This document shows positions 1 to 64,000 of a stretch of 64,000 nt of DNA, piece after piece. The number at the start of each line of letters is the position of its first letter. Within the stretch, counting starts at the first letter, position 1. The position numbers and the translations under genes were made by a program. Source of the DNA: a virus (Duplodnaviria > Caudoviricetes); the IMG/VR virus record IMGVR_UViG_3300027747_002427. One strand, 5' to 3'. Under the pieces are notes generated by a model. The model saw nothing but the letters and a program-made list of their open reading frames with translations. It ran no database searches and had not been told where the DNA came from.

Positions 1-18
1 TAAATATATTCACAACAT

Positions 19-786
19 ATGTCACTCATTAAATCATACCTCTCCGTATTAAACGAAGACACCAAGAAGACCTCCAATGTAGTCGCTGATAACACTGGAG
101 AACTTGAAGGTTCTGAAAAGGCCAAGAATTTCGTTAAGGATTCCGGACCTGATGCAAATTGCACAGTCGAAACTCCAGTTGAAGGCAAATCACAAGCAGA
201 CGTAACACCAGAGGAGTCAGCTCCTAAGTCAGTTAAGTCTGAATCAACAAATCCTTTCGACGTTCTTTATAATAAGGTTTTAGCCCAAGAAAATTGGGAG
301 CTTGAAGAAGCTGAAGAGGAAGAAGAAGCCGGTGATGATAAGCCATTAGAATTTGCTGGTTTAGGTGAGCCAGAAGGCACCGCAGCTCATGAGCATGGCG
401 AAGAATTAGGTCTCGAAGCAGTATTAGCTCATCTTAAAGGTGCAGTAGAAGCTTTAGAGAAATTAGTTTCCAGTGCAGTAAGCGATGAAGAAGAAGTTAC
501 TGTTGGTGAAGAAGGGTCAGAAGTTGCTGAGCCAGTTGTACCAGAAGCCGTTGAAGCAGAAGTACTTGGTCATGCACTTAAGGATTCAGAAAAACTCTCA
601 GCCGGTTTAACAAAAGGACATGAAGTCAAAGGTGCAGTACCAGTTACTAAGAAAGCTGGTTCAGTTGTAAAGGGTCCTAAGGTAGACGGAGAGCCAGAAG
701 AGCTCAAGGGTAACCCAGAAGAATTACACGATAAGAGCAAGCAAAATGTTGGTGGTGTAACCCCAGGTAAGTCACTTTTCGCATAA
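19..786 (+). CDS. Highly acidic hypothetical protein (possible prohead core/scaffold-like)
   Basis: 255 aa, very E/D-rich; preceded by TAAATA motif and followed by a strong terminator; no recognisable catalytic motif. Confidence 0.4.
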   Translation: MSLIKSYLSVLNEDTKKTSNVVADNTGELEGSEKAKNFVKDSGPDANCTVETPVEGKSQADVTPEESAPKSVKSESTNPFDVLYNKVLAQENWELEEAEEEEEAGDDKPLEFAGLGEPEGTAAHEHGEELGLEAVLAHLKGAVEALEKLVSSAVSDEEEVTVGEEGSEVAEPVVPEAVEAEVLGHALKDSEKLSAGLTKGHEVKGAVPVTKKAGSVVKGPKVDGEPEELKGNPEELHDKSKQNVGGVTPGKSLFA

Positions 787-810
787 GGTTAATATAATAA
801 ATATATCAAT

Positions 811-843
811 AAAAAACTCCGTCGCAAGACGGAGTTTTTTTTT
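811..843. terminator. Bidirectional rho-independent terminator
   Basis: AAAAAACTCCGTC-GCAA-GACGGAGTTTTTTTTT: perfect stem, GNRA tetraloop, A-tract and T-tract flanks, just downstream of ORF 19..786. Confidence 0.9.
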
Positions 844-855
844 ACCCAAATTCCC

Positions 856-861
856 TAAGTA
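856..861 (+). promoter_or_regulatory. Late-promoter-like motif TAAGTA
   Basis: 5 nt upstream of ATG 867, immediately after the terminator; same motif recurs before many structural genes. Confidence 0.55.
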
Positions 862-866
862 TCTTT

Positions 867-1205
867 ATGCAAGAAAGCTTTTCTTCATTTTTTAAAAATT
901 CTACACCTCATACTAGAGAACATCAACAGAACCCTATGAGGTCAATGAATAGAAAACACTTGAATCAAGTGCCTTATTCCAAGGGCCAACAAGCTAATGA
1001 TCCTTTAGTAGATAGAATTGTAAAAAATGACAAATACGGAAAGTGGCCAAATATTGGTTATGCAACAGGGAAGAGATTAGCTAAGACTTATCACATTAAT
1101 CATACAGAAGATAAAGCATATTCCAAATCTATTAATCGCACTGGCATAACTTTAAGTTATAACCCACAAACAAAGAAATTTGGTTTGGAAAGATTAAAAA
1201 AATAA
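867..1205 (+). CDS. Hypothetical basic protein
   Basis: 112 aa ORF, tightly packed with next gene. Confidence 0.55.
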   Translation: MQESFSSFFKNSTPHTREHQQNPMRSMNRKHLNQVPYSKGQQANDPLVDRIVKNDKYGKWPNIGYATGKRLAKTYHINHTEDKAYSKSINRTGITLSYNPQTKKFGLERLKK

Positions 1206-1206
1206 T

Positions 1207-1845
1207 ATGGAATCTCTACGTTATTTAAATAAAGAATACAACCTTAATGAAAGGTCAAACTTTAATGGTTGGTGGAAAGAACAAATTAATATTAATGGAC
1301 AAGAAGTTCAATATTTTACAAATGCTACAGTTCTTTCTGGTTCTAATTTCTTATACGGAGAAGATCCTTCTGCTGGTTTTAATCCATCTCAGCCTTTAAT
1401 AGTTTTATTGAATATTAGTAATGATTCTATTTTATTATCTAAATTTGGTATTATTGCTGATAGTGATTTATCTGGAGTAATTCATTATGAAACATATACA
1501 GAAACTTTCGGAGCTTCAACAGAACCAAAAGCCGGAGACGTAATGACCTTGTCTGAATTTGGTTCTGATCGTTTAAATTATCCTAAGAGAGGACCTAACA
1601 CTTATCAATTGACAGAAGTCATAGATGAGTTTCAAGGTAATCCATTAGGAGGTCATTATGTTTGGTTTTTCAAAGCTAAGCGCTACGATTACAGTATGGA
1701 AGGAAATGGAGCTAATAATCCAGGTCCTGGTCAAGGCAATGTAGCGCTTGATGATAACAATGCAGCTAATGCAGCAGGGTTAGAAAACTTTGATTACGTA
1801 GAAGAAAATCCTTGTAGTAATACTGGTATATACGGCGGTTATTAA
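1207..1845 (+). CDS. Neck/head-completion protein, T4 gp14-like
   Basis: C-terminal PKAGDV...YQLTEV..EFQGNPLGGHYVWFFKAKRYDYS pattern resembles gp14-type neck proteins; structural context. Confidence 0.55.
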   Translation: MESLRYLNKEYNLNERSNFNGWWKEQININGQEVQYFTNATVLSGSNFLYGEDPSAGFNPSQPLIVLLNISNDSILLSKFGIIADSDLSGVIHYETYTETFGASTEPKAGDVMTLSEFGSDRLNYPKRGPNTYQLTEVIDEFQGNPLGGHYVWFFKAKRYDYSMEGNGANNPGPGQGNVALDDNNAANAAGLENFDYVEENPCSNTGIYGGY

Positions 1846-2162
1846 TCTACGTATTCAGTTTCTAATTCTGGATGCTCTTCACTTTGAGGTTCTGAGTAAC
1901 AAATTTTAATTTTATACTGTTCCTCTAAAATCTTTTTGAAAATAATATTTTCTGTTGATTCCATGTATTTGTGAATAGCTAAAGGTTTAAATTCTACATC
2001 ATCTATTTTAATACCTTTTTCCTCCGCTTTATCAGCAATAATATTAACTGCTTCATAAAGAGCAATCCATCTTGAAAGAGTAGATGCTTCTTGTTTGGTT
2101 TTATCCCACCAAGGCAAAGGGTTTTGCATAGGGCCTAGTTCTGTGTCGTGTTTTGTGTTCAT
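1842..2162 (-). CDS. Hypothetical protein
   Basis: ORF track 1842..2210; start moved to MNTKHD (2162) to remove overlap with upstream gene; shares a TTAA stop palindrome with the convergent gene. Confidence 0.55.
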   Translation of the reverse strand: MNTKHDTELGPMQNPLPWWDKTKQEASTLSRWIALYEAVNIIADKAEEKGIKIDDVEFKPLAIHKYMESTENIIFKKILEEQYKIKICYSEPQSEEHPELETEYVD

Positions 2163-2166
2163 ATTT

Positions 2167-2595
2167 TTATGCTTCGATAGGAGGAGGTGTAGGTAATGCT
2201 GGAGGAGCAATATCTACTGGTTCGGTTATTCTAGCTACTGTAAAATTAATAGTCACTACATTTTTACCAGAACATTTATCACAATGAAATTCAATCCTCT
2301 CATTTTGATCTGGAATAAAGGTAATGATATTAGGTGCTTTGCAATAAGCACATTCTAATAGACTAGATAATTGCTCTAATTTATCTAACTCTTTTAATCG
2401 AGTCTTTTGACTAAAATAATTGTTGACTATATTAGCTAAAAATGTAAACAATACATATTGTATACAAGTTGCTAAAATAAATGGAACCCAAAAATTTCCA
2501 TTAATTAATTTGACGGATAAACCCACCATAGTCGAAATGAATAAGACGACTCCAGTGGATTTGATGAATGCTATAATATTTTTGTTAATCTTCAT
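2167..2595 (-). CDS. Membrane protein with C-terminal Zn-ribbon
   Basis: Two hydrophobic helices (VVLFISTMVGLSV; FWVPFILATCIQYVLFTFLA) then CAYC...CDKC; likely start MKINKN at 2595. Confidence 0.6.
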   Translation of the reverse strand: MKINKNIIAFIKSTGVVLFISTMVGLSVKLINGNFWVPFILATCIQYVLFTFLANIVNNYFSQKTRLKELDKLEQLSSLLECAYCKAPNIITFIPDQNERIEFHCDKCSGKNVVTINFTVARITEPVDIAPPALPTPPPIEA

Positions 2596-2640
2596 GACTA
2601 GAAGATTTTGTATCAAATTGACTGGAACGTCAACAAGATT

Positions 2641-3096
2641 CTACTGATGTCCGGGGGTTTGTGGAGGCAAAGGACCTGCTAATGGGGCTACTGTTAATAG
2701 TTCATCTCCTATTAACTTTATATTTTGTAATGTCTTTATAGCACCTTTGTGTAATTGTTCTAATTGTCTTTTTTGATTATCAGAAATTGCTGCGTTCTGG
2801 TCAAGGCATGTTTTTATTTTATTTGTAGCAGCTGTTAAATAAACAAAGCTGTCTGCTAAATCATCAGAAACTGTTTGAAGTGGCCATGGCAAACTTTGGG
2901 TTTGTTCTGGTTGAGGTTCTGTAGGAGGAAATACAGGAGGGGCATTATGTTGATATGGGAAATTATACCCATCCTGTGTACTGAATCCGACAAAGTCTTT
3001 ACGAGGCGCTTCACTGGCTGCTCCGTAGTGAGCATTATTCCAGAGAGTGCTTATATCTTCATTGATAGCCTCGTTTAAAACCTTGTCCAAATCCAT
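2641..3096 (-). CDS. Hypothetical protein
   Basis: 151 aa, Pro-rich linker plus helical C-terminus; packed in the minus-strand block. Confidence 0.55.
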   Translation of the reverse strand: MDLDKVLNEAINEDISTLWNNAHYGAASEAPRKDFVGFSTQDGYNFPYQHNAPPVFPPTEPQPEQTQSLPWPLQTVSDDLADSFVYLTAATNKIKTCLDQNAAISDNQKRQLEQLHKGAIKTLQNIKLIGDELLTVAPLAGPLPPQTPGHQ

Positions 3097-3097
3097 A

Positions 3098-3283
3098 TTA
3101 AGCTACTTTTCCCTGTCTTACAAGATTACCGCAGCGACCACATTGCCAGCGAATATTCTTTTCTACTTTCTTAGTTCTTTGATCTACAACACTCTCAACT
3201 ATTCTACCGTCAACATGAGCACCACAAAAGGTGCATGCTATAGGTCTATTAGCGAGACTTTGATATTCTGGTCTATTATTCAT
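3098..3283 (-). CDS. Small Zn-ribbon protein
   Basis: CTFC...CGRC; start MNNRPEY (3283) lies 7 nt after a TAAATA motif. Confidence 0.6.
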   Translation of the reverse strand: MNNRPEYQSLANRPIACTFCGAHVDGRIVESVVDQRTKKVEKNIRWQCGRCGNLVRQGKVA

Positions 3284-3293
3284 ATTGATATAT

Positions 3294-4190
3294 TTACTTG
3301 TTATCACTTGGTTTCCAAGTAGAAATAACTTCACCATGTTTATTTTCTTTATTATGCTGGTGTTTATTTGCTTCTTCTAATTGCTTAGCTACATGAAGTT
3401 CTTTAAATTTATGGGTGATAAATTTACATAATTCTGAACGAACAATATCTTCTTCACTTAATTCCATACAGTATATGCCTTGAGTTTTAGCCTCATCGTT
3501 ATTGAATAATTCATACACTTTATTGAAACCCGACTTTCCATACGGAAGATCACTTTGTTCTGGGTCACCACAGAGAAACACTTTGGAAAATTCACCTATA
3601 CGACTCATGAGTGTGTGTATTTCTCTAGTTGAAAAGTTTTGAACTTCATCAGCACAAATGAATTTTGCAGAGAAATGAAGACCTCTAGCAAAATTAATAG
3701 GACATATAGTTAATCTATTATCTTTTTGAAGCTTATCTAATTGTGCTTTACAAAGAAGCTCTTCAAATTTATCATGAAAGGGTGTAAGATATACAGCTAT
3801 CTTTTCATCCAAAGTTCCTGGTAAGAAACCAAGTTTAGAATCCGAAGACTCAACTGCAGAACGAACTAGAACCATATCGGATATTCTCTTCATATTAAGA
3901 AGAGTCAATCCGCAATACATGGCAAGAGTTGTTTTAGAAGTTCCAGCTGGACCCTTCAATAAAAGAACTTTAGTACCTTTATCTAAAAATCTAGAAATGA
4001 TTTCTTTCTGTTTATTAGTCCAAGGTAAATTCTTAATAGTTAAATCAAATGAGATTTTATCTCTTTGAAATACATAAGGAGAATTGTCTGAGGTTTTTCC
4101 AGGTTCAACGGTAACTGGAGCCGTTTCGTGGCGGATACGACCTGATTGCTTTCGGTCATTTCCCTTTTTTGAGTGGGGTTTTTTACCCAT
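3294..4190 (-). CDS. phoH: PhoH-family ATPase
   Basis: GPAGTSKT Walker A variant, LVRSAVE, LGFLPG, RG and ADEVQN, GDPEQSD, IVRS motifs typical of PhoH. Confidence 0.92.
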   Translation of the reverse strand: MGKKPHSKKGNDRKQSGRIRHETAPVTVEPGKTSDNSPYVFQRDKISFDLTIKNLPWTNKQKEIISRFLDKGTKVLLLKGPAGTSKTTLAMYCGLTLLNMKRISDMVLVRSAVESSDSKLGFLPGTLDEKIAVYLTPFHDKFEELLCKAQLDKLQKDNRLTICPINFARGLHFSAKFICADEVQNFSTREIHTLMSRIGEFSKVFLCGDPEQSDLPYGKSGFNKVYELFNNDEAKTQGIYCMELSEEDIVRSELCKFITHKFKELHVAKQLEEANKHQHNKENKHGEVISTWKPSDNK

Positions 4191-4203
4191 ATATAAAATT
4201 GTA

Positions 4204-4611
4204 TTAAGCTACTGCTCCGGGTACTGTTGTTTGAATTGCGTTAGATGATGGAGAACTTGTTGCAGGAGTAGTTGGAGTTGCAGGAGTAGTTGGTGTTGTA
4301 GTCGAACTCGGTTGACTTCCTGCTATTTTAACATCTAATCCAGATTTTGTTAAAAGTTCTAAAGCGGTTTTTTGATCTTCTGGACTAAGACTAGAAAATT
4401 TAGTAGGTGTTTTATCGTTTAAAACATCAGCCATTTTTGTTAAGATGTCATGATTCTCACCACCTTGTGTACCTAATTTGTCAAAAGTAGCATTTACAAT
4501 CTTTTGTGTTTGAGATGGTAAATTCTTTATAGCATTACCTGCTTGATTTAATGTAGCGGATGTTACATTGGTTTCGGCTTCGTTTATTATTTGATCAAAT
4601 TTTGTCATCAT
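4204..4611 (-). CDS. Hypothetical protein with Thr/Pro-rich tail
   Basis: 135 aa; TAAATA immediately upstream; C-terminal TTPATPTTPAT repeat. Confidence 0.6.
   Translation of the reverse strand: MMTKFDQIINEAETNVTSATLNQAGNAIKNLPSQTQKIVNATFDKLGTQGGENHDILTKMADVLNDKTPTKFSSLSPEDQKTALELLTKSGLDVKIAGSQPSSTTTPTTPATPTTPATSSPSSNAIQTTVPGAVA
4259..4294. repeat. 18-bp tandem repeat x2
   Basis: GTTGCAGGAGTAGTTGG(A/T) twice; encodes the PTTPAT repeat on the minus strand. Confidence 0.8.
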
Positions 4612-4681
4612 TATTATTTACTCTCAAATATGCAATAAATTATTTTTTTAAAAAAAATATCAAAACGTGCCTTTTGTAGGA

Positions 4682-4687
4682 TAAATA
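4682..4687 (+). promoter_or_regulatory. Late-promoter-like motif TAAATA upstream of tail sheath
   Basis: GATAAATAG in the divergent intergenic region, 15 nt before ATG 4703. Confidence 0.55.
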
Positions 4688-4702
4688 GTCTCATAAATTT
4701 AT

Positions 4703-7114
4703 ATGTCTACTCTAACCTTAGCATCACCTGGTGTACAAATCAATGAAGTCGATCTTAGTCTTTTGGCTAGAACTACTGGAGCAACAAACATCTTAGTCAC
4801 GGGATTTGCCGATAAGGGTCCTACCGATGAAGTTGTAAACGTAGGAAGCTTAACTGAATATGAAGAAGTATTCGGTTCTCCTACAACCGGTGCAGAAAGA
4901 TATCTTTATCAATCTGCAAAACAAATTTTAACACAATCTAATGGTAATCTTTTAGTTTCAAGAGTACCTTACGGATCAGGCACAGGAGCAGGATTTTCAA
5001 ATACATACAGTGCTTTAGTATATCCTATTACATCAAATAATAATTCTAGTTTTGCTACTTCAACAAGCTATACAATATTAGCTCCTAAGTCAGTTCTCTT
5101 GACCGAAGATCAATACAATTCTATATTAGCTGGTGATGTTACATGGAGTTCTTCTAATAGTTTCTTAACAAGTTCTACAAATGTCGTAGCGGCTAGTACA
5201 ACACCGTTTAGTACAATTTCCAGTGTCTATTTTAGTGATGACATTAATGTAAGTCCGTTCAATGGTGTACGCCCACAAGATATTATTCAATACCCTTGGA
5301 GTAGTGGTGCTTATCGTGTATCATTCTATACAAGAAGTTACAATTCATCTTTAAGTGCATTCGGAGCTTATAATCCTAGAGAAGTAACAGATTTTTCAAC
5401 CATTGGCAATGCCGGATTGGTTGTATTAAACCCTTCTAAGCTTTCAGTTAATAATCTTTTTGAAGGTTATTATATAGGTATCGCTGATAATTCCAATAAT
5501 AACCCAGCTTCAGATTTCACATCTATCACTGGTATCAGAGCAGCTCAGTCTGTTAATGGTACATATCAATCATTTGTGACTGTTCCAAATTCAAGATTGA
5601 ATTTCAATCTTCAAACTCCATTTACTTCAACAGAAACTAGTATTTCTGAAATTGTAGAGAAGTTCCCAGTTGGTTACGATTTCAGTTCACAATCATTTAA
5701 TGATTGCTTAACTTTGGTGGTGTTTAAGATTCGTTCTTCTATATATTCTCAAGACACTGTATCATTGGATTATGTAACTCAAGAAGGTTACACAGGTTCA
5801 TTATATGGAGACAGAACACAAAATAATGCCAACGGTGGATCACCAGTTACTTTTGCATTAGAAAATGTTGCAAATCAACGTTCCAATAACATCAAAGTAT
5901 TGGTAAACCCAAATATTTCAAGAGCACCAGAATGGATTGGTGATGATGGTATACCACAAAAGTCTGTAAGAGTAGCAGATGCCGCTAAGAATTTATATTC
6001 AGAGGGTGTTTATATTTCAAACACAAATTCAGTATCTAAAGACGTAGGAAATATACCTTTAAAGCTACAACGTATCTTAAACAATGTTGATACATTAGAC
6101 ATTCCTTTAGACGTAACAGCAGAAGCTGGATTAGGAACCATATGGGCAAGTGCCAAGGCTCGTCACGCTGATGTGAATTATGGTAACAATTTAGATTCTA
6201 ACCCTTATCTCTATGATGAATATTATAACTTAAACATCTCAGATCTTAAGAAACAAACAGATGGTTATACATCACAAGTTGCATTAGATTATAATACTGT
6301 AGCATCTCAGTTTGTAAGTTTTGCAGAAAACACTCGTAAAGATCATGTGTTTATTGCAGATCCTTTAAAGGCTATCTTCATTTCAGGAAATGATATCAAG
6401 ACTTCCAAGCTCAAAGGTTATGTATTCTCATCTGATGTGTATTGGGCTATCAAGAATCTTTATGCTTCTTCAGTTTCTAGTTACACTGCAGTTTATGGTA
6501 ACTGGGTCAAGGTTAATGACGTAGCAGCCGACAAGCAAGTGTGGGTACCAGCTTCTGGTTATGCCGCGACAGTATTTGCTCAAAGCGCAGCAACATCATT
6601 CCCATGGTCCGCTCCTGCTGGATTCAATCGTGGTGCATTAACAAATGTACTTGATTTAGCAATCAATCCTACACAGAAGCATCGAGATCTTCTCTATAGA
6701 ATCAACATTAACCCTATTGCCTACTTCCCTGGTGATGGTTATGTGATCTATGGACAAAAGACACTCTTCACAAAGCCATCTGCTTTTGATAGAATCAATG
6801 TTCGTAGATTGTTCTTGACTTTAGAAAAATCAACACAACAGGTTCTTAAGTACTTCGTATTTGAACCAAATACATTTACAACAAGAACACGTCTTGTAAA
6901 CACACTCAACCCAATCTTCAATCAAGCCAAGAACAACAATGGCTTATATGATTTCAAGATTGTTTGTGACGAGCGTAACAATACACCTGACGTAATTGAT
7001 CAAAATCAATTGAAGGTTTCAATTTATATCCAACCAGTAAGAACCGCTGAATTCATCTTAGCAGACTTCATTGCAACACAAACTGGAGTCAACTTTAATG
7101 AATTAATTGGTTAA
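4703..7114 (+). CDS. gp18: Contractile tail sheath protein (T4 gp18-like)
   Basis: N-terminal SPGVQINEVDLS, GFADKGP; C-terminal PWSAPAGFNRG, INPI, GQKT, FDRINVRRLF, FEPN, CDERNNTPDVID, QPVRTAEFI. Confidence 0.97.
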   Translation: MSTLTLASPGVQINEVDLSLLARTTGATNILVTGFADKGPTDEVVNVGSLTEYEEVFGSPTTGAERYLYQSAKQILTQSNGNLLVSRVPYGSGTGAGFSNTYSALVYPITSNNNSSFATSTSYTILAPKSVLLTEDQYNSILAGDVTWSSSNSFLTSSTNVVAASTTPFSTISSVYFSDDINVSPFNGVRPQDIIQYPWSSGAYRVSFYTRSYNSSLSAFGAYNPREVTDFSTIGNAGLVVLNPSKLSVNNLFEGYYIGIADNSNNNPASDFTSITGIRAAQSVNGTYQSFVTVPNSRLNFNLQTPFTSTETSISEIVEKFPVGYDFSSQSFNDCLTLVVFKIRSSIYSQDTVSLDYVTQEGYTGSLYGDRTQNNANGGSPVTFALENVANQRSNNIKVLVNPNISRAPEWIGDDGIPQKSVRVADAAKNLYSEGVYISNTNSVSKDVGNIPLKLQRILNNVDTLDIPLDVTAEAGLGTIWASAKARHADVNYGNNLDSNPYLYDEYYNLNISDLKKQTDGYTSQVALDYNTVASQFVSFAENTRKDHVFIADPLKAIFISGNDIKTSKLKGYVFSSDVYWAIKNLYASSVSSYTAVYGNWVKVNDVAADKQVWVPASGYAATVFAQSAATSFPWSAPAGFNRGALTNVLDLAINPTQKHRDLLYRININPIAYFPGDGYVIYGQKTLFTKPSAFDRINVRRLFLTLEKSTQQVLKYFVFEPNTFTTRTRLVNTLNPIFNQAKNNNGLYDFKIVCDERNNTPDVIDQNQLKVSIYIQPVRTAEFILADFIATQTGVNFNELIG

Positions 7115-7122
7115 TATAAGGA

Positions 7123-7128
7123 TAAATA
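7123..7128 (+). promoter_or_regulatory. Late-promoter-like motif TAAATA
   Basis: GATAAATATATCATATG: 6 nt before the tail tube ATG. Confidence 0.6.
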
Positions 7129-7134
7129 TATCAT

Positions 7135-7695
7135 ATGCCTAATCTATTCGAAAACCAAGCAATTAATAATTTCTATGATGTAGCGTTGCAAAGAGATTTT
7201 GCACGTACAAACCTTTTCAGAGTTTTAAACATTAACTCAGGAGCAACCAACGTTAACTTTGGTCCCGAGGATTTGGTTTATGTTACTACTACAACATTAC
7301 CTCAACGTTCCATCAACAACGTTCCAGTTCCTTTCATGGGATTAAATTTCAATGTTCCTGGAACTGTAAAGTATCCAAACAGTGAAGCATGGAATGTAAC
7401 ATTCAGAATGCCACAAGATCTTGGAATAAGACAAAAATTAGAACAATGGTCAAGAGGTACATTCGATGAACAAGGTATTACAGGTAGTTCTGGAGCTTAT
7501 AATTTAGGTGACACTGGTTCTGTAGAATTAGCTCTTATGGGTAAAGGTGGTCAACCAATTGCTAATTATACTCTATACGGTGCTTATTGTGCTACTATCG
7601 GAGAATATGCTTTAGACATTCAAGCTTCCGGAGAAATAGTAACTCAAGCAGCTACTATTGCTTACAGTTACTGGTCTAGCAGTTTAGCTATCTAA
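7135..7695 (+). CDS. gp19: Tail tube protein (T4 gp19-like)
   Basis: Follows the sheath; 186 aa; DFARTNLFRV, VPFMG..FNVPG, W.VTF, LEQW pattern of the gp19 fold. Confidence 0.88.
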   Translation: MPNLFENQAINNFYDVALQRDFARTNLFRVLNINSGATNVNFGPEDLVYVTTTTLPQRSINNVPVPFMGLNFNVPGTVKYPNSEAWNVTFRMPQDLGIRQKLEQWSRGTFDEQGITGSSGAYNLGDTGSVELALMGKGGQPIANYTLYGAYCATIGEYALDIQASGEIVTQAATIAYSYWSSSLAI

Positions 7696-7711
7696 TTAAA
7701 ATATATCTGGA

Positions 7712-7717
7712 TAAGTA
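7712..7717 (+). promoter_or_regulatory. Late-promoter-like motif TAAGTA
   Basis: TAAGTATTCTATATG, identical 15-mer to the one at 10449-10463. Confidence 0.6.
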
Positions 7718-7723
7718 TTCTAT

Positions 7724-8590
7724 ATGGCCAGTAGTGCTTATGAATCCTTTTTCCAGATTTTAGGTGACTGGGGTTCCAGTATACCATTAGAAAGTCAATG
7801 GTTTGTTCATTTTGATTTACAAGGTGTACCAGCTTTAAAGGGTAATGTAGGAGCTGCAATTAAGGTTTTTGATTCAGCTCCGGATTGGAATATTACTTCT
7901 AATATTACATCTCAGTTAAAAAAAGATCTATATAATCCTCCAAAAGAAAAATTAATGGGTTGCGTTTTTGCTAGACAAGTCTCTTTACCCGGAGAAACTA
8001 TCAATACAAGTAATAACGATCTTAAATATGGAGGATATTTAGGACCAGTCACTTCTTCTAATAGAGAAAGTTATAATAAATTAAGTATAACTTTTAATGA
8101 AACTAATGCATCTTTTGTAGATTTCATTATGAGACCCTGGCTTATATTAGTGGGTTATAATGGGTTGATTGCAAGAGCAACTGGTTCTGCTAAAAATGTG
8201 AAATGCCCAGCAGTTGATGTTGTGTACCTAGGCAAAACTGGAGCAAAAAAACCTATGACTATGCGTAAAATAATAACATTTTATAATGTTGCACCGGTTA
8301 GTATAGAAGATTCACAGAACACTTATGCAGCTGATGGATTATCTTATAATAAAGTCGATTTTGTTTTTGACTATTACAGTGTCAGTGAAGGAAAATCTGG
8401 TGATTTTTTCTCAAATAATGTAGCTCAACCAGCAGTTGCTTCTACGACTCCTAATACCACAAGATCCCTTAATAATGGAACAAATGGAAATTCTGATAAC
8501 GGTACTTCTGGATCTATACCTGGGTCTTCAATACCCACTATAACGGTGAAAACACCTAGCTATAAAACAGATAACCCCACTCCACAATAG
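7724..8590 (+). CDS. Tail-tube-fold baseplate protein (gp54/gp19-like tube initiator)
   Basis: FARQVSLPGE, LSITFNET, ITFYNVAPVSI, VDFVFDYY match the tube fold; S/T/N-rich C-terminal tail. Confidence 0.6.
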   Translation: MASSAYESFFQILGDWGSSIPLESQWFVHFDLQGVPALKGNVGAAIKVFDSAPDWNITSNITSQLKKDLYNPPKEKLMGCVFARQVSLPGETINTSNNDLKYGGYLGPVTSSNRESYNKLSITFNETNASFVDFIMRPWLILVGYNGLIARATGSAKNVKCPAVDVVYLGKTGAKKPMTMRKIITFYNVAPVSIEDSQNTYAADGLSYNKVDFVFDYYSVSEGKSGDFFSNNVAQPAVASTTPNTTRSLNNGTNGNSDNGTSGSIPGSSIPTITVKTPSYKTDNPTPQ

Positions 8591-8624
8591 TGGATATATA
8601 GAAGAATATTAATAAATTATATTA

Positions 8625-9593
8625 ATGTCTTATTATCTACACAATGTAGAAATGCCTTTTTGTGGTAAAAATATTTCTTTTAGAGAAATAAAAAGTATTG
8701 AACAATTAGCTATATCAAAAGCTAATTTAGCAATGCCTTCTGGTAATAATGAACCTGTATTATACAATGATTTTTTAAAAAATATAATTTTTCAATGTGT
8801 AGAAAATCAAGAAGTATTGAAAGAATTAAACATTATTGAATATATTCTTTTTGCTACGAAATTAAGAATGGTTTGTTTTGGTTCTAGTTTAGAACTTCAA
8901 CAAAATTTAGAAGAGTCTGAACAAAAAGACGTTAAAAAAATTAAAATAAATGTAGATTTACAAACATTTATAAAAAATTTATATGAAGCGTCCAAACATA
9001 TAAGTTCAATTTCTATTAATATTCAAAACATAGAAGTATTTTTAAATTGGCCTAATCATAAAGACCAAAATTATTTTTTTAAAATAGATAATTCAGAAAT
9101 AAATTCTACATTGTCTTCTTTATGTCTTTTTATTAAAAAAATAAAAATCATAGATCAAATTATTAATATGTGGGATTTCTCATTAGAAGAAAGGGAGAAT
9201 ATTTTTAATAATCTTCCTCTTTCTATTAGAACAAAAATTCAAAATGAAATAATTAAAGTATTACGCAATCAAACTTCTTCGGATTTATTTGGTATAAAAC
9301 AATTAAATGATTACAAATTTAGTTTTTATAGTACAACATATTTAGAACTTTTAAAATTGTTTTATTCCTTTGATTTAAAAGAAATATACAAAGAATATTA
9401 TGTATTAGCCCAAAGACATATACAACCTTCGTATATAAATGAAATTACTACTATAGAGCGCAAGCTTTATTTGTCTATAATACAAGAAGAAAAAGTGAGT
9501 AGAAGTTCTCCCGGTGATACAGGAGGTGTTACCCCACCAGAAACTACATTAGAAGATTTGGCTCGTGAATTTGGGGATCATTTGCCTAATTAA
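8625..9593 (+). CDS. Baseplate hub assembly protein (gp26/gp51-like)
   Basis: Position after tube genes; ISFRE...EQL..., LNIIEYILFATKLR pattern; C-terminal gp51-like YYVLAQRH...TTIERKLYL. Confidence 0.5.
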   Translation: MSYYLHNVEMPFCGKNISFREIKSIEQLAISKANLAMPSGNNEPVLYNDFLKNIIFQCVENQEVLKELNIIEYILFATKLRMVCFGSSLELQQNLEESEQKDVKKIKINVDLQTFIKNLYEASKHISSISINIQNIEVFLNWPNHKDQNYFFKIDNSEINSTLSSLCLFIKKIKIIDQIINMWDFSLEERENIFNNLPLSIRTKIQNEIIKVLRNQTSSDLFGIKQLNDYKFSFYSTTYLELLKLFYSFDLKEIYKEYYVLAQRHIQPSYINEITTIERKLYLSIIQEEKVSRSSPGDTGGVTPPETTLEDLAREFGDHLPN

Positions 9594-9598
9594 ATTAT

Positions 9599-10423
9599 AT
9601 GTCAGAAGATATAGTAGAATCAGCTCCAGTTACTTTGTCGTTTAAAGATGCTCTCAATGCATTAGAAACTCTTACAAAAGATACTTTTATAAGTGAAGTA
9701 TGGGTACCTTCTTTAAAAAGAAATATTACTATTAAAGAAATTAATGCAAAGCAGCAAAAGGAATTATTAGAATCAGCTATAGATTCTTCAGTTTATAAAT
9801 CATCGTTTTCCAAGACATTTTATGACATTTTGATATCTAATGCTTCAGAGCCTAAAGAGACTTTGGACGCACTTAATTTAGCGGATAAAATAGCGATATC
9901 ACTGGCTTTAAGAAGCCAAATATCTCCTACAGTAAAGGTAGAATTTACCGAAACTTTAAGCGAAGATGTTTCTTTAAAAACTATTTCAGATAAAATACAA
10001 AAGTATTCTATCCCTGATCCAGTTTCTTTTGAAATAGTCAAAAACGGGATATCTATATCTGTAACAGCAGCTTTGCCTAGTATTGTTTCTGATGTACAAT
10101 TCGATGCTTTTTTATTAAAAAATAAACGAAAGACAGATAATATAGAAGAAGTAAAATCAATTATAACAGAAGCTTTCCTAACAGAGGTTTCAAAATATAT
10201 TAAGTCTCTTTCTATAGATTCACAAGATTTAAATTATTCATCTTTTTCAGTTCATCAAAAGATTCAATTTGTAGAAAAATTACCAGCCACAATAATTCAA
10301 CAAATATTGGATATTGTTACAAAATGGAAAAAAGAACTAGAGAGTCTGTTAGAAACAACATCTTCAAACGGTGAAAATACAAAAATATTAGACATTGATA
10401 GTATTTTATTTTTAACCAATTAA
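9599..10423 (+). CDS. Baseplate hub assembly protein (gp26-like paralog)
   Basis: VPSLKRNITIKEINAKQQKELL and LNLADKIAISLALRSQ resemble gp26-type chaperones. Confidence 0.5.
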   Translation: MSEDIVESAPVTLSFKDALNALETLTKDTFISEVWVPSLKRNITIKEINAKQQKELLESAIDSSVYKSSFSKTFYDILISNASEPKETLDALNLADKIAISLALRSQISPTVKVEFTETLSEDVSLKTISDKIQKYSIPDPVSFEIVKNGISISVTAALPSIVSDVQFDAFLLKNKRKTDNIEEVKSIITEAFLTEVSKYIKSLSIDSQDLNYSSFSVHQKIQFVEKLPATIIQQILDIVTKWKKELESLLETTSSNGENTKILDIDSILFLTN

Positions 10424-10448
10424 GCTTTGTCAATTAGGGTATATAGTC

Positions 10449-10454
10449 TAAGTA
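10449..10454 (+). promoter_or_regulatory. Late-promoter-like motif TAAGTA
   Basis: 6 nt before ATG 10461. Confidence 0.6.
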
Positions 10455-10460
10455 TTCTAT

Positions 10461-12743
10461 ATGCCCCCAGAGGTCTTAGAAAAAATATTAGCTAAATTAG
10501 ACCAAGTAGATCCCATATCTAAGGAAGATCTGCTTAATGCCCTTTTGGGTAAAGAAAATTCTTCTTTAGATATAAGCAGAGAAATAAAAAAAGTTATTTC
10601 TAATATAGATGCTTTAGCTGAATTAGAAATAGAAAGAACCTTTCAAAAAGTTAATGGAAAATTGCCAGGTGATTTAGCAAAAATTTTATCCAAATTAGAT
10701 CAATCTTTAGATTCTCAATCTAAAAAAATTATAGAAGATTTAGTTAATAAAGAAACGCCAAAAACAGAATCTACTTTACCAAAAGAAGAAATCAAGCCAA
10801 GAGAAGTAGAACCAATTTTACCAAGAGAAGAAGTTAGACCAACGGAAATTAGACCACAAGAATTTGAAATAACTTTATCTAAACGTTCTGTTAACGATCT
10901 TAAAAAGTTATTTGGAGGAATGTTAAATGATTCTTTTAAAAATTTAGAAAAGGTTACTGTAGATGAAAACAAAAAATTAAAAGACGGTTTCTCTGGTATA
11001 TCCAAATCAATTAGTGACAGAGGTCCTATGTTTGATTTATTTGGCTTAGGTACATTAGGTAGAATGTTAAAACCAATTGGAATGGGTATATTGGCAGCTG
11101 TTACAAGTCTTTCTCTTTTAATGGGAGCCTTTGGGAAAGATTTAACATCTGTAATAGATAGAATATTTGGTACCAATCTTTCCCTAATTACAAGAGTAGT
11201 TGAAAAACTAACACCTGGAATACCTTCTCAGGCTTATGATTTTCTTACAAAATGGTCATCAAGATTTTTTGCTTCTAGAGCATTTGGTGAGACAACAATA
11301 TCTAAAGCCGGTGAAAATTTAAAAAGAGTACCTGCATTGGGAGGTTTATTAAGTAGCACTATAGGACCTTTATGGAGAGGTACTATGAGTGCTCTTACTG
11401 GAAAAAATTATGTAGCTCCTGAAAGTAAAACCGGTATTAAGGCCATGGAAGGAGCTGCAAAATTAGCAGAAGAACAAAAAGTGGCTAATGCTGCTCAAAA
11501 GGCAATTTATGATAAAGAAAAAGCTGCATTAATGAGAGGTCAAGGGTTTAGACAAGGTCTTACAGAAGCTCAAGCTATTGAAAAATTGGCAGCAGAAGGC
11601 ATAAGTGAAACTGCTCCTACCATTGCAAAAGGAGCTGGGAAGGCTAGTGGATGGTTGGCTAAAATATTAACAAAATTTGGTATTGGTGCATCTGAAAGAC
11701 TTTTGACCAAAATACCATTTGGTGTTGGTGCTTTGTTTGGTTTAGGATTTGGTGCTGAAAGAATAATGAGAGGTGATTATGTAAGTGGTATACTACAAAT
11801 TGCATCAGGAATTGCTTCTATTTTTCCTTTTGCCGGAACAGCTATAAGTTTAGCTTTAGACGTTTTAGATATTGGTCTAGCGGTAGCTGCACCGGAATTT
11901 AAAAAGAGTGCCAATAAATTTTTATGGCAAAATGGTCTTAAATATTTTCCATTATTTAACTTTTTCAGGTATTTAGGATATCATATAGATAGTGGTAGAC
12001 CTTGGTTAGCGGTATTTGATTTTTTAAGATTAGTACCTGGAACCGCAAGTATAGCAAATACATTTGAAACCTTTTTGACATCTGATATAGAAAAACAAAC
12101 AGATGCTGGGAAACCTATTAGTTTTTCAAAACTAGGTCAAATGGTACGCAAAAATCTTTGGAAATCTATATCCCCTTATATACCTGAAATGTGGGGGTTA
12201 AAAAAATGGTTTGCCGAAGCAACGGGATTATCTGATGAGACTATTTCAGAAGGAGAACCATCTACTTTAACAAAACCAGAAGGTTCTCCTTACAAACCTT
12301 TTCCAACCCCTTCAAAAAATACATACCAAAAAAGTCCAAAAGATGAAGTATCTTGGAGTGAATTACATAAAGGAGAACATTTTATATCTGAAGGAAGAGG
12401 TAAAGGAAAATGGGTAAAAGACCTTCAATATAGTTTACAAGAAGGACCAAAAGGATTTTCTGCTGACGAAGAATTTAACAAAGTTAAACTCCCTTCTGCT
12501 TTAGAAGATTCCTCTGATATGAAAAATTATATGACAACTCTTAATACAACTTTATTTAATTTAACTAATAGTTTTAAAGATTTTAGTCAAAATTATAAAG
12601 GATCAGAAGAGTCTCCTTCAATAGTAAGTATAAACAGTTCTACCCAGAACAATGGAGGTGGTTTAAATTATTTAATGGGTGGAAGGGATCCTACATTTGA
12701 ATATAGAACTTTGGTTGGTATTGCTTTAAATCGAGGAGATTAA
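10461..12743 (+). CDS. Tape-measure/baseplate hub protein (gp29-like)
   Basis: 760 aa, helical, Gly/Ala-rich hydrophobic segments (KIPFGVGALFGLGFGAERIMRGDYVSGILQIASG); lies between gp26-like and gp48-like genes. Confidence 0.6.
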   Translation: MPPEVLEKILAKLDQVDPISKEDLLNALLGKENSSLDISREIKKVISNIDALAELEIERTFQKVNGKLPGDLAKILSKLDQSLDSQSKKIIEDLVNKETPKTESTLPKEEIKPREVEPILPREEVRPTEIRPQEFEITLSKRSVNDLKKLFGGMLNDSFKNLEKVTVDENKKLKDGFSGISKSISDRGPMFDLFGLGTLGRMLKPIGMGILAAVTSLSLLMGAFGKDLTSVIDRIFGTNLSLITRVVEKLTPGIPSQAYDFLTKWSSRFFASRAFGETTISKAGENLKRVPALGGLLSSTIGPLWRGTMSALTGKNYVAPESKTGIKAMEGAAKLAEEQKVANAAQKAIYDKEKAALMRGQGFRQGLTEAQAIEKLAAEGISETAPTIAKGAGKASGWLAKILTKFGIGASERLLTKIPFGVGALFGLGFGAERIMRGDYVSGILQIASGIASIFPFAGTAISLALDVLDIGLAVAAPEFKKSANKFLWQNGLKYFPLFNFFRYLGYHIDSGRPWLAVFDFLRLVPGTASIANTFETFLTSDIEKQTDAGKPISFSKLGQMVRKNLWKSISPYIPEMWGLKKWFAEATGLSDETISEGEPSTLTKPEGSPYKPFPTPSKNTYQKSPKDEVSWSELHKGEHFISEGRGKGKWVKDLQYSLQEGPKGFSADEEFNKVKLPSALEDSSDMKNYMTTLNTTLFNLTNSFKDFSQNYKGSEESPSIVSINSSTQNNGGGLNYLMGGRDPTFEYRTLVGIALNRGD

Positions 12744-12746
12744 TAT

Positions 12747-13757
12747 ATGGCAAATTTTAATTTTTTTACAATATCTGAAGTCAATACTCAATATGGAAAA
12801 ATAGCAGTTTCATATCCAGTTGCTAGCAAATCTGGAGAAGGGAATGGTATAATAGATGTTCATGGTTTATTAAGATGGTCTAATAGGGGTAATATTGATG
12901 AAGTACCAGCTTTATTATTGACAGAATATAGTTTAGACTTTAGTAGATGGGCGTCCAATATAGCAGCTATAACAGCAGCTTTAGAACAAGCAGATAAAGA
13001 AGGCAAAGCTGATCCATATTTAAAATTATATAAAGGTAAAGAAACTGATTTTAAATATATTCTACCTTATCTAATTAAACCCGGTGATCCAATTAGAGGT
13101 ACTATAACTAATGATTGGACAGATTTAGACACAGCTGGTGCTGTGAGTAGTCTTTTAGGCGGAACTGCTGGGGATATATTGAAGAAAATGGGAACAGCAT
13201 TAATTGCTGGAGGCGGACAATTTTCAGCTGGATTCGGAACAGAACCTTTAAAGACTTTTAAAAGTACTGGAGATAATAAAATTGTTATATCATTTCCTCT
13301 TTATAATACATATTCAATTAAGGAAGCTAGGGATAATTTTAGTTTTGTAAATTTATTAGCTTTTCAAAATTTAAAAACCAGAACTAGTTTTGTATCTTAT
13401 CTTCCACCAAAAATTTATAAAGTAGAAGGTACTGGAGTTGGTAGTGTTTATATGGCTGCTGCTTATATAAGTGAATTAAGAATAGATTCTATAGGAACTA
13501 CAAGAACTATTACAGATATTGGGGCATCTAATTCAACTGTTTTAATACCAGAAGCTTATAAAATAACTATAACTCTTACAGATCTTTTGACCCAATCTTC
13601 AAATGTAATGTGGAGTGCCTTAGAAGGAAATTCTGTGCAAGTTATAGAACCGGCCAATAATAATGCTCAAAACGGTGGCGGTCAAAACGGTGGCGGTCAA
13701 AACGGTGGCGGTCAAAACGGCAAACCACCAGTAACTGTACCAGAAGATCATAATTAA
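12747..13757 (+). CDS. Baseplate tail-tube cap (gp48-like)
   Basis: Tube-fold-like C-terminal half (ISFPLYN, YLPPKIYKV, AYISELRIDS, PEAYKITITLTDL); synteny. Confidence 0.5.
   Translation: MANFNFFTISEVNTQYGKIAVSYPVASKSGEGNGIIDVHGLLRWSNRGNIDEVPALLLTEYSLDFSRWASNIAAITAALEQADKEGKADPYLKLYKGKETDFKYILPYLIKPGDPIRGTITNDWTDLDTAGAVSSLLGGTAGDILKKMGTALIAGGGQFSAGFGTEPLKTFKSTGDNKIVISFPLYNTYSIKEARDNFSFVNLLAFQNLKTRTSFVSYLPPKIYKVEGTGVGSVYMAAAYISELRIDSIGTTRTITDIGASNSTVLIPEAYKITITLTDLLTQSSNVMWSALEGNSVQVIEPANNNAQNGGGQNGGGQNGGGQNGKPPVTVPEDHN
13668..13720 (+). repeat. 15-bp perfect tandem repeat x3.5 (QNGGG)n
   Basis: CAAAACGGTGGCGGT three times plus CAAAACGG. Confidence 0.95.
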
Positions 13758-13764
13758 ATAACCC

Positions 13765-14124
13765 ATGAACAGAAGTGAAATAATAAATTTACCAAAAATT
13801 TCTTTATATAGTTTTGAGAATTTACTCAATGTATATACAGATATGGATACAAATTATAATTTTTATAATTTATTAAGAGCTATTAATGTAGTCCCTACTA
13901 ATAGTAGTTTAGCAGAGGATCAATATATAACTACTTTTACAGATACTTGGGTTTCTATTTCTTATAAACATTACAATACTATGGATTTATGGTGGTTAGT
14001 TTGTGCTTATAATCAAATATCTAATGCAGCAAAAAAACCAGAACCTGGAACCATTTTAAAATTATTAAAATCAGAATATGTGGGTGTTGTTCTAGCCGAA
14101 TTAAAAAAACAAATTAGTAAATAA
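13765..14124 (+). CDS. Baseplate wedge protein, gp53/LysM-like
   Basis: DTWVSISYKHYNTMDLWWLVCAYNQI...PGTILKL is the gp53/tail-X LysM-like signature. Confidence 0.7.
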   Translation: MNRSEIINLPKISLYSFENLLNVYTDMDTNYNFYNLLRAINVVPTNSSLAEDQYITTFTDTWVSISYKHYNTMDLWWLVCAYNQISNAAKKPEPGTILKLLKSEYVGVVLAELKKQISK

Positions 14125-14524
14125 ATTCTTTAATATCAAAAAAGAATCTAACAATTATAAAATTTTCAGCCATCTCATGAAGACAATAACAATACATTTT
14201 ATTGTTAATTAAAAAATAATAAGAATCAAATAATACGTCATCAAATACACTTAATTCAAAATCAATATCTGGATTATCACCCAAAAATTTTTCTACTTCT
14301 CCTTCTTTTATATTTTGAGTAGCATCACTATTTTCTAATTTTTCAATGTTTCTTTTTACAACCATCCAAGTTCCTTTTTCATAAGAACAATTTAATAAGA
14401 AAATTGGATATTTGCTTTGAAGGTTAAAAACTTTACCAGCGGATAAAAAAGAAAATTTTGAGGGGGTCTCTTCCAAGACAGAGAGATAATCACTCGGGTT
14501 ATACCCTTTCTTTTTAGATTTCAC
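14114..14524 (-). CDS. Hypothetical protein
   Basis: ORF track start (14647) overlaps the terminase antisense; GTG at 14524 (MKSKKKGY) lies 7 nt after TAAATA. Confidence 0.55.
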   Translation of the reverse strand: MKSKKKGYNPSDYLSVLEETPSKFSFLSAGKVFNLQSKYPIFLLNCSYEKGTWMVVKRNIEKLENSDATQNIKEGEVEKFLGDNPDIDFELSVFDDVLFDSYYFLINNKMYCYCLHEMAENFIIVRFFFDIKEFIY

Positions 14525-14527
14525 CTC

Positions 14528-14537
14528 TAAATATTTA
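14528..14537. promoter_or_regulatory. Palindromic bidirectional late-promoter-like site TAAATATTTA
   Basis: Reads TAAATA on both strands (and canonical T4 TATAAATA on the minus strand, 14532-14539), in the 19-nt gap between divergent starts 14524 and 14544. Confidence 0.6.
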
Positions 14538-14543
14538 TAATAA

Positions 14544-16427
14544 ATGCCAAGAAAATCAAAAGACGAAGAAGACGAAGAAGATGAGGTAGATCTTAATTCT
14601 ATACCTTTAGAGGAGATAGAAAACGCTGATATATTAGCTGACGGCAAATATTTTCAAGGTAATGAAAATATTTTAAGACAAAATGCTACTTTCAAATGGA
14701 CTGAAGAGATGCAATCGGAGCTTAAGCTCTGTATTAAAAGTATCTTACATTTTGCAGAACATCATTTTTATATATCCACCCTTGATGATGGAAAGAAAAG
14801 AATTGAACTTCATAAATTCCAGAAAAGATTATTAAAAGCTTTCAAAGCTAATAGATTTAATATCGTATTAGCCTCGCGTCAGGTGGGTAAAACCACTTGT
14901 ATTACAATTTATGCTCTTTGGTTAGTTTGTTTTCAATCTGATAAAAGAGTTACTATCATTGCTAACAAAGAATCAACTGCAAAAGAAATTTTTAGCAGAA
15001 TTCGTATGGCCTTTGAACAATTACCAATTTATCTCAAGCCTAGTATGAAGTCTTGGAGAAAAGATGGGTTCTTGTTATCTAACGATTCAGCTATTACCAT
15101 TAGTACAACCTCAGCAGCAGGTCCTCGTGGTAGTACAAGTAATCTTCTTATTATTGATGAGATGGCTCACTGTCCAACAGAACTCATGAAAGAACTTTGG
15201 AAATCTGCTATTCCTATTATATCTTCTTCTAAGAAATCTCAAATTGTTGCTATTAGTACACCCAATGGAACTGATAATAAATTTTATGAACTTTATGAAG
15301 AATCCCAAAAGAAAGGAAGTGAATGGCACTTAGAAAGAGTTGATTGGTGGGATGTTCCTGAAAGAGACGAAGAATGGAAAAGAGGAGCTATAGCGGCTTT
15401 GGGTTCGGAAGAAGACTTTGAACAAGAATATGGCAATGCTTTTATTCTCCCGGGTAAGAGTGTTGTAGATACAACCTATCTAGATGAGTTAAAAGCTCAA
15501 GCTAAAGAACCAGTTCTTATTAATGATAATGGTTTTTATAAAATATTTGAATTACCTAAACCAGGTAATCTTTATATCATAGGTGTCGACGTAGGAGAGG
15601 GTATAGGAAGATCAAATACAGTAGCTCAGATTTTGGATGTTACTAATTTACAAGATATTAGACAGGTAGCTATATATGCTACCAATACTATGAGTCCTTT
15701 TCATTTTGGAACAAAGTTGATGAGTGTTTTAACCGATTGGGGAAGACCTCCTATTCTTATTGAAAATAATAACAATGGTCAACAAGTATTAGATGTTCTA
15801 CATCAAACCCATCAATATGAAAATATTGTATCTTATCAATTTGAAGGTAATAGCAAACATTATGATACCGGAAAAAGACTAGGAGTTCATAATCATACTA
15901 ATACAAGATATAAAGGTATTATTAATTTTAGATATTGGTCTAATGGATTAAAAGTGGTAAAATTAAATGATTTAGACACTATATTAGAACTTTATAATTT
16001 TGTTCGTTTGCCTAATTTTACATTTAGTAAAAGAAGTGATAAAGATTTAGATGATAGAGTATTTGGTTTAATTTGGGGGCTCTTTATTTTAGATCCTTCT
16101 TTGGTTTCTAAATATTTTTTATTATCGGAATTGGATGATCAGGGAAGACCTAGTAGAATACAAGCTCTTGTAGATAATTCAGATCTTATATCAAAAAGTC
16201 CTTTACTCATAGGTGGTGGATATACTTTAGAAAAAAAGAGTGCTCCTGTATTGCCTAGTTATGTGCCGGTTAAAGGGCAAGAAGGCAATGCAGTGCTAGC
16301 TGATGAAGCTAAAAATTTATGGATGTGGCTACATACAAATGGTGGTACCGAAAAAGATACGTTCAAAACTCCTCTTCAAGAGGATAAGTCTTCTATAGAA
16401 GAATATAGACCTATTATATTATTTTAA
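14544..16427 (+). CDS. gp17: Terminase large subunit (T4 gp17-like)
   Basis: Walker A SRQVGKTT, Walker B LLIIDEMAH, STPNG, FEQEY, RNase H-fold IGVDVGEG and DDRVFGL. Confidence 0.96.
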   Translation: MPRKSKDEEDEEDEVDLNSIPLEEIENADILADGKYFQGNENILRQNATFKWTEEMQSELKLCIKSILHFAEHHFYISTLDDGKKRIELHKFQKRLLKAFKANRFNIVLASRQVGKTTCITIYALWLVCFQSDKRVTIIANKESTAKEIFSRIRMAFEQLPIYLKPSMKSWRKDGFLLSNDSAITISTTSAAGPRGSTSNLLIIDEMAHCPTELMKELWKSAIPIISSSKKSQIVAISTPNGTDNKFYELYEESQKKGSEWHLERVDWWDVPERDEEWKRGAIAALGSEEDFEQEYGNAFILPGKSVVDTTYLDELKAQAKEPVLINDNGFYKIFELPKPGNLYIIGVDVGEGIGRSNTVAQILDVTNLQDIRQVAIYATNTMSPFHFGTKLMSVLTDWGRPPILIENNNNGQQVLDVLHQTHQYENIVSYQFEGNSKHYDTGKRLGVHNHTNTRYKGIINFRYWSNGLKVVKLNDLDTILELYNFVRLPNFTFSKRSDKDLDDRVFGLIWGLFILDPSLVSKYFLLSELDDQGRPSRIQALVDNSDLISKSPLLIGGGYTLEKKSAPVLPSYVPVKGQEGNAVLADEAKNLWMWLHTNGGTEKDTFKTPLQEDKSSIEEYRPIILF

Positions 16428-16430
16428 TTT

Positions 16431-17030
16431 ATGAATCAAGCTACTTTAAATAGATCACGCAGCGACAAGTTCCTTTTGGTACTTGACTTACCTATTGCTT
16501 TAAAAAGTTCTCAGGATACTGTAATACAAGACAAATATTCAGCCGATCAAATACAGTTTACCATTTACGGATCCCCAGTTCCTAAAATTTCAATTCCAGA
16601 AATAAATTTACCATTTGGAGGTCAAGTCTTGAAAGTTTCTAGCATGTCTCGTCCAGCATATCCATCTTTAGATGTAAAATTTCTAGTAGGTAATGGATAT
16701 CAAAATTATTGGATTTTATGGAAATGGTTGAATTTGTTTAATGATTCTCAAAATAGCACTTCAGATTTAAATATGCAGTCTAGTTTTGTAGGAGAAGATA
16801 TTAGATTAACAAATTCTTTGAGACGTTATATTTCTGATTTTACTCTTTTTGCTTTGGATGAATTTGACAATAGGATTATTTCTTTCAAATATACTAATGC
16901 ATTTGTTACTTCTCTAGGTCAAATAAATTATTCTTATCAAGACCCAGCGGAAATAACTTGTGATGTTTCTTTTGCTTATAATCAATTAGAAGTGAAACTT
17001 TTAAAAGATATTAATATATCTTCTTGCTAA
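16431..17030 (+). CDS. Tail completion/tube terminator (gp3-like, tube fold)
   Basis: KFLLVLD, QFTIYGSPVPKISIP, LDVKFLV, YWILWKW, FTNAFVTSLG-like, CDVSFAY pattern. Confidence 0.6.
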   Translation: MNQATLNRSRSDKFLLVLDLPIALKSSQDTVIQDKYSADQIQFTIYGSPVPKISIPEINLPFGGQVLKVSSMSRPAYPSLDVKFLVGNGYQNYWILWKWLNLFNDSQNSTSDLNMQSSFVGEDIRLTNSLRRYISDFTLFALDEFDNRIISFKYTNAFVTSLGQINYSYQDPAEITCDVSFAYNQLEVKLLKDINISSC

Positions 17031-17033
17031 CGT

Positions 17034-18701
17034 ATGGCTAACATTACAATTGCATCTGTAAATCCAGAATCTGGTTCTATTCATATTGCCGGTGCTGAAG
17101 CATCAACAACTCCAGGCAATAATAATGATTTAAAATATGTTTACCAGATAAGAGATCAATTTTATCATTTAGAAACTTGGATGTATAATCAATTTGATGA
17201 TTATAAACCCTTTCAAGTATCTTTCTTTTCTATAGAAGCATTAGCTTTAGAAGAAACATTATTTAATTGGCCTACTAATGGTTGGATGGTTTTAAAAAAT
17301 GATTTTGAATTATTTGAAAGAGGTTCTTTACCAGTCGATAATATAGCTGGTATACCAGCACCTTATATTTTTAGAAGTGATGGTCGTAATAGAATTAATA
17401 TTAAAATATATCCGATACCAAATCCAGCTGGTATAGTAGGAGAATCTATTGATAATCAAGAATTGCCTAGAGATTTGTGGGAAATGAATTTTGATTTTGT
17501 TATATATGATATAGAAGATTTACCAACAGATAATAATCAAAATAAATTACGTAAATTGTATTTTCATGATGAAAGGCTACAAATATTAAAAGAAAGAAAT
17601 ATACAATGGTCTACAGCTAAATACGGACCAAATCAAGGACAATTAGGTACTACAGATAAAGCTAGGGCAATGCCTGTAAGTGATGCTATGAAATCTATAA
17701 TACAAACAGCTGGTTCTAGTAAAAGTGATCCTTTATTTTCTGATTTAAATGTGGGTTATAATGAAAGTCTAGGTTCTATAAGTGATCCTAAAATTCCTTT
17801 AGCTAGTTTCGGAGATTGGGATGAAGGACATGCTCCAAATGGAGAACCAGTCAATATACTTTATACTTCCCCAGCAGGGTCAAATGCTTTAGAAGATTTA
17901 AGTTATTTGTATCAAAATGCAGTTAGTTCTGATGGTACTCCATTAATTTTAGATTTTGGTAGAACTACAGATGATAAAAAATTTCATTTAAGACCTCTTT
18001 CATATTTTTTCAAAAATGCCGAAAAAAATCAAATAGAAAAATTAATATTGGTAGATGGAATATCGCCAGATAAAGCTCTCCCTTATATTCCTAGAGCTCC
18101 TAATATGGCTGGAACCGCTATTCAAAATTTTACATCTGGCATAGCTTCTCTAATTAAAAGTTATAATTTTGCACCTATGGTCGCAACAGATGACGCAAAA
18201 ATAACTAATAAACCTCTTCATAATTTTAATTTTGCTAATTCTGAATTTAATATATATTACGAAGATAACACAGCTGAAAAAATTTCTAAGAATATGGAGG
18301 ATATGGCAAAACAAGGTTTATATGGTCTTAATAATGGAGGTCAATTGTTAATGAATATAAACAAAACCAAGCAAACTGGTTTAATGAATACACCTTATTT
18401 TGAATCTCAGACATTTTTCCCAAAAAATAAACCTGCTATGTTGATGATGAAACAAGCATTATTTTTGAATCAAGCTTTATATTTTCAGGTTCCTGGATTA
18501 ACTTTTAGAACTCCAGGTAAATTTATATTTGTTGACAGAACTTCTTCTAGTGATAACAATCCTTTTGATGATAGATTTTTAGGTCAATGGATGATAATTA
18601 AAGTTGTTCATTTATTTACAAAAGACAATTATGTCAATGATGTAGTTGCTACAAAAATAGATACTTTCAAAAAAATGTGGCCAATTTTAGATAAAAAATA
18701 A
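17034..18701 (+). CDS. Baseplate hub protein (gp27/VgrG-N-like)
   Basis: C-terminal VPGLTFRTPGKFIFV...LGQWMIIKVVHLF typical of gp27/gpD hubs; upstream of gp5-like genes. Confidence 0.6.
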   Translation: MANITIASVNPESGSIHIAGAEASTTPGNNNDLKYVYQIRDQFYHLETWMYNQFDDYKPFQVSFFSIEALALEETLFNWPTNGWMVLKNDFELFERGSLPVDNIAGIPAPYIFRSDGRNRINIKIYPIPNPAGIVGESIDNQELPRDLWEMNFDFVIYDIEDLPTDNNQNKLRKLYFHDERLQILKERNIQWSTAKYGPNQGQLGTTDKARAMPVSDAMKSIIQTAGSSKSDPLFSDLNVGYNESLGSISDPKIPLASFGDWDEGHAPNGEPVNILYTSPAGSNALEDLSYLYQNAVSSDGTPLILDFGRTTDDKKFHLRPLSYFFKNAEKNQIEKLILVDGISPDKALPYIPRAPNMAGTAIQNFTSGIASLIKSYNFAPMVATDDAKITNKPLHNFNFANSEFNIYYEDNTAEKISKNMEDMAKQGLYGLNNGGQLLMNINKTKQTGLMNTPYFESQTFFPKNKPAMLMMKQALFLNQALYFQVPGLTFRTPGKFIFVDRTSSSDNNPFDDRFLGQWMIIKVVHLFTKDNYVNDVVATKIDTFKKMWPILDKK

Positions 18702-18702
18702 T

Positions 18703-19014
18703 ATGAATAGAGATGAACTCAAAGCTAAATTACAAGAAGCTCACATTCAACGCTTGGCTTCTTCTAATAAAACCCAATATCCTTCTGCTATGCAAATGGC
18801 TAGGAATTTAGGTAGTAGTGTTATTAATAATGCAATGAGTGTTGCTGCTGGAAATAGTCTAAGAGTAGATAATAGTGTTGCTGAAACTAGATTAAATGTT
18901 TGTAAAGGTTGTGAATTTTTTAATCAACTACAAGAAAGATGTGGTAAGTGTGGATGTAATATGGCTGTTAAGACTTACTTGAGAGCGGAGAAATGTCCGG
19001 TAGGAAAGTGGTAA
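18703..19014 (+). CDS. Small Cys-rich protein (DUF6171-like)
   Basis: RLNVCKGCEFF...CGKCGCNMAVKTYLRAEKCPVGKW. Confidence 0.6.
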   Translation: MNRDELKAKLQEAHIQRLASSNKTQYPSAMQMARNLGSSVINNAMSVAAGNSLRVDNSVAETRLNVCKGCEFFNQLQERCGKCGCNMAVKTYLRAEKCPVGKW

Positions 19015-19597
19015 CATAAAAGTCTGCTAAATTTAAAGCTATTTTCTTAATTTCTTTTTTATAAACCTTTAAGTCTTTATATTCTAGTGTAAGAATTATT
19101 TGTTCTGCTAAAGATCTAATAATTTTATTATTAGTAAATTCAAAATTATTGGCTGGTTCTAATCCTTCTCTTTCTATATAAAAAAGAGTTCCTTTAACTT
19201 CATCCTTTAACCACCAAATTTCGTCTTTGGGGTATTCTATGTATCTTATATCTGTTATTATAGATATATTATTCTTTGCAAAGGTTTTATCTGCGCTTAA
19301 TTTCTCTATAAAATAGCGTCCTTTCGTAGTGTTCCTCATTAGTCTGCCATATTCAACAAACATAGGCCTGAGCAAAGTTTTTTCTTTATCACTATTAGTA
19401 TAAACTGATAAATTTGTTTTATCTGATATTAATTTATCTAAATCTTTTCTTATACAATCACCTGCTATAGAAAATCTCTTAGCTTCTAAATTATATTTTT
19501 CTTTAAATGCTTCTATTAAAGCAACACACAAAGAATCTTTGCCTGCTCTTGCGTACCCCGACAAACCAATCGGAGGGTAAAATAAGCTATTTGCCAT
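18968..19597 (-). CDS. Deoxynucleoside monophosphate kinase (T4 gp1-like)
   Basis: IGLSGYARAGKDS P-loop, IITDIRY..E; inverted gene within the baseplate region, as T4 gene 1 lies near genes 3/53/5. Confidence 0.8.
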   Translation of the reverse strand: MANSLFYPPIGLSGYARAGKDSLCVALIEAFKEKYNLEAKRFSIAGDCIRKDLDKLISDKTNLSVYTNSDKEKTLLRPMFVEYGRLMRNTTKGRYFIEKLSADKTFAKNNISIITDIRYIEYPKDEIWWLKDEVKGTLFYIEREGLEPANNFEFTNNKIIRSLAEQIILTLEYKDLKVYKKEIKKIALNLADFYVTTFLPDISPLSSKS

Positions 19598-19621
19598 AAG
19601 TTTTTATATAATATATTAATT

Positions 19622-21064
19622 ATGGCCACTAGTCAATCTACTATTGTAAACAAAGACTCTTTAAAACAATTGGAAGCCTCTTCTGGAATAAAAGCTTCTG
19701 GTACTGGACTTACTTTAGATACCTTTAAAGCTAATGGAGACGGTAATCAGTATGCTGCTAGATTAGATATGCTAGTGAATGGTAAAAAATCTATAGGTCA
19801 TGTTTGGGCTATAGATCAAGGTGATCCATATCCTATAACTGGAGGTACAAGAGGAACATATGTTAATTTTGTAAAATGGTGTAAAGAAAATCATTTATTA
19901 GAAGCATTACAGAAACAAACTCCAGCAGGAACTGCAGGAGAATTAGTTACTGGCGGAATGTTAGGAATTGATACTTTATTGACTTCACAAATGTTCCAAA
20001 ATCCTATTACAGGACCAGCACAAAATGCTCCTTGTTTGGGTGCAGATCTTTTAAATAGTATACACCCTCACATGGTAGAAGGTATAGAAAATTTTTGTAA
20101 TATTATTCGCACAAGATCATATCTATCTTTACCACCAGGGGCTTTTGGAGGATTGAGTTCTTTTCTTTATAAAGTACAGGGAGCTATAAGTGGTTTTATT
20201 CAAGCATTATATAATGTTTATCACGGGGTTTTATTAATGATGCAAAGATTTGCTAATATGATTAACGGACTTTTGCAATCTTTAAATCAATTTATCTATG
20301 ATTTTATTAGTTACTTTATACCATTAGATTTAATTTGTGCTATATTAGGTGCTTTCCAAAGTTTGTTAGATGACGTAGCATTTTTTGCACAACTTTTCGG
20401 AGGAGGTGATGGAATTTTTAATGCAATCAATTCAATTCAAACCGTTATAAATTTTGCTGCTCAAGGTTTAAATTATGCATACAATCCAATATCTTTAGCT
20501 GGTTTGATTCCGGGTGTTAATGATGTATTTAAAGCTTTAAATCAATTATCATCAGATCCAGAAGCTTTCATGGGTCAATTAATTTCTCATTTTGGATTTT
20601 CTGCTGGGGCTGGAAACAAAGCTGTACAAATTGCAAATGCTATTCTTTTACATTATGGGTTAGAAAGTCAATTAGGTCCATTAGGTTCTGTATTGTTGTC
20701 TCAAGGTGTTGCTGGAAATAGCAGTCAATGGTATAGATCTGGTGATACTGGAACCGGTAATTTTGGTAATCTTGCTTATGGTAATGTTATACCAAACCCA
20801 GGTTATATAGATCCAGATAATCCTTTTAGTTTCTTGGACGTAAATTCTAATCCATATTTTAATAAAGCTAAAGCAAACATAGAAGATTTTAAAACTAATG
20901 CGCGCGCTATACCAGCTGCAGCTGGTGCAGCGGCAGCTGAAGTGGGAGCTATACCGGGTAATATTGCAACTTCTGTTGGTAATTTCTTTAATCCTAATGC
21001 AGCTCCTCAACAAGTTGCACCAGTGACTCCAACACCAGTGGTTGCAAATCCAAATAATCCTTAA
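19622..21064 (+). CDS. Hypothetical virion-associated protein
   Basis: 480 aa, Gly/Ala-rich amphipathic/hydrophobic helices; directly upstream of gp5-like genes. Confidence 0.5.
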   Translation: MATSQSTIVNKDSLKQLEASSGIKASGTGLTLDTFKANGDGNQYAARLDMLVNGKKSIGHVWAIDQGDPYPITGGTRGTYVNFVKWCKENHLLEALQKQTPAGTAGELVTGGMLGIDTLLTSQMFQNPITGPAQNAPCLGADLLNSIHPHMVEGIENFCNIIRTRSYLSLPPGAFGGLSSFLYKVQGAISGFIQALYNVYHGVLLMMQRFANMINGLLQSLNQFIYDFISYFIPLDLICAILGAFQSLLDDVAFFAQLFGGGDGIFNAINSIQTVINFAAQGLNYAYNPISLAGLIPGVNDVFKALNQLSSDPEAFMGQLISHFGFSAGAGNKAVQIANAILLHYGLESQLGPLGSVLLSQGVAGNSSQWYRSGDTGTGNFGNLAYGNVIPNPGYIDPDNPFSFLDVNSNPYFNKAKANIEDFKTNARAIPAAAGAAAAEVGAIPGNIATSVGNFFNPNAAPQQVAPVTPTPVVANPNNP

Positions 21065-21076
21065 TAATAAAATAAA

Positions 21077-22177
21077 ATGGAGCCAATCAAGGGTATACAT
21101 TTAGGATTAGTAGTTAGTAGTTCTCCGGATCCAGAAGGAAGAAATAGAGTTCAAGTATGGGTACCACATTTATCCAATACACTTTATGGACCTTTAAATC
21201 AAAAATTAAAAGATGTAAAATTTAAAGGCCCAGAAGATTTAAATACTATAGACAAAGACATTTTAATTACTTTACAAACCACATTGCCTTGGGCAGAATA
21301 TGGAGCACCTTTATTTGGAGGTTCTAGCGGAGCTTTTAACACTGCTACCGGACAAACAGCAGTCAATAGTGGTTCTACTTTTCAAGGCAGTGGTAATGCT
21401 GCTCCTTTTTTGCCTACAGCTTCTGCAAATATGAAGACAGATGGTACTAAACCAGCTACGCCTTCTGCTGGAGTTATTACAGCATCAAGAACCCAACCCA
21501 CTCTCACCCAAAGAGGTATTAGTTTTGCCTCTGGAATTATAAATTTGGCTTTACCAGATGGTACAACGAAACAATATCCTTTTAATAATGGCGGTGGTGG
21601 AGCGGGTGCAATACCTGCTGGGAATTACACAATTTCAAATCCTCAAATAAGAAATACACCAGGGATGGTTGTAGATGGAGTAGGTTATTCTTTTAATTTA
21701 AGTGATATTTATGATCCAGCAGCCGGTCGTAATAGAACTGAACTTCGTATACATCCAGATGGAGGGGCTACAGGAACCGCTGGATGTATTGGTATTGTAG
21801 GTGATGGTAATACTCAATCTCAATTTTATAAAGATTTAAATTCCGTTTTAGCAGCTAATGGTGGTGTTTATAATTTAAACATAGTAAATGATCTTCCGGG
21901 AGATGGAACTGGTAAAATTAATGATCCGGATCCTACAAAACCAAGTGTTTCTACTGGTAGTACATCTGGAGCAAAAGGTGTAGTATATCCAGATAGATCT
22001 GCTGCTGTAGGTTGTGTTCCAAGTAATGTAGGTACACCGGGATCTCCTGTAGGAACTTTTTCTACTCCTAATGGTGGAACAAAAGTTTGGGTGTTCTTCA
22101 TGGGCGGCGATGCTCAGAGACCAGTTTATTTTGCTCAGTCCCCTAATCCAGGAGATGTAAATGCTTTACGCGGTTAA
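21077..22177 (+). CDS. gp5/VgrG OB-fold protein with inserted L,D-transpeptidase/Tlde1-like domain
   Basis: DPEGRNRVQVW...LPWAE and PNGGTKVWVFFMGGDAQRPVYF are the two halves of the Gp5 OB fold; the insert carries GAIPAGNY and RIHPDGGATGTAGCIG. Confidence 0.75.
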   Translation: MEPIKGIHLGLVVSSSPDPEGRNRVQVWVPHLSNTLYGPLNQKLKDVKFKGPEDLNTIDKDILITLQTTLPWAEYGAPLFGGSSGAFNTATGQTAVNSGSTFQGSGNAAPFLPTASANMKTDGTKPATPSAGVITASRTQPTLTQRGISFASGIINLALPDGTTKQYPFNNGGGGAGAIPAGNYTISNPQIRNTPGMVVDGVGYSFNLSDIYDPAAGRNRTELRIHPDGGATGTAGCIGIVGDGNTQSQFYKDLNSVLAANGGVYNLNIVNDLPGDGTGKINDPDPTKPSVSTGSTSGAKGVVYPDRSAAVGCVPSNVGTPGSPVGTFSTPNGGTKVWVFFMGGDAQRPVYFAQSPNPGDVNALRG

Positions 22178-22179
22178 AA

Positions 22180-23430
22180 ATGGAACCTGATTACGACATA
22201 CATTTAGGTTTAGTAGTTAGTAGTTCTCCAGATCCTGAAGGAAGAAATAGAGTTCAAGTTTGGATTCCTTATTTGTCTAACACGCTTTATGGACCTTTAA
22301 ATCAAAAATTAAAAGACGTGCATTTTAAAGGACCAGAAGATTTAAATAATATAGATAAAGATATTTTAACTATATTACAAACCACATTACCTTGGGCAGA
22401 ATGCGCCGCTCCTTTGTTCGGTGGTTCTAGTGGAGCTTTTAACACTGCTACCGGGCAAACAGCAGTCAATAGTGGTTCAACAGTTCAAGGTAGTGGTAAT
22501 GCTGTTCCGTCTTTACCTACTGCAACACCAAATATGAATGTCACCGGGATCAAACCAGATAATATTAATGGTTCTTACGGAAATGCTAGTAGTCTTGGTC
22601 TTCCTTCTGGTTGGAATAAAGAATCTGCTTATGATAAACAAGGTAGACTTGCTACAAAAGGTAATACATTACAATTTATATCAGCTCAAGAGTTGCACAA
22701 TATAAATTTAAATGCAGCACAAAATGGAGGTCTAGCAGGTTTAGCTGCTCCGAAAGATTCTAGTTATTTTACACCAGGTACAACAACAACTGCTGCTCAA
22801 TGGGCAAATTATATGGATGCTATAGCTTTGCATGAAAACGTCGGTCTTGGAGGAGGTAAGGGAGGAGGTACATACTCTTCAGTAAATGGTTATATACCAA
22901 TTAATGTAACATATAATGAAGGTTATAAAAACAATGGACCGATACATTGGTCTGAAGGTATATATCAAATGACTGTAGGGGAAAATGGATTGAATAGTGA
23001 TAACATTTATGATCCAAATGCTCAGGCAGCAGCTTTTACACAAAGAGCACGAGATTTTGCAGTTATAGCAGGTGCTAAAAAAGGAGATTGGTCAATAGGT
23101 GATAGTGGTATTGCTGCTTATGGATGGAACAGGGCTGCAAATGATGTAGCAGCAGCAAATGGTAATAATTCTAATGATTTATTAAATAATGTTTCTTTGC
23201 CTCAAGGTGCACAAAGTAATGGAACCCGACCAATAACTTATACGGATAAATCAGCAGCAGTAGGTTGTCAACCCAGCAATGTAGGTGCACCTGGTGCTCC
23301 TGTAGGAACCTTTTCTATCCCAAATGGTGGAACAAAAGTTTGGGTATTCTTTATGGGTGGAGATATACAAAAGCCGGTTTATTTTGCTCAAGCCCCAAAT
23401 CCCGGGGATATAAATGCCCTACGAGGTTAA
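22180..23430 (+). CDS. gp5/VgrG OB-fold paralog with inserted lysozyme/lytic-transglycosylase-like domain
   Basis: Near-identical OB-fold halves to 21077..22177; insert has MDAIALHE (candidate catalytic Glu), EGIYQMT, NIYDPNAQ. Confidence 0.72.
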   Translation: MEPDYDIHLGLVVSSSPDPEGRNRVQVWIPYLSNTLYGPLNQKLKDVHFKGPEDLNNIDKDILTILQTTLPWAECAAPLFGGSSGAFNTATGQTAVNSGSTVQGSGNAVPSLPTATPNMNVTGIKPDNINGSYGNASSLGLPSGWNKESAYDKQGRLATKGNTLQFISAQELHNINLNAAQNGGLAGLAAPKDSSYFTPGTTTTAAQWANYMDAIALHENVGLGGGKGGGTYSSVNGYIPINVTYNEGYKNNGPIHWSEGIYQMTVGENGLNSDNIYDPNAQAAAFTQRARDFAVIAGAKKGDWSIGDSGIAAYGWNRAANDVAAANGNNSNDLLNNVSLPQGAQSNGTRPITYTDKSAAVGCQPSNVGAPGAPVGTFSIPNGGTKVWVFFMGGDIQKPVYFAQAPNPGDINALRG

Positions 23431-23444
23431 TTATAATTAAATAT

Positions 23445-25481
23445 ATGCCAAAACCAATAGATTATACAAAAAATAAAGAATCTCAAGTACACCATACATC
23501 TGGAAGATATAGTGGTATACAATTTGTAGATAATAAACAGGTAGATCCTAATGGTTCTCAAAGTCCTAAAGATAAATCATTTTCTTATTGGGGTAATTCT
23601 TGGAACACTTTTACTAAAATATTTACAGGCAATATTTTTTCTAATGCTCCCGGAAATATTAGTTTAAATGCCGGGGAAGAAGTGCATATTACTGCTCATA
23701 ATAAACAAGAAACTACTTCTGGTGGTAGTGCAGTTTATAATAAAGGCGAAACAGTTCATAATCATGGAGAGATGACTGATGAAGATAAAGCCAAGATGAA
23801 AGAATATCAAGGTTATCTAGATCAGATAACTCAAAAAGCACAAGATGCAATAAAAAATACTGCTGCAGAAAAAGTAACTTGTCCTAATTGTGCTCAAATG
23901 CATCTAATAGATGATAAAAGCGATCAATGGGTTATTATTTTAGATTATATAAGAAGAATAGTAGATAACTTTCCTTATCTTACTTTTCCTTTTGCGGTTT
24001 TAAGAACTTTAATTATGAAAGTTTATGTTCCTCTTTTAGGACAAAAAACTAATTTAGGCCTTAATGGAGGGGAAGGGTGTGGACCAGGATGTAAAAGTGG
24101 AGAAAAGGATGGGATGTCTTTAAAAATGCAGGCCGGTGAAAAAGCTGTAAAAGATGAAATGGAAAAATTATCTGATAAGATGAACAAATTAACAATAGCT
24201 ATGAAAAATTCTTCAGCTACTGCTAAAGTTCATAAAGATAGTGAAATACATATATATGGTGATCCTACAGCTGGTCCTCCTAAAACAAAACCTTATGTGA
24301 CCCCAGGACCACATCATTCTTTGCCTATGAATTTGAGAGTATCAGATTCTTGGAGAAATAAATTAAGAGTATCAACAGAAGGTAATTGTAAAGTAGTAGT
24401 TTATCAACCACCATTACATTCTCCATTTGGTAATCTAATGATGCAAGTTCAAAATAATTTAAAAATTACTACAGGTAATGCTGGCATGGATCTTATGTCT
24501 ACCGGGGAAATAGCTGTAAAGGGTGGATCTGTGCACGTCAATGCATCAGAAGGAGAACTTTCTATTACATCTAAAAACCTTACAACTATAGGTGGTGGTA
24601 ATGTTTTAATAGCTGCAGATAATAAATCTGGTGATACAGGAGTATGTATAGATGCTAAACACACATATGTGAGAGGTGCTTTTAATGTTAATGGTGATGC
24701 AGCTGTGCTCGGTGCTCTTACATTAGACGGGCCTCTATCAGTTCCTTATATTAATTGTCCTACTATGGCAGCTCCTACTACTTTAAACGGATCTTCTAAA
24801 TACGCAAATCATCATGCAAATTGGGAAGAATTTGGGGCAGCTTTAAATGCTCTCAATTTTGAAACAGATTTAATAACAAAATTTTTATTCCAACCTAGTT
24901 TACTATTAACTGGATCTGGATTAACTGAAATTATTATGGAAGCTTATAATTTAATTATGATGGCTATATTTATAGAAATACTTCCTACTGGAATATTCAT
25001 AGGAGCCGGAGTAGGGCTTGGTGCTTGTGCTGTTGCTGGATTAGTTTGGAATTTTACTCATAACCATACCCAGGCTCCTCAAGATCATACTCATGAAGTT
25101 GCCGTTCCTAAGGGAGGATCTTGGAAAACATTAGCTGGTGCCGGTCAACAAAGAGCTGCTGGTAATCCAGCCCCAACAGTTGCTCCTACAAGTGGTACGT
25201 GGCCTTCTCCGGGACCTAGAGCACTGGGTGGTGGTTGTGGTGGTGGTGGATTGTTTAAAAAGGCTCGCAATCAAAATTATGGTATTGATAGTGAAGACGC
25301 TTTCAATGGTGGTAACTATGTCAATACAACTGTTGTGAGAAATCCAGACGGGTCTATATACCCTCCACCAGATTTAACCTATCGTGTTGTTAATGACACG
25401 GGACCAGCTCCAAAGATTGATCCGGTTACTGGTAAGGTTATTATTCCAGATACTACACCTGTAAATGTAGCTTGTGATTAA
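23445..25481 (+). CDS. Baseplate central spike, gp5 C-terminal beta-helix-like
   Basis: Real start MPKPIDY at 23445 (the ORF-track extension overlaps the previous gene); beta-strand repeats (NNLKITTGNAG, GEIAVKGGSVHVNA, VRGAFNVNGDAAVLGALTLDG) and HNH/HTH motifs. Confidence 0.65.
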   Translation: MPKPIDYTKNKESQVHHTSGRYSGIQFVDNKQVDPNGSQSPKDKSFSYWGNSWNTFTKIFTGNIFSNAPGNISLNAGEEVHITAHNKQETTSGGSAVYNKGETVHNHGEMTDEDKAKMKEYQGYLDQITQKAQDAIKNTAAEKVTCPNCAQMHLIDDKSDQWVIILDYIRRIVDNFPYLTFPFAVLRTLIMKVYVPLLGQKTNLGLNGGEGCGPGCKSGEKDGMSLKMQAGEKAVKDEMEKLSDKMNKLTIAMKNSSATAKVHKDSEIHIYGDPTAGPPKTKPYVTPGPHHSLPMNLRVSDSWRNKLRVSTEGNCKVVVYQPPLHSPFGNLMMQVQNNLKITTGNAGMDLMSTGEIAVKGGSVHVNASEGELSITSKNLTTIGGGNVLIAADNKSGDTGVCIDAKHTYVRGAFNVNGDAAVLGALTLDGPLSVPYINCPTMAAPTTLNGSSKYANHHANWEEFGAALNALNFETDLITKFLFQPSLLLTGSGLTEIIMEAYNLIMMAIFIEILPTGIFIGAGVGLGACAVAGLVWNFTHNHTQAPQDHTHEVAVPKGGSWKTLAGAGQQRAAGNPAPTVAPTSGTWPSPGPRALGGGCGGGGLFKKARNQNYGIDSEDAFNGGNYVNTTVVRNPDGSIYPPPDLTYRVVNDTGPAPKIDPVTGKVIIPDTTPVNVACD

Positions 25482-26314
25482 GCATTAAATACTGGAGGTC
25501 CGTCTTTTAATGCTTGAATAAACGGAGGCAAATCATCTCCTACTTCTATCTCTGCTGTTGTCTTTTTAATTACAAGAGGATACTTCAAAGTTTTTGATAC
25601 GTAATCTTTTTGATCATAAAAATATTTTTTGAATATATTTTTCTGTCCACTTTTAGATATTTTTATATAAAAAGTATAAACATCGGGTATATCATACATT
25701 ACCATAGTCCAACCTTTATTTAAATAATTGTCTTTTAAATATTTTATAAAACTATCAGATTCTGCTTTAGTTGCATTGTTAAAACTATTTTTTACAAAGT
25801 CTACAACTTCTTGAGGTTTCAACATTTCTAAATTAATTGAATTGCCTGGATCGCATGTAAATGTAGCTTTGACAATAGGATTCCCATCCGTGTCACATAT
25901 ATAATCGTTTATAACCTGGCATCCACCTGCATTAACTACTTCTGTATAAGCATTTATACGTGGTATAAAGGTATCATATGCATCTTTTAAAACTTTTCCT
26001 AAAGTTAATCTTTTGTCTCCTTGTTTTGCAAAGGTTTGAGGATCTACTGGATATATAAAAGAATTATCCGCACTTGCTTTATATTCTGGAAAATCTATAG
26101 GATGATTTCTTACAAAGCCTCCCCAATTATCATTTCCAGCCATATTAGCTAAATCAGCTAAAAATTGTTTGGCATTAAATTTTAATGAATCTCCTGTAAC
26201 ACTAGGCCAACTAGAAGTTAAACTATTAGGAAATTCTTGATCTAATATTATATTAATATCTACACCATCAACTGTTTTAATAGATCCATCTGGATTTCTT
26301 GTAATGATTGCCAT
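25478..26314 (-). CDS. Hypothetical protein
   Basis: 278 aa ORF; shares a TTAA stop palindrome with the convergent spike gene. Confidence 0.6.
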   Translation of the reverse strand: MAIITRNPDGSIKTVDGVDINIILDQEFPNSLTSSWPSVTGDSLKFNAKQFLADLANMAGNDNWGGFVRNHPIDFPEYKASADNSFIYPVDPQTFAKQGDKRLTLGKVLKDAYDTFIPRINAYTEVVNAGGCQVINDYICDTDGNPIVKATFTCDPGNSINLEMLKPQEVVDFVKNSFNNATKAESDSFIKYLKDNYLNKGWTMVMYDIPDVYTFYIKISKSGQKNIFKKYFYDQKDYVSKTLKYPLVIKKTTAEIEVGDDLPPFIQALKDGPPVFNA

Positions 26315-26323
26315 ATATCTTAA

Positions 26324-26725
26324 TTAGTCTAAAAAGTTATTTTGCTGCTGTTGAATGAAGAGGTTTTTCAAAAATTCCATAATAGCGTCTCTGTCCCTAT
26401 GACTATTAAAATGTTGTATAACAACTCTTTCTCCGTCTACATTATACCCCATTATCATAAAGGTATCTAAATACTCTGTAATAATACCCTTTAAAACTGT
26501 TAAGTCTCTAATAGAAACTTTAGTTTCAAAATCTTTTTCTTTAGACCATTTATCTAAACCTTTTTCTAATTCTGCATTATTAATTGCAGCAAAAAGATTA
26601 TTTTTAATCTCTTCTAAAGATTTAGGTTCTCTAACTTGTACTGAAACAGAAGAAAGAGAAGGAACTATCTCTAAAGACAGTTCCTTCTTTTTGATCTTTT
26701 TGCCTTTCTTATTAGGCTCCTGCAT
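26324..26725 (-). CDS. Hypothetical protein
   Basis: Likely start MQEPNK at 26725. Confidence 0.6.
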   Translation of the reverse strand: MQEPNKKGKKIKKKELSLEIVPSLSSVSVQVREPKSLEEIKNNLFAAINNAELEKGLDKWSKEKDFETKVSIRDLTVLKGIITEYLDTFMIMGYNVDGERVVIQHFNSHRDRDAIMEFLKNLFIQQQQNNFLD

Positions 26726-27035
26726 AAGTCGAGGACTTATTAGTAATACCAAACTTATTCAGGTACTCAATAATGACCTCGATAGAGCTAGTCTTAATCT
26801 TGAAACGCTCTGGAATGAATTGTCCTCCATCATGCATTTCAAAATACTCTTCTCCCATATCATTATGGTTATTGTAACACGTAATGAAGATGGATGCTAC
26901 TTGCGGATCTACAATAACAGTCCAAGAGCGAGGATCTTGAAAACCAAATTCGCTAAAAAGCTTATCGGCTACATATCCACTATCTCTCAGTCTCTTAATG
27001 AAGTAACTGCATGTTGTTATTTTATTCTTTGCCAT
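26712..27035 (-). CDS. Hypothetical protein
   Basis: 107 aa; TAAGTA 12 nt upstream. Confidence 0.6.
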   Translation of the reverse strand: MAKNKITTCSYFIKRLRDSGYVADKLFSEFGFQDPRSWTVIVDPQVASIFITCYNNHNDMGEEYFEMHDGGQFIPERFKIKTSSIEVIIEYLNKFGITNKSSTYAGA

Positions 27036-27064
27036 ATGTTTTATTTTTACTTAATATGTTGTGT

Positions 27065-27820
27065 TTATTTTACTAGAGCTGAAACAATGTATTTCAATTC
27101 TACATCATCATCTTCCTTATTTTGAAAGATGAAAACTTTATACTGATTATTAATCTTTACTTTAATGTCAGTCTTGCAAGAAGCTAAATTCTTAAATACT
27201 TCTGTATTCACTGGAAGAGCTTCCGTAATGGCTTCTCCTTCCAAAGAGTTGGCTACAAGCAAAGTCATATTGTCTACGTTCTGTAACGTGCGATCATTAA
27301 TTTCAGCGTATATCTTACCGTCCTTCGAGTAAAAATAGATCTTGGTAAGATCTGAGGCAAAGGCATAACCAGCCATAATTTGTCTTATTTTACTAGTGGT
27401 TAAAATAAACTCTGTATCAAATTTAAGTTGTACAATCTTTTCTAGATTAACTGGTGTCTCTCTAATAACACTATCATCAACTAAATGGTATTTGAAAAAG
27501 GTCTTTTCATTATCCGAAGACTTAATTTCACATTTAATATTATTGATATTATATTCAATAGAAAACTCTCCATCATCTCCAAGACATTCTAGCCCTGATA
27601 ATAATTTTTTAATGCTAATAAGGTTTAATCTTACCGACTCTTTTAATTCAAATGGTAAAGTAGCCTTAGCATAAAGAATAACTGTCTTATCTGCCGAAGA
27701 GCAAATAGAGTATAGATTACTCTTATCTGCCTTAAGGACACAGCTTTCTGTGAGTCTATTAACTGGTTTAAGTATCTTCTCTAAGAAACTCTTAGGAAGA
27801 GGGATATGAATATCTGACAC
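27065..27820 (-). CDS. gp45: DNA polymerase sliding clamp (gp45-like)
   Basis: 251 aa, two similar beta-rich halves, ILYAK, FKYHLVDDSVI, C-terminal LKYIVSAL; located in the replication arm. Confidence 0.7.
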   Translation of the reverse strand: MSDIHIPLPKSFLEKILKPVNRLTESCVLKADKSNLYSICSSADKTVILYAKATLPFELKESVRLNLISIKKLLSGLECLGDDGEFSIEYNINNIKCEIKSSDNEKTFFKYHLVDDSVIRETPVNLEKIVQLKFDTEFILTTSKIRQIMAGYAFASDLTKIYFYSKDGKIYAEINDRTLQNVDNMTLLVANSLEGEAITEALPVNTEVFKNLASCKTDIKVKINNQYKVFIFQNKEDDDVELKYIVSALVK

Positions 27821-27833
27821 TTAATTAGTCTTG

Positions 27834-28295
27834 TTAATTGTTTCTATTCTTTTCATTGAAGGTATTGAATACCTTCCCTAACATACCAGACATCTTAGTA
27901 AGAGTAGCATTAACTCTTTCTAACTGAGATCTGATAGCTACCATATCTTCATTAGAAAATTTAACTGGTTCTTGTTGTACAACATTTACTGATCCTACTA
28001 CTGGAGTAGCATTTAAAGGAGGTATAAATTGTCCTTGATCCGATGAATCTGGAACCTCTGATAATGCTTGTCTTTCTGCATCTTGAATAGCCCTCATCAT
28101 GGCCGGGGACACTGGCGTCCCCGGCCCGGAAGAAGCTACCTGCTTACCTACAATAGGAGCAACAAACTTTTGCATATCAATTTTATTAGCTTGATTAATA
28201 CTTTTTTCAACAGTCATACTATCAACACCATGAAGGTGTGAGCCAACCATTCTAGCTAACATTGCTGCTTCTAAAGCTTGTTGCTGTGGATTCAT
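27834..28295 (-). CDS. Hypothetical protein
   Basis: 153 aa between folE2 and the clamp; contains an embedded GC-rich hairpin. Confidence 0.6.
   Translation of the reverse strand: MNPQQQALEAAMLARMVGSHLHGVDSMTVEKSINQANKIDMQKFVAPIVGKQVASSGPGTPVSPAMMRAIQDAERQALSEVPDSSDQGQFIPPLNATPVVGSVNVVQQEPVKFSNEDMVAIRSQLERVNATLTKMSGMLGKVFNTFNEKNRNN
28101..28126. other. Perfect 10-bp GC-rich inverted repeat inside a CDS
   Basis: GGCCGGGGAC-ACTGGC-GTCCCCGGCC. Confidence 0.9.
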
Positions 28296-28296
28296 A

Positions 28297-29142
28297 TTAC
28301 TTTAAATCCCTACCTGCGTGAGTAACTGAGACTGCAATTGAAGAGTGAATAGACTCAAGGTGATTAACGATTACAAGGTAATCCTTAATACGACCATCTA
28401 AGTCCTTATCCAACTCAACTGCAACCTTACGAACCATATCTTCAACGAAGACTGGATTCTCATACATAAGCTCTGTCTGATAAGCCTCATCGACTCTCTT
28501 GAGAGCATTAACAATAGGTGCTGAACAGCTACGCTCAACTGCTGCTACAAGCTCTTCAAACCAATAAACGTCTTTACCTTCTGTACCAGTATGACTAAGC
28601 TCAACTGTTACATCTGCATAAGACTGCTGGTTATGAGCTCCATAATCACTGATCTCCTTAGAGCAAGGGCAGAGAGAAGCGTAAAGAACATTGGCATGAA
28701 GATAAAACTTCTTCTCACCATTGATAAGACGACCCTCAAAAGAACCCTGATAGTCCATGTGAGACTTGACCTTAGAGACTGGAGCCTCCTTCATCATGAA
28801 GTAATCAAACTTGATCTTGATGTAAGCGTTCTGTGATTTCAGACGATTCTTACACTCATCAAGAAGGATATCCATAACCTCATCAATACGATGAGTCTTA
28901 TTAGCGAGAACCTCCTCAACTAAGATACGATAGCGACTCATATTTGTACCCTTAACCTCTGGAGTGAGATCTGTGTACATACTAATGATTGCCTTAGTAG
29001 GGTTAATGGTTCCGTCTTGTCTAATGATCTCCATTGGAACTACAATATTCCTAGAACCAACTTTAGGAATATACTTCTTAGGGAAACCATCCAGAGTATT
29101 TTGAATATCTGGAATGTCGTCGTTTGTCTTTATTCTTGGCAT
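28297..29142 (-). CDS. folE2: GTP cyclohydrolase IB (FolE2)
   Basis: PDIQ, KVG, KGTNMSR, APVS, LCPCSKEISDYGAHNQ, KRVDE, NPVFVED.VR, ESIH; likely start MPRIK at 29142. Confidence 0.93.
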   Translation of the reverse strand: MPRIKTNDDIPDIQNTLDGFPKKYIPKVGSRNIVVPMEIIRQDGTINPTKAIISMYTDLTPEVKGTNMSRYRILVEEVLANKTHRIDEVMDILLDECKNRLKSQNAYIKIKFDYFMMKEAPVSKVKSHMDYQGSFEGRLINGEKKFYLHANVLYASLCPCSKEISDYGAHNQQSYADVTVELSHTGTEGKDVYWFEELVAAVERSCSAPIVNALKRVDEAYQTELMYENPVFVEDMVRKVAVELDKDLDGRIKDYLVIVNHLESIHSSIAVSVTHAGRDLK

Positions 29143-29170
29143 AATTTTATTTGTTTGTTGTTTAATTGAA

Positions 29171-30034
29171 TTACAGATCTTTGAGAATATCTTGGATACG
29201 ATCATTTTGATCTGATAGGACTTCGTTATTATCCTCTACAACCGAAGAAGATGCAACTGACTTTGTTGTCGTAGGAACAACATAACTCTCTTCTTCTTCA
29301 ACTGTGTTGGAAACTGGTGATACAATCTCTTCCTCACCAAGGAAGTGAGTCTTGAGGAGCTTGTTGATATCTTCAACACTCTTATGCTCCATGATGGAAT
29401 CAAGAGGTTTGAAAGACTTATAAATCTCTTCGATGTCTGAAGCACCCTCTAAAGGAGCTGGAGATGTAAACTTAGAACTTACATAGGTAGGATAACCACC
29501 TTCATTCTGCTCAACCTTAATACGAAGATTGCATCCCTTCTCTGAAAGATCAAAGATTCTTGATCCGAGATCCTCTGCATCATCACCACTGATAGCATCT
29601 GTGATGATCTTAGCAAGCTGCTTGCCATAACGGAGAATCTTAACTTGACCCTGATTCTCTGGATTAGTTGGATCTTTAATAACGTAAACATTGGCGAGCC
29701 AATTCTCATTACGCTTGATTGGAGCAATGCGCTTGATCTCAGCTTCATTGTTGGTGCGATAGATCTTAGAGCGATACTCATCGATTGGGCAACGCTCTCC
29801 GTATGTCGTAGGACAAAGAGTTGAGACGAGTTGGTTAGTAACCACACTCTTCCAGAGATGATGGTAGTAGTGATAAAGCGTACGCTCTGGTGCTTCGATG
29901 TTAGGAATAAGGCGAACCAAATAGGTATTGCCAATTTCCAATTTCATAAAGTCTCTGAAACCACTTTCTGCGGTTGAAGACTTCTTGTTAAGAGCCTCTT
30001 TGATAGACTCGAATAGGTTTGTGTTGTATTTCAT
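29171..30034 (-). CDS. gp32: Single-stranded DNA-binding protein (gp32-like)
   Basis: LVRLIP, YHH, CPTTYGERCPI, WLANVYVIKDP.NPENQGQV.ILRYGK, FDL..GCN, YVSSKF; acidic tail ending IQDILKDL. Confidence 0.93.
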   Translation of the reverse strand: MKYNTNLFESIKEALNKKSSTAESGFRDFMKLEIGNTYLVRLIPNIEAPERTLYHYYHHLWKSVVTNQLVSTLCPTTYGERCPIDEYRSKIYRTNNEAEIKRIAPIKRNENWLANVYVIKDPTNPENQGQVKILRYGKQLAKIITDAISGDDAEDLGSRIFDLSEKGCNLRIKVEQNEGGYPTYVSSKFTSPAPLEGASDIEEIYKSFKPLDSIMEHKSVEDINKLLKTHFLGEEEIVSPVSNTVEEEESYVVPTTTKSVASSSVVEDNNEVLSDQNDRIQDILKDL

Positions 30035-30070
30035 ATGTTTGTTTGTTTAGTTTGTATTTGTTTGTTTAAT
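30035..30070 (-). promoter_or_regulatory. G-free AAAC-repeat 5' leader of gp32 (candidate autogenous operator)
   Basis: Minus strand ATTAAACAAACAAATACAAACTAAACAAACAAACAT directly before ATG; upstream TTGAAA-N15-TATAAT (30097-30071). Confidence 0.55.
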
Positions 30071-30733
30071 ATTATATTGAGTCGAATGATTTTTCAACTC
30101 TTCTATAATAAAATTTTTGATTTTTTTTGTAGCTTCTTTTACAAAGCTTTTAGTTTTAGGAGAATTATGATATCTGGTTCTTATAGCATTTAAATTATTA
30201 AAAATGTTAGGCGCCCAAATAGCTTGTTCATCCTCGCTCATATTAGAAAGAGAAGATGTATTTCCTAGTTCCATTATACTATAAGGATTAATATTATGCT
30301 CCCTATAATGTTGTGTCCAGGCTGGCATTCTTCCAATTTTATATGTCAAGTATTGATCCAAGTTGATATTATTTGCAAGGCAGAATACAGCAATAAATCG
30401 AAGACTTTCTTTAATTTTATCAAATTGTTTTTCTGGTGACTGATCTTCTAATTGTTGATGATAGAGGCTATAAGCTCTAATAGCAGCTCTTGTTGTAAAG
30501 AATTTAAGAGGAGGACATTTCTCTTCTGGGTGTAATCCGCGAGGTGCACCAAAGAATTCATCCCATTTAATATGAGGAAATTTAGAGAAGAAGTTATACA
30601 TTCTTCTTAATAAGACAATATTTTCAGAAGTTATATCTGAAAAGTCTTTTCTCGGTTGATACGGCAAACCATTACGAAAATGTTTAAGAAAACAATTGTA
30701 AATGTCTTGCTCTACTTTATTCAGTTGGTTCAA
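30047..30733 (-). CDS. Hypothetical protein
   Basis: 228 aa between the helicase block and gp32; position compatible with a gp59-like loader, but no motif confirmed. Confidence 0.55.
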   Translation of the reverse strand: MNQLNKVEQDIYNCFLKHFRNGLPYQPRKDFSDITSENIVLLRRMYNFFSKFPHIKWDEFFGAPRGLHPEEKCPPLKFFTTRAAIRAYSLYHQQLEDQSPEKQFDKIKESLRFIAVFCLANNINLDQYLTYKIGRMPAWTQHYREHNINPYSIMELGNTSSLSNMSEDEQAIWAPNIFNNLNAIRTRYHNSPKTKSFVKEATKKIKNFIIEELKNHSTQYNIKQTNTN

Positions 30734-31034
30734 TGTCTTTCTTTTTTTTGTTGAGTTTGGATCGGAAAATCTTTTTATAGATATTAGGCGTACTTCCTAA
30801 ATAGGCACGCATAATATTTTGGAGACTATAATCACCTAATATTGCGAAGTATAATTTTTGTGTCTTTTTATCTTCTATTAAGAATTTAAGGAAATTCAAG
30901 TAATTAAATTTCTTGCCCCTAGCTATACAAACGAAAGAAGCAAATTTCATAGTAATATCTTCAAATTCAGAAAGGTCAAACACATCCGAAGGATTGCTTG
31001 TTTCTTCAATTTGTTGTGAAGAGGTTATAATCAT
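30717..31034 (-). CDS. Hypothetical protein
   Basis: 105 aa, overlaps both neighbours. Confidence 0.55.
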   Translation of the reverse strand: MIITSSQQIEETSNPSDVFDLSEFEDITMKFASFVCIARGKKFNYLNFLKFLIEDKKTQKLYFAILGDYSLQNIMRAYLGSTPNIYKKIFRSKLNKKKKDIEPTE

Positions 31035-31927
31035 AATGGTTTTAAATTTTTAGTAACTTCCATAAAGAGGGGAGTTATTTTACCACCAGCAGCATATTCA
31101 TGCCCTCCACCTTCACAAATTTTCTCAGCGAAAGCTCCTACATCAATAGGATCTTCTTTAGAACATTGTCTTATAGAAACTTTTTCAGTTTTAGTATTTA
31201 CAAAGAAAAATATATCTGGGGCATATTTTTGAATAAGAAGATCCATAACTTGTGGAACTATTCTTTCAACTAAACCGGCACATACTTTCTTTTTCTTATT
31301 ACCTATATTTATATCTCCCATGAAAATAGGAACCTTGTCTGCTTCTTGAGAAGCTTCTCTCTTTATAAAATCTACAGCTCTTTTTTGATCTAGAGTAATT
31401 TTTTTAAATCCATTACTATAATCTTTAATAAATTCAGAAAATTTATTGCGATATTGAGACCAGAAAAGAATATTTAAATCATAAGAATCTGGTATTTGAA
31501 GCTTATAAGAATCAAAATCATCTGCTAATGCTATAAGCATCTTTTGATCTTGAGTTAATTCTGGAGAAGATTCCATGAATAATTTTCTCATTAATAAAGC
31601 ATTAGACGAATATTCTTTATATAATACTTTAGCTTTTTTAAATTTGTTTACAAATCTTTCTGAAGACTTATGGTGATCTATAAAAGTAACATTTTCTTTA
31701 TCTAAAAAAGGTAAAAATTCATCTCTTAAAGCTAAATCTAAAACAAAAGTAGTAGGGTTATTGTGAGTATTAGCAAAATGTTCTTTAATTTTAGTTTCTA
31801 TTTCTAAGTTATTTAAAGGAAAATAATGAAATGTGGCATCTGGTCTAGCCCACATTAATGTTAGAAGACTTACAGCGCCGTCTAAATCATTGTGTGTAAA
31901 CACATGGTAACATTTTGACATATTCAT
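31031..31927 (-). CDS. DHH/DHHA1 family phosphoesterase
   Basis: HNDLDGA, VLD, IDHH, and C-terminal SIR...GGGHEYAAG. Confidence 0.9.
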   Translation of the reverse strand: MNMSKCYHVFTHNDLDGAVSLLTLMWARPDATFHYFPLNNLEIETKIKEHFANTHNNPTTFVLDLALRDEFLPFLDKENVTFIDHHKSSERFVNKFKKAKVLYKEYSSNALLMRKLFMESSPELTQDQKMLIALADDFDSYKLQIPDSYDLNILFWSQYRNKFSEFIKDYSNGFKKITLDQKRAVDFIKREASQEADKVPIFMGDINIGNKKKKVCAGLVERIVPQVMDLLIQKYAPDIFFFVNTKTEKVSIRQCSKEDPIDVGAFAEKICEGGGHEYAAGGKITPLFMEVTKNLKPL

Positions 31928-31951
31928 TATTTAATACCATGTTACTAACTA

Positions 31952-33340
31952 TCACCCCTCATCATCTAAATTCTCTATAAGATTGAGCGTATCAGCTATA
32001 CTTTGAATGCCAGTACTAATGGATCCAGGTATGGTTCTTCTTTGAGAATTAAAAGACTGAGCTACACTATCCGGATCTCTAAGCGTAAGAGTAGGATAAT
32101 CAATTTCTAATACTGTATGACATTCTCTCGGGCCAAAACGATTTTTTGTAATACCTAAATGAATAATACCTAATTCAAAATCTTCTTCTTCTGTCCAAAT
32201 AGAAAATTGAGCGTCTGCCGTATGAGCAAGTCCCATAGACTCTGATACGGTTTCTAATCCTGGATTATTCTGATCATAAGCTGATCTATTAGCCTGAGTA
32301 GCAGAAATTACTGGACATGAAAAGTGATAAGACAACGCTCTAATTAATTCTGTTATCTGTTTAATAGCTTCGTATGAATTGGTTCCTCTCTCTGGAGGGG
32401 CTACAAGATTAAGATAATCTAATACAATAGCATCTGGTTTCACGCCTTTCTTTACTAATCTATCCAAGTAAGCTTTAATCTGAATGGGTGTAACGGATTT
32501 AGGAGGAAACTCTTTAATAATAAGTTTCGCATCTTGATGTCTTAATTTATATGCATTGAGAGAATCTTTAAGAGGGTCTATCTGCATAGGTAAATCGTTC
32601 ATAGCTATGCGAGACAATGAAGAGCTAATACGTTTTGCATAAACTTGCTCTGCCATTTCCAAAGTGATTAGGACAACGGTTTTATTCTGACTAAGAATAT
32701 TTGTAGCTATGTTTCCTAAGAAGATAGATTTACCAACATTAGTAACACCATAAAATACATATAGTGCTCTACCTTCTGCCATAAAACCACCGCCAATCTT
32801 ATCATCCAACCATTTCCATCCTGATGGAATAGTTTTGAAAACCTTTTGAAGATCTTCACAATGCGCATCAACGGACTCTAGATAATCTAATCCGTAATTT
32901 TCTACTAAAGAAATACTACAAGCCTTTTCAAAGTCTTCTAGAATTTGAGAAGAATTAATTTGACCCGACTGAACATCAATAGATGTTTTAAGAACTGTAT
33001 TATATACAGCTTTCTCTTTAAGAAATCTTTCTGTATTCTTTAATAAGACTTCTTTATCGTAATTTTTATCAATATCACTGAAGCTTAAAGCTACATTTCT
33101 AAGAGCATCTCGTTTTTCCTGTTCTACAAGATGAACTTTAAGCTCTGTAATATTAGGAACTTTATTATAAGCTGTATAATAGGTTCCTAAAGCTTCAAAT
33201 ACTGTTCTAATATTTTTGTTTTCAAAATAAGAAGGCTTTGCATGTTCTATGATACTTTCCAAATAAATTGGATCCATCAAAGAATTGTAAATTACAATCT
33301 TTTCAAAAAGACTAGAATCAATAGGTAAAGCTTTAATCAC
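31952..33340 (-). CDS. gp41: Replicative DNA helicase (gp41/DnaB-like)
   Basis: GVTNVGKS Walker A, ITLEMAE, IIKEFPP, VLDYLNL, SATQANR, SESMG, KNRFG. Confidence 0.95.
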   Translation of the reverse strand: MIKALPIDSSLFEKIVIYNSLMDPIYLESIIEHAKPSYFENKNIRTVFEALGTYYTAYNKVPNITELKVHLVEQEKRDALRNVALSFSDIDKNYDKEVLLKNTERFLKEKAVYNTVLKTSIDVQSGQINSSQILEDFEKACSISLVENYGLDYLESVDAHCEDLQKVFKTIPSGWKWLDDKIGGGFMAEGRALYVFYGVTNVGKSIFLGNIATNILSQNKTVVLITLEMAEQVYAKRISSSLSRIAMNDLPMQIDPLKDSLNAYKLRHQDAKLIIKEFPPKSVTPIQIKAYLDRLVKKGVKPDAIVLDYLNLVAPPERGTNSYEAIKQITELIRALSYHFSCPVISATQANRSAYDQNNPGLETVSESMGLAHTADAQFSIWTEEEDFELGIIHLGITKNRFGPRECHTVLEIDYPTLTLRDPDSVAQSFNSQRRTIPGSISTGIQSIADTLNLIENLDDEG

Positions 33341-33346
33341 TCAAAT

Positions 33347-33374
33347 ATAATAGTTAAAAAAGAAAATAAAGCAA
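33347..33374 (-). promoter_or_regulatory. Sigma70-like promoter TTGCTT-N16-TATTAT
   Basis: -10 box ends 6 nt before the GTG start of the helicase. Confidence 0.6.
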
Positions 33375-33376
33375 TC

Positions 33377-33562
33377 TTATTTGCGACCCCAACTCGTATT
33401 ATCAAATAAACCTGAAAATCCGTTAGTAGGTTGATTACCTACTTGAGCGGGTCTCGGTACTGGAGGATTAATAATTTTTGCAATTTCTTGTATTTCTACA
33501 TCGTCTTGTAATCTGTGTGGAGGCAGATTGTTTAATATATCTTTTAGTTGTTGATATGTCAT
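33377..33562 (-). CDS. Small hypothetical protein
   Basis: 61 aa filling the gap between queD and the helicase promoter. Confidence 0.5.
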   Translation of the reverse strand: MTYQQLKDILNNLPPHRLQDDVEIQEIAKIINPPVPRPAQVGNQPTNGFSGLFDNTSWGRK

Positions 33563-33565
33563 AAA

Positions 33566-34081
33566 TTATACTCCCGGTCTTTTAGAAATAAGATTAGGAT
33601 TTCCTAATCCATTATAGGTAACAGATTGTACGGTTACTGGTTTTGGTTTTTCATAAAGAGCTGAATTATTTTCATGCTCAAATACTTCAACCTTTTCTAC
33701 CCAGCAACGATCACCATATACTGAATTAATATATTCTTGGGTTGTATTAAAACACCATTCTGCTGTTCTTTCAATACCAACACCCTTAGGCATGATACGA
33801 AGAACACAAGCACCTAATTGATCAAGTTCTTTAAACTTTTCCAAATGAGGATCATCTGCTGCAATACAAAGAGTATGATCAAATTGATCATTAAGAATTT
33901 TCTTAAGATCTTTAAGACCTCCAAAATCTACAACCCAATTCTTTTCATCTAATTCTTTACAACCAAACCAGAATTTAGCTTTGAGTTGATACCCGTGAAG
34001 ATATTGACAATGACTATGCTTTGCACCATATTGACGAAAAGCACAAGAACCTAATTCAATTATCTTTGTTGATGTATACAT
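33566..34081 (-). CDS. queD: 6-carboxy-5,6,7,8-tetrahydropterin synthase (QueD/PTPS)
   Basis: CAFRQ...SHCQYLHGY, WVVDFGGLK, FDH, E..AEW, FEHENNSA; start MYTSTK at 34081. Confidence 0.88.
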   Translation of the reverse strand: MYTSTKIIELGSCAFRQYGAKHSHCQYLHGYQLKAKFWFGCKELDEKNWVVDFGGLKDLKKILNDQFDHTLCIAADDPHLEKFKELDQLGACVLRIMPKGVGIERTAEWCFNTTQEYINSVYGDRCWVEKVEVFEHENNSALYEKPKPVTVQSVTYNGLGNPNLISKRPGV

Positions 34082-34082
34082 A

Positions 34083-35258
34083 TTAATTTTCTTCCTCTTC
34101 TGATTCAATTGAAGTATAAACTAATTCTGGCTTCTCTACAACAACTTCTTCTTCAATTAAAGAGTCATTATTGAAACAAAGTTTGGTCTTCAATTTCTCT
34201 TCTAATGCTGGAAGAATCTTGTTCCATACATTGATGTCTGTTTTCCAATCCTTAAAGAATCCTAAGACCTCACCATTAAAAGTATGACGATGTCCGGCTT
34301 TTTCAAGAACCTCATAACCTTCACACATCTCAAGTAATCCAGAATACTTGTTAAGACCAGTGCGGAAATTAAGATACATTTCTGTCTCAAGATAAGGAGG
34401 TACAAAACGATTCTTTGTAGTAAGGGCTCGAAGTGTTAAACCATTGATATCTTTTGATAAAGGTGTAACATCGGTGTTAGAATCCTTATTCTTACTATCA
34501 CTTGATCTCTCTGCTTTCTTAGCCATCTGAACGATAACCGAAGCCATATAAAGAGGGCCTGAACCACCAGCCTGCTTCTTAATAGCTGAAGGATGAAGCT
34601 GGGATGGATCTTCGTAAATATGATTAGTAAAGATAACTGGACAATTAGCTTTTGCAGCTGAATGGGTAATAGCTCTCATCATACTCTTCAAAGCCTTTGC
34701 TCTATTTCCCATGTCTGGTGTATCACTACCTTCATCGATCTTTTTCTTTTCTTGAGTAGTAATAAGATTACCTAGAGAGTCAATAACAATTAAAACCTTG
34801 CCGTGCAATTTATTTGCTATAACTGTATCAAGAAATTTAACAATTTGATTGCGACAAGACTCTGTAATCTCTGTAGGTATATGCTTAATCTTAGAAGGAT
34901 CACAACCAAGTCTAGCTGCTGTAGCTTCATCTAATGCTCCTTCTGTGTCGAAATATGCAATATGCATACCCTTCTTTTGAGCATTAGCCATAACCTTATT
35001 ACACATTAATGTCTTACCACAAGATTCTGGTCCAATAAATCCTGTAAGTCTTCCCATAGGGACACCACCATAGATAGAACCGGATATAATAGCATTTAAT
35101 GCCATTGATCCTGTATCGATCCAATCCTTAACCGTAGATAAACTATTTTCATCTAGATAAGCTGCTTCTGGATTTAAATCTTCTAAAATCTTAAAAGCGT
35201 CTTGAATAGATCCACTTGTTTCTTCTACTTCTTCTGTATTTTTCTTTTTGTATGCCAT
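34083..35258 (-). CDS. uvsX: RecA-like recombinase UvsX
   Basis: IDTGSMALN, GPESCGKT, YFDTEGA, IVIDSLG, NHIY, GGSG, KNRF; start MAYKK at 35258. Confidence 0.94.
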   Translation of the reverse strand: MAYKKKNTEEVEETSGSIQDAFKILEDLNPEAAYLDENSLSTVKDWIDTGSMALNAIISGSIYGGVPMGRLTGFIGPESCGKTLMCNKVMANAQKKGMHIAYFDTEGALDEATAARLGCDPSKIKHIPTEITESCRNQIVKFLDTVIANKLHGKVLIVIDSLGNLITTQEKKKIDEGSDTPDMGNRAKALKSMMRAITHSAAKANCPVIFTNHIYEDPSQLHPSAIKKQAGGSGPLYMASVIVQMAKKAERSSDSKNKDSNTDVTPLSKDINGLTLRALTTKNRFVPPYLETEMYLNFRTGLNKYSGLLEMCEGYEVLEKAGHRHTFNGEVLGFFKDWKTDINVWNKILPALEEKLKTKLCFNNDSLIEEEVVVEKPELVYTSIESEEEEN

Positions 35259-35265
35259 ATAAAAT

Positions 35266-35311
35266 ATTATAACAAAAAACCTCAGAAAGTCAATTGACAA
35301 TCTGAGGTTTT
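35266..35311 (-). promoter_or_regulatory. Overlapping terminator-like inverted repeat and uvsX promoter
   Basis: AAAACCTCAGA-N14-TCTGAGGTTTT followed by a T-tract on the minus strand; contains TTGACT-N16-TATAAT with extended TG, 7 nt before ATG. Confidence 0.7.
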
Positions 35312-35338
35312 CCTGGTTTCTTTTGATCAGATTACGAT

Positions 35339-35725
35339 TTACTCATCAAAAAGATTAATTACACTACTGTTAGTACCACCTGATGCTGGAGCGGATGGCG
35401 GGACAAAAACATTGCTCTTGTTGAACATCTGGCTATACTGAGCACTCAAGCGAAAATCAATAGCTTCAATGTCAGTTTCTGTGATACTATCCTTCTTATA
35501 AGAAAAGATAACGTCGCCAGTCTTGTCGGGCAAAAATTCTCTAAAAAAGATTGGAAGTAATTGAACTGACATTCTTCCGTTCTGATCTTGAGGAACTACG
35601 TTAAGAACAACTGGGTTCTTAAGTGCCAAGATTGTGTCGTTTGTCTTGTCTGCTACGACTTCACCTAAAATGGTGCGGCCTACAGTATCAAGGATGGTTG
35701 TTAGGGTTGTTGTTGTTTCGCTCAT
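35339..35725 (-). CDS. Hypothetical protein
   Basis: 128 aa; own TTGCCT-N16-TATAAT promoter (35761-35734), 8 nt before ATG. Confidence 0.65.
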   Translation of the reverse strand: MSETTTTLTTILDTVGRTILGEVVADKTNDTILALKNPVVLNVVPQDQNGRMSVQLLPIFFREFLPDKTGDVIFSYKKDSITETDIEAIDFRLSAQYSQMFNKSNVFVPPSAPASGGTNSSVINLFDE

Positions 35726-35734
35726 AAAAATATA

Positions 35735-36406
35735 TTATATCGAATCTTGCTCATTAGGCAACTCCGATTTCCAATTTAATGCTTCTGAAATATTAGGAAA
35801 TATTTCAACAAAAGTATCTTTAATAGCTAGAGCTATTTCTCGATGTTCCTTTTGTGTATCTTCTTTTGTTCTTAAATCAATATAATGTACCCAGCTTCTT
35901 ACATTACCACTCATATACATTGTAGTCTGAGTGCATTGAGGTAAAACCATTCTAGCACATTCCTTTGCTGCTCCCTTTTCTAAAAGATTTTCATAAAGAG
36001 TGGCTCCAGCTACAAGATATTGCTTTATAGCTTCTGTGCTTTCTTCATTTAAATCTAGAAGATCTGTACTTGATTGCCTATTCTTTTCGGCTTGTTTTCT
36101 GATTTCAAAAGATTCAAAGTCTGTAATATTGCTATATCTTTGACTAAACTCTTGGAAAGAAAAACTACGGTGCCTTAAAATTTGTGCTGCAATAGCTCTT
36201 GAAGTCTTAATTTCAAAAGTCATACTAACCATTTCAAAGGGACTCCAGTGTTTATGGTCTATTAAATATTTTAATAATTTAGGAGCTGTTTGTGTATTAG
36301 CTTGATTAGACGGATTAGACACCCGTGCACAATAACTAATAAAATCTTCTGGGGATAATATCCCCTCAATTACTGGTTCTGTGATGCTTACTATTTTTAC
36401 TTGCAT
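35735..36406 (-). CDS. thyX: Flavin-dependent thymidylate synthase
   Basis: ARVS, HWSPFE, RHRSFSFQEFSQRY (ThyX motif), ARMVLP, R...TQKEH. Confidence 0.96.
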   Translation of the reverse strand: MQVKIVSITEPVIEGILSPEDFISYCARVSNPSNQANTQTAPKLLKYLIDHKHWSPFEMVSMTFEIKTSRAIAAQILRHRSFSFQEFSQRYSNITDFESFEIRKQAEKNRQSSTDLLDLNEESTEAIKQYLVAGATLYENLLEKGAAKECARMVLPQCTQTTMYMSGNVRSWVHYIDLRTKEDTQKEHREIALAIKDTFVEIFPNISEALNWKSELPNEQDSI

Positions 36407-37266
36407 AAAATATTCTCCTTAAAGAAATTAATATTCTCTTCTACACATTCTAATTGCATATCTGATACTTTTTTGTCAAAAATATCTACCATTTTTTCTA
36501 CAATTTTATGTTCTAAATTAACTGCATATTCATAACTCTTAAGATTATAACCCATTAATACTGGATGAGATGTATCTATAGTCTCAATAAAAGAATAAAG
36601 ATCTCCTGTATAATTTATAAATTCTGTAGGTAATCCACAACCTAATAAATGATGGGATTTTGTATAATCTATAACCCCATCATCAATTAATTGTTTCAAT
36701 AGCTTGGGTCTAAATGTAGCAAATGCTGTTGGTTTCCATACTTCTTTAATTCTTTTTTCATTGTTTTTGGAATTATAAAGCAATGCTAAATCAAAATCAT
36801 TCTTTGCATTTTCTAAAGCTTGCTGCCAATAATAGTCATATCCAAAGCTAATTGCTATCTTATCTGCATGTTGTGACATGAATAAATAGGAATCTTTTAA
36901 TTCCTGGTAATTTTTTCCCTGGACAACTCCTATGCGTTTGCCTCTTGCAGAATGTGTATCAAATTTACCTAGGAACTCTTCAAAACTTTTAATATTGGCT
37001 TCATAATCTTGAAATACATCAGGAATTATATACTCATCTGGCTCTAATTGCAGAACCCAATTAAAAAATAACTCATGATTATAAGCTTCACCAAGCTCAT
37101 AAAGACTATTATCTAAAATAATTTTGCGTCCCATTTCTTTAGATTCAAAGAAAAAGTCTCTATATTCTTCACTTTCCTCTAGAAGATGAACTAAAGCATA
37201 GTCATAATCCGTTAAAGAACGGACTTCTTTCATTATTTGTAATGGTGCTTCGTGTGCTACTAACAT
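36397..37266 (-). CDS. TGT-fold (DpdA-like) guanine transglycosylase
   Basis: ILDNSLYE, IIPDV, IGVVQG, HHLLGCG, IDTSHP correspond in order to TGT/DpdA barrel motifs; folE2/queD/queE in the same arm. Confidence 0.7.
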   Translation of the reverse strand: MLVAHEAPLQIMKEVRSLTDYDYALVHLLEESEEYRDFFFESKEMGRKIILDNSLYELGEAYNHELFFNWVLQLEPDEYIIPDVFQDYEANIKSFEEFLGKFDTHSARGKRIGVVQGKNYQELKDSYLFMSQHADKIAISFGYDYYWQQALENAKNDFDLALLYNSKNNEKRIKEVWKPTAFATFRPKLLKQLIDDGVIDYTKSHHLLGCGLPTEFINYTGDLYSFIETIDTSHPVLMGYNLKSYEYAVNLEHKIVEKMVDIFDKKVSDMQLECVEENINFFKENILCK

Positions 37267-37276
37267 AATTTTGTAA

Positions 37277-37304
37277 ATTATATACTATAAACCTAACAAA
37301 TCAA
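37277..37304 (-). promoter_or_regulatory. Sigma70-like promoter TTGATT-N16-TATAAT
   Basis: 10 nt before the ATG of the TGT-fold gene. Confidence 0.55.
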
Positions 37305-39861
37305 ATAGATCTGTCTGTGTTTCTGCTCCCATTGTAGGTAAATCCCATCCAATACAGTCATAAACTCTCTGAATTGGTGGAGATACTATCTTGTCAAACA
37401 TGACTTGGTGGTTAATTTTAATATGCTCATTGAGTTCTACAGGATAGTGATCCATAAATGCCATGACCTTATAGTTAAAAGGGTTTTTAGCCGCATAGAA
37501 ATATTTCATCTTCATACCACTTGGAATAGATTCGTACAAATGATCTATTCCATAATGTTTTAATAGATTGTTATAATGTATTGCTGCCTTAGCATGAATA
37601 GGTGTACCCTTACCAATCTTACCATCCTTATCTATTTTAGCTTCTTGTTTTTCTATATCTGAAATTTTACTTCTGATAGCAAGTTCTTCTGCTTTCATTT
37701 CTTTGAAACTTTCATAAGCCTCTCTAAAGATTTCATTAGACTTCTTTTTATCTTCTGAAAGCATTGCAAGTTCAATTACATTTTTAATTAAACCTTTAAC
37801 TTCATTAGAAATAGATGAGCGTGCTACTTCTACACCGACATATTTAAATGGATCTTTTGGAGTATAACCTTCTTTATCTAGAATATGAAGAATATATCTT
37901 TTCTTTTCCATGAACAATCCTACATCACAAATAGTCTCTTGCTTGAAAACAAATCGTGGATCTGATGATTTTAATTGTTCTCTAGCCCAAACAAGAATTT
38001 CTGTATTAAGATAATTGTCAATTTCTTTGGTTACATTTCTTGCTTCTTCTGTTAGTTTACCATCTTTAACCAAATCAATACCTAAATGAGTAAGAACTGG
38101 TTGAATAGAAAAATATGCTGAGTCTGTATCACCATAAAGATATATCTTTTCCTTTTCTACTTTACATCCTTTCTTAATTGCATAATCATAAACAATCTCT
38201 GCTGCTTGTTTAACTACAGACTGACCGGTCAATGTAATACTAGCGGAGTGGTCTATGTCAAAAAGAGGGGAATACTTTTGTGCAAATACTCCATAGATAG
38301 AATTCAATACAAGCTTATAAACATTCTGTTGAGTATCTAAATTAAGAATCTCTTGTTCTATCTTATCCTTTTCTTTCTTATCTTTAATGGATGGTAAAGA
38401 TTTCTCTCTTTTAATCATTTCATTCTTTGCATCAACACGCTCTTTATACAAGCGATCAATGAGGTTAGGAATGACTCCTTTAAACTTTTGTGTATACAAT
38501 ACGTTATATTTGGATATTGAAAGATTTTCTTTTTGGACAAGCTTATTAAACTTCTCTTCTGAAAGAGTTACAGTCTTCTCATTAGCCAATTTTATAGTGT
38601 ATTGCTTGTCTTCAATAGTAGATATTTTACCTATTTTTGTCTCAGGAGATATATTAAGAGTAATAATAGTATTAGGATATAGACTGTTTGCATCATAACT
38701 AACAACAGACTTACTTAACCCTCTCTCTGGCTCGTGGACGTAACCTCCTACATATTCATCTCTTACGCCATCGTTCTTAAATGTAGGAATAACATAACCT
38801 TGAATAGCTGCTTGATGTGCTACAGCTCCGGTAATCATAGATACCTTACCCATAGCTTGTTCAAAAGGAATGAATCCTTTGTAAGAAAGTGTTCTTACAA
38901 GCTTTATAAATTTGAGCTTCTCATCCAACTTAACAAGAATTCTTACGTCTTGTATATTATAGTCTACAAATTTACTCCAATCTTCTACAGATAATTGAGC
39001 CAGGTTGGATACCCCGGTGTCAATCTTTCCTTCTTTTAATTCATATTCTCCTACATAATTCAAAGAATAAGATTCACGTTCTCCTCTTGAAAAGGTTTTA
39101 TAAACCTCCATATAATCAATGTTACTAACACCTCGGATATACCAACGATTGATCATCTTGCCGAATTTATTCATGGCTACATTCTCTCTATAATAAAGAG
39201 AATTAACTGGTGAAAGCCTCGCAGCATCTTCTTCACCAAAAAGATTATGAAGACGATTCATAATATAAGGAATATCAAATCCTTCACCATTCCAAGTACT
39301 AAGAATATCTGGAGGATCCTTCTCCCAGAATTCTATAAATCCTTTAAGCATTGCTGTCTCTGTAGGATAATAAAAATAAGTTACATCTTTATCCGTAGGA
39401 GTATAAGGCTTGATACCAAAAGAATAATATTTTTGCTTTATACTATCATAAAGAGTAATAAGATTAATAGGATCTTTAGCTAATTCTGGAACTGGAAACT
39501 CATTTGGTGAATAGGTTTCAATATCCAAAAAGTAAACCTTAAGTGGATTTAAACCAAAGTCTATCTTATTGACATCATCTTTATATGTAGACAATAAGAA
39601 ATCTTGTTCGCAACTAAGATTATGAAATAATCTTTTTATAGGAGTCTCATTAACAAATTTACTTCTATCAAACTGATTTTTAAATTTAACCTTCTTTAAT
39701 GGTGTGTTAAAGATCGAAGTAGCATCATGAGCTGAAGAAGACTCAATATACAAATGAGGCTCATAATCAGCCACAAGCTTAATCCTATTACCATTCTCAT
39801 CCCACGTCCAGAGATGAATGACTCCTTGTCTTCCATCATAGAAAATATTTCTCCACGCCAT
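37285..39861 (-). CDS. gp43: Family B DNA polymerase (gp43-like)
   Basis: Exonuclease LDIET, WNGEGFD, YNIQD; polymerase SYDANSLYP, KLVLNSIYG, YGDTDS. Confidence 0.97.
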   Translation of the reverse strand: MAWRNIFYDGRQGVIHLWTWDENGNRIKLVADYEPHLYIESSSAHDATSIFNTPLKKVKFKNQFDRSKFVNETPIKRLFHNLSCEQDFLLSTYKDDVNKIDFGLNPLKVYFLDIETYSPNEFPVPELAKDPINLITLYDSIKQKYYSFGIKPYTPTDKDVTYFYYPTETAMLKGFIEFWEKDPPDILSTWNGEGFDIPYIMNRLHNLFGEEDAARLSPVNSLYYRENVAMNKFGKMINRWYIRGVSNIDYMEVYKTFSRGERESYSLNYVGEYELKEGKIDTGVSNLAQLSVEDWSKFVDYNIQDVRILVKLDEKLKFIKLVRTLSYKGFIPFEQAMGKVSMITGAVAHQAAIQGYVIPTFKNDGVRDEYVGGYVHEPERGLSKSVVSYDANSLYPNTIITLNISPETKIGKISTIEDKQYTIKLANEKTVTLSEEKFNKLVQKENLSISKYNVLYTQKFKGVIPNLIDRLYKERVDAKNEMIKREKSLPSIKDKKEKDKIEQEILNLDTQQNVYKLVLNSIYGVFAQKYSPLFDIDHSASITLTGQSVVKQAAEIVYDYAIKKGCKVEKEKIYLYGDTDSAYFSIQPVLTHLGIDLVKDGKLTEEARNVTKEIDNYLNTEILVWAREQLKSSDPRFVFKQETICDVGLFMEKKRYILHILDKEGYTPKDPFKYVGVEVARSSISNEVKGLIKNVIELAMLSEDKKKSNEIFREAYESFKEMKAEELAIRSKISDIEKQEAKIDKDGKIGKGTPIHAKAAIHYNNLLKHYGIDHLYESIPSGMKMKYFYAAKNPFNYKVMAFMDHYPVELNEHIKINHQVMFDKIVSPPIQRVYDCIGWDLPTMGAETQTDLFDLLGL

Positions 39862-39870
39862 ATTAAGATA

Positions 39871-40407
39871 TTATACTACCTTAATACCATTTTCAATAAA
39901 TTCTTTTACTTCTTCATCTATAATAGGATTACCTTCATGGAGAATATCTGAAACGGTTTTATACAAATCAAAAGCTTTACGCTCAAAGAAATTTGTAGCT
40001 TTCTCAAATCCTAATGTATCAATCCAACAATTCATTTGAGGATATTGAGGAGCAGCATGAAAGATACACCCATTATGAAAATTACCAATCCAACAAAGAA
40101 GAAAGATAGCTCCCTTAAGCTCTTTATCTTTAACCATATATTCAAAGAAAACTGCTCTTTCTTCTGGAGCCTTGCCTACATAACGATTTAATTTAGTAAT
40201 GTATTCTCCATCTAAAAAGATAATAGAACGACCTTTGGATGTTGTATGATCCTTTAATGCTTTGACATTATTATCATTCATATAGACCTTACGCAAGGTA
40301 GGCCATTTTACATTTACACCCCTCGTAGAAAAGAATGGCGACTCCTGTAAAGGCTGTCGATTCATTGATACTTTTTTATTTTGACGAAGGTCTAATGTAT
40401 TACTCAT
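39871..40407 (-). CDS. Hypothetical protein
   Basis: 178 aa; TTGGTT-N17-TACTAT 6 nt upstream of ATG. Confidence 0.6.
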   Translation of the reverse strand: MSNTLDLRQNKKVSMNRQPLQESPFFSTRGVNVKWPTLRKVYMNDNNVKALKDHTTSKGRSIIFLDGEYITKLNRYVGKAPEERAVFFEYMVKDKELKGAIFLLCWIGNFHNGCIFHAAPQYPQMNCWIDTLGFEKATNFFERKAFDLYKTVSDILHEGNPIIDEEVKEFIENGIKVV

Positions 40408-40450
40408 ACATTAATAGTATGATATAATAAGAGGAAAACCAAGAAAAATC

Positions 40451-41767
40451 TTACACCTTTTGATCCAAATTATTAGCAATCAATATAGGACTCTTTTTAT
40501 TTCTCTCTTCTGAACCCCATTCTGTAAAGTATAAAGCCTCATATTCATCTAAGTGATCTTCTAACCAAAGACCCTCAGCAAATTTACGACCCTTATCTGA
40601 AAGGTTCATATAACGATCAAAATCTGAAGTAATGTATTCTAATTGTTGAATAAGATCTGATCCATTTTTAAAGCTAATATCTGCACCTTCATAAGTGCAA
40701 ATATCTTGGAAAACTCCTGGCATACCAAATGCTCCTGCTTCAATCATCTTAATATTACTCTTAGACTTATTAAATACATTATCTTGTAAAGCTGCAAATG
40801 ATACATTGCACTTAGCATCATAGATACCTTGTGGATAATCTGGAAGAGCTGACCAATCAATGTATTCCATTTCTCCATTATCAATATATGGCTTCAAAGC
40901 TAATGGATAACATCCTTTCCAAACAAATTTAAATTTCTTACGAGCCTTGATGATTTCCTGTACTACATGAGCAAAATCATCATTCATTCCTGTTCTATTG
41001 ATTACATCAATGTGAGTGCCAGACCCAGCATAAAGAACTCTAGGACGCTTTTTGTTCTTTTCGTAAAGATCAATAACGTGTTGTTTATTATAAAATCTAT
41101 CAAGCCAAGACTTAGGAGCATAATTTGGAATAACTGTAATCTTTTTATTACCTGTCTTATTGATGTAATAATCTTTCATGTATTGGCATGTGACGGTTAT
41201 TTCATCCATCATTTCCATAATACCCAATATACTCTTAACAATACTTTCATCTACAAATGCATCTTTGCATCTATTATAATCTGGGATATCATCTTTAAAA
41301 ACAATATCATCCACTTCATAAAGCAAACGGAATCCCATTTCTTTACTAGCCTTTTTAAGTTCTGTAATAAACTGCTTCTGCATTGGCGTAGCCTGTCTTT
41401 GCATTCTAATAGCTTTAATGCCTTGATAAAAACGAATATCCATTACCATGCATGTCAAACCGGAAATACAAGCTTTTTGATATTGATTCAAAGCAAATTC
41501 TGGCCAAATCATTCTCCAGAAACCACAACCACCGTAATCTGCATAGTAGTTTAAAGCTCTTGGTAAACTGGTTTCTGGCATCTCTAATGGTGGTGGTCCA
41601 GGAACCTGTACTGGATTAATAGCTACATAAGAGTATGAAGGCATTCCAGGAGGAAGAGCTGGTGGATTGTGAGGGAAGCCACCATTAATAGCTTTATATT
41701 CAAACACAATTTTATTTTTAGTGTCTATAGGTTGAGAGATCTCTGGAGTCTTTATTTTTAAAGCCAT
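40451..41767 (-). CDS. GT-B fold glycosyltransferase
   Basis: YADYGGCGFWRM, YEVDD, ITVTCQYM, VIPNY, YAGSGTH, FNKSKSNIKMIEAG. Confidence 0.75.
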   Translation of the reverse strand: MALKIKTPEISQPIDTKNKIVFEYKAINGGFPHNPPALPPGMPSYSYVAINPVQVPGPPPLEMPETSLPRALNYYADYGGCGFWRMIWPEFALNQYQKACISGLTCMVMDIRFYQGIKAIRMQRQATPMQKQFITELKKASKEMGFRLLYEVDDIVFKDDIPDYNRCKDAFVDESIVKSILGIMEMMDEITVTCQYMKDYYINKTGNKKITVIPNYAPKSWLDRFYNKQHVIDLYEKNKKRPRVLYAGSGTHIDVINRTGMNDDFAHVVQEIIKARKKFKFVWKGCYPLALKPYIDNGEMEYIDWSALPDYPQGIYDAKCNVSFAALQDNVFNKSKSNIKMIEAGAFGMPGVFQDICTYEGADISFKNGSDLIQQLEYITSDFDRYMNLSDKGRKFAEGLWLEDHLDEYEALYFTEWGSEERNKKSPILIANNLDQKV

Positions 41768-41800
41768 ATATTAAATTTATAAACTATTGTTAAAAGGCAA

Positions 41801-42571
41801 TTAAACTTTAAGAGCTTTGTTCCAAATTAACAATTGTAATCTTGGGCTAAAATTAACATGCATTGCCTTAGCATACTCTGCTACTGCTGGTGCTCTTTCT
41901 ACGTGCTCTTCTCTAGAACCACAGCAAGGCATAAACCAAATGCGATTAAGTGGTATATTAATACCATTGTTATCTTTAACATATTTCTCCCAAATCTCTT
42001 CAATGTCTTCTGCAACATTAATAACAAACTTAAATCCTGATCCATTGCTTACATGCCATTTAAGAACTTCTGGCTTGTAAGTCTTATCTTCAGGATCACC
42101 ATTTGAACGAAGCTTGGGAGATGTAGTAAATGTAGCCCCAAAAGCTTTCCACTCTGGAGCTGGTGTTAGTGTAGCATTAGTTTCAAAATCTATGCGAGGC
42201 ACAATTTCATATCTCGCTATAAAGGATCTAATAAATTTGATTAATTGATTTTGCTGAATAAGAGGTTCTCCTCCTGTAAGCTTTAGAATTGCTCCATTAC
42301 GAAGATGTTCTATATAGTTATTATCTTCCATAAGTTGGAAGATTTCTGCAAATGTCATCTTATTCTTTACAGACCAAGAAATAAATGAATCACATCCGTT
42401 AGGTGAATCTTCAGAAGCAAAACCAATGCATGTAAGATTACACATAGACATACGCATAAAGACCGAAGGTACGCCTACATATTCTCCTTCTCCTTCTATG
42501 GTATAAAATACTTTATCATCTGATAGGAATAAGGTTTCTTGGTTAATGTCAATTAAAGAATTCATTGTCAT
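41801..42571 (-). CDS. queE: 7-carboxy-7-deazaguanine synthase (radical SAM QueE)
   Basis: FYTIEGEG..VG.PSVFMR, C.L.C...C (with insertion), TGGEP, ETN, SPKL, KFVI, SPRLQ; start may be Met3 at 42565. Confidence 0.88.
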   Translation of the reverse strand: MTMNSLIDINQETLFLSDDKVFYTIEGEGEYVGVPSVFMRMSMCNLTCIGFASEDSPNGCDSFISWSVKNKMTFAEIFQLMEDNNYIEHLRNGAILKLTGGEPLIQQNQLIKFIRSFIARYEIVPRIDFETNATLTPAPEWKAFGATFTTSPKLRSNGDPEDKTYKPEVLKWHVSNGSGFKFVINVAEDIEEIWEKYVKDNNGINIPLNRIWFMPCCGSREEHVERAPAVAEYAKAMHVNFSPRLQLLIWNKALKV

Positions 42572-42584
42572 ATTTTAGTATATT

Positions 42585-44396
42585 TTAAACTAACATCAAC
42601 CTTGTTTTACCATTTATCTTTTCTAATTGAATGATGTTATCTAACCCGTTCTTGATAACGGATTTGTTGTGAGAGACTATATAAACACTTTCGTCATAGT
42701 CTTCAACTCTTGTTTTTAAAATTTCCAATATCTTTTCTGCTCCCTTCTCATCTACTGCAGAATCTAATAATTCATCATACATACTAAGAGAAAAGGATGT
42801 CCCGGTTTGTGTTCTTAATACATCTTGAAACATAAAGAGAATAGCTAAATCAATTCTTTTACGCTCTCCTCCACTAAAATTAAAATATGAACATTCTTTG
42901 CCTTGATCATTGTATATGGATTCTTCAAATATCTCATTAAATTCACACTTACAAGGAGCTTCTAGAATTTGTAAATAATGATTAAGTCTAGAATTTAAAA
43001 GATTTAACATCTTTTTAATAATGTATGTCTTTACACCTTCTTCCGAAACAACATATTTGGCTGTATCTAAAATGGTTAATTTCTTTTGTATTACTTGTAT
43101 TTGTTTTTCAGATTCTAAAATTTCAGTTTCTACATTATCTATAAGCTCCAATACACCATCTTTTTCATTTCTTAGAGTGGAGATTTCTTCAAGAATTTCT
43201 ACATTTCTTTTTTCTAATTGGCTCAATTCTTGTATAGCAAGAGCTAAATCACCCTTATCTTTATTGAGAGCCTTTATTTTTTGTTTAGTAGATGTAATAG
43301 CTGATTCTACTTTGGTTTCTTTTTTATTTAAATCTTCTAGAATCTTTCTCAAAGGTTCTTTTTTATCTTGAAGGGGTATTAATTTATCTTCTATTTCTTT
43401 TAAACAATCTTCTAAATTAGCATTTTCATCATACTTTCTTTTACAAGTAGGACAAGATGAATCTGTTTTTAATTTTTCTTTTTGCTTTTCTAAAGTTTTA
43501 GATTCATAATTAATTTGTAAAAGTTCTGTATTAGTATCAGAAGCAGACTTTTTAACCTTCTTTAAGCCCTCTTCAAGAGCTTCGAGATCAGATTCTTTGC
43601 TCTGTATCTCTTTGTCCAAATCATTAATTCTTCCATTCACTGAATCTTGATTCGATACATTTTTAATCTTTTGGTTATTAGCTTCTATTTTATCTTTTAA
43701 AGCTAATATTTTATTATTTTTAACTTCTTCATTTTTATCTGCTTGGCTCTTATATAGTTTTAAATTTCTTTGTTGATCTATAAATTTAGATCCAATTATA
43801 TCATTTTCTTTTTTAATATCATTATAATCTGATCTTGCCTGTAAAAGCATTTGACCAAAAATACCTAAATTTAAAATACCTTCTACAAATTTTCTTTTGT
43901 CTACCTTCTTTTGTGCCATGAAAGGTAAGGTATTATTAGCTGTCATAATGACCGCATTTTGAAATACCTCTTCATTAGCTCCTATTAATTCTTTGATATA
44001 TTCATTGGTCTCAGGCATTGTTGAGTGCGTCATGTCTACATCTTTTTGATCAACATGAGAAAATACACTCACTTTACTTGGTTCTAATGATCTCTTAATA
44101 GTATAAGGAATAGTTTGACTGCCATTAAAAATATTAAAACTTAAAATCACTTCACAACCTTTTTTAGTTTGATGGTGTATAATTTTATCTTTTTTAATAT
44201 CTCTCATGGTGACTCCAAATAAACACCAATATAAAGATTCAATCACAGTGCTTTTACCTACACCATTACGACCTCCCTTATCACGATTTTCTCCAGTAAT
44301 AAGGTTAACACCTTTTTGAAAAGATATCTCTAGAGGATCTTCTCCTACGGAAAGAAAATTTTGTATTTTGACACTATTAAAAATAACGCTTCTCAT
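42585..44396 (-). CDS. gp46: Recombination endonuclease ATPase subunit (gp46/Rad50-like)
   Basis: NFLS, NGVGKS Walker A, coiled coil with CPTC hook, FSGGE signature, YDELLDSAVD, VSH. Confidence 0.95.
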   Translation of the reverse strand: MRSVIFNSVKIQNFLSVGEDPLEISFQKGVNLITGENRDKGGRNGVGKSTVIESLYWCLFGVTMRDIKKDKIIHHQTKKGCEVILSFNIFNGSQTIPYTIKRSLEPSKVSVFSHVDQKDVDMTHSTMPETNEYIKELIGANEEVFQNAVIMTANNTLPFMAQKKVDKRKFVEGILNLGIFGQMLLQARSDYNDIKKENDIIGSKFIDQQRNLKLYKSQADKNEEVKNNKILALKDKIEANNQKIKNVSNQDSVNGRINDLDKEIQSKESDLEALEEGLKKVKKSASDTNTELLQINYESKTLEKQKEKLKTDSSCPTCKRKYDENANLEDCLKEIEDKLIPLQDKKEPLRKILEDLNKKETKVESAITSTKQKIKALNKDKGDLALAIQELSQLEKRNVEILEEISTLRNEKDGVLELIDNVETEILESEKQIQVIQKKLTILDTAKYVVSEEGVKTYIIKKMLNLLNSRLNHYLQILEAPCKCEFNEIFEESIYNDQGKECSYFNFSGGERKRIDLAILFMFQDVLRTQTGTSFSLSMYDELLDSAVDEKGAEKILEILKTRVEDYDESVYIVSHNKSVIKNGLDNIIQLEKINGKTRLMLV

Positions 44397-45304
44397 TTAT
44401 TTTCTAAAATCCAATTTTTAACATCTATGGTAGGTTTGTAATTTAAATATTTTTGAGCTTCTGTTATATCAGCTAATGTATGTTCTGCTTCACCAGCTCT
44501 TGCTGGAATATATTCAATATTATTATCGATAAGTCTAGCTATATCTTTTATTGATATATTTTGACCGGTTCCTATATTGTAAAGATTTCTACCTTCATGG
44601 GTTTCTGTCTCTGCTGCTAATATATTAACGTTTGCTATATCATATACATGAACAAAATCTCTACATTGTTCTCCATTTCCTACTATTGTTAAAGGTTCTT
44701 TATTAGCTTTCTGACGTAAAAATATTCCTATAACCGGAGCATAAGGACCTGTTCGAGGACTTCTTTCACCGAAAACATTAAAGTAACGAAATACAATTGT
44801 TTTCAATCCAAACATTTTTGTATACATTTCTACCATTTGTTCTCCGGAATATTTTGTAGCAGAATAAGGATTTAAACAATCTATTGGTTCGTTTTCATCT
44901 GTAGGTAATTTACATAAATTACCATAAACTGAGGATGTAGATGAATATATAAACTTCTCTATATTGTATAATCTACTATATTGAAGCATCTTAGTAGTGC
45001 CAACAGCATTTATTTCTACAGCTCTTATTGGATTAAGAATAGCTGGTCCTATTCTAGACTCAGCTGCAAGATGAAAAACATATTTTACATTTTCAAAAAT
45101 CTCTTTATGAGGCAAAGAATCATCATTGATATCAAATTTGTAATATGTTGCTAAATTATTAAAGTAAAATTTTTCATTAGACTCTGCTGAAAGATTGTCT
45201 ATAACAAGAACTTCATAACCCTTTTCCAGGAGTTTATCTACTAAATGACTTCCTATAAAGCCGCATCCTCCGGTTACTACTACTTTATTTTTTAAATTGC
45301 TCAT
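44393..45304 (-). CDS. NAD-dependent nucleotide-sugar epimerase/dehydratase (extended SDR)
   Basis: TGGCGFIGSH, HLAA, SSTSSVYG, YSATK, RYFNVFG, RDFVHV. Confidence 0.92.
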   Translation of the reverse strand: MSNLKNKVVVTGGCGFIGSHLVDKLLEKGYEVLVIDNLSAESNEKFYFNNLATYYKFDINDDSLPHKEIFENVKYVFHLAAESRIGPAILNPIRAVEINAVGTTKMLQYSRLYNIEKFIYSSTSSVYGNLCKLPTDENEPIDCLNPYSATKYSGEQMVEMYTKMFGLKTIVFRYFNVFGERSPRTGPYAPVIGIFLRQKANKEPLTIVGNGEQCRDFVHVYDIANVNILAAETETHEGRNLYNIGTGQNISIKDIARLIDNNIEYIPARAGEAEHTLADITEAQKYLNYKPTIDVKNWILENK

Positions 45305-46016
45305 GTATTAATGTTTTAAATTTAGTTGTACTCCATCCATGATCTCTGTTTATAAAAACTTCTGGTATGTTTAAATCTTTACCAGTATAATCTCTTTCTC
45401 TGTAATCATCACCCATGATTCTTATATCAAAAGAATTTTCTTTTAAAATATTATAAAGATCCTTTTCCGTTTTATAAACAATTATATCATTAATATACCT
45501 TATAGAAGACAAAATTTCAACTCTTTCTTCTACAGAATGAATAGGTTTAATTTTTTCTGAGCGATCTAATGAAGGATCTTCATGGAGTAAAATAGTGAGA
45601 TGATCACAATAATTCTTTGCTTCTTTAAATGCTTGAATATAACCAAAATGAATTACATCAAAAGACCCTATCAATACACCTTTCTTTTGATTTATAGGTT
45701 TAAAATATGAATCACTATGAATTGCTTTATCATCTATAAAAAAGTCATAAGGAGGTTTGCCTAATATTAATTCATGATATTTTAATCCCCAATAATTTAA
45801 TTGGTTTTTTGTAAGTTGGTAATACTTGTCTAACACTAAAGCTAGATTACCTTTAAATTCTGTGGTACCCCTTGCAGTATATATTTTTATATAATGACCC
45901 TTATCATAAAGATCATTAACTATTTTTATGCGTTCTAAAATAGGTTCTGCATTGATGTAGCCTTTACTTTTAGTAATACATAAAGTATTATCCAAATCAA
46001 AACAATATATTTCCAT
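45285..46016 (-). CDS. Fused HAD phosphatase + HIGH-type nucleotidyltransferase
   Basis: N-terminal FDLDNT, YTARG, GKP..D.FIDDK; C-terminal GSFDVIHFGY, ER.E.L, GDDY, GWSTT. Confidence 0.8.
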   Translation of the reverse strand: MEIYCFDLDNTLCITKSKGYINAEPILERIKIVNDLYDKGHYIKIYTARGTTEFKGNLALVLDKYYQLTKNQLNYWGLKYHELILGKPPYDFFIDDKAIHSDSYFKPINQKKGVLIGSFDVIHFGYIQAFKEAKNYCDHLTILLHEDPSLDRSEKIKPIHSVEERVEILSSIRYINDIIVYKTEKDLYNILKENSFDIRIMGDDYRERDYTGKDLNIPEVFINRDHGWSTTKFKTLIHEQFKK

Positions 46017-46017
46017 A

Positions 46018-47001
46018 TTAATTAGTAAAATTACCTAAGATCATAGACCCGTGATTATCTAATCCAAAATGCAATCTAGGGAATCCATTATCATTCATAA
46101 AAGCATCTAATTTGTCTTGATTATTAGGACAATATAATAATAAAAATCCACCACCACCAGCTCCAATTATTTTTCCACCTAGTACATTAAAGTATTTCTT
46201 GGTATGTTCATAAATGTTATCTACAATAGGTACAGAAATCTTATTAGATAATTGTTTTTTAAGTTGCCAATACTCATCCATTAAAGAACCATAGGATATA
46301 AAATCACCTTCTCTTAGATATGAGATTGTTTTTAATCCATGTTCTTTAACTATTTTTAAAATGTCTTCTGAATTACCTTTAAGTTTCTGTTGATCTGAAA
46401 GTACTTCTGATGCATCTCTCTTAATGTTTAAATAATAAACACACAAATGTGATACAAAATTATTAATCAAGCTTTGATTTAATTTTAAATCTTCTACATT
46501 TACTTTACCTTCTGTATCTATGTTAAGAATTTTTATTCCTCCATATGCTGCTATATATTGATCCTGTTTACCTACTGGTTCTTTGAGTCTATTAATTTCA
46601 ATATCACAAGCTTCTTCTGCTAGTATATGTGGTTCTCTGTTAAGTTTTTTATATTCCCTAATGCAATTCAAAGTGCCTACCAAGAAACTGCCAGAAGAAC
46701 CTAATCCTGTATTGGACGGTAAATCAGCACAGGAATTAATTTCACAGCTATTATTAATCTTATGAATTAACAATGCTTCCTTGGCTCTATGATTTTTTAA
46801 TTCTGAAACATCATTTACTATCTCTATTTGAGAGTAACGAAGCTTTAATTGTTTTTCAAAATGATCTGGTTTATATGTCAAATAGATATATTTGTCTATA
46901 GCCATAGATACCACCAATCCTCCGTGCTTAGAATAAAAGCTTGGTAAATCTGTACCACCACCACCTAATGTTATTCTTAAAGGAGTTCTACTAATAATCA
47001 T
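46018..47001 (-). CDS. hddA: D-glycero-D-manno-heptose-7-phosphate kinase (GHMP, HddA-like)
   Basis: TPLRITLGGGGTD, LPSNTGLGSSG, VGKQDQY, GGKIIGAGGGGF. Confidence 0.88.
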   Translation of the reverse strand: MIISRTPLRITLGGGGTDLPSFYSKHGGLVVSMAIDKYIYLTYKPDHFEKQLKLRYSQIEIVNDVSELKNHRAKEALLIHKINNSCEINSCADLPSNTGLGSSGSFLVGTLNCIREYKKLNREPHILAEEACDIEINRLKEPVGKQDQYIAAYGGIKILNIDTEGKVNVEDLKLNQSLINNFVSHLCVYYLNIKRDASEVLSDQQKLKGNSEDILKIVKEHGLKTISYLREGDFISYGSLMDEYWQLKKQLSNKISVPIVDNIYEHTKKYFNVLGGKIIGAGGGGFLLLYCPNNQDKLDAFMNDNGFPRLHFGLDNHGSMILGNFTN

Positions 47002-47702
47002 ATGTTCAAATTAGATGATTGTGCATCGTCATAGAACATTTTAACAGTTTCTAAAGAAAAGTCATCTAAATTTTTATCTTTTAATTTTAATTTAGGTAAT
47101 ATATCTGGGGTTACGGTAATAATATCACAACCGCATTTTTCTGCTTCGTATACATTATAAACACTACGAGTGCTAGCCCATAAAGTTTTAATAAACGAAT
47201 TATTATTTTTTAAAAACTTTGAAGTATTTAAAATTATATGAGTCGGATCTACACCTGTGTCCGAAATTCTTCCAGCAAATATAGAAAGTATAAGAGAATG
47301 TTTTGTGTCTATGGATTTATCTAAAATGTTTTTAATTTGTGCTTCTGTAAAAATAGCTGTAACATTAATGTTTATTCTTTTTTGATTCATTTTATAAATC
47401 AAATCAGCTGTAGATTTACCTTTAGTATTTGTTATCGGTACTTTAACAAATATATTATTTCCGTATTCTGAAATTTTTTGTATTTGATACTCCATTTCAT
47501 TTAATTCATCTGCAAAGATTTCAAATGAAAAGGGAAGATCTGTAATTTTATTAGTTATTTCTTTTATAAAAGGTACATATTCTGTAATTCCAGCCTTTTT
47601 CATAAGACTAGGATTAGTAGTAAACCCAGTTACCCTTTTATTATTTTCATAAATGTCAAAAATTTCTTTAACATTAGAAGTATCCGCATATATTTCTATC
47701 AT
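46998..47702 (-). CDS. tal: Transaldolase
   Basis: ADT, FTTNPSL, VKVP (Schiff-base Lys), INVT, SIFAGRI.D, LWASTR. Confidence 0.9.
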   Translation of the reverse strand: MIEIYADTSNVKEIFDIYENNKRVTGFTTNPSLMKKAGITEYVPFIKEITNKITDLPFSFEIFADELNEMEYQIQKISEYGNNIFVKVPITNTKGKSTADLIYKMNQKRININVTAIFTEAQIKNILDKSIDTKHSLILSIFAGRISDTGVDPTHIILNTSKFLKNNNSFIKTLWASTRSVYNVYEAEKCGCDIITVTPDILPKLKLKDKNLDDFSLETVKMFYDDAQSSNLNI

Positions 47703-48415
47703 ATTAAATTTTTATTGATAAAAAATAACCCGGCTTCTGCTACATGAGGAATTAAATGACCTATTTGTGAATTGGTATTACATGAAACTCCTCTTATAGA
47801 ACGAGTCAAAGGGTCTTCATTTTGCCAAGCTCTAAAGTCATTGAAATCTTCTAGAGCTAAATCTCTAAGATATTTAGTTTCTGCTGGATTATATACAAAA
47901 TTATAAGATGACAATTCATTAATCCAATATTCATCTGTTTGTTCATTAACATGATGATATCCACCTTGACCTGGAACTGCATGAGTGATTAATAGATATT
48001 TACATTGAGCAAAATTTTCAAAAAAGAAATGTCTATATTCTGCATTGACGTGTTCTACAAATTCAACAGACCAACATAAATCAAAATTTTCATTTAATTT
48101 CAAAGAACCCAAAGAATAATCATGAGCTATTATATCATCAGGATAAAATGAAAGCTTTTGAACCTTTTCAGATCCTTCTACACCTTTAATTTTTAAATTT
48201 AAAAAATCTTTAAAATATTTTAAATGAAATCCAAATCCACAACCAATATCTAAAACAGATTTAATATAATATTTGTTTACAATATATCTCCACATTTTAG
48301 GACATTCTGTGCCTGGATCTCCTAATAAATTACACCCACCTAAATGTCCATCCTTAAATGTAACATTATCTACACATTCTGGATTATTTTCTAAAGCTTT
48401 GTTTTGTAAATTCAT
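47699..48415 (-). CDS. Class I SAM-dependent methyltransferase
   Basis: VLDIGCGFG, GVEGS, DLCWSVEFVEH, PGQGGYHHVNE. Confidence 0.85.
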   Translation of the reverse strand: MNLQNKALENNPECVDNVTFKDGHLGGCNLLGDPGTECPKMWRYIVNKYYIKSVLDIGCGFGFHLKYFKDFLNLKIKGVEGSEKVQKLSFYPDDIIAHDYSLGSLKLNENFDLCWSVEFVEHVNAEYRHFFFENFAQCKYLLITHAVPGQGGYHHVNEQTDEYWINELSSYNFVYNPAETKYLRDLALEDFNDFRAWQNEDPLTRSIRGVSCNTNSQIGHLIPHVAEAGLFFINKNLI

Positions 48416-48996
48416 TTTTGTGTAAAATAATTAACTACTAAATGTAAAATAATACCCTGCCATTCTTCTGCATGAGCTGTAATTCTTAAATCATTTATTA
48501 CTGGTATTAATATACAAGCGTCTGATACTTTTTTCGAATAACCACCATCTCTACTAACAACAGACAGTATTTTGCTTTTAACTTTTTTAGCATATTTAAT
48601 AGCATTTACTAAATTTTTTGAAGTAGTATCAGTTCCTCCACCAACAGAAAATACAATTATACCATCTTTAGAAGATAGCTTGCTGCCTCTCAACCAATTA
48701 GCATAACTATCCTCCCAAGATTCGTCATTGATTCTTGCGGTTAATTCAGCTACATTATCTGTTACAGCGTAAGTTTCTATCCCAAGAATTTTTCTAAAAT
48801 CATTTACGGCATGACTAGCATTAGCAGCACTCCCTCCAACACCTAAAATAAACAATCTTCCTTTGCTTTTTTTAATTTTATCTATATTAACAATGAAATT
48901 AGATATAGAATCAATATTGATTTGATCTATTATAGATTTGGTTTCTATAAAATATTGATCTATATATTGATTTAATTTCATATTAAATGATTTCAA
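48412..48996 (-). CDS. gmhA: Phosphoheptose isomerase (GmhA-like SIS domain)
   Basis: GVGGSAANASH, ND..W, FSVGGG..S.NL, GG, AHAEEWQ..LH. Confidence 0.82.
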   Translation of the reverse strand: MKSFNMKLNQYIDQYFIETKSIIDQINIDSISNFIVNIDKIKKSKGRLFILGVGGSAANASHAVNDFRKILGIETYAVTDNVAELTARINDESWEDSYANWLRGSKLSSKDGIIVFSVGGGTDTTSKNLVNAIKYAKKVKSKILSVVSRDGGYSKKVSDACILIPVINDLRITAHAEEWQGIILHLVVNYFTQK

Positions 48997-49651
48997 AACA
49001 ACCTTGGCTGCAACCTAAATTTTGATAAATCAAAGGCTTGTAATCTAATCCGGTTTCTAATAAAAATTCAGCGAATACTTTGATTTCATGTAAACGAAAA
49101 TCTTCATAGTCGTTAATTTCATCAAATACAATAATAGTTCCTTTTTTTATTCTAGATCCTAGATATTTAAAAATTGTCTTAGCTGATGAATATAAATCAC
49201 TATCAACATGAAGAAATGCTACATCTCCCTCAAATTTCTTGACAAAAAGAGGAAGTGTATCTTCAAAATATCCTTTTATAAGCTTTACATTATCTGGCCA
49301 AGGTTTCCAATTTACTGGAAGATCACTATTAAACATGGAATGATTATCACCCACAATATAACCAGGAGGTATTTGCCCATTAAGATTAAAAGCTCCTTTA
49401 GGATTGTTAGCATCCCAATGCTCTGGCAATCCTTCAAAACAATCAAATCCGTAAATCTCTTTCGTGGTTTTTCTAGAAAATTGTTCTATACTTCTTCCGG
49501 TGAAGACTCCAAATTCTAACCATAATCCTTCTATTTTAACTTCGTCTGCGCATGCTAAATGGAATGTTTCGTGAAAATCCCAATTTGCTATTATTCTTGC
49601 TTCGGTTTTTAATCTGTGATCTATTTCGTCTATTTTTTGATCTAGTGTCAT
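48983..49651 (-). CDS. TylF/MycF-like O-methyltransferase
   Basis: LEFGV..G, GFDCFEGLPE, GYFEDTLP, LHVDSDLYSS, IIVFDE. Confidence 0.85.
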   Translation of the reverse strand: MTLDQKIDEIDHRLKTEARIIANWDFHETFHLACADEVKIEGLWLEFGVFTGRSIEQFSRKTTKEIYGFDCFEGLPEHWDANNPKGAFNLNGQIPPGYIVGDNHSMFNSDLPVNWKPWPDNVKLIKGYFEDTLPLFVKKFEGDVAFLHVDSDLYSSAKTIFKYLGSRIKKGTIIVFDEINDYEDFRLHEIKVFAEFLLETGLDYKPLIYQNLGCSQGCFEII

Positions 49652-49658
49652 ATTATAT

Positions 49659-49686
49659 ATAATAGGACAAATTGTTAAAAAATCAA
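49659..49686 (-). promoter_or_regulatory. Sigma70-like promoter TTGATT-N16-TATTAT
   Basis: Internal island promoter 7 nt before ATG 49651, driving the methyltransferase/heptose sub-operon. Confidence 0.6.
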
Positions 49687-50774
49687 TAGTTTAAATTATC
49701 ATATAAAGAGATTATATTCTTTTCTATCACTCGATAATCGTATTTTTCCCAATATCTGTTTAAGGTTTTTTCTGATTTTTCTTTATAATAATTTTTATTA
49801 TCCCGAAGAGAAATCATTTCTGATACATATTCTTCAAAAGAATAAGCCATTTTACCACAGCTTTCTATTTGTTCTACATGACCCATATTCAAAGCTGGGT
49901 GACTAATAACTGGTTTACCATGATACATTGCTTCTATTATAGAAGCCGAACATACTTCTCCGTCTGATCTAGCATGAGCATATACATCTATGCCAGCTAA
50001 AAAATCATGTATATCTTCTACAGAACTTGTAAATTCCAAGAAATAAACATTTTTTAATCCCAATTCTTTAACAGTATTGATATGTTCTTGACATCCTCCT
50101 AAAATAACAAAACAAGTTTTATCGTTTTGTACTTGCTTGTAAGCTGCTAAAGAATTAGGAGAAAATATATCACTTCTATTGGCTTGGTGAAAACCATATA
50201 TAAAAATATCTTCTTCTATATTTAAAAGTTTTCTTAGATTAGATGGTTTTTTTTCTGGTACTTTAACTATAGAAGGAATTATTTCTGCCTTTGAGATATT
50301 ACCACCATTACTAGCCCATTTTTCTGCTTGCCATTTACATAAAAGAATTGCCTTTTTAATATTGGGTTTGTCTTCACCGTTAAAACTATGAATACTATCA
50401 ATTATAGGACAATTATTAATAATGTTGAAAGGATATTCTGGATAACCTCCTCTCGCGGTTTGTATAAAATCATAATTAGTTTCTTTAAATAAATCCCAAA
50501 AATCCGTTCCTATCCATTTATAAGGTTCGACATTACCTATTTTATGATCTACATGAATCTTAATAGTATTAATACCTTGGTCTTCTATTAATTGTTTTCT
50601 TACTGGGTCATTATCCGGATGTACAAAACTAGAATTTAAAAAGGGTGCTGCATTAGTATAAAAATAATCTATCTGATATCTATCTTTAGGTAATAAACAT
50701 GCCAAAGTTTGAAGATATTTTTCAGTTCCTCCAGAAGCTAATCCGGCAAATTTAATAAATGCTGCTTTTTTCAT
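49683..50774 (-). CDS. GT4-like (GT-B) glycosyltransferase
   Basis: GLASGGTEK, DVYAHARSDGEVCSASIIEAM..GKPVIS. Confidence 0.85.
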   Translation of the reverse strand: MKKAAFIKFAGLASGGTEKYLQTLACLLPKDRYQIDYFYTNAAPFLNSSFVHPDNDPVRKQLIEDQGINTIKIHVDHKIGNVEPYKWIGTDFWDLFKETNYDFIQTARGGYPEYPFNIINNCPIIDSIHSFNGEDKPNIKKAILLCKWQAEKWASNGGNISKAEIIPSIVKVPEKKPSNLRKLLNIEEDIFIYGFHQANRSDIFSPNSLAAYKQVQNDKTCFVILGGCQEHINTVKELGLKNVYFLEFTSSVEDIHDFLAGIDVYAHARSDGEVCSASIIEAMYHGKPVISHPALNMGHVEQIESCGKMAYSFEEYVSEMISLRDNKNYYKEKSEKTLNRYWEKYDYRVIEKNIISLYDNLNY

Positions 50775-51481
50775 TATCTTTGACCTAAATCTAGTGTTGA
50801 TTTATACAATCCGTTTCTTGATCCTTGAGAAGCTATTGAAGGATACCACCAATATGTTTTGGCATTAAATTTATATAATTGATAAGCTATTTCCCAATCA
50901 GAAACTAATTGAAAAGGAATAGCTGATGAATATATTTTAGATGCTATTTGAGGTTTTAAAAGATAAGCTTCTGCGCAATTAGTAGCCGGGTGATTCATTA
51001 AATAAGAATTTTTACTAATCTTTTGGCTATTAAAGATTTTTTCATTTTGAAAATTTATTCCACACCCTTCACCGAGGAATATAGCATCCCAATCTGTCGG
51101 AGTTTCTGAAATATACTTTTTATATAAGTCATTAAAATTATTATTAAATAAAACATCGTCTTCTAAAATTAATCCAAAATTAGGACATTCCAAAGAAACC
51201 TTTTCTATTGCTTTTAAATGTTTTATTGTACAAGATATTTCTGGTAAATTTAAGGTCCTAAATATATGAATATTAGAATCCCATAAAGGGTCTATTTTTT
51301 GTTTAAATTTAATTTCATCTGCTAGATAATATTGTTTTAATATATCTGTAGATAAATCTTCTTGATCATATTCTTTTATAAATTCATAAGGAATTTTAGA
51401 ATTTTCTAAAAAGGAAATGACTTTAGAATATCTATCTGATAATTTTGTATAATGAACTATATAAATTTTATCTGGTTTCAT
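50774..51481 (-). CDS. GT25-like glycosyltransferase
   Basis: IYIVH...DR, EISCTIKH, LILEDD, AEAYL, QGS. Confidence 0.8.
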   Translation of the reverse strand: MKPDKIYIVHYTKLSDRYSKVISFLENSKIPYEFIKEYDQEDLSTDILKQYYLADEIKFKQKIDPLWDSNIHIFRTLNLPEISCTIKHLKAIEKVSLECPNFGLILEDDVLFNNNFNDLYKKYISETPTDWDAIFLGEGCGINFQNEKIFNSQKISKNSYLMNHPATNCAEAYLLKPQIASKIYSSAIPFQLVSDWEIAYQLYKFNAKTYWWYPSIASQGSRNGLYKSTLDLGQR

Positions 51482-52374
51482 TTTAATATTTTCTCTTTAA
51501 AGAATTTTAACACATTTTCTGGTAAAATAAAGTCTGGAAATTTATTATCTATAAACCAAGGTTCATTTAATATTTCTTTATACTTTTCTTCGTTATTATC
51601 TATTTCTAAAATTTTATCTATAAATTCTTCTTCTGAAGAATAATCATGTAAACTTAAAAATGATTTTTTATTAAAATCTTCTCCTACTCTTTCATTGCCC
51701 CAATATAAAGGTATTGTATTAACAAACATTGGATGTATTATCTTTTCTGTTGTATATCCGTCACTGGATGTATTTTCAAAACTAATATTAAATTTAAAAG
51801 GCTTTAATGCTAAAATTTTCCAAATCTGGTCTCCACGACCTTGTATTCTTTGATTTATATTATTATATAAACCACCCATACAGTGAACTTCTTTTTTAGA
51901 AAGTAATTTAGGCACAAAACTTACTCTTTTTCCTTTAGGTTGATTAGCTATAAAACTGCAGAAATGATGTTTGTTTACTTTAACATCATTTTTATTTAAA
52001 AGAAATTGTGGGTCGTGCAAATATGATTGATCCCTATCATCATCATGAGGTCTATTAAACCAATTTATATGCATTCCCCACAAAGGAAATCGGTAATTTC
52101 TATCGTCTTCTATATGTTCAAAAGTAAATGCATAATGACATTGATTAAAATCTGGTTTACTACATTCCCCTGTATAATATATTTTTTTACATCTTTTATT
52201 ATTATATTTAAAATGTTGTGGATTACCTGTATAATCATAAGAATAAAACAAAAGATCTGGGTCTTCGGAATCTAATATAACTTTATATTCTTTAGATAAT
52301 AAATTATAAAAATAATTGTCATTATCTTTAAAATTAGGCCAAAAGTCTACAAAACAAATTTTTAAAGTATCCAT
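51478..52374 (-). CDS. GT10 (alpha-1,3-fucosyltransferase family) glycosyltransferase
   Basis: FCSFIAN, KFNISFEN...GYTTEKI...TIPLYWG is the GT10 alpha-1,3-motif. Confidence 0.88.
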   Translation of the reverse strand: MDTLKICFVDFWPNFKDNDNYFYNLLSKEYKVILDSEDPDLLFYSYDYTGNPQHFKYNNKRCKKIYYTGECSKPDFNQCHYAFTFEHIEDDRNYRFPLWGMHINWFNRPHDDDRDQSYLHDPQFLLNKNDVKVNKHHFCSFIANQPKGKRVSFVPKLLSKKEVHCMGGLYNNINQRIQGRGDQIWKILALKPFKFNISFENTSSDGYTTEKIIHPMFVNTIPLYWGNERVGEDFNKKSFLSLHDYSSEEEFIDKILEIDNNEEKYKEILNEPWFIDNKFPDFILPENVLKFFKEKILK

Positions 52375-53126
52375 TTTTTAACATTATTCCAATCTTGACC
52401 GCCGGCTAAATGTCTTATGATTACATTTTCTCTAGATACTTTATTAATATTAAATTGGCATGAGCTTTCTCCTTCCCATTCTGTTACATTAAACCCTGTG
52501 GGAAATATAGAAACGTGTTCATTTAATTCTTTTAAAGAATAAACTATATCTTCATTTAATTCACTATGAAAACCATTATTAGGATATTCCCAAAAAGATT
52601 TATCTGAATGTCTTTTAATACCAGCTAAGCTATACCAACTTGCTTGTTCTCTAAATTCATGCCAAAAACTAGAAGCGGTTTGAAATCTTTCATGAATTGA
52701 AATCTTGTTATTTAATTTATTGAATCTTTCTTCTGATAAAATATTGTTAATTAAATTTCGCGACCACTCATTAACTTTAATACTATACCAGCCCATACAA
52801 TGTGTGTTGCCGGAATCTATACAATAACCAAAAGATTTACTTGGCTCTAATGAATGTTCTGTATTAACAAAATACATATCAGCATCTATATGAGCTAATA
52901 TATCTCCGTCCTCAAGTTTGTTACTCTCTAATAAATCTTTGACTATAGTAAATTTCCACCATGTAGGATTGCCTCTATATAAGTCTAAAGGATTTTCATT
53001 GCCAATGACTACGTATTTAAATCCATGTTTATCACAATACTCTTTATTTCTTGGTGAAATAATTTCATCAAAAATCTGCTGTCTGTGATCATTATATTTT
53101 GCTATAACAAAAAGTACTTTTTTCAT
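52362..53126 (-). CDS. GT34-like (Mnn10/GMA12) glycosyltransferase
   Basis: YCDKHGF, TWWKF, HIDAD, REQA, IRHLAG. Confidence 0.65.
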   Translation of the reverse strand: MKKVLFVIAKYNDHRQQIFDEIISPRNKEYCDKHGFKYVVIGNENPLDLYRGNPTWWKFTIVKDLLESNKLEDGDILAHIDADMYFVNTEHSLEPSKSFGYCIDSGNTHCMGWYSIKVNEWSRNLINNILSEERFNKLNNKISIHERFQTASSFWHEFREQASWYSLAGIKRHSDKSFWEYPNNGFHSELNEDIVYSLKELNEHVSIFPTGFNVTEWEGESSCQFNINKVSRENVIIRHLAGGQDWNNVKKWIL

Positions 53127-54007
53127 TTTAATGAATCTAATATATTATCACACATTCCTTCTAATGTAAAGTATTTTGGATATATTTTTTTTATTTTAGA
53201 AAGCATATATTCTTGTCTTTTATTTGATATAGATTTTAATATATTATCTAGATTGTCAATATCTTTAAAATCTACTAAAATAGCTATATCATCCCAATTT
53301 ACTTTATTAGCAAATGGTATAAAGGGTTTGTTATAATATATATAAACTGGAATAGATCCCAATTGCATTGCTTCATATAATCGAAAGCTTGTTGCACCAT
53401 ATCCACGCGGACAAAGAGTAAATTTACTGCGAGAAGTTGTTTCTATAAAAAGATTCTGTCTTTCTGTTTTAACATCTGGAGACCAGTGTTTGGGTTTTAA
53501 TACATATTCTTCTTTGTTTATCAAAACCTCTAACATTTTCATTCTAATATTATGAGATACAGAAGCCCAAGTATTAGGAATATTTTGTGTGACACTTCCT
53601 ACGAAACTACAAAATATATCTTTGGGTAAGTCTTTAATATCTTGAATGGAACTGCATATTAAAGGTATAGGAATTGTGTTGGGTACATTACCTCCAGCTG
53701 AAAAATGTATTGTATTGAGAGGGAACTCTTGGTAAGGCCCATCATCATGTTGAGATACTGTAAAATACTTTTTACTTTTATCTAGGCTGTTTAGATCTTG
53801 TTGTAAATCATGTAGCAGATGAGTTCCACCTAAATATAATTCAGTCCAAAAAACGGGAATATATTCATATCCCGTTGTTTTAAATTTATCTATATTTTTT
53901 ACATAATAATCATAAAAATATTCTTCTAAATATTTTCCTTGATGATAAAAGGGATATGGATTAGTCTGTGTAACTATTCTATATTTTTCAAACTTTTCTA
54001 GAATCAT
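53123..54007 (-). CDS. GT47 exostosin-like glycosyltransferase
   Basis: SKFTLCPRGYGATSFRLYEAMQLGSIPV, PF...NW. Confidence 0.85.
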   Translation of the reverse strand: MILEKFEKYRIVTQTNPYPFYHQGKYLEEYFYDYYVKNIDKFKTTGYEYIPVFWTELYLGGTHLLHDLQQDLNSLDKSKKYFTVSQHDDGPYQEFPLNTIHFSAGGNVPNTIPIPLICSSIQDIKDLPKDIFCSFVGSVTQNIPNTWASVSHNIRMKMLEVLINKEEYVLKPKHWSPDVKTERQNLFIETTSRSKFTLCPRGYGATSFRLYEAMQLGSIPVYIYYNKPFIPFANKVNWDDIAILVDFKDIDNLDNILKSISNKRQEYMLSKIKKIYPKYFTLEGMCDNILDSLK

Positions 54008-54680
54008 ATTTTTCTTTTACTTTATCCAATAATTTAATTTTATTACTAAATGGTGTAGTCCAATTAGCATGATGTATTGTTATATTTTCTGGTATATCAA
54101 AATCTTCTACGCCCTGCCAGGTACCAGATGAATTTGAAGGATTGGTTCTTTTCAAAGCCAATTCACCATAAGTCCAATAATCTTTGGATAACATCTTCCA
54201 TTTAAATGATATTTTTTCTAAATTATTAAAATTGCTTATAATATAATTAAAACAAACTTGTTCTTCCGGAAATTTCTCTAAATTACCTTCAACAGTTTTT
54301 AAAAAAGCTCTTGTTTTAGGGGTAGATCTCATTATAAAAAACCCAGTATTAACTCCACCTCCATAATCATTTTGAAAAGCAGCATCATAATCACCTAGTT
54401 GTTGTATTACGTCTTTTGAAAAAGGTTTAAAAAATTGAATATCTGGATCTGAAAACATAAAGCATTCTCCGTCTTTTGTTTCATAAGCTGCATCTATAAA
54501 ACATTGAACTTTATATTTCATAGTATCTCTCCACCCATCGCTTTGAAATTCAGAACTAGGACATACTTGTGGTTTAAATTTAACTACAAGTTCTATATCA
54601 GTGTCAAAGGGAAAGCTTTTTATAAAGTAATCTTTAAACATATCATAATGAGATTCTGTAAATACGGTATAAAGTTTCAT
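53988..54680 (-). CDS. Nucleotide-diphospho-sugar transferase (GT77-like)
   Basis: FSDPDI, QND, NTGFFIMR, EQVCFN, HHANW...KI. Confidence 0.75.
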   Translation of the reverse strand: MKLYTVFTESHYDMFKDYFIKSFPFDTDIELVVKFKPQVCPSSEFQSDGWRDTMKYKVQCFIDAAYETKDGECFMFSDPDIQFFKPFSKDVIQQLGDYDAAFQNDYGGGVNTGFFIMRSTPKTRAFLKTVEGNLEKFPEEQVCFNYIISNFNNLEKISFKWKMLSKDYWTYGELALKRTNPSNSSGTWQGVEDFDIPENITIHHANWTTPFSNKIKLLDKVKEKYDSRKV

Positions 54681-54746
54681 TGTTTGTAATTACCTTTATC
54701 GTCTCTCAAGTCTACAAGCTCACTTTTATTTTTTCGTAAAAACCAT

Positions 54747-55517
54747 TTAAAGACATTTTAGATATTTTGCTTCTTGTTCTAATTCATCAGGTAAAGAATA
54801 TAAAAATTGTCCGTATGGCAACCTTTTAATAAGGTAAGAATATATAAATTCTTTCCAGTTTTTATGATAAGGGGATTCTTCCCAAAGTTTGCTATTATAG
54901 ATAGCTTCTGGAGAAGATTCATTCCAATTTAAATCATGTTTTTCATGACAAAGAAAAACACTTTTATTACCTAAAAAAGAATTACTTCTATTATACATTT
55001 CTAAAGCAAATGCAACATCCCATAAATGTTCAGCGTATATATAATCTTTAAAATATTGTTTATTGTTTAACCACCAATTCTTTTTTACAGCCCAAGCATC
55101 AAATCCGGCTATTTCTATTCTAAAGGGTATGATATTATCTAAACCTGTTATAGGATAACAATCATGTCTTGAAAATGAATATGTATCATATTCTCCTTTT
55201 ATTAATAATTTAATAATATTTTCTGTTAATAAAACATCACTATTTAAAAACAAAAAATAATCACAATCGGTAGTTGATAATATATCAAAAAAATCTTTAG
55301 CAATGGGTTTTTCTGATTTAGAATTTGTAATATCTTTTGCTTTTCTTTTTAAAAAAGGAAGATGATTGAATCCTAAAGCATAATTTTTTTCGTTTTCATA
55401 TGTAATATTATATAAAGATATATTGTTATGTTTTGAAGCGAGCTTATTTAAGACTTCTATACAAAAATCTTGTCTTTTATAATCTTTAAAAACATTAATT
55501 CCTATTGAAATTTTCAT
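54747..55517 (-). CDS. GT-A fold glycosyltransferase-like protein
   Basis: FLFLNSDV, FSRHD, GFDAW, WD; start MKISIG at 55517 (ATGA overlap). Confidence 0.6.
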   Translation of the reverse strand: MKISIGINVFKDYKRQDFCIEVLNKLASKHNNISLYNITYENEKNYALGFNHLPFLKRKAKDITNSKSEKPIAKDFFDILSTTDCDYFLFLNSDVLLTENIIKLLIKGEYDTYSFSRHDCYPITGLDNIIPFRIEIAGFDAWAVKKNWWLNNKQYFKDYIYAEHLWDVAFALEMYNRSNSFLGNKSVFLCHEKHDLNWNESSPEAIYNSKLWEESPYHKNWKEFIYSYLIKRLPYGQFLYSLPDELEQEAKYLKCL

Positions 55518-56299
55518 GGTCTTATACCTTTTAAATATTCTACAACCTCTTCCGGATGTTTGCAATTAATACTATTAATTTTTACACCATGCTTATTTGT
55601 AAAATAATTTATAGTATCTTGAATTACATCAGCTCTAGACCCATCCGGCCTATCGGCTTGAAGCCTACTTGTTGCAACTGGATTGTTTTCTATATATTCA
55701 TCTGAATTAGTTATATCTGCAAAATACCAAAAAGGAGCTACATTAGGATTTAAAATAGATTGTCTAAATGCCATGTCTGCATCAAATAAATCTCTCATTT
55801 TTCCATCATAAAGTCCACATTTTATAAAACAAGATTTATGGTGATATGTAAATTCATTACACATATTTTGATAAAAAGACACCCCAAGTGTTTCACTATA
55901 ATTGACTTGAAGAGTTGGAGTTCTAGCACCTGGGTGACCAGCTTGATCACTCATACTAACATATGAAAAATAATTCAATCCACTAATTTTAGATGTTTCT
56001 ATATATTTTTTAAAAATATCTACATTCTTAATAATCATATCATCCTCTATAAGGAATATATGTTCACAATCTTTATTCATTAGAAATGTTATACAATCAT
56101 TTCTACAAACTGAAGGATATCTATTTTTATTATGTTGAATCCAATCACAATTATAAGAATTTTTATATTTGTCTCCTCCGTTAACAACTACAATTTCATC
56201 AATTATATTAGCATCTTTTAAACTATCAAAAAGAGTTTTAAAATAATTTTCTGAATTGTAGGTAGTAATACCTACACCTATTTTTTCATTATTAAACAT
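55514..56299 (-). CDS. GT2-like glycosyltransferase
   Basis: KIGVGITTYN, RNDCI, HIFLIEDD. Confidence 0.8.
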   Translation of the reverse strand: MFNNEKIGVGITTYNSENYFKTLFDSLKDANIIDEIVVVNGGDKYKNSYNCDWIQHNKNRYPSVCRNDCITFLMNKDCEHIFLIEDDMIIKNVDIFKKYIETSKISGLNYFSYVSMSDQAGHPGARTPTLQVNYSETLGVSFYQNMCNEFTYHHKSCFIKCGLYDGKMRDLFDADMAFRQSILNPNVAPFWYFADITNSDEYIENNPVATSRLQADRPDGSRADVIQDTINYFTNKHGVKINSINCKHPEEVVEYLKGIRP

Positions 56300-57122
56300 G
56301 ATTTTTATATATTTGCTTTAAACTCTCTATTACTTCTTTTTCTGAGTAATTTTTTTCAATAGGTCCATATCCTTGTATTACACTAAAATTATTTTTTTGA
56401 ATAAAAATATCTAGAGCCTTTTTAAAATTCTCTTGAAAATTAGATTCATTTCTAATCTTGCTTTGTTGATGATCAGGTACGATATCTTTTAAATATTTTT
56501 TAGAATCTTTAATATCTGCAAACCATCTAAATGGTGGGTGATACCCTTTTTTTATTATTTGATATGTATGGTCAACATGCTCTAAAGCATTATAAAAATT
56601 CTCGTCCATTAAACCACAATCTTTTAATACATCTATATGATAATAACTAAGGGCTCCTAGTATATTAGGATACAAGTCTATTTCTGTATGACCATAATTG
56701 ACTGTTTTTCTAATAGTAGGATTTCCATAAGGATCTATGTTATGATTGCCATGTAGACCAAAATTAAAATGTTTTATACCAGTAGCTTTGGAAGTATTAA
56801 TATAAGCTTCAAATATATTATTATCTACAACTTCAATATCATCTTCCATTAAAAATATATGTTCACAACCAATTTTTATTAAATGTTTTAAAGCTAAATT
56901 CTTTGCAACGGCAACACCTTCTTTATTTTTAGTCTTTATATAATGAACATTATTTTCTTCACCTTGCTCTATAAGATTTCTTACATGCTCTTCTCCATCA
57001 TCTACTATTACAAAACTAATATTGTGATTATCTTTAACTGATTTATAACTCTTTTGAAAGAATTCTGGTCTATCGCAGGTTATTAATCCAACACCAATCT
57101 TACACGATATTGCTTTTTGCAT
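56292..57122 (-). CDS. GT2-like glycosyltransferase
   Basis: KIGVGLITCDR, VDDG, GVAVAKN, HIFLMEDD, MDENF...EHVD. Confidence 0.85.
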   Translation of the reverse strand: MQKAISCKIGVGLITCDRPEFFQKSYKSVKDNHNISFVIVDDGEEHVRNLIEQGEENNVHYIKTKNKEGVAVAKNLALKHLIKIGCEHIFLMEDDIEVVDNNIFEAYINTSKATGIKHFNFGLHGNHNIDPYGNPTIRKTVNYGHTEIDLYPNILGALSYYHIDVLKDCGLMDENFYNALEHVDHTYQIIKKGYHPPFRWFADIKDSKKYLKDIVPDHQQSKIRNESNFQENFKKALDIFIQKNNFSVIQGYGPIEKNYSEKEVIESLKQIYKNHV

Positions 57123-57867
57123 AATTCTTTTGAATGATTTCCATGGAATTCAATAATTGTTCCTGGGTAACTCCTGCTGGTTCATTTTGCCCGGGAATAT
57201 ATTGATTATTATACATGAAATATGCATAGGAAATCTGTACTCCTTTATCTAAATCTGGTATATCTTTGTAATTTATTTTCTGAATCATGGAATTAGATTT
57301 AGATAAACCATCCTTTATAGAAGGATGAAAATGATTAGGAGGATATATACCCTTCTTTCTCATCTTTAAAACATAATCTAACACATCTAAATGTTTAGAA
57401 TTATAAAATCTTTCATCAAAATAGCCGTTATTCTTCACAACCCCTGTGTATAAGAATATAAAATCACTATTTAATTCTGGTGTAAGATTTAAAGTTACAC
57501 CGGCTTCGTCATCTTCAAGAGGTATTGATTTATCACCTGGTCCTAAAATAAACCAAGTACCAAATACTTCTGCGGTTTTAATAGTCTTTTCAAATACATT
57601 TGGATTTTCTATAACTTGATTAGAGTTAATTAAGAATAAAAATTTATAATCCTTAATGCGTAATTGTGATAATGCCCAATTACGTAGAGTAGCAAATGAT
57701 ACTTCTCTATCATAAGATCTAGAAATGGGGGTTTTAGAGGTGCGATTTTTCGTATTAGATACCACTACTACATTGTTTTTTAATTCTTCTGGTATAGATG
57801 AATAGCATCTATCAAGATCTTCTGAGGTGTAAACGTCTAATATTCCTATGCCTATTTTGTCATTCAT
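57100..57867 (-). CDS. Degenerate GT2 paralog
   Basis: KIGIGI, RNWAL, FDERF, KKG.YPP align to the neighbours, but EDD is replaced by NSN. Confidence 0.6.
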   Translation of the reverse strand: MNDKIGIGILDVYTSEDLDRCYSSIPEELKNNVVVVSNTKNRTSKTPISRSYDREVSFATLRNWALSQLRIKDYKFLFLINSNQVIENPNVFEKTIKTAEVFGTWFILGPGDKSIPLEDDEAGVTLNLTPELNSDFIFLYTGVVKNNGYFDERFYNSKHLDVLDYVLKMRKKGIYPPNHFHPSIKDGLSKSNSMIQKINYKDIPDLDKGVQISYAYFMYNNQYIPGQNEPAGVTQEQLLNSMEIIQKNYAKSNIV

Positions 57868-58916
57868 GTTAATTTTGTGTAAAGGTTGTCTAAATAATTT
57901 ACTATATCTTCTTTATGTTGCACTTCTAAAGATTCTACAAAGTCTTTTATACTTTTAGGTATATCAATAGCTGTATATTCTATGTTATTAGTGTTTAAAT
58001 CATCATCCATATTAGACAATTTGTAATCTATACGAAAGAATTTCGGGCCAAGATTTTGAATTTTGGACGATAAAAGAGGTATTTTTTCTGGCTCTATATT
58101 TTTATCTACGATAAAACTAACTATATTATTAGGTACATTATCTTTTAAATATTGAGAATCTTGTTTACCACATTGTAAATCATTTAAGCTTACTTTAATA
58201 TGCTTAGGTGATAGGGTATTTTCAAAAAATTCAATTTCTTCTGTCTCTACATTTAAAATATAAATTCCTCTATCATCTCCTGTGTCTCCAAAATTTTGTT
58301 GATATGGACTTCCTACATATAAAATTTTTCCCTTATCATAATTTCTAAGCTCTCTTTTATGAAAATGACCTGATAATACAAAGGGTGATTTATCCAATAA
58401 TGATTTAGATTCGAATCCGTGGTCACAAACCTTAAAGGAATTCATATAAAAAGATTGTATCTCAAAATGACCAAAGCAAATATCACTTTCTGGTATATCT
58501 TTTAGATCTGTTCCCCAAGGAATTAAAGATATTTTCTTATCACCAGCCGCAATAATAATAGGAGTTTTGTCTACTATTATGATATTATCCCAACCATCAA
58601 GCATAGTAATTGAATTAACATCGGACCTATCTTTGTAATAACAGTCATGATTACCTGTAGAAATAAAAATACGAAAGTCTTTTAGTATAGAAAAGAATTC
58701 TTTAGCAATGGTTAATGTATTAACTGATATCTCATTTCTATTATGGAATATATCTCCCGGTATAATAATGTCATTTATACCTTTTTGAGAATATAATTCT
58801 TTAACCCACTCAGCAAATTCCAAGACACTCTTGTGCCACATAGAACTATCTTGCCCTAACCCTATATGGATATCAGAGAATACACCGACATTCTTACTTT
58901 TTATACTATAACTCAT
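57864..58916 (-). CDS. gp47: Recombination endonuclease nuclease subunit (gp47/Mre11-like)
   Basis: SDIHIG, GDIFH, GNHD, IPW, GHFE, SGHFH, YVGSP. Confidence 0.95.
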   Translation of the reverse strand: MSYSIKSKNVGVFSDIHIGLGQDSSMWHKSVLEFAEWVKELYSQKGINDIIIPGDIFHNRNEISVNTLTIAKEFFSILKDFRIFISTGNHDCYYKDRSDVNSITMLDGWDNIIIVDKTPIIIAAGDKKISLIPWGTDLKDIPESDICFGHFEIQSFYMNSFKVCDHGFESKSLLDKSPFVLSGHFHKRELRNYDKGKILYVGSPYQQNFGDTGDDRGIYILNVETEEIEFFENTLSPKHIKVSLNDLQCGKQDSQYLKDNVPNNIVSFIVDKNIEPEKIPLLSSKIQNLGPKFFRIDYKLSNMDDDLNTNNIEYTAIDIPKSIKDFVESLEVQHKEDIVNYLDNLYTKLT

Positions 58917-59608
58917 TACTCCCTATTACGTTCTCTCATGATTTTGATCTGATTATTACGCATTAAATTATTATAATTCTCAGACATAGACATTAATTCA
59001 TTTTGATACTTCTCATGAGTATCTCTCATATGCTTTTCTTTCTTGATTCTATTTCTGAAAGCGTTAAATGCTATGCGAGTGAAGTAAGAGAACGGATTAG
59101 TACCCTTAACTCTATCATATTTCTTAGACATAAGAGCCTTAAACATTCTTATAATACCATCTCCTACCATTTCCTCTCTATAGGTATAGTTAATAAAGTT
59201 AGGAGCATAACTGAGCTTATGAGAAATCTTACTAACCATCTCTGCTAAATCATTTGACATATGACCGGAATCATAATATTTGACAATCTCATCATCAAAG
59301 TGTTTCGGATCTACATAAAACTTCTCTTTATCAGCTGGCTTCTTTCCTCTTTTCTTTTTAACAGGTTCTTCTGGTTCGACTACTGTGACTACTTTAGTAA
59401 CTATTTCTTCTAGTTCTTCTTCGTCTATTTCATCATCTTCTTCTATATTTTCTTCTTTGCTTGAAATAATAATTTCATCATCGTCATCATCTGAGAAATC
59501 TTCTGTTGCGTCAAGATCAATGCCTAAGTGGGCAGCTTCTTCTTCTGAGTAGTTAATAAAATCATCATTGTTTAATGATTTACGATAATTCTTTTTCCGT
59601 GTATTCAT
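58916..59608 (-). CDS. gp55: Late-transcription sigma factor (gp55-like) with acidic N-terminal extension
   Basis: YVD, KISHKLS..PNFINYTYREEMVGDGI, NPFSYFTRIAFNAF..RIKKEK. Confidence 0.92.
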   Translation of the reverse strand: MNTRKKNYRKSLNNDDFINYSEEEAAHLGIDLDATEDFSDDDDDEIIISSKEENIEEDDEIDEEELEEIVTKVVTVVEPEEPVKKKRGKKPADKEKFYVDPKHFDDEIVKYYDSGHMSNDLAEMVSKISHKLSYAPNFINYTYREEMVGDGIIRMFKALMSKKYDRVKGTNPFSYFTRIAFNAFRNRIKKEKHMRDTHEKYQNELMSMSENYNNLMRNNQIKIMRERNRE

Positions 59609-60998
59609 ATTTTTCTAAATTGTAAAGTTTCTTCCTTTCGGATAAATGTATTTTACCATACTTTGTATTATCTGCAATGTCAAATATGGTAGCTATCTTT
59701 TTAGTGTGATGCAAACGAAGTGCTCTGCCTATGGATTGCATAATCTTAATCTTGGCTTTACCAGCCGAAGCAAAAATAATATTATGTAAATTAGGTATAT
59801 TAATACCTGTACTAAAAATTTTAGAAACCGCAATTACAATAATATCATTGCGATCATTCATCAAGGATCTAATATTCTCTCGGTCTTCTACTTCTGTGGA
59901 TCCTCTGATAAAGTATATAGGTCTTTCCGTACTCATACTATCTAAAGTAGCTTTTATAATTTCTCCGTGTGCTATGCGGTCTACCATTATAAGAGAATTA
60001 TTTTCTAATTTGGTTGCTAATCGGGATATAATTTCATTTCTTCTACTATTGTTTATAAGAAAATCCAATTCATTCTCATAAGCTGCAGTGGGTGATGAAT
60101 AATCTGAGGTAGATGGGCGGGTGTTATGAATTATATTTAAAATAACTATTTTAAAATCTGATACATGAGATTGTTTTTTAAGATCGTCTGTCTTCTGTTC
60201 AAAGGTTATAGGACCTAATTTACCTATAATATTCCATTGATCTATTTCAGAAGGTGGCATTGTACCTGTAAATCCAAATTTATAATCTGTATTAATAAAA
60301 TTTAAAACCTTATTAAGTTGATTTCCCTTCCTTAAGGAATGAGCTTCATCCATTAATAAAATTTTAATGTCAGCTAATTTGGATAAATCTGAACTCTCAC
60401 TTAATAATATTTGAGTACCTGCTACTATTATAGTAGCTTCTGGGTCTGGTTTATTATTACCAGACCATTTAGTGACTCCTTTTAATCCATAGGAAGTAAA
60501 ATCATTAGCGGTCTGTTCTACTAATTGCAAAGAAGGGACAGTAACTAAAACTAAAGCATCTGGGTCTTTAAGATTGGCTCTTAGACTTTCTATAAGAGTA
60601 GCACATATTAAGGTTTTTCCTCCAGCTGTAGGAATTAAAGTAACACCCCTACCTTGTCTAAGAGCTGATATGACTGACTTCTCTTGATAATCTCTTAGTT
60701 TTAAATTTAATTCTTTAATTTCTGGTTTATCAAATCCAGGATTGAATATTGTTTTGATTTCTGGATCAATACTATATTCATAATGATTTAATTCTGCAAA
60801 TGTAATAACATCTTTAAAAAGACCTGCATCAAATTTGCCAGAAGGGGTTATAGCATATAACCTAGGTTGTATATAAGGATTGTTTCTTCTATAAGCTGGA
60901 TTAGCTATAGAAAATTTTTCTCTTATCAATGATATACTTCTCAGATCTCCACTGATTTGAATTTGTTTCTTTTTGTTTATTAAAGCAAATGATATCAT
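59580..60998 (-). CDS. uvsW: SF2 DNA helicase UvsW
   Basis: LRDYQ, PTAGGKT, VP...LVEQ, DEAH, GFTGT, FSTGINIPNL, QSIGRALR. Confidence 0.93.
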   Translation of the reverse strand: MISFALINKKKQIQISGDLRSISLIREKFSIANPAYRRNNPYIQPRLYAITPSGKFDAGLFKDVITFAELNHYEYSIDPEIKTIFNPGFDKPEIKELNLKLRDYQEKSVISALRQGRGVTLIPTAGGKTLICATLIESLRANLKDPDALVLVTVPSLQLVEQTANDFTSYGLKGVTKWSGNNKPDPEATIIVAGTQILLSESSDLSKLADIKILLMDEAHSLRKGNQLNKVLNFINTDYKFGFTGTMPPSEIDQWNIIGKLGPITFEQKTDDLKKQSHVSDFKIVILNIIHNTRPSTSDYSSPTAAYENELDFLINNSRRNEIISRLATKLENNSLIMVDRIAHGEIIKATLDSMSTERPIYFIRGSTEVEDRENIRSLMNDRNDIIVIAVSKIFSTGINIPNLHNIIFASAGKAKIKIMQSIGRALRLHHTKKIATIFDIADNTKYGKIHLSERKKLYNLEKYEYTEKELS

Positions 60999-61393
60999 GT
61001 GGTTTCCAACTTATTAATCTCTATAATATTTTTGAGATCATAAGTCATACTCCTAAAGATAGATTCAACCTTTTCTAAATATTCAATAACTAATTTTGCA
61101 TTAGCCATCTCTTCGTCTATTTTTTGAATAGCTTCGGACTCTTCTATCTTTCTATCTAAAGCAGTTTTCGGTATACCCGGAGGAATACCTTCTCTTTCAT
61201 AAGATGCATAAACAGCAGCTCTTATAGTCTTTCTTTTCTTTTCTAAAGAATAAAGATATCTTTTTTGTTCTATAAGACGTGCTACCCATTTATGTTTAAT
61301 AGCTGGTAATCTTAATTGTTTTTCTAAAAGATTTAGTTCGTCTACTTTAGTATCTTCTTCTAATTCTTTTTTGATTTCTTCTATTATAACCAT
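60995..61393 (-). CDS. uvsY: Recombination mediator UvsY-like
   Basis: EEDTKVDELNL..KQL.LPAIKHKW, coiled coil, YDLKNIIE; adjacent to uvsW. Confidence 0.75.
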   Translation of the reverse strand: MVIIEEIKKELEEDTKVDELNLLEKQLRLPAIKHKWVARLIEQKRYLYSLEKKRKTIRAAVYASYEREGIPPGIPKTALDRKIEESEAIQKIDEEMANAKLVIEYLEKVESIFRSMTYDLKNIIEINKLETT

Positions 61394-61405
61394 AAATATA
61401 ACTAA

Positions 61406-61433
61406 ATTATAACATATGGCAAGTAGATTTCAA
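61406..61433 (-). promoter_or_regulatory. Sigma70-like promoter TTGAAA-N16-TATAAT (extended -10)
   Basis: Starts the minus-strand replication arm, 12 nt before uvsY; divergent TAAATA on the + strand at 61393-61398. Confidence 0.6.
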
Positions 61434-61664
61434 CAATTAATAGATAATATCATGGAGAACATGAATGCATCGGGAGCTGGTGGAGCTTTCGGCACACCTC
61501 AACAAGCTGTATATAATCCACCTTCAAATATAAATTCCGGTGATACATATGCTCCTAATAATGCCATGAATATTTTTGGATTTCCTAAGATGGCTAAAAG
61601 AAAGAAACCAGAGTTTTTAGTATTTGGTAAATCCAAAAAGAAATTAAGAAAGAAAAAGAAATAA
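61416..61664 (+). CDS. Small hypothetical protein with basic tail
   Basis: 82 aa, ends KSKKKLRKKKK. Confidence 0.6.
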   Translation: MASRFQQLIDNIMENMNASGAGGAFGTPQQAVYNPPSNINSGDTYAPNNAMNIFGFPKMAKRKKPEFLVFGKSKKKLRKKKK

Positions 61665-62098
61665 TGGATAATGGCCATTGGATATTAGAAGATGGTGTAG
61701 AAATAAAAGAAGACACCTTTGGATTTATATACGAAATAACCAATACGGTTACAAATAGAAAATATATTGGCAAGAAACAATGTATTTCACGTTTTAAACG
61801 CAAACCTTTGAAGGGCAAAAAAAATAAACGTATAGACTATAAAGAATCAGACTGGAAGAAATATACAAGTTCTTCTAATGAATTAAATGCTGATATAGAA
61901 AAATATGGCAAGGATAAATTTACGTTTAAGATATTAAAAGCTTGTGGGTCTAAGTGGGAAAATGCTTACTTTGAAATAAAGGAACAATTAGAACGTAATG
62001 TTTTAATGAGAGATGATTATTATAACGGTATAATTAATGTTCGTATAGGTACTCCACCAAAAGAAATCAAGTTAAAATTCCAGTCGGAGGTTAAGTAG
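61664..62098 (+). CDS. GIY-YIG-like nuclease
   Basis: GFIYEITN....KYIGKK, DWKKY.SS, YFE, YNG.I. Confidence 0.7.
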   Translation: MDNGHWILEDGVEIKEDTFGFIYEITNTVTNRKYIGKKQCISRFKRKPLKGKKNKRIDYKESDWKKYTSSSNELNADIEKYGKDKFTFKILKACGSKWENAYFEIKEQLERNVLMRDDYYNGIINVRIGTPPKEIKLKFQSEVK

Positions 62099-62102
62099 TA
62101 AA

Positions 62103-62660
62103 ATGGCTAAAACTCAATGCATCTATTGTTCTTCCTCAACTTATGGAAGACCATGTCTTTATTCACCTACTAATACCCACGTTCATATGGATGAACCGGG
62201 TAAGTGCATTTATTGTGGTTCTCCTCATGTAGGTGGTGGCTGTATTTATAATCCATATGGAACCCAACACGTTAAGGGACCGGAATATCTTATAAGTGCT
62301 AAGATAAAAACAGAAAAGGCTATAGTTTTAAATTATCTTTTAAATAAAATAGGAGCTGAAGTTATAAGTGAATCTTATACATCTCCTTTGGATAGATTTT
62401 ACAAAAGAATTGTTAATATAATATTAACAACTGCAGAACCCTTATTAGAAGCATTGGGTTTACAACAAGCTTCAATTCATTCTAGATTAGAAAAACAGCA
62501 ACTTATAACAGCTTTAGAATATAAACATAAATTTAAAAAACATTTCAGTGAATTAAACAAAACCATATCAGAAGCTGGAATGCAATTACCACCAGAAATT
62601 GTGGAAGAATATCTCGTTGATGCTATAATAGATAGCAAAGATGGAGAGTCGAAGAATTAA
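62103..62660 (+). CDS. Hypothetical protein with duplicated CxxC-x8-C-x7/8-H motif
   Basis: CIYCSSSTYGRPCLYSPTNTH and CIYCGSPHVGGGCIYNPYGTQH. Confidence 0.65.
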   Translation: MAKTQCIYCSSSTYGRPCLYSPTNTHVHMDEPGKCIYCGSPHVGGGCIYNPYGTQHVKGPEYLISAKIKTEKAIVLNYLLNKIGAEVISESYTSPLDRFYKRIVNIILTTAEPLLEALGLQQASIHSRLEKQQLITALEYKHKFKKHFSELNKTISEAGMQLPPEIVEEYLVDAIIDSKDGESKN

Positions 62661-63138
62661 AGATTACCTAGTATATTATATTCCTCAGAGGGTTATTATA
62701 TTCCCTATAAATGAGTATCAGGAAGTAATAATAGATAATATTGTAAAAAATTTCTTGGAGTGGGGATTGCTAGACAATAAAGTTATTAGCTGTAAAGAAA
62801 AATATTTTAAATATTTTTTAGAAAAAGAAATAGATTCTATTTTAGATTCTTTTAGAATGATGTTTTCAAACCTAAATGTAAAGATATTAACGGTTTATAG
62901 AAATGCTGAAATTAGTGATTCTTATAAACATTGGTTTGAAGATAATACGCGCTTTAGCAAAACTTTGGTTAAAACACTTAAGAAAAAAACAAAATATTTT
63001 AAAGAAATAAAAAAAGATAACTTGTTGTTTATCAACACAGAAGGAAATTTTCAAGGCATTAAATTAGGAGTACCTTCTGGAGAAGAGATGGAATTTTTGC
63101 AAAAAGCCCTTGCAAAATCAAATACCCCAAATAATTAG
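62641..63138 (+). CDS. Hypothetical protein
   Basis: 165 aa overlapping the upstream gene. Confidence 0.55.
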   Translation: MESRRIKDYLVYYIPQRVIIFPINEYQEVIIDNIVKNFLEWGLLDNKVISCKEKYFKYFLEKEIDSILDSFRMMFSNLNVKILTVYRNAEISDSYKHWFEDNTRFSKTLVKTLKKKTKYFKEIKKDNLLFINTEGNFQGIKLGVPSGEEMEFLQKALAKSNTPNN

Positions 63139-63233
63139 AGTTAGGAAGCCTCGGTACCTTCTTTATAAAACGGGCGTATAAAAATTACTCTTTATCTACT
63201 AAAGTAGCAATTTTTAAATAAGTATAAAAGTAA

Positions 63234-63800
63234 ATGTATTATCCTAATAATAGTCTAAGTGACGATATAACACCCGTAAACGATTTTTTCTTAAAACAAG
63301 CGAAGCCTTACATAAGAAACGTAAAACCTTATACATTTAGTTTATCTAACACAATTTCTTCTTCTCAGAGAGTTATTATTTCTGGTAAGAATTTCTTCTC
63401 TATTTCTAATATCTTTTTAAGTGGTTCTAATCCATCCATGTTAGATGGTGTTACATTTTTTAATCTTTTTTCATCAGAACCTAGATTATCAGCAATAAAC
63501 CCTTCATTCAGTGCTGTAGAGATTCCTACATTTACACAAATAGATAATGTTATATATTTTGATATACCACCTATAAAACAAAATGGATTTTTAGATGTTA
63601 TTGTTTTGAATGAGGCTGGATATGGAGTATTGTCTAGAGACAGCTATAAACAAAGCTTAAGTGCTTTAAGAAGACTTCAATTACCGAGTATCTACGGTAT
63701 TAAAGTAGGTACATTTGACAATAAAAACATATATTTTGCTTCTCAAACCAGTGTATGGTTCATTACAGAAAATAATATACCACTGTCATTGGAGAATTAA
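63234..63800 (+). CDS. Hypothetical beta-rich protein (Ig/IPT-like, possibly structural)
   Basis: VIISGKNF, VIYFDIP, LDVIVLNEAG resemble IPT/TIG strands; TAAGTA upstream. Confidence 0.45.
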   Translation: MYYPNNSLSDDITPVNDFFLKQAKPYIRNVKPYTFSLSNTISSSQRVIISGKNFFSISNIFLSGSNPSMLDGVTFFNLFSSEPRLSAINPSFSAVEIPTFTQIDNVIYFDIPPIKQNGFLDVIVLNEAGYGVLSRDSYKQSLSALRRLQLPSIYGIKVGTFDNKNIYFASQTSVWFITENNIPLSLEN

Positions 63801-63819
63801 AGGATAATTATATCAAATA

Positions 63820-64000
63820 ATGAGCATCAAATTTTCAGATTTACCTTTTTTACAAACCTTACAAAACGGAGATATTATTCCTATCGTAAGAGACAATACA
63901 AATTATATAGTAAATGGAAAATCTTTATACAATTCTTTAACTGGTAATTTTTATGATTCTTTATATACATCTTTGACTGGTAATTTCATAAGCCCAGCAG
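63820..64000 (+). CDS. Partial ORF, possible tail fibre N-terminus (runs off the window)
   Basis: Manual translation MSIKFSDLPFLQTLQNGDIIPIVRDNTNYIVNGKSLYNSLTGNFYDSLYTSLTGNFISPA; no stop to the end; duplicated SLYxSLTGNF. Confidence 0.45.
   Translation, partial: MSIKFSDLPFLQTLQNGDIIPIVRDNTNYIVNGKSLYNSLTGNFYDSLYTSLTGNFISPA

Follow-up and report, generated by a model that had tools for sequence, protein, structure and literature searches.

The gp5 protein of phage T4 consists of an OB domain, a lysozyme and a beta-helix in one chain, which ends as gp5* (OB plus lysozyme) and gp5C (the needle) (PMC3004832). Its enzyme, a GH24 lysozyme, comes after an OB fold that is already complete, and proteolysis splits the product of the single gene. 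In the central spikes of P1 (9vzk_q), P2 (gpV), Mu (gp45) and R2 pyocin, the OB domain is contiguous, no enzyme is present, and OB domain and needle occupy one chain. The 'evolved' VgrG proteins of type VI secretion systems (T6SS) use a PF04717 spike scaffold to carry exchangeable effector or enzyme modules, with the effectors attached at the C-terminal end of the needle. An enzyme of the Tlde1 type is also known as the payload of a contractile injection machine, in this case as a separate cargo effector, and Tlde1a acts as an LD-carboxypeptidase and LD-transpeptidase (PMC9638812). In the Anabaena myophage A-1(L), dual glycosidase and peptidase activities were assigned to the hub protein gp15 (PMC10966104); the enzyme domains there lie in one gp27-like hub chain, and the spike protein gp25 is a plain OB fold. 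HydH5 (CHAP plus LYZ2) is a modular virion-associated peptidoglycan hydrolase combining peptidase and glycosidase (PMC3150257). Both tail-spike lysins and the shuffling of lysin modules are already known. Hydrolases of the HydH5 type line up their modules one after another along a single chain.

Within the window (the whole 64,000-nucleotide stretch of Caudoviricetes DNA that was analysed), two tandem genes, OB1 and OB2, were read as encoding a gp5*-like base of the central spike that carries exchangeable, nested wall enzymes in tandem slots and leaves the needle to a separate protein, a reading to which a probability of roughly three in four (0.76) was assigned. The features concerned are as follows (related lineages are designated by L numbers).

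17034-18701 (+): candidate hub protein of the gp27 type, 555 aa, on which the OB ring presumably docks; a weak match to phrog_350 'tail protein' (E 1e-5) and synteny in L001, L082, L084 and L085 suggest this role
19622-21064 (+): tape-measure-like protein directly upstream of OB1; phrog_305 tape measure (E 6e-6), conserved synteny
21077-22177 (+): OB1, predicted spike-base protein, slot 1 paralog, 366 aa; ORF, PF04717 at 25.9 bits, OB fold re-formed in the model
21077-21331 (+): N half of the OB1 fold, residues 1-85, comprising strands 1-3 and, at 38-69, a helical excursion; PF04717 positions 3-26, pLDDT 61-86, aligned to solved spike OB domains
21332-21454 (+): N linker of OB1, residues 86-126, low complexity, ending at the conserved ...KP junction; conserved up to KP in close relatives, pLDDT <50
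21455-21961 (+): cassette 1, residues 127-295, putative Tlde1/YkuD-like L,D-peptidase-fold domain; sub-threshold Tlde1_dom match and conserved motif
21752-21754 and 21785-21787 (+): candidate catalytic His226 and Cys237 of cassette 1, within an invariant motif
21962-22021 (+): C linker of OB1, residues 296-315, beginning at the conserved SG.KGVVY.DR junction; family alignment, DNA colinearity with L001 and L081 resuming at 21965-21968
22022-22141 (+): C half of the OB1 fold, residues 316-355, strands 4-5; PF04717 positions 41-70 at residues 322-351, model strands at 336-341 and 349-354
22180-23430 (+): OB2, predicted spike-base protein, slot 2 paralog, 416 aa; ORF, PF04717 at 29.2 bits, OB fold re-formed (Z 9.1)
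22180-22557 (+): N half of the OB2 fold and N linker, residues 1-126; 84% identical to OB1 1-126, PF04717 positions 3-25
22558-23208 (+): cassette 2, residues 127-343, putative lysozyme-like/lytic-transglycosylase-like domain with its core at about 22666-23127; structure and profile searches
22834-22836 (+): candidate catalytic Glu219 of cassette 2, invariant in 9 homologs
23209-23430 (+): C linker, C half of the OB2 fold and 11-aa tail, residues 344-416; PF04717 positions 41-70 at residues 372-401, near-identity to OB1
23445-25481 (+): separate beta-helical spike protein, 678 aa, without its own OB fold; alignment at 28% identity (E 1e-51) with the C-terminal tails found in fused OB-spike relatives, weak DUF2345 match

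The two ORFs are intact and belong to an operon-like run, with gaps of 2 nt between OB1 and OB2 and 14 nt between OB2 and the spike gene. As the original prediction had stated, near-identical ends enclose unrelated middles: by BLASTP, residues 1-126 of the two proteins are 84% identical (E 6e-71) and the C-terminal 65-70 or so residues are near-identical, and the middles cannot be aligned. In the DNA, the ends form direct repeats of 300 nt (N flank, 21074-21373 against 22177-22476, 86%) and 192 nt (C flank, 21986-22177 against 23239-23430, 80%). The motifs quoted in that prediction (PDPEGRNRVQVW, LPWAE, KVWVFFMGGD and PVYF) were located in OB1 and OB2 where it had placed them, and its account of T4 gp5 agreed with the published one (PMC3004832). 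The further claim that the shared ends constitute the OB fold held for the fold itself; the conserved scaffold, however, exceeds it, adding an N linker of about 40 aa and a C linker of about 20 aa. Because these linkers belong to the conserved scaffold, the exchanged cassette comprises only about residues 127-295 of OB1 and 127-343 of OB2.

As in T4 gp5, an OB adaptor is combined in the window with a beta-helix needle and with a wall-degrading enzyme borne on long linkers. OB1 and OB2 differ from T4 gp5 in that the enzyme is nested between OB strands 3 and 4, a separate gene encodes the needle, two OB paralogs are present, and the Pfam type of the fold is PF04717 rather than the T4-type Gp5_OB. 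The predicted enzymes are not GH24 lysozymes, neither protein having a Pfam Phage_lysozyme match, unlike three other family members in which Phage_lysozyme occupies the insert site. Evolved VgrGs have the PF04717 scaffold and the exchangeable modules in common with OB1 and OB2, but in these phage proteins it is the OB loop that encloses the module. The window phage, like A-1(L), is predicted to place more than one wall-degrading activity at the centre of a myophage baseplate, and the OB family resembles the HydH5-type hydrolases in shuffling peptidoglycan hydrolase domains among phage tail proteins. In the window phage, however, each module is inserted at a single fixed position of a structural fold, and the modules are divided between two paralogs. 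No description of an enzyme in a spike OB fold, of split phage OB folds or of Tlde1 in phage tails was found in the literature, of which subscription papers were incompletely covered, leaving such absence unproven.

The nature of the two cassettes was approached through profiles, motifs and predicted structure. The Tlde1_dom match of cassette 1 (22.2-24.8 bits, with E 3e-5 at 24.8 bits) lies under the gathering cutoff of 30.1. Among 50 homologous domains, however, Tlde1_dom was matched by 34, DUF5675 by 28 and YkuD by 7 (each at E<=0.01), and the motif LRIHPDG(x6)GC.GI is invariant in all 50 aligned domains, the His...Gly-Cys arrangement being intact in OB1. Cassette 1 is therefore likely to be a Tlde1/YkuD-like domain, which would be expected to target peptide stems. 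As an L,D-peptidase domain of the Tlde1 type predicted on a phage virion protein, it is possibly without precedent, and would link T6SS effector repertoires with the enzymes of phage entry. When a profile of cassette 1 was compared with the PDB, the sole matches were to designed beta-trefoils and depended on a short PDG motif; they were rejected as spurious.

For cassette 2, a Pfam scan of OB2 gave no match within the insert, neither to SLT nor to a related family. The structural matches each fall under the safe level of the tools used, though they are mutually consistent: VIA-align placed residues 163-316 of the OB2 model (pLDDT 55-77) on the phi6 P5 lysin (Z 6.4), phiKZ gp144 (Z 6.1) and, at Z values of about 4.4-5.3, Slt, MltC, MltE, Slt70 and MltF, and 8 of the 10 rows from an Atlas structure search were SLT (TM 0.45-0.48). 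A profile of nine cassette 2 homologs aligned with the SLT-domain protein 6ta9 in the PDB at E 0.08, with the E-S and S.GL.Q motifs in register. Cassette 2 also contains the pattern of lytic transglycosylases, in which the first helix ends in a catalytic Glu and S.G(L/I).Q follows, here as the candidate Glu219 (ALHEN) and S-x-G-I-Y-Q (257-263); the nine homologs show no variation at the Glu, the Ser or the Gly. A lytic-transglycosylase-like fold is thus suggested for cassette 2, with glycan strands as its expected target.

By profile and by predicted structure, the N and C flanks of OB1 and of OB2 together make one OB fold of the gp5/gpV/VgrG type. PF04717 (Phage_base_V OB domain, a profile of 75 positions) was matched by all 46 family members scanned. 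In OB1 and OB2, the scores exceed the gathering cutoff of 23.8 bits, with only profile positions 41-70 aligned, in the C flank. The N flank alone matched positions 1-32 in 8/8 family members tested, each below threshold, placing the point of enzyme insertion between positions ~32 and 41. In AlphaFold2 models of each monomer, as had been proposed as a check, the flanks re-form a single OB barrel: VIA-align fitted residues 3..356 of OB1 and 3..406 of OB2 to the OB domain of the P1 spike 9vzk_q, which is contiguous and 80 residues long (Z 8.9 and 9.1, respectively; rmsd 2.3-2.4 over 78-79 residues; 31-34% identity). The next matches of these predicted models, spanning both flanks at Z 6.7-8.1, were PVC, AFP, AlgoCIS, VgrG1, VgrS and A-1(L). 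The P2 gpV, Mu gp45 and R2 pyocin spikes also belong, with that of P1, to the best structural matches, and all of the top 8-11 were central-spike proteins, superposed over 78-90 residues at rmsd 2.3-3.8. A profile of the whole family compared with the PDB had a single match, in which the N flank aligned with the spike chain 7aef_q of AlgoCIS (E 0.8).

It could be argued instead that the C flank is a separate spike-docking adaptor lying outside the OB fold, and that, as in T4 gp5, the enzymes simply come after the OB domain, here a truncated one. The sub-threshold scores of the N flank would agree with this, as would the low overall confidence of the models (mean pLDDT 53.6 and 52.0), which are confident only in the flanks and part of cassette 2, cassette 1 having been poorly modelled probably because the mixed alignment was poor. 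Foldseek likewise found nothing significant in the PDB for either model, the best weak rows for OB2 still being spike proteins. As Foldseek aligns sequentially, however, a null result is expected for a discontinuous domain, and an aligner independent of it set both flanks on single contiguous OB domains of ~80 residues. Moreover, it is the C flank that carries the PF04717 match above the gathering cutoff, the N flank supplies the complementary part of the profile, and both OB halves persist in relatives without an enzyme, in which they surround a loop of 68-92 aa. A separate adaptor was consequently judged very improbable. The tandem arrangement might, on the other hand, have been created during assembly by the end-to-end joining of two strain variants of a single-copy gene that differed in their cassettes, an outcome that the original prediction had named as fatal to it. 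The flanks are indeed repeats at which short-read unitigs stop, with ends of Logan contigs at 21184-21213 and 22287-22314; variants with other cassettes are present in the same samples, and the close relatives L084 and L085 have a single copy. Nevertheless, the pair recurs across samples and studies, being kept in four lineages, namely the window, L081, L082/L083 and L001, from separate assemblies (ENA ERZ28593671 for L081, JGI 3300009154 and 3300027741 for L082/L083, and IMG 3300010885 for L001), which makes mis-assembly unlikely. Each slot also has its own conserved signature (MEPIKGIH/AEYGAP/QSPNPGD versus MEP[DN]YDIH/AECAAP/QAPNPGD), and the slot 1 and slot 2 flanks fall into separate clades with support of 100/99 and 99/98. 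A unitig from sample X1 (21184-22314) crosses the OB1/OB2 junction, continuing from cassette 1 past the stop codon and on into the beginning of OB2, which is specific to slot 2; X1 is possibly the source sample of the window, so this unitig does not count as independent support. Taken with the recurrence of the pair, these data leave an assembly artefact scarcely credible.

If both genes are genuine, only one of the paralogs might be structural in the spike, the other being a redundant or decaying duplicate or having acquired a new role, as a soluble lysis protein or an ejected protein. A trimeric spike has just three OB positions, and single-copy relatives evidently cope. Against this, both ORFs are intact and tightly packed, both slots are conserved across the four lineages, both paralogs retain every OB residue that is invariant in the 70-member family, and the candidate catalytic residues are kept in both cassettes. 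In addition, codon differences between the paralog flanks are more often synonymous only than residue-changing (31 vs 20 and 22 vs 13), which fits purifying selection on both OB1 and OB2. The loss of one paralog from the spike was accordingly regarded as rather unlikely, and a spike base drawing on both OB1 and OB2 was preferred.

According to this preferred reading, OB1 and OB2 would form the 'gp5*-like' base of the tail central spike in a freshwater myovirus of the T4 superfamily with a genome of ~200 kb. The loop between OB strands 3 and 4 has been opened and accommodates a predicted peptidoglycan-degrading domain with a linker on either side, the first of them flexible. On the model of T4 gp5-gp27, and judging from the fused relatives, a ring of three OB domains would lie between a hub trimer and a needle trimer, with the enzymes tethered at the periphery, and sheath contraction would then drive the spike through the outer membrane and allow the enzymes to open the wall locally. 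The location in the virion, the trimer stoichiometry and the enzyme activities are those that we infer for this arrangement. Both proteins end 11 residues past the OB fold, so that the needle is not in the same chain. Among relatives, split OB genes are followed by a spike homolog in every case but one, which is near a contig end, and in many others the OB protein and the beta-helix spike are one chain. The family therefore documents fission and fusion of the spike, and suggests a new series from OB plus needle, through OB plus enzyme plus needle, to OB plus enzyme with a separate needle gene, the last accompanied by duplication and two predicted wall activities.

The tandem duplication would let one phage carry both of these activities. 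More tentatively, it is possible that the strand 3-4 loop is a standardised recombination docking site in a large lineage of uncultivated phages, which has been duplicated into a slot 1 for peptide-stem enzymes and a slot 2 for glycan-strand enzymes on a heterotrimeric spike base, although the split into slot 1 peptidases and slot 2 glycosidases leans on weak annotations for several cassettes. A single injection event would, in that case, deliver two bond specificities to the wall. Instead of joining in heterotrimers, the two proteins may equip alternative virions. The predicted complex of OB1 with OB2 scored 0.02, which counts neither for nor against binding.

The family comprises 886 clusters at 50% identity (E<=1e-3), 309 of them with E<=1e-30, all metagenomic. 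A tblastn search with OB1, OB2 and two fused relatives found no match among 50,697 records of cultured phages, and the nearest virus record (G001) had no match to the OB proteins. As no cultured phage among those searched carries it, the family is without an experimental anchor. It represents a large pool of uncharacterised peptidoglycan hydrolases. The first 70 proteins contained 22 insert classes distinct by BLAST, the largest of them still a mixture of two or more unrelated types. When 203 inserts were clustered by single-linkage BLAST, one giant class resulted, probably owing to residual similarity of the linkers, and the clustering was discarded. Most of the 98 inserts scanned had no Pfam match. 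Inserts at this site matched 11 Pfam families (Phage_lysozyme, Glucosaminidase, Amidase_2, CHAP, NlpC/P60, M23, SLT, Phage_lysozyme2, DUF2272, HH_signal and Tlde1), nearly all of which are known families of cell-wall hydrolases. Such a nested topology appears to be new, with one OB loop tolerating inserts of 125 to >470 residues from at least 11 Pfam families, and the family leads to the prediction that spike diversification is driven by host wall chemistry and not by receptors alone. The scaffold and its junction rule could also be of use in engineering spike-borne enzymes.

Evidence of exchange at the level of populations, with modules swapped between near-identical homology arms in co-occurring phages, likewise appears new. 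The cassette-exchange site proposed for the OB loop was corroborated when related contigs were searched for the same flanks, which were found around other inserts at fixed junctions. OB1 and the family protein P0002 are 99% identical over residues 1-101 and 95% identical over the last 70, with an unrelated cassette between. The window and L081 are colinear at 90%, 87% and 79% DNA identity, and both of their cassettes are unalignable; relative to L001, cassette 1 alone has been replaced, and colinearity stops at 21455. In sample X4, other cassettes are attached to the same C flank, one of which reads as the P0002 type. It is proposed that the scaffold-coding flanks act as homology arms, through which recombination would swap cassettes, one fixed junction following ...KP and the other preceding SG.KGVVY.DR. 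Because the cassette borders have no noteworthy inverted repeats or site-specific recombination sites, a shufflon or an invertase was rejected as the mechanism. The suggestion that the flanks themselves recombine was also upheld, since those of the two L001 paralogs pair together and not with their positional orthologs (87/94 support), pointing to gene conversion. The longest exact DNA matches between the OB1 and OB2 flanks are only 32 and 23 nt, however, and slot-to-slot exchange within a genome is therefore probably rarer than exchange at the same slot between co-infecting relatives.

The window belongs to a ~203 kb contig of an uncultivated myovirus with a G+C content of ~30%, and its DNA is contained in freshwater metagenomes. 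The tail-module features relevant here, including the tandem paralogs OB1 and OB2, are as follows.

4703-7114, tail sheath
7135-7695, tail tube
8625-9593, T4-baseplate-like protein
14544-16427, large terminase (~30% identity to terminases of T4-like phages)
16431-17030, second tube-like protein (phrog_45; tube-like paralog)
17034-18701, 555-aa tail/hub protein
between the 555-aa tail/hub and dNMP-kinase genes, DUF6171 protein
18968-19597 (-), dNMP-kinase-like gene (phrog_139)
19622-21064, tape-measure-like protein
21077-22177 (+), OB1, 366 aa; cassette 1 at residues 127-295, predicted Tlde1/YkuD-like
22180-23430 (+), OB2, 416 aa; cassette 2 at residues 127-343, predicted lytic-transglycosylase/lysozyme-like fold
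23445-25481, 678-aa spike protein

Comparison of OB1 with OB2 bore out the original observation of shared ends and unrelated middles. The proteins were 84% identical across residues 1-126 and almost identical over the final ~65 residues, no alignment of their middles was found by pairwise protein comparison, and at the DNA level the flanks appeared as two direct repeats, one of 300 nt (86%) and one of 192 nt (80%). The further claim that these flanks reassemble into one OB fold, for which a refutation check had been set beforehand, survived superposition on solved spike OB domains. Pfam PF04717 (Phage_base_V) matched both proteins above threshold at profile positions 41-70 only, within the C flank; the N flank by itself matched positions 1-32 in all eight members tested, each time below threshold, and in the AlgoCIS spike chain 7aef_q a family profile picked up the N-terminal strand of the OB fold. 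AlphaFold2 models were poor overall (pLDDT 53.6 for OB1 and 52.0 for OB2), with the flanks at 60-86. With the use of a structure aligner independent of Foldseek, residues 3..356 of OB1 (Z 8.9) and 3..406 of OB2 (Z 9.1) superposed on one and the same OB domain, an uninterrupted stretch of 80 residues in the phage P1 spike chain 9vzk_q (rmsd 2.3-2.4, identity 31-34%). Further matches were all to central spikes, namely those of PVC, AFP, Streptomyces CIS, AlgoCIS, VgrG1, VgrS, A-1(L), a T4-like Klebsiella phage, R2 pyocin, Mu and P2 gpV. The models therefore indicate that the N and C flanks each supply half of a single OB fold, with the cassette nested after strand 3 (LPWAE...) and before strand 4 (KVWVFF). 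Residues 38-69, in the N half, make a small helical excursion.

Cassette 1 was ~50% identical to C-terminal domains of bacterial proteins with peptidoglycan-binding domains, many from Myxococcota. Among 50 aligned cassette-1-like domains, 34 matched Tlde1_dom, 28 DUF5675 and seven YkuD, and the motif LRIHPDG...GC.GI was invariant. As the Tlde1 score of OB1 itself (24.8) fell under the Pfam cutoff of 30.1, the cassette is termed Tlde1/YkuD-like rather than a family member. Tlde1a acts as an LD-carboxypeptidase and LD-transpeptidase on tetrapeptide stems (PMC9638812). The nearest relatives of cassette 1, the C-terminal domains of bacterial proteins (P0042-P0120) that also contain PG_binding_1 or PG_binding_3, formed a tight family with a mean column identity of 63% and the His/Cys motif present. 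They scored under the Pfam thresholds for Tlde1, DUF5675 and YkuD and make up a branch of the L,D-transpeptidase-fold superfamily that apparently has no name yet. Cassette 2 had no Pfam match. Of the 10 rows matched by its ESM Atlas model, 8 were SLT clusters (TM ~0.47), a nine-sequence profile reached the SLT-domain protein 6ta9 (E 0.08) with the catalytic E-S and S.GL.Q motifs aligned, and residues 163-316 of the OB2 model matched the phi6 P5 lysin (Z 6.4), phiKZ gp144 (Z 6.1), Slt, MltC, MltE, Slt70 and MltF. These three independent leads agree on a predicted lytic-transglycosylase or lysozyme-like fold. As judged by prediction or comparison, the catalytic motifs are intact.

Exchange of cassettes by recombination between conserved flanks, also anticipated, was supported by several comparisons. 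OB1 was 99% identical to the related protein P0002 across residues 1-101 and 95% identical over the final 70, and the P0002 middle was a CHAP-type cassette (59% identity to a CHAP-positive cassette). Its contig, L081, was colinear with the window at DNA identities of 90%, 87% and 79%, and amid this colinear DNA neither cassette aligned at all. In a second relative, L001, cassette 1 alone was replaced, with breakpoints at 21455 and 21965 corresponding to the conserved ...KP and SG.KGVVY.DR junctions. Contigs from an independent sample (X4) carried other cassettes terminating on the same C flank, one reading as P0002 type, and alleles therefore coexist within one community. Cassette replacement is shown by sequence comparison.

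It was also possible that the duplication was a mis-assembly. This was not borne out, as tandem pairs recurred in the window, L081, L082/L083 and L001, representing four distinct samples drawn from three sources of data; L084 and L085, which are closely related, had one gene only in the same synteny. The tandem pair is therefore real and variable. In a flank tree, one clade (support 100/99) united the slot-1 genes from L081, L082 and the window, and a second (99/98) united their slot-2 genes. The two L001 genes grouped together (87/94), even though the L001 slot-2 cassette was the same as that of the window (86% identical); gene conversion between paralog flanks would give this pattern.

Cassettes of the tandem pairs (slot 1; slot 2)
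Window: Tlde1-like; SLT-like
L081: CHAP-type; P0007
L082: CHAP-type; P0005
L001: class 8; SLT-like

The P0005 cassette resembled the fold of the phi6 P5 lysin (Atlas TM 0.67-0.72). A division into slot-1 peptidases and slot-2 glycosidases is a tentative suggestion, because the lysozyme-like leads for P0007 were weak and the NlpC/P60 signal of class 8 was faint.

Searches using OB1 and OB2 yielded 70 proteins with both flanks, whose inserts of 125-373 residues fell into 22 BLAST-distinct classes, and an exhaustive profile search extended the family to 886 clusters at 50% identity. Pfam matches among 98 distinct inserts were to Phage_lysozyme, Glucosaminidase, Amidase_2, CHAP, NlpC/P60, Peptidase_M23, SLT, Phage_lysozyme2, DUF2272, HH_signal and Tlde1, almost all established cell-wall-hydrolase families; the majority of the 98 had no Pfam match. 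The Tlde1-like cassette was unique to OB1 among 203 inserts examined. By comparison, the OB loop is a site of diverse cassettes throughout this large family. Two family genes (L021 6001-7133 and L045 6001-7027) were broken inside the insert into N-flank and C-flank ORFs in different frames; a frameshift, an error in sequencing or a genuine split may explain the break.

A survey of 79 viral contigs gave four architectures. In 25 distinct proteins the OB carries a non-enzymatic loop of 68-92 aa and is fused to a needle, and in 9 the needle is likewise fused but the insert measures 270-470 aa. In 19, OB and insert end in a short tail and the needle is encoded separately by the following gene, and 9 combine OB and insert with a tail of 150-190 aa. 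The 678-aa spike of the window aligned at 28% identity (E 1e-51) with the tails of proteins whose needle is fused, and the gp5 of the window is therefore split genetically at the boundary where T4 gp5 is cut by proteolysis (PMC3004832); the alignment indicates that the OB and needle genes are related by fission. L029, L030, L032 and ~25 other fused loci were enzyme-free, yet had at the site of insertion a conserved loop of 68-92 aa (SGRYN...TSDSN...Y.Y.PS.YSN), so that the site was already an excursion before enzyme insertion.

By analogy with T4 gp5-gp27, three OB domains, in mixed or pure trimers, would form a ring between hub and needle, with the enzymes tethered by linkers of ~40 and ~20 residues. 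After contraction, the enzymes may open the wall locally, one cutting peptide stems and the other glycan strands. The components are all of known kinds (spike OB fold, tail lysins, module shuffling). No account of an enzyme placed within the OB fold of a spike, or of phage tails with Tlde1-type domains, was found in the literature searched, and tblastn with OB1, OB2 and two fused relatives found the family in none of 50,697 cultured-phage records.

The gene order had further features. The dNMP-kinase-like gene lies inside the hub-spike block on the opposite strand, overlapping the end of the DUF6171 gene, and a same-size opposite-strand ORF was kept at this position in L001, L082, L084 and L085. 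At 14544-17030, the large terminase is placed amid tail genes, with the sheath/tube/baseplate block before it and the second tube-like paralog after it; T4-like modules are not usually arranged in this way. Finally, a 760-aa tail-module protein (10461-12743, +), without a Pfam match, matched PHROG peptidase/endolysin families at residues ~385-468 (E 2.5e-8 to 8e-4) and may give the tail a third activity that degrades the wall.

Follow-up and report, generated by a model that had tools for sequence, protein, structure and literature searches.

A predicted DpdA3-type 7-deazaguanine DNA modification system within the replisome operon of an uncultured freshwater T4-like myophage

Pathway genes within the replisome operon

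Genes for 7-deazaguanine synthesis that lie scattered among replication genes raise the question of whether a phage uses them to modify its own DNA, and where the pathway is completed when one of its steps is out of view. Such an arrangement was found in a stretch of 64,000 nucleotides (hereafter the window) from an uncultured freshwater T4-like myophage. A DpdA3-type 7-deazaguanine DNA modification system is the most probable explanation, in which four of its five core genes form a permanent part of the T4-like replisome operon in the window, QueC is encoded elsewhere, and DpdA3 exchanges guanine. The initial annotation had named FolE2, QueD, a TGT/DpdA-fold protein, and QueE at positions 28297, 33566, 36397, and 41801, respectively, and all four were confirmed by Pfam, NCBIfam, and PHROG searches, tblastn, and fold comparison. 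In the ORF profile searches, each of the four minus-strand genes adjoins a replisome gene. The dispersed rather than clustered layout described in that annotation is real, with gp32-like, DnaB-like, UvsX/RecA, PolB, and SbcC-like genes as neighbors. The features are as follows.

28297..29205, minus strand: FolE2 (GTP cyclohydrolase IB), GTP to H2NTP; PF02649 and NF010200
29171-30034: gp32-like gene, neighbor of the FolE2 gene
31952-33340: DnaB-like helicase, neighbor gene
33566..34108, minus strand: phage-type QueD (6-carboxytetrahydropterin synthase); PF01242 and PHROG 2389; probable start Met10 at 34081
34083-35300: UvsX/RecA, neighbor gene
35735..36406, minus strand: ThyX; PF02511, E 3e-53; follows dpdA3 directly, with an overlap; context gene of nucleotide metabolism
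36397..37266, minus strand: predicted DpdA3-family DNA guanine transglycosylase (7-deazaguanine insertase), 289 aa; overlaps thyX by 10 nt
37285..39861, minus strand: family B DNA polymerase, T4 gp43-like; PF00136 and PF03104; directly upstream of dpdA3; context
40451..41767, minus strand: glycosyltransferase, 438 aa; PHROG 7162, E 1.3e-20; between queE and polB
41801..42571, minus strand: QueE (radical-SAM 7-carboxy-7-deazaguanine synthase); PHROG 2076, NCBIfam, and Fer4_12
42585-44396: SbcC-like gene, neighbor of queE

The PolB is 28–30% identical to gp43 of cyanophages and pelagiphages. The sole matches of the glycosyltransferase beside queE were weak (24–27% identity) and fell on glycosyltransferases of unrelated phages; no link to the pathway was found, and the gene is treated as a neighbor, not as a pathway member. 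Pfam, PHROG, and Atlas provided no lead on two further ORFs, at 39871-40407 and 35339-35725. DNA of this phage is present in freshwater metagenomes from several studies. One contig (L022) extends the window by 9.8 kb at 100% identity, and all public contigs stop ~11.6 kb past the window end, in tail-fibre-like genes. The window is colinear with a 177-kb relative, G004.

Biosynthetic enzymes

FolE2, the first enzyme, matched Pfam PF02649 (GCHY-1/FolE2; 220 bits, E 4.5e-65) and NCBIfam NF010200 (209 bits), carries a CPCSKE motif, and is 96.7% identical to its counterpart in G004. The ~100 metagenomic homologs, 277–281 aa in length, span 93% of the ORF, which makes Met22 at 29142 the probable true start. 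The GTP cyclohydrolase I that the preQ0/CDG set requires is thus of type IB (FolE2), not type IA. Described phage deazaguanine systems all use FolE type IA, and the FolE2 entry is the unusual part here. The relatives contain no PF01227 (FolE-IA) match and no other GTP cyclohydrolase, while FolE2 occurs in only three of 50,697 deposited phage records, those three being of doubtful standing.

QueD matched the Pfam PTPS family PF01242 (E 4.9e-17) and PHROG 2389, "QueD-like" (E 1.6e-35), and aligns to the solved QueD 7v0f. Its motif HCQYLHGY (HC-x3-HGY) retains the catalytic Cys as well as the first His but has Tyr in place of the second His, a departure from the canonical HGH. The pattern FRQ...HCxxLHGY is common to this protein and the QueD of the Flavobacterium phage immuto_2-6A. 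The retained Cys indicates that the protein is not the decarboxylase DpdL, whose motif LxxxHRHxF is absent from it. The relatives have one PTPS-family (T-fold) gene per genome, with the Cys motif. A phiST-type dDG system, which employs DpdL, was considered and rejected, since the relatives lack a second T-fold paralog with LxxxHRHxF and possess QueC.

QueE matched PHROG 2076, "QueE-like" (E 2e-39), and Fer4_12, together with weak matches to five NCBIfam QueE models (E 1e-11 to 1e-7, under the equivalog cut-offs), and it is 33–39% identical to the QueE of phiSM and HVTV-1. The cluster cysteines (Cx3Cx11C) and the SAM motif TGGEP are conserved with immuto_2-6A and G004. QueD and QueE share unusual motifs with the functional pathway of immuto_2-6A, which supports the proposed system.

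The TGT-fold protein as a DpdA3

The TGT-fold protein obtained nothing from Pfam, NCBIfam, or PDB phmmer sequence searches. DUF6610 was touched by only 7 of the 56 members of its family, and a PDB profile search reached a DpdA entry only at E 1.1. In tblastn, it was 41% identical over 97% to an immuto_2-6A protein annotated as DNA guanine transglycosylase (E 7e-52), and showed 38% identity over 93% to the CP220 group (E 1e-39). The DpdA3 family was described in 2023 (PMC10516641); immuto_2-6A, CP220, and phiST supply its founding members, of which the phiST DpdA3 is too distant to appear in tblastn.

The AF2 model of the protein has a pLDDT of 95.4. Foldseek hits 1–50 against the PDB were all TGT (E ~4e-7), and VIA gave Z 17.4 to TGT and 17.1 to DpdA (7ui4), with ~230–232 residues aligned at an rmsd of 3.0–3.1, the alignments spanning the entire protein. 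With scores this close, the fold alone does not tell the substrate. Residues D52, D83, and D231 and the HLLG motif (H206-L208-G209) are invariant across 56 homologs and sit at the ends of model strands b3, b4, b8, and b7, respectively. In S. Montevideo DpdA, Asp95, Asp130, Asp256, and Leu236 are found at the corresponding strand ends (PMC10164549). D231 falls on DpdA Asp256 in a sub-threshold HMM alignment, and D52 and D83 are equated with the DpdA aspartates by invariance and strand position, not by residue-level superposition. In hhalign against E. coli Tgt, HHLLGC aligned with RYLMGV at E 0.004, but at a probability of 8%. The three cysteines of the 289-aa barrel form no CxCxxC...H cluster, which binds zinc in bacterial TGT, and there is no PUA domain. 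On homology and the structural model, the protein is assigned to the DpdA3 family. Its relatives in metagenomes comprise 1,438 clusters at 50% identity, and the DpdA3 system is common in lake viromes.

Proposed exchange of guanine in DNA

LC-MS has found fdPreQ1 at 100% in the DNA of immuto_2-6A and dADG at 100% of G in that of CP220 (PMC10516641). The presence of a DpdA3-family enzyme, in view of the 100% replacement of G in studied phages with that family, makes a deazaguanine-modified genome, as proposed in the initial annotation, the best reading of the locus. DpdA3 itself has never been reconstituted, and the attempts of the original authors in E. coli failed (PMC10516641).

What each enzyme does, that DNA is acted on, how much G is replaced, and which base finally results are inferred, as follows. 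FolE2 would convert GTP to dihydroneopterin triphosphate, from which QueD would form 6-carboxytetrahydropterin and QueE 7-carboxy-7-deazaguanine (CDG). QueC, encoded beside genes for DUF366 and for a separate glutamine amidotransferase of class II, may then take CDG to the amide level (ADG), the nitrile level (preQ0), or a derivative of these. DpdA3 would swap guanine in DNA for the deazaguanine base by the double displacement of TGT, with Asp231 as the putative nucleophile and Asp52 as the putative general acid/base. The exchange probably extends to most G positions, if not all, and would guard the DNA from restriction, as in the studied DpdA3 phages. Of the G-containing palindromes, GATC, CCGG, and GCGC are not avoided, and CATG, CTAG, and GTAC show mild avoidance, contrary to what one would expect under full protection; we regard palindrome avoidance as uninformative as a proxy for protection.

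An unlikely alternative, though one that keeps some weight, is that the deazaguanine base is converted to a nucleotide by a phage hypoxanthine-guanine phosphoribosyltransferase (HGPRTase) and kinases and incorporated by PolB, while DpdA3 only patches or acts on free substrates. In the relatives G004 and G003, an HGPRTase gene (TIGR01203, 158 bits, above the cut-off) lies ~8 kb before the window-equivalent start, adjoining one for a dCMP deaminase; the module of immuto_2-6A contains a phosphoribosyltransferase and an NTP pyrophosphohydrolase; dpdA3 directly adjoins polB and thyX; and the ADG nucleoside was detected in CP220-infected cells (PMC10516641). However, the HGPRTase is known from G004 and G003, not from the window's own genome, and is equally explained by the salvage of released guanine to GTP. 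The window showed no enzyme that would deplete dGTP, and the published view is one of post-replicative exchange, with DpdA in every modified phage (PMC10516641).

Location of QueC

The initial annotation had reported that QueC is absent from the window, and Pfam scans of ~60 ORFs as well as six-frame tblastn bore this out. In the window plus its 100%-identical 11.6-kb extension, tblastn found no match to three phage QueC, QueF, DpdN, or FolE-IA, nor to the amidotransferase and DUF366 protein of the relatives. G004, in turn, has QueC (199 bits to PF06508), the amidotransferase, and DUF366. The block of primase, QueC, glycosyltransferase, class-II amidotransferase, and DUF366 is present in G004 and at least four further lineages, and it lies ~16 kb past the window-equivalent end in every sufficiently long relative. 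The QueC-bearing contigs come from other samples and lineages, at ~75–77% nucleotide identity to G004, with no overlap that ties them to the window's genome. The window's own genome contains, 117,666 nt ahead of the window start, a look-alike of the relatives' QueC, known as a sequence-index match only. The QueC of this phage is likely encoded elsewhere in the same genome.

The annotation had further suggested that, with QueC lacking genome-wide, the product could be CDG-derived or depend on host QueC. Given the syntenic QueC of the long relatives and the look-alike indexed in the same genome, this suggestion is unsupported. A genome without QueC, placing a CDG-derived base (dCDG or dDG) in its DNA or relying on the host enzyme, is very improbable. 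Such an outcome has a precedent in phiST-type phages, which stop at CDG and then decarboxylate it (PMC10516641), and it would fit the lack of QueC over the 64-kb window and the extension. However, no long relative is without the gene beyond the window, and the T-fold protein, the only PTPS-family member in the relatives, has the catalytic Cys of QueD, not the features of DpdL.

Of the genes that the annotation had proposed to look for, queC was recovered in relatives and as the indexed look-alike. QueF was found neither in the window nor in G003, G004, and G005, which gave no PF14489 match above the cut-off, the best relative being only 82% complete. The relatives yielded no canonical TGT. Their QueC has an HSG-HWDCS loop. 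The closest match of their class-II amidotransferase is something other than the Gat domain of Gat-QueC, so the idea of a simple split Gat-QueC that produces dG+ is without support, though conceivable. A literature search found no publication with DUF366 as a whole word.

Roles outside DNA modification

A role in RNA, in which the supply of queuosine or preQ is boosted and the TGT-fold enzyme modifies tRNA to tune translation, has very little probability. By fold, the enzyme is as close to tRNA-guanine transglycosylases as to DpdA. The protein is, however, a bare barrel without the zinc cluster, a PUA domain, or a Pfam TGT match, it has no named relatives beyond the DpdA3 of phages whose DNA is fully substituted, and its gene is located in a replisome operon. 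Least credible of all is the supply of pterin or folate cofactors by FolE2 and the PTPS-family protein, for instance for ThyX, without any deazapurine route: FolE2 does open folate synthesis, the PTPS family (COG0720) is promiscuous, and ThyX requires methylene-tetrahydrofolate, but QueE, QueC, and DpdA3 have no folate function and yet co-occur with the FolE2 and PTPS genes in all relatives, FolB, FolK, and FolP are missing among the scanned window ORFs, and the QueD motif is common to the QueD of immuto_2-6A.

Comparison with known systems

The predicted DpdA3 exchange system is close to that of immuto_2-6A, which has the closest named DpdA3, the same QueD subtype, the same QueE cysteine spacing, and a QueC. 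In contrast, immuto_2-6A is a PolA phage and uses FolE type IA, QueF, and the formyltransferase DpdN, with the genes loosely clustered over 18.5 kb. The system described here has FolE2 and a T4-type replisome setting, with no QueF found in the relatives and no DpdN in the window and extension. The QueC of the clade belongs to another subfamily, with the HSG-HWDCS loop, and is accompanied by the separate amidotransferase and DUF366.

The CP220 group (Firehammervirus) shares the T4-like myovirus type, a DpdA3 at 38% identity, and, as far as the incomplete relatives show, the lack of QueF. The dispersed layout is not unique, since the pathway genes of the Campylobacter phage CP220 are scattered over tens of kb, and its dpdA3 also adjoins a thymidylate-metabolism gene. 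Unlike the HWDCS loop of the window's clade, the QueC* of CP220 has a canonical-type FPDCR loop. FolE2 had no match in any Campylobacter phage record, and we know of no amidotransferase/DUF366 pair in the CP220 group.

Taken alone, with FolE, QueD, QueE, and DpdA3 present and QueC out of view, the window resembles the Cellulophaga phage phiST, which has dDG at 100% of G and encodes DpdA3 and DpdL but no QueC (PMC10516641). However, phiST truly lacks QueC and encodes DpdL (LxxxHRHxF) in addition to its first T-fold protein, whereas the window has one Cys-bearing QueD. The bacterial preQ0 insertase DpdA/DpdB, from the Dpd restriction-modification system of S. Montevideo (7ui4), shares the TIM-barrel TGT fold, aligned HLLG and ID(S/T)xxP motifs, and the conserved nucleophile Asp. 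The S. Montevideo DpdA is 436 aa long with large insertions (Ins8) and depends on the ATPase DpdB; its site-specific modification affects <0.1% of G (PMC10516641, PMC10164549). The phage protein is, in contrast, a minimal 289-aa barrel, and no DpdB homolog was noticed among the scanned ORFs.

The FolE2 entry, the HSG-HWDCS QueC, and the free-standing class-II amidotransferase and DUF366 occur in none of the studied deazaguanine phages. It is possible, although we hold this only tentatively, that this abundant freshwater clade replaces all of its G with an undescribed 7-deazaguanine derivative, made through the FolE2 entry and the divergent HWDCS-loop QueC with the free-standing amidotransferase and DUF366, while the HGPRTase returns released guanine to the pathway.

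Implications

DpdA3 is the sole known transglycosylase family tied to the complete replacement of a canonical base, and this clade supplies a compact, confidently modeled, predicted DpdA3 together with a complete, well-conserved set of supporting genes. FolE2 is zinc-independent, and a FolE2-driven version, which is unreported for phage DNA modification, suggests that the pathway can dispense with the zinc-dependent FolE. If G is indeed fully modified, work on such viromes that relies on restriction or nanopore sequencing would be affected.

Genomic setting of the pathway genes

The uncultured T4-like myophage has a G+C content of about 31% in the window. In profile scans of the ORFs, the plus strand showed genes for the sheath, tube, baseplate, and terminase, and a long replication and recombination operon (~25.5–61.4 kb) occupies the minus strand. 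The four 7-deazaguanine genes named in the initial annotation were confirmed within this operon by Pfam and PHROG matches or, for the TGT-like ORF, by fold:

28297–29205, minus strand: FolE2 (PF02649, 220 bits), abutting a gp32-like ssDNA-binding gene
33566–34108, minus strand: QueD-like T-fold gene (PF01242; PHROG 2389, E 1.6e-35), between the DnaB-like helicase and UvsX genes
36397–37266, minus strand: DpdA3-family TGT-fold ORF of 289 aa, between PolB and ThyX, with a 10-nt overlap with thyX
41801–42571, minus strand: QueE-like radical-SAM gene (PHROG 2076, E 2e-39), between a glycosyltransferase gene and the SbcC-like gp46 gene

The lengths of homologues suggest Met22 (29142) as the true FolE2 start. 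The whole window is colinear with G004, a 176.8-kb relative in IMG/VR estimated to be 82% complete (window 1–64000 = G004 29568–90326; identity of 79% for DpdA3 and 97% for FolE2), and the scattered arrangement is kept across the clade. The pathway genes of Campylobacter phage CP220 are likewise dispersed, so this layout is not peculiar to the present clade. DNA of the phage is present in freshwater metagenomes from several studies.

Two further genes were observed in the region. A 178-aa ORF between PolB and the glycosyltransferase gene (39871–40407, minus strand) is 96% identical to that of G004, exceeding the conservation of PolB, and found no relative in Pfam, PHROG, phage records, or Atlas. 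A SegE-like GIY-YIG homing endonuclease gene, recognized by Pfam, directly follows uvsY (61664–62098, plus strand), with 92% identity to the G004 copy in the equivalent position.

Variable and structural regions

A glycan island of ~13.5 kb separates the gp46-like (SbcC) and gp47-like (Mre11) genes:

44393–57867, minus strand, sugar genes: NAD epimerase/dehydratase, cytidylyltransferase-like, GHMP kinase, transaldolase, SIS isomerase
44393–57867, minus strand, transferases: two methyltransferases (one TylF-type) and six glycosyltransferases (GT1, GT25, GT10 fucosyltransferase-like, GT47 exostosin-like, Nucleotid_trans, GT2)

Together, the sugar genes look like a nucleotide-heptose pathway, and the island is regarded as variable because just part of it is in common with G004. 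On the plus strand, 21077–25481 holds two adjacent gp5/VgrG-like baseplate spike ORFs with the Phage_base_V OB domain, one of them with a weak Tlde1 match, after which comes a 738-aa ORF weakly matching DUF2345. Both spike ORFs match a single G004 region, suggesting a local duplication. Metagenome contig L022, which is 100% identical to window 53234–64000, extends the window by 9.8 kb, and this extension (L022:10587–20567) carries giant tail-fibre-like ORFs of 1183, 671, and 677 aa and a sulfotransferase (PF13469).

The TGT-fold protein and the DpdA3 family

Searches of Pfam, NCBIfam, and PDB with the 289-aa sequence gave no match. The proteins it matches in Flavobacterium phage immuto_2-6A and the CP220 group are among those on which the DpdA3 subfamily was founded. 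An exhaustive HMMER search of metagenomes yielded 1,438 representative clusters of relatives. The AlphaFold2 model, built with 56 relatives (alignment A1), has a mean pLDDT of 95.4, and its best 50 Foldseek matches in the PDB are all tRNA-guanine transglycosylases (E ~4e-7). VIA-align superposed it on TGT with Z 17.1–17.4 over ~232 residues (rmsd 3.1) and on the solved DNA preQ0 insertase DpdA (7ui4) with Z 17.1.

Among the 56 homologues, D52, D83, D231, and the H206-L207-L208-G209 motif show little or no variation, and in the model they lie at the C-terminal ends of strands b3, b4, b8, and b7, respectively. In S. Montevideo DpdA, Asp95 is the general acid/base, Asp130 recognizes the base, and Asp256 is the nucleophile (PMC10164549); these residues and Leu236 occupy, in the same order, the corresponding strand ends. 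A sub-threshold HMM alignment placed the family motif iDTSnP on DpdA SIDSTTP, a stretch that includes Asp256 once a tag offset of ~20 residues is allowed for, and hhalign aligned HHLLGC with RYLMGV of E. coli Tgt (E 0.004, low probability). The protein is a bare barrel without a PUA domain, and its three cysteines are not arranged as a zinc-binding cluster like that of bacterial TGT. Judged by sequence and modeled fold, the protein belongs to the DpdA3 family.

QueD, QueE, and the entry enzyme FolE2

In the QueD, HCQYLHGY stands in place of the canonical CxxxHGH motif. Because it retains the catalytic Cys, the protein is not a DpdL (LxxxHRHxF), the decarboxylase T-fold protein of the phiST-type system. 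Its FRQ...HCxxLHGY pattern recurs in the QueD of immuto_2-6A, and the QueE proteins of the two phages have in common the Cx3C-x(8-11)-C spacing and a TGGEP motif. By these motifs, QueD and QueE can be assigned to the same types as in the proven immuto_2-6A system. These types, together with the DpdA3 family and fold, support the DNA-modification reading first proposed for these genes.

The use of FolE2 as the entry enzyme of a phage deazaguanine pathway is new. Only three of 50,697 phage records, one fragment from faeces and two Staphylococcus records without annotation, gave FolE2 matches, and the 2023 survey of phage deazaguanine systems does not mention it. FolE2 homologues are abundant in metagenomes, with identities from 94% down to ~50%.

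QueC in relatives and, very probably, in the phage genome

As previously noted, the window contains no QueC, either among its ~60 ORFs (Pfam) or by six-frame tblastn. The suggestion that the whole genome might lack it is not supported. QueC (PF06508, 199 bits) was found in two relatives, G004 and G005, 16.3 kb past the window-equivalent end, in a block shared with four more lineages, whose order is:

primase; unknown ORF of ~211 aa (minus strand); QueC; Glyco_tranf_2_5; class-II amidotransferase; DUF366

In a sequence-index similarity search, the QueC DNA of two relatives retrieved a look-alike stretch in the window's own genome, 117,666 nt before the window start, which on a ~200-kb permuted map would be the syntenic QueC position. 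Given the relatives' block and this look-alike, the genome very probably encodes QueC. All public contigs of the phage end ~11.6 kb past the window end, short of the predicted QueC place; this shared break points to a receptor-binding region that is hypervariable or repeated.

The clade QueC, as seen in the relatives, carries an HSG-HWDCS loop shortened by a deletion of 4 residues, in contrast to FPDCR in CP220 QueC* and YPDCR in immuto QueC. In the relatives (L018:6633–9238 of G004; L033, L036, and L038), it always precedes the glycosyltransferase-like gene, a free-standing class-II amidotransferase, and the DUF366 protein. The Gat domain of Gat-QueC is not the nearest relative of the amidotransferase, and the one DUF366 match among phage records, a weak one, is Microcystis phage MaAM05.

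Proposed pathway

The relatives G003, G004, and G005 showed no QueF above the cut-off, and the relatives have no FolE of type IA, no Pfam-TGT protein, and only one PTPS-family gene. Because no QueF was found, preQ1 derivatives are disfavoured as the final base. An HGPRTase (TIGR01203, 158 bits) is present in G004 and G003 ~8 kb before the window-equivalent start; its gene (G004:21779–22207; L050:1447–1977) has an HNH nuclease gene and a dCMP-deaminase-like gene as neighbours. The enzyme may recycle the guanine freed by DpdA3; that it instead activates the deazaguanine base, feeding a nucleotide-level route, is unlikely.

The most likely course is a base exchange in DNA. FolE2 would convert GTP to H2NTP, QueD would convert H2NTP to CPH4, and QueE would form CDG, from which QueC, perhaps aided by the amidotransferase and DUF366, would produce ADG, preQ0, or a derivative. 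DpdA3 would then swap G in the phage DNA for the resulting deazaguanine base.

Follow-up and report, generated by a model that had tools for sequence, protein, structure and literature searches.

Why does a phage carry a long run of sugar genes between the two genes of its recombination nuclease, and what is made from them? The question is raised by an uncultured freshwater T4-like phage, of which a stretch of 64,000 nucleotides (here called the window) was analyzed. In tblastn searches, one flanking ORF matched annotated gp46/SbcC of cyanophages and T4-like phages, and the other matched annotated gp47/SbcD. The interval between gp47 and gp46, from 44393 to 57867, is filled by exactly 17 minus-strand ORFs (Table 1), in agreement with the 17-gene glycosylation island that a preliminary description had recognized there. 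Genes 46 and 47 had been taken to be normally adjacent in T4-like phages, which is only approximately correct: T4 has 46.1 and 46.2 between 47 and 46, and the cyanophage S-SSM7, whose gene order upstream of the block is identical to that of the window, has a 95-aa ORF. The genes for gp55, a UvsW-like helicase, and UvsY are upstream members of the island's putative transcription block; beyond them, just one intergenic region is of appreciable length, and it contains the candidate promoter.

Table 1. Features of the gp47-gp46 interval and its flanks (window coordinates)
Feature	Positions	Strand	Basis
gp46 (Rad50/SbcC-like recombination nuclease subunit), distal conserved flank	42585..44396	-	Pfam AAA_23 1.1e-10 + SMC_N
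i01, SDR sugar-nucleotide epimerase/dehydratase (GalE, HldD, or 4,6-dehydratase-like)	44393..45304	-	Pfam Epimerase 1.4e-56, GDP_Man_Dehyd 1.2e-54
i02, HAD-type sugar phosphatase (residues 5-104) + HIGH-type nucleotidyltransferase (residues 113-235) fusion	45285..46016	-	Pfam CTP_transf_like
i03, HddA-like D-glycero-D-manno-heptose 7-phosphate kinase (GHMP family)	46018..47001	-	NCBIfam GlMnHpPKinHddA 3.1e-37
i04, transaldolase, source of sedoheptulose 7-phosphate	46998..47702	-	NCBIfam transald_staph 3.1e-81; Pfam TAL_FSA
i05, SAM-dependent methyltransferase	47699..48415	-	Pfam Methyltransf_11, Methyltransf_25
i06, GmhA-like sedoheptulose 7-phosphate isomerase (SIS domain)	48412..48996	-	NCBIfam gmhA 2.1e-12; Pfam SIS_2
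i07, TylF-type sugar O-methyltransferase	48983..49651	-	Pfam TylF 3.9e-12, Methyltransf_24
i08, GT-B glycosyltransferase (Glycos_transf_1/GT4-type)	49683..50774	-	Pfam Glyco_trans_1_4 2.2e-9
i09, GT25 glycosyltransferase	50774..51481	-	Pfam Glyco_transf_25 8.5e-14
i10, GT10 alpha-1,3-fucosyltransferase-like	51478..52374	-	Pfam FucT_N 1.8e-20, Glyco_transf_10 7.9e-16
i11, probable GT34/GT77-like glycosyltransferase (lead only)	52362..53126	-	Atlas feature matches 0.97
i12, GT47 exostosin-like glycosyltransferase, in strain-level divergent patch	53123..54007	-	Pfam Exostosin_GT47 5.4e-18
i13, Nucleotid_trans (GT77-like) glycosyltransferase, in divergent patch	53988..54680	-	Pfam PF03407 1.5e-9
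Deletion scar of 18th gene (GT25-like, 220 aa, intact in sister strain L087)	54681..54746	-	
i14, GT2/GT7C-like glycosyltransferase (lead only)	54747..55517	-	Atlas feature matches: GT2 + Glyco_transf_7C clusters
i15, GT-A glycosyltransferase, i16 paralogue	55514..56299	-	PHROG 2456 1.8e-16
i16, GT-A glycosyltransferase, EDD motif	56292..57122	-	Pfam Glycos_transf_2; PHROG 2456 2.4e-24
i17, GT-A-fold protein, S-N-Q in place of DXD motif	57100..57867	-	Alignment A2
gp47 (Mre11/SbcD-like nuclease subunit), proximal conserved flank	57864..58916	-	Pfam Metallophos
gp55 late sigma factor, UvsW-like helicase, UvsY	58916..61393	-	Pfam Sigma70_r2 (weak); PHROG DNA helicase, UvsY
Best sigma-70-like promoter match (TTGAAA, 16-nt spacer, TG-TATAAT)	61406..61433	-	11/12 consensus; consensus match only

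Assignment of the island genes combined Pfam, NCBIfam, and PHROGs matches with folds and Atlas leads. Five genes encode sugar-nucleotide enzymes, two encode methyltransferases, and ten encode proteins of glycosyltransferase type, some of these last being leads only. Matches of i01 to the NCBIfam models galE and heptose_epim fell under their cut-offs, and i04 scored 272.6 bits against transald_staph (cut-off, 282). NCBIfam matches of i02 were to EcbF-BcbF capsule phosphatase (7e-12), rfaE_dom_II (1.3e-14), and g3p_cytidyltrns (1e-15), and homologues of i03 with 55 to 88% identity carry the same kinase name in the JGI annotation. Pfam and PHROG searches gave no match for i11, whose Atlas feature matches are viral clusters with Glyco_transf_34 or Nucleotid_trans. 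The Atlas entry for i14 begins at residue 17; the gene itself probably starts with the ATG at 55517, which would create a further ATGA overlap with i15. i15 is 30% identical to i16 and retains the DXD motif in alignment A1. The predicted model of i16 (pLDDT 92) has a GT-A fold and that of i17 (pLDDT 84) has GT-A matches; fold searches found nothing beyond generic GT-A enzymes.

By domain assignment, the NDP-heptose route is complete in the island. It would proceed in five steps, from the transaldolase through the GmhA-like isomerase, the HddA-like kinase, and the phosphatase/nucleotidyltransferase fusion to the SDR enzyme. To this supply of nucleotide-activated heptose, the distal part would add two methyltransferases and seven further glycosyltransferases. 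Unlike the domain assignments, the end product is a prediction from the gene set, namely, a methylated, heptose-containing oligosaccharide. None of the 17 ORFs has a membrane segment, which suggests that the oligosaccharide would be assembled in the cytoplasm.

The island is AT rich, as described, with a GC content of 27.8% versus 32.7% in the rest of the window and a GC3 of 15.2% versus 21.0% (Mann-Whitney p = 8e-5). The 4-bp overlaps noted earlier at both ends are present as ATGA at 44396-44393 on the gp46 side and at 57867-57864, where the i17 start overlaps the gp47 stop, but they are not special to the ends. Counted with the corrected i14 start, 4-bp overlaps account for 8 of 18 junctions in the block and for 2 of 45 in the remainder of the window (Fisher p = 3.6e-4), and overlaps of any length occur at 15/18 versus 11/45 (p = 3e-5). 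ATGA coupling is a general trait of the block, and the overlap at the gp47 stop codon is ancestral. Inside the block, promoter and terminator signals did not rise above chance. Since the genes follow one another stop-on-start on the strand that carries uvsY-uvsW-gp55-gp47-gp46, the island is probably co-transcribed with this recombination operon as part of its early/middle transcript and translationally coupled, as far as gene layout can indicate. The reported absence of att repeats, transposase, and integrase was also borne out: the 17 ORFs contain no integrase or transposase domain, and a search for repeats bounding the block found no pair, just short AT-rich matches at chance level.

The gp47-gp46 gap was then surveyed in 80 IMG/VR relatives, in which it was a 4-bp overlap, about 0.8 kb (one i16-like glycosyltransferase), or 3.9 to 14 kb. 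On the gp47 tree, large islands occur in clades A and B, one glycosyltransferase occurs in clade D, and none occurs in clade C. In the 17 relatives whose intervals are complete, the 175 island proteins formed 69 families, 43 of which were confined to one locus and just 2 of which were shared by half of the loci or more; the anchor family was found in 17/17. The locus had been called hypervariable, and its content is clearly not identical across relatives. Content is also uncoupled from flank phylogeny, since L081, with a 93% identical gp47, has 2 of its 12 island families in common with the window, whereas L085, with a gp47 only 58% identical, has 8 of 14. The cassette of L081 comprises GT6, GT7C, GT10, GT11, GT77, FkbM, acetyltransferase, and DegT genes, and that of L082 comprises GT2, GT8, GT32, GT47, and FkbM genes; like that of the window, these other cassettes are glycosyltransferase and methyltransferase sets.

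L081 is the closest distinct relative (gp46 88% identical; flanks 84% identical in nucleotides), and its island is 10.5 kb long. Homology to the window breaks exactly at the gp46 start codon and, on the other side, near the i17/i16 boundary; i17 is 85% identical although the remaining island differs. Clean breakpoints with conserved flanks are the pattern of cassette replacement, which supports the earlier suggestion that conserved flanks permit exchange. However, the heptose module is also present in other large phage contigs without an adjoining gp46, so flank homology is not the sole exchange route. Sister strain L087 is 97 to 99% identical, with one gene more and a 2-kb divergent patch (82 to 89% identity, against 98 to 100% outside it), in which i12 shows 82 to 88% nucleotide identity. 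At the scar site, L087 has 580 additional bases with a 220-aa ORF, and the window, where a 66-bp scar is left, retains the first ~33 and last ~45 bases of the lost gene.

That scar and the GC3 below that of core genes might be expected if the interval were a permissive insertion site for neutral sugar-gene passengers or headful-packaging filler with no coherent product, and "stuffer DNA" has been considered as an explanation of cyanophage LPS clusters (PMC3037559). We regard this as very improbable because none of the 17 ORFs is disrupted, their coupling is tight, the heptose pathway is complete and coherent, and variant cassettes are always glycosyltransferase and methyltransferase sets rather than random genes. 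Moreover, contigs of an independent run carry an identical island, and the gene order of the heptose module is kept in other phages at 50 to 69% protein identity. The gp47-gp46 interval is very probably a hypervariable, recombination-shuffled glycan island, whose distal part co-infecting phages would swap repeatedly by homologous and illegitimate recombination.

i17 and, partly, i16 are part of the conserved gp47 flank. i17 is kept with that flank in all of clade A, and the i16 family adjoins gp47 in three of four gp47 clades, with homologues in 26 relatives. The locus did not arise by a single insertion; it expanded from an old resident glycosyltransferase adjoining gp47. The proximal module consists of vertically inherited GT-A enzymes: i17 (no DXD), i16, and then i15 or a two-domain enzyme of ~490 aa. 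Divergence of the anchor glycosyltransferase largely tracks that of gp47, its identity falling from 65% to 26% as that of gp47 falls from 79% to 42%, whereas the distal genes show no such pattern, which argues for a phage-intrinsic acceptor.

Matches of i16 among 50,697 cultured-phage records point the same way, being mycobacteriophage glycosyltransferases in 335 of 371 records. They include a 480-aa enzyme of Cheoctovirus genomes, whose N-domain is 26% identical to i16 in what is only a generic GT-A nucleotide-binding domain; the second glycosyltransferase of that locus (207 aa) did not match i17, the sole window protein compared. Virions of the Cheoctovirus group are reportedly glycosylated by phage enzymes (PMC12363180; PMC11256854; each cites Freeman et al. 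2023). We tentatively propose, as the most probable reading, that the acceptor is one or more virion proteins of the phage itself, which would bear a variable glycan coat. Against this, the neighbors of the island are genes of DNA metabolism rather than virion genes. Nor is a candidate acceptor, the PT-rich protein at 4204-4611, conserved in G005, G006, and G010, complete relatives that have the anchor genes.

The same location among replication and recombination genes would suit a DNA acceptor. The glycosyltransferase adjoining gp47 would then act on a modified base, such as a 7-deazaguanine derivative, with the other island genes extending that sugar or merely gathered at a permissive site. 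The gene for the T4 DNA alpha-glucosyltransferase (a-gt), which glycosylates hydroxymethylcytosine, adjoins gene 47; clade D has a lone gp47-gp46 glycosyltransferase, as would suit a DNA-modifying enzyme; and QueE-like, QueD, and FolE2 genes lie nearby. i16 also has weak, sub-threshold matches to Pfam TAGT (6.7e-4) and a PHROG beta-glucosyl-HMC-alpha-glucosyltransferase (1.8e-4), but it is closer to the mycobacteriophage enzymes than to DNA glycosyltransferases, and its predicted GT-A fold is unlike that of T4 a-gt and b-gt, which are GT-B enzymes. A thymidylate-synthase-type hydroxymethylase was not found in three complete relatives; a Tet/JBP model had no match in them, but it matched no control genome either and so carries no weight. 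A set of ten glycosyltransferases and two methyltransferases, with a heptose pathway besides, goes far beyond known DNA sugars, which have at most two or three residues. We consider a DNA acceptor improbable.

An acceptor in the host envelope deserves more weight, although we consider it rather unlikely. The soluble glycosyltransferases would act on lipid A-core or another lipid-linked glycan at the cytoplasmic face, host MsbA/Lpt or Wzx would export the altered glycan, and the changed surface would exclude competing phages or stop progeny from re-adsorbing to debris. Heptose is a sugar of LPS and capsules, and both it and GT25, GT10, GT11, and GT6 enzymes typically belong to bacterial lipooligosaccharide and O-antigen; the window has the classic families GT25, GT10, and GT4, and relatives have GT6, GT11, and GT8. 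For the LPS-type genes that cyanomyophages and pelagimyophages carry, surface remodelling is the role most often suggested. It has been proposed for comparable clusters (PMC7029224), and clusters of this kind, of unknown function, are carried by P-SSM2, S-SSM7, and S-SM2 (PMC3037559). The early/middle placement suggested by the anatomy would suit an early surface change, and phage-phage competition would be expected to drive strong diversification. Membrane-spanning proteins were absent from all islands examined, but this does not discriminate between the readings, since lipooligosaccharide and O-antigen enzymes also lack membrane segments. Against a host acceptor, about 20 island variants contain no initiating polyprenyl-phosphate transferase, flippase, polymerase, or ligase. 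The proximal glycosyltransferases are kept with the phage core down to 42% gp47 identity, probably across different hosts, which is unexpected for a host-specific core glycan acceptor. LPS turnover during the lytic cycle would probably be slow in slow-growing lake bacteria, and an LPS-bearing host is presupposed.

The best explanation as a whole, to which we give somewhat less than even credence, is a co-transcribed glycan-synthesis locus acting in the cytoplasm and directed at the virion. Acceptor recognition would fall to the conserved proximal enzymes, and a strain-specific outer part would come from the swappable ones. Hypervariable glycan loci are a broadly known kind; the location between gp47 and gp46 is new.

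The 17-gene block lies between gp47 and gp46 in a minus-strand series that also contains uvsY, a UvsW-like helicase gene, and the late sigma factor gene gp55 (see the table). The flanking genes matched their annotated counterparts in T4-like phages at 27 to 31% identity by tblastn, the DNA polymerase (gp43) is at most 30% identical to that of any cultured phage, and an 18-kb megablast query returned zero matches to cultured phages. These data point to a deep-branching, uncultured, T4-like lineage with no close isolate. The window carries a T4-like core (gp43, gp32, UvsX, gp41, gp55, gp46, gp47, UvsY, UvsW, tail sheath, tail tube, and terminase), and the public runs containing its sequence are freshwater metagenomes.

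ATGA overlaps join the block to its neighbors at both ends (44396-44393 and 57867-57864), as the preliminary description had it, but its reading of them as special welds did not hold, since 4-bp overlaps recur at 8 of the 18 block junctions, compared with 2 of 45 elsewhere in the window (p = 3.6e-4). Overlaps of any length were found at 15/18 block junctions and at 11/45 elsewhere (p = 3e-5; all junction counts take the ATG at 55517 as the corrected start of i14), and the sole gaps within the block measure 31 bp and 66 bp. The best promoter match was located upstream of uvsY, and promoter-like and terminator-like matches within the block showed no excess over shuffled expectation. Together with the overlaps, this anatomy suggests one long, translationally coupled transcript. 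The block is more AT-rich than the rest of the window, as first noted by eye (GC, 27.8% versus 32.7%; GC3, 15.2% versus 21.0%, p = 8e-5). Domain and repeat searches likewise agreed with the initial impression, finding no integrase or transposase domain in the 17 island proteins and no bounding repeat pair, att or inverted, around the block. Lacking both, the block falls outside the definition of an integrative mobile island.

Positions and assignments of the island genes and of other features discussed in the text
Feature	Position	Strand	Assignment or setting	Basis
SegE-like gene	61664-62098	+	GIY-YIG homing endonuclease	
Best promoter match	61433-61406		upstream of uvsY	
uvsY	60995-61393	-		PHROG
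UvsW-like helicase	59580-60998	-		PHROG
gp55	58916-59608	-	late sigma factor	Pfam
gp47	57864-58916	-	Metallophos	tblastn to annotated gp47/SbcD of T4-like phages
17 ORFs (i17 to i01)	57867 down to 44393	-	between gp47 and gp46	
i17	57100-57867	-	GT-A, paralogous to i16 and i15, adjoining gp47	
i16, i15		-	GT-A, paralogous to i17, adjoining gp47	
i14		-	GT2/7C-like	language-model features alone
i13		-	GT77-type	Pfam
i12		-	GT47	Pfam
i11		-	GT34/77-like	language-model features alone
i10		-	GT10	Pfam
i09		-	GT25	Pfam
i08		-	GT4-type	Pfam
i06		-	GmhA-like isomerase	profile match
i04		-	transaldolase	profile match
i03		-	HddA-like GHMP kinase	profile match
i02		-	capsule-type HAD phosphatase fused to RfaE-domain-II/cytidylyltransferase-type nucleotidyltransferase	profile match
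i01		-	SDR epimerase/dehydratase	profile match
gp46	42585-44396	-	AAA_23/SMC_N	tblastn to annotated gp46/SbcC of T4-like phages
QueE-like gene	41801-42571		radical SAM, directly after gp46	
438-aa glycosyltransferase	40451-41767		solitary, no Pfam match	PHROG 7162
289-aa ORF	36397-37266		between thyX and gp43, no Pfam match	
QueD (PTPS)	33566-34108		replication operon	
FolE2	28297-29205		replication operon	
Tail sheath	4703-7114	+		PHROG
135-aa protein	4204-4611	-	adjoins phoH and the tail sheath gene	

Several further observations concern the surroundings of the block. Both strands of the whole window together contain 4 copies of the T4 late-promoter core TATAAATA versus 17.8 expected from shuffles, a strong avoidance (100/100 shuffles had as many or more). 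On the far side of the divergent promoter region, at 3.8 kb from the island, is the SegE-like gene, which many relatives keep; its T4 parallel is mobB beside a-gt. Such homing endonucleases could raise local recombination near the island. In one relative (L024:6623-9352), the UvsW-like helicase gene is apparently split into ORFs of 388 and 290 aa that flank one of 289 aa, which may represent an intron or homing-element insertion.

The island encodes five pathway enzymes, two methyltransferases, and ten glycosyltransferase-type proteins. Its gp46-proximal third matches a complete route to a putative nucleotide-activated heptose, interleaved with the methyltransferases i05 and i07 (TylF-type); all five pathway matches score under the NCBIfam curated cut-offs. 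The isomerase, GHMP-type kinase, phosphatase, nucleotidyltransferase, and SDR steps are shared with the bacterial GDP-D-glycero-alpha-D-manno-heptose (GmhA, HddA, GmhB, HddC) and ADP-heptose (GmhA, HldE, GmhB, HldD) pathways. Compared with these, the island route is a hybrid, combining an HddA-type kinase with an HldE-domain-II/cytidylyltransferase-type transferase fused to the phosphatase, and unlike them it carries its own transaldolase. An HddC-type guanylyltransferase (NTP_transferase fold) was not found in the island, the transferase being of the CTP_transf_like/RfaE-domain-II type.

The predicted models of i16 (pLDDT 92) and i17 (pLDDT 84) both have the GT-A fold. Fold searches of the PDB and of viral models returned only generic GT-A enzymes, including B4GALNT1, GnT-I, ppGalNAc-T, TarS/TarP, WrtF, and megavirus glycosyltransferases, and did not pinpoint an acceptor. 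By alignment, i16 and i15 keep an E-D-D motif. In i17, the island gene most tightly conserved with gp47, a near-invariant S-N-Q stands where these paralogs keep the metal-binding DXD, and because of this replacement i17 may either work independently of metal or serve as a partner that lacks catalytic activity.

The view that genes 46 and 47 are normally adjacent proved approximately right. The order in T4 (NC_000866) is 55, a-gt.5..2, mobB, a-gt, 47.1, 47, 46.2, 46.1, 46, with 4-bp overlaps at 47/46.2 and 46.1/46, and that in cyanophage S-SSM7 is uvsY, uvsW, ..., gp55, gp47, a 95-aa ORF, gp46. The interval is therefore a small plastic site even in classical genomes. T4 thus shares with the window phage the operon order and strand, small ORFs with 4-bp overlaps between 47 and 46, and a glycosyltransferase beside gene 47. 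However, its insert is 0.45 kb with two tiny ORFs, against an island on the 13.5-kb scale, and its a-gt, located upstream of gene 47, belongs to the GT-B enzymes, acts on hydroxymethylcytosine DNA, and uses host UDP-glucose.

Using gp47, we retrieved 80 IMG/VR loci and measured their gp47-gp46 intervals by tblastn and from longer fetched stretches. The two genes overlap by 4 bp in some loci (e.g., L037 and L040), are separated by about 0.8 kb holding a single i16-like glycosyltransferase in others (e.g., L030), and otherwise lie 3.9 to 14 kb apart. The gp47 tree resolved four well-supported groups. Intervals span 3.9 to 14 kb in clade A, which includes the window phage and has one long-branch exception (44 bp), and 6.9 to 12.4 kb in clade B; clade D has one glycosyltransferase between the two genes, and clade C has none. 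This distribution shows that the gp47-adjacent glycosyltransferase is old and that the large islands expanded from it. The overlap of the gp47 stop with the next start is also present in clade C, where gp46 directly abuts gp47, and is ancestral.

Clustering of 175 island proteins from 17 complete intervals gave 69 families. The GT-A anchor, the i16-like enzyme beside gp47, was present in 17/17 loci; two families occurred in at least half of the loci, and 43 were seen in one locus each, so that identical gene content across the clade, which would have marked the locus as core, was not observed. Island content is uncoupled from flank phylogeny: the closest distinct relative (L081; gp47, 93%; gp46, 88%) has 2 of its 12 families in common with the window, and a far more diverged locus (L085; gp47, 58%) has 8 of 14, in the same order. 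The family counts and the L081 swap bear out the earlier picture of a hypervariable locus, set inside the recombination operon, whose cassettes are exchanged between conserved flanks. Every variant island is a soluble glycan-building set; that of L082, for example, encodes GT2, GT8, GT32, and GT47 enzymes together with FkbM and further methyltransferases.

The exchange itself is visible in the comparison with L081. Nucleotide identity of about 84% extends over 41825-44397, stops at the gp46 start codon, and resumes over 56756-59636; between these aligned flanks, 12.4 kb of the window and 10.5 kb of L081 are unrelated. At the protein level, i17 is 85% identical and the i16 counterpart 39%, which places the proximal break at about the i17/i16 boundary. 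A breakpoint inside i16, after its donor-binding half, found no support, as i16 is about 39% identical throughout. The L081 cassette encodes GT7C, GT11, GT10, GT6 (E = 7e-44), and GT77-type enzymes, an FkbM methyltransferase, a hexapeptide acyltransferase, a DegT aminotransferase fragment, and two SDR enzymes. The combination of GT6, GT11, GT10, and GT7C builds ABH/Lewis blood-group-like glycans in bacteria and animals. The DegT aminotransferase (within L081:3588-12017) is seemingly truncated, at 195 aa.

Turnover was also found between sister strains. The sister strain L087 is 98 to 100% identical to the window over 19 kb, except at 53000-55000 (i12 and i13), where identity is 82 to 89%. It has 580 extra bases, encoding a 220-aa GT25-like ORF, between i14 and i13. 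The 66-bp gap of the window (54681-54746) keeps the first ~33 and last ~45 bases of that gene, indicating that the gap is a deletion scar. Contigs from an independent sequencing run (X4) cover 43800-54528 and 54507-57167 with zero differences from the window, and a 2022 run (X6) contains a ~98% variant of the island. Two signals in X4 were set aside: an approximately twofold higher summed depth over 58.3 to 61 kb, since contigs give one depth figure each, and apparent joints with just 21 to 23 matching letters on one side, which in AT-rich sequence were taken as chance.

HddA homologs (55 to 88% identity) are common in metagenomes, the nearest lying on phage-like, AT-rich contigs; a donor or host search found no close HddA relatives in bacterial genomes. 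Two such contigs, L091 (38.8 kb) and L092 (305 kb), are both AT-rich and phage-like and repeat the order TylF, SIS, ..., transaldolase, HddA, phosphatase/transferase, SDR at 48 to 69% protein identity, with GT25, GT10, and GT4 genes preceding the module in one of them. In neither is the module followed by gp46, so exchange is not confined to recombination through the gp47 and gp46 flanks. These modules also carry extra FkbM methyltransferases and an 869-aa SDR-methyltransferase fusion, and the neighbor of the L092 module is a gene for a ClpB-like AAA protein, not gp46.

Knowledge of large sugar-gene clusters in aquatic T4-like phages dates back to 2005 to 2010, and the island belongs with them in core genome, enzyme cluster, and variable content but not in location. 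Lipopolysaccharide-type clusters lie near hli03 or phoH in cyanomyophages P-SSM2, S-SSM7, and S-SM2, where they were discussed as "functional or stuffer DNA" (PMC3037559), and pelagimyophage clusters lie mostly in the tail-fibre host-recognition cluster, between VrlC and gp14, with host O-chain modification as the proposed role (PMC7029224). Like the island, these are multi-kilobase clusters of sugar-nucleotide enzymes and glycosyltransferases on a T4-like backbone, differ between related phages, occur in AT-rich genomes of phages of planktonic bacteria, and are of unproven function. Unlike them, the island splits gp47 from gp46 inside the replication/recombination operon, is anchored by a conserved glycosyltransferase, and shows stop-start coupling throughout. 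No such cluster occupies this interval in S-SSM7, and gp43, gp46, and gp47 of the window phage are at most ~31% identical to those of either group. A literature search found no paper on such a cluster between gp47 and gp46. What is distinctive in the island is its address, the anchor, the extreme coupling, and a natural series that runs cleanly from zero to 18 genes.

Two further groups of viruses offer parallels. Giant viruses have clade-specific glycosylation clusters (Megavirinae fibril glycans and chlorovirus capsid glycans) with demonstrated glycosylated virion proteins. They share with the island virus-encoded sugar-nucleotide synthesis, many glycosyltransferases and methyltransferases, the eukaryote-typical families GT10, GT47, and GT77, and content differing between clades, and the viral folds closest to i16 include those of megavirus glycosyltransferases; however, they infect eukaryotes and show no synteny to the island. 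Capsid and tail-tube proteins of mycobacteriophages Che8, Corndog, and Myrna reportedly carry glycans added by phage enzymes (PMC12363180 and PMC11256854, summarizing Freeman et al. 2023). According to these summaries, soluble phage-encoded glycosyltransferases and a methyltransferase act in the cytoplasm, as would those of the island, but the loci have two to four genes and no sugar-nucleotide pathway, compared with 17 genes here, and differ in genome position and host phylum. A GtrABC/Oac-type seroconversion set (integral-membrane flippase, bactoprenol transferase, and serotype-specific transferase) was absent: hydropathy scans found no membrane segment in any of the 17 island proteins and no multi-spanning membrane protein in any variant island.

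The matches of i16 bear on what the island enzymes glycosylate. Among 50,697 cultured-phage records, i16 matches 371, and 335 of these are mycobacteriophages, including the 480-aa Cheoctovirus glycosyltransferase. Because virion glycosylation is reported for that group, this was counted for a phage-intrinsic acceptor. The parallel would be easily over-read: i16 is 26% identical to the N-terminal, generic GT-A domain of the Cheoctovirus enzyme (E = 6e-13) and does not match its C-terminal domain, the C-terminal domains appearing not to be homologous, and a second Cheoctovirus glycosyltransferase (207 aa) did not match i17, the sole window protein compared. Also counted for a phage-intrinsic acceptor was the conservation pattern, as the proximal glycosyltransferases mostly co-diverge with gp47 across very divergent phages, which probably infect different hosts, and the distal genes are shuffled. 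We tentatively rank a virion or other phage protein first, at somewhat short of an even chance. Remodeling of the host envelope (lipooligosaccharide) ranks second, a rather unlikely reading that the enzyme families and heptose would fit; since lipooligosaccharide enzymes also have no membrane segments, the absence of membrane parts does not separate it from the first.

DNA ranks third as an acceptor and is highly improbable. The neighborhood would suit it, with QueE-like, QueD, and FolE2 genes nearby, these 7-deazaguanine synthesis genes being scattered through the replication operon, and with T4 a-gt beside gene 47; i16 also weakly matches DNA-base glycosyltransferase families. Against it, PF00303 (thymidylate-synthase-family hydroxymethylase) was absent from three complete relatives (G005, G006, and G010), the check being run on these whole genomes and being positive in control genomes. 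Ten transferases far exceed known DNA sugars, and i16 and i17 model as GT-A, not as the GT-B of the T-even a-gt/b-gt type. A Tet/JBP search in relatives gave no match and is uninformative, as the model was silent in control genomes too; Pfam TGT was undetected in the complete relatives, which is no evidence against deazaguanine DNA, since the model often misses divergent phage DpdA. The solitary 438-aa glycosyltransferase gene follows the QueE-like gene, and the 289-aa ORF lies between thyX and gp43.

Two structural-region proteins have unusual composition. The 135-aa protein has a mucin-like Pro/Thr/Ser-rich C-terminal tail, but it was ruled out as a conserved acceptor, since, of the relatives searched, only the two nearest have it, and three complete, more distant ones do not. 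The tail sheath is 803 aa long against a PHROG profile of ~500 positions and so carries a large insertion; a Ser/Thr-rich stretch lies at about residues 145 to 175.

We propose, with more doubt than attaches to a phage-protein acceptor as such, that the island serves the virus as a "serotype" locus, much as O-antigen loci do in bacteria. The conserved priming pair, i17 (GT-A, without DXD) and i16, would attach the first sugars to a phage-intrinsic acceptor, and freely exchanged cassettes would afterwards add outer glycans specific to the strain, among them some rich in heptose and some resembling blood-group structures. That the intrinsic acceptor would be 7-deazaguanine-modified DNA itself is a variant we consider very unlikely.

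The locus is a source of a hybrid heptose route and of many soluble glycosyltransferases that are compact and belong to families known mainly from eukaryotes. It is also an unusually clean natural experiment: its position is fixed between two genes that are essential and conserved, the enzyme pair nearest the acceptor is conserved, nature offers many swapped versions of the outer cassette, and relatives with one glycosyltransferase or none complete the series; the acceptor question is thus directly testable among phages differing only in cassette. Under the serotype proposal, T4-like lake phages would be clad in glycan coats that they exchange. A virion acceptor would mean that phage particle glycosylation reaches beyond mycobacteriophages to abundant environmental myoviruses, and that phages diversify in their glycans as well as in their tail fibres.
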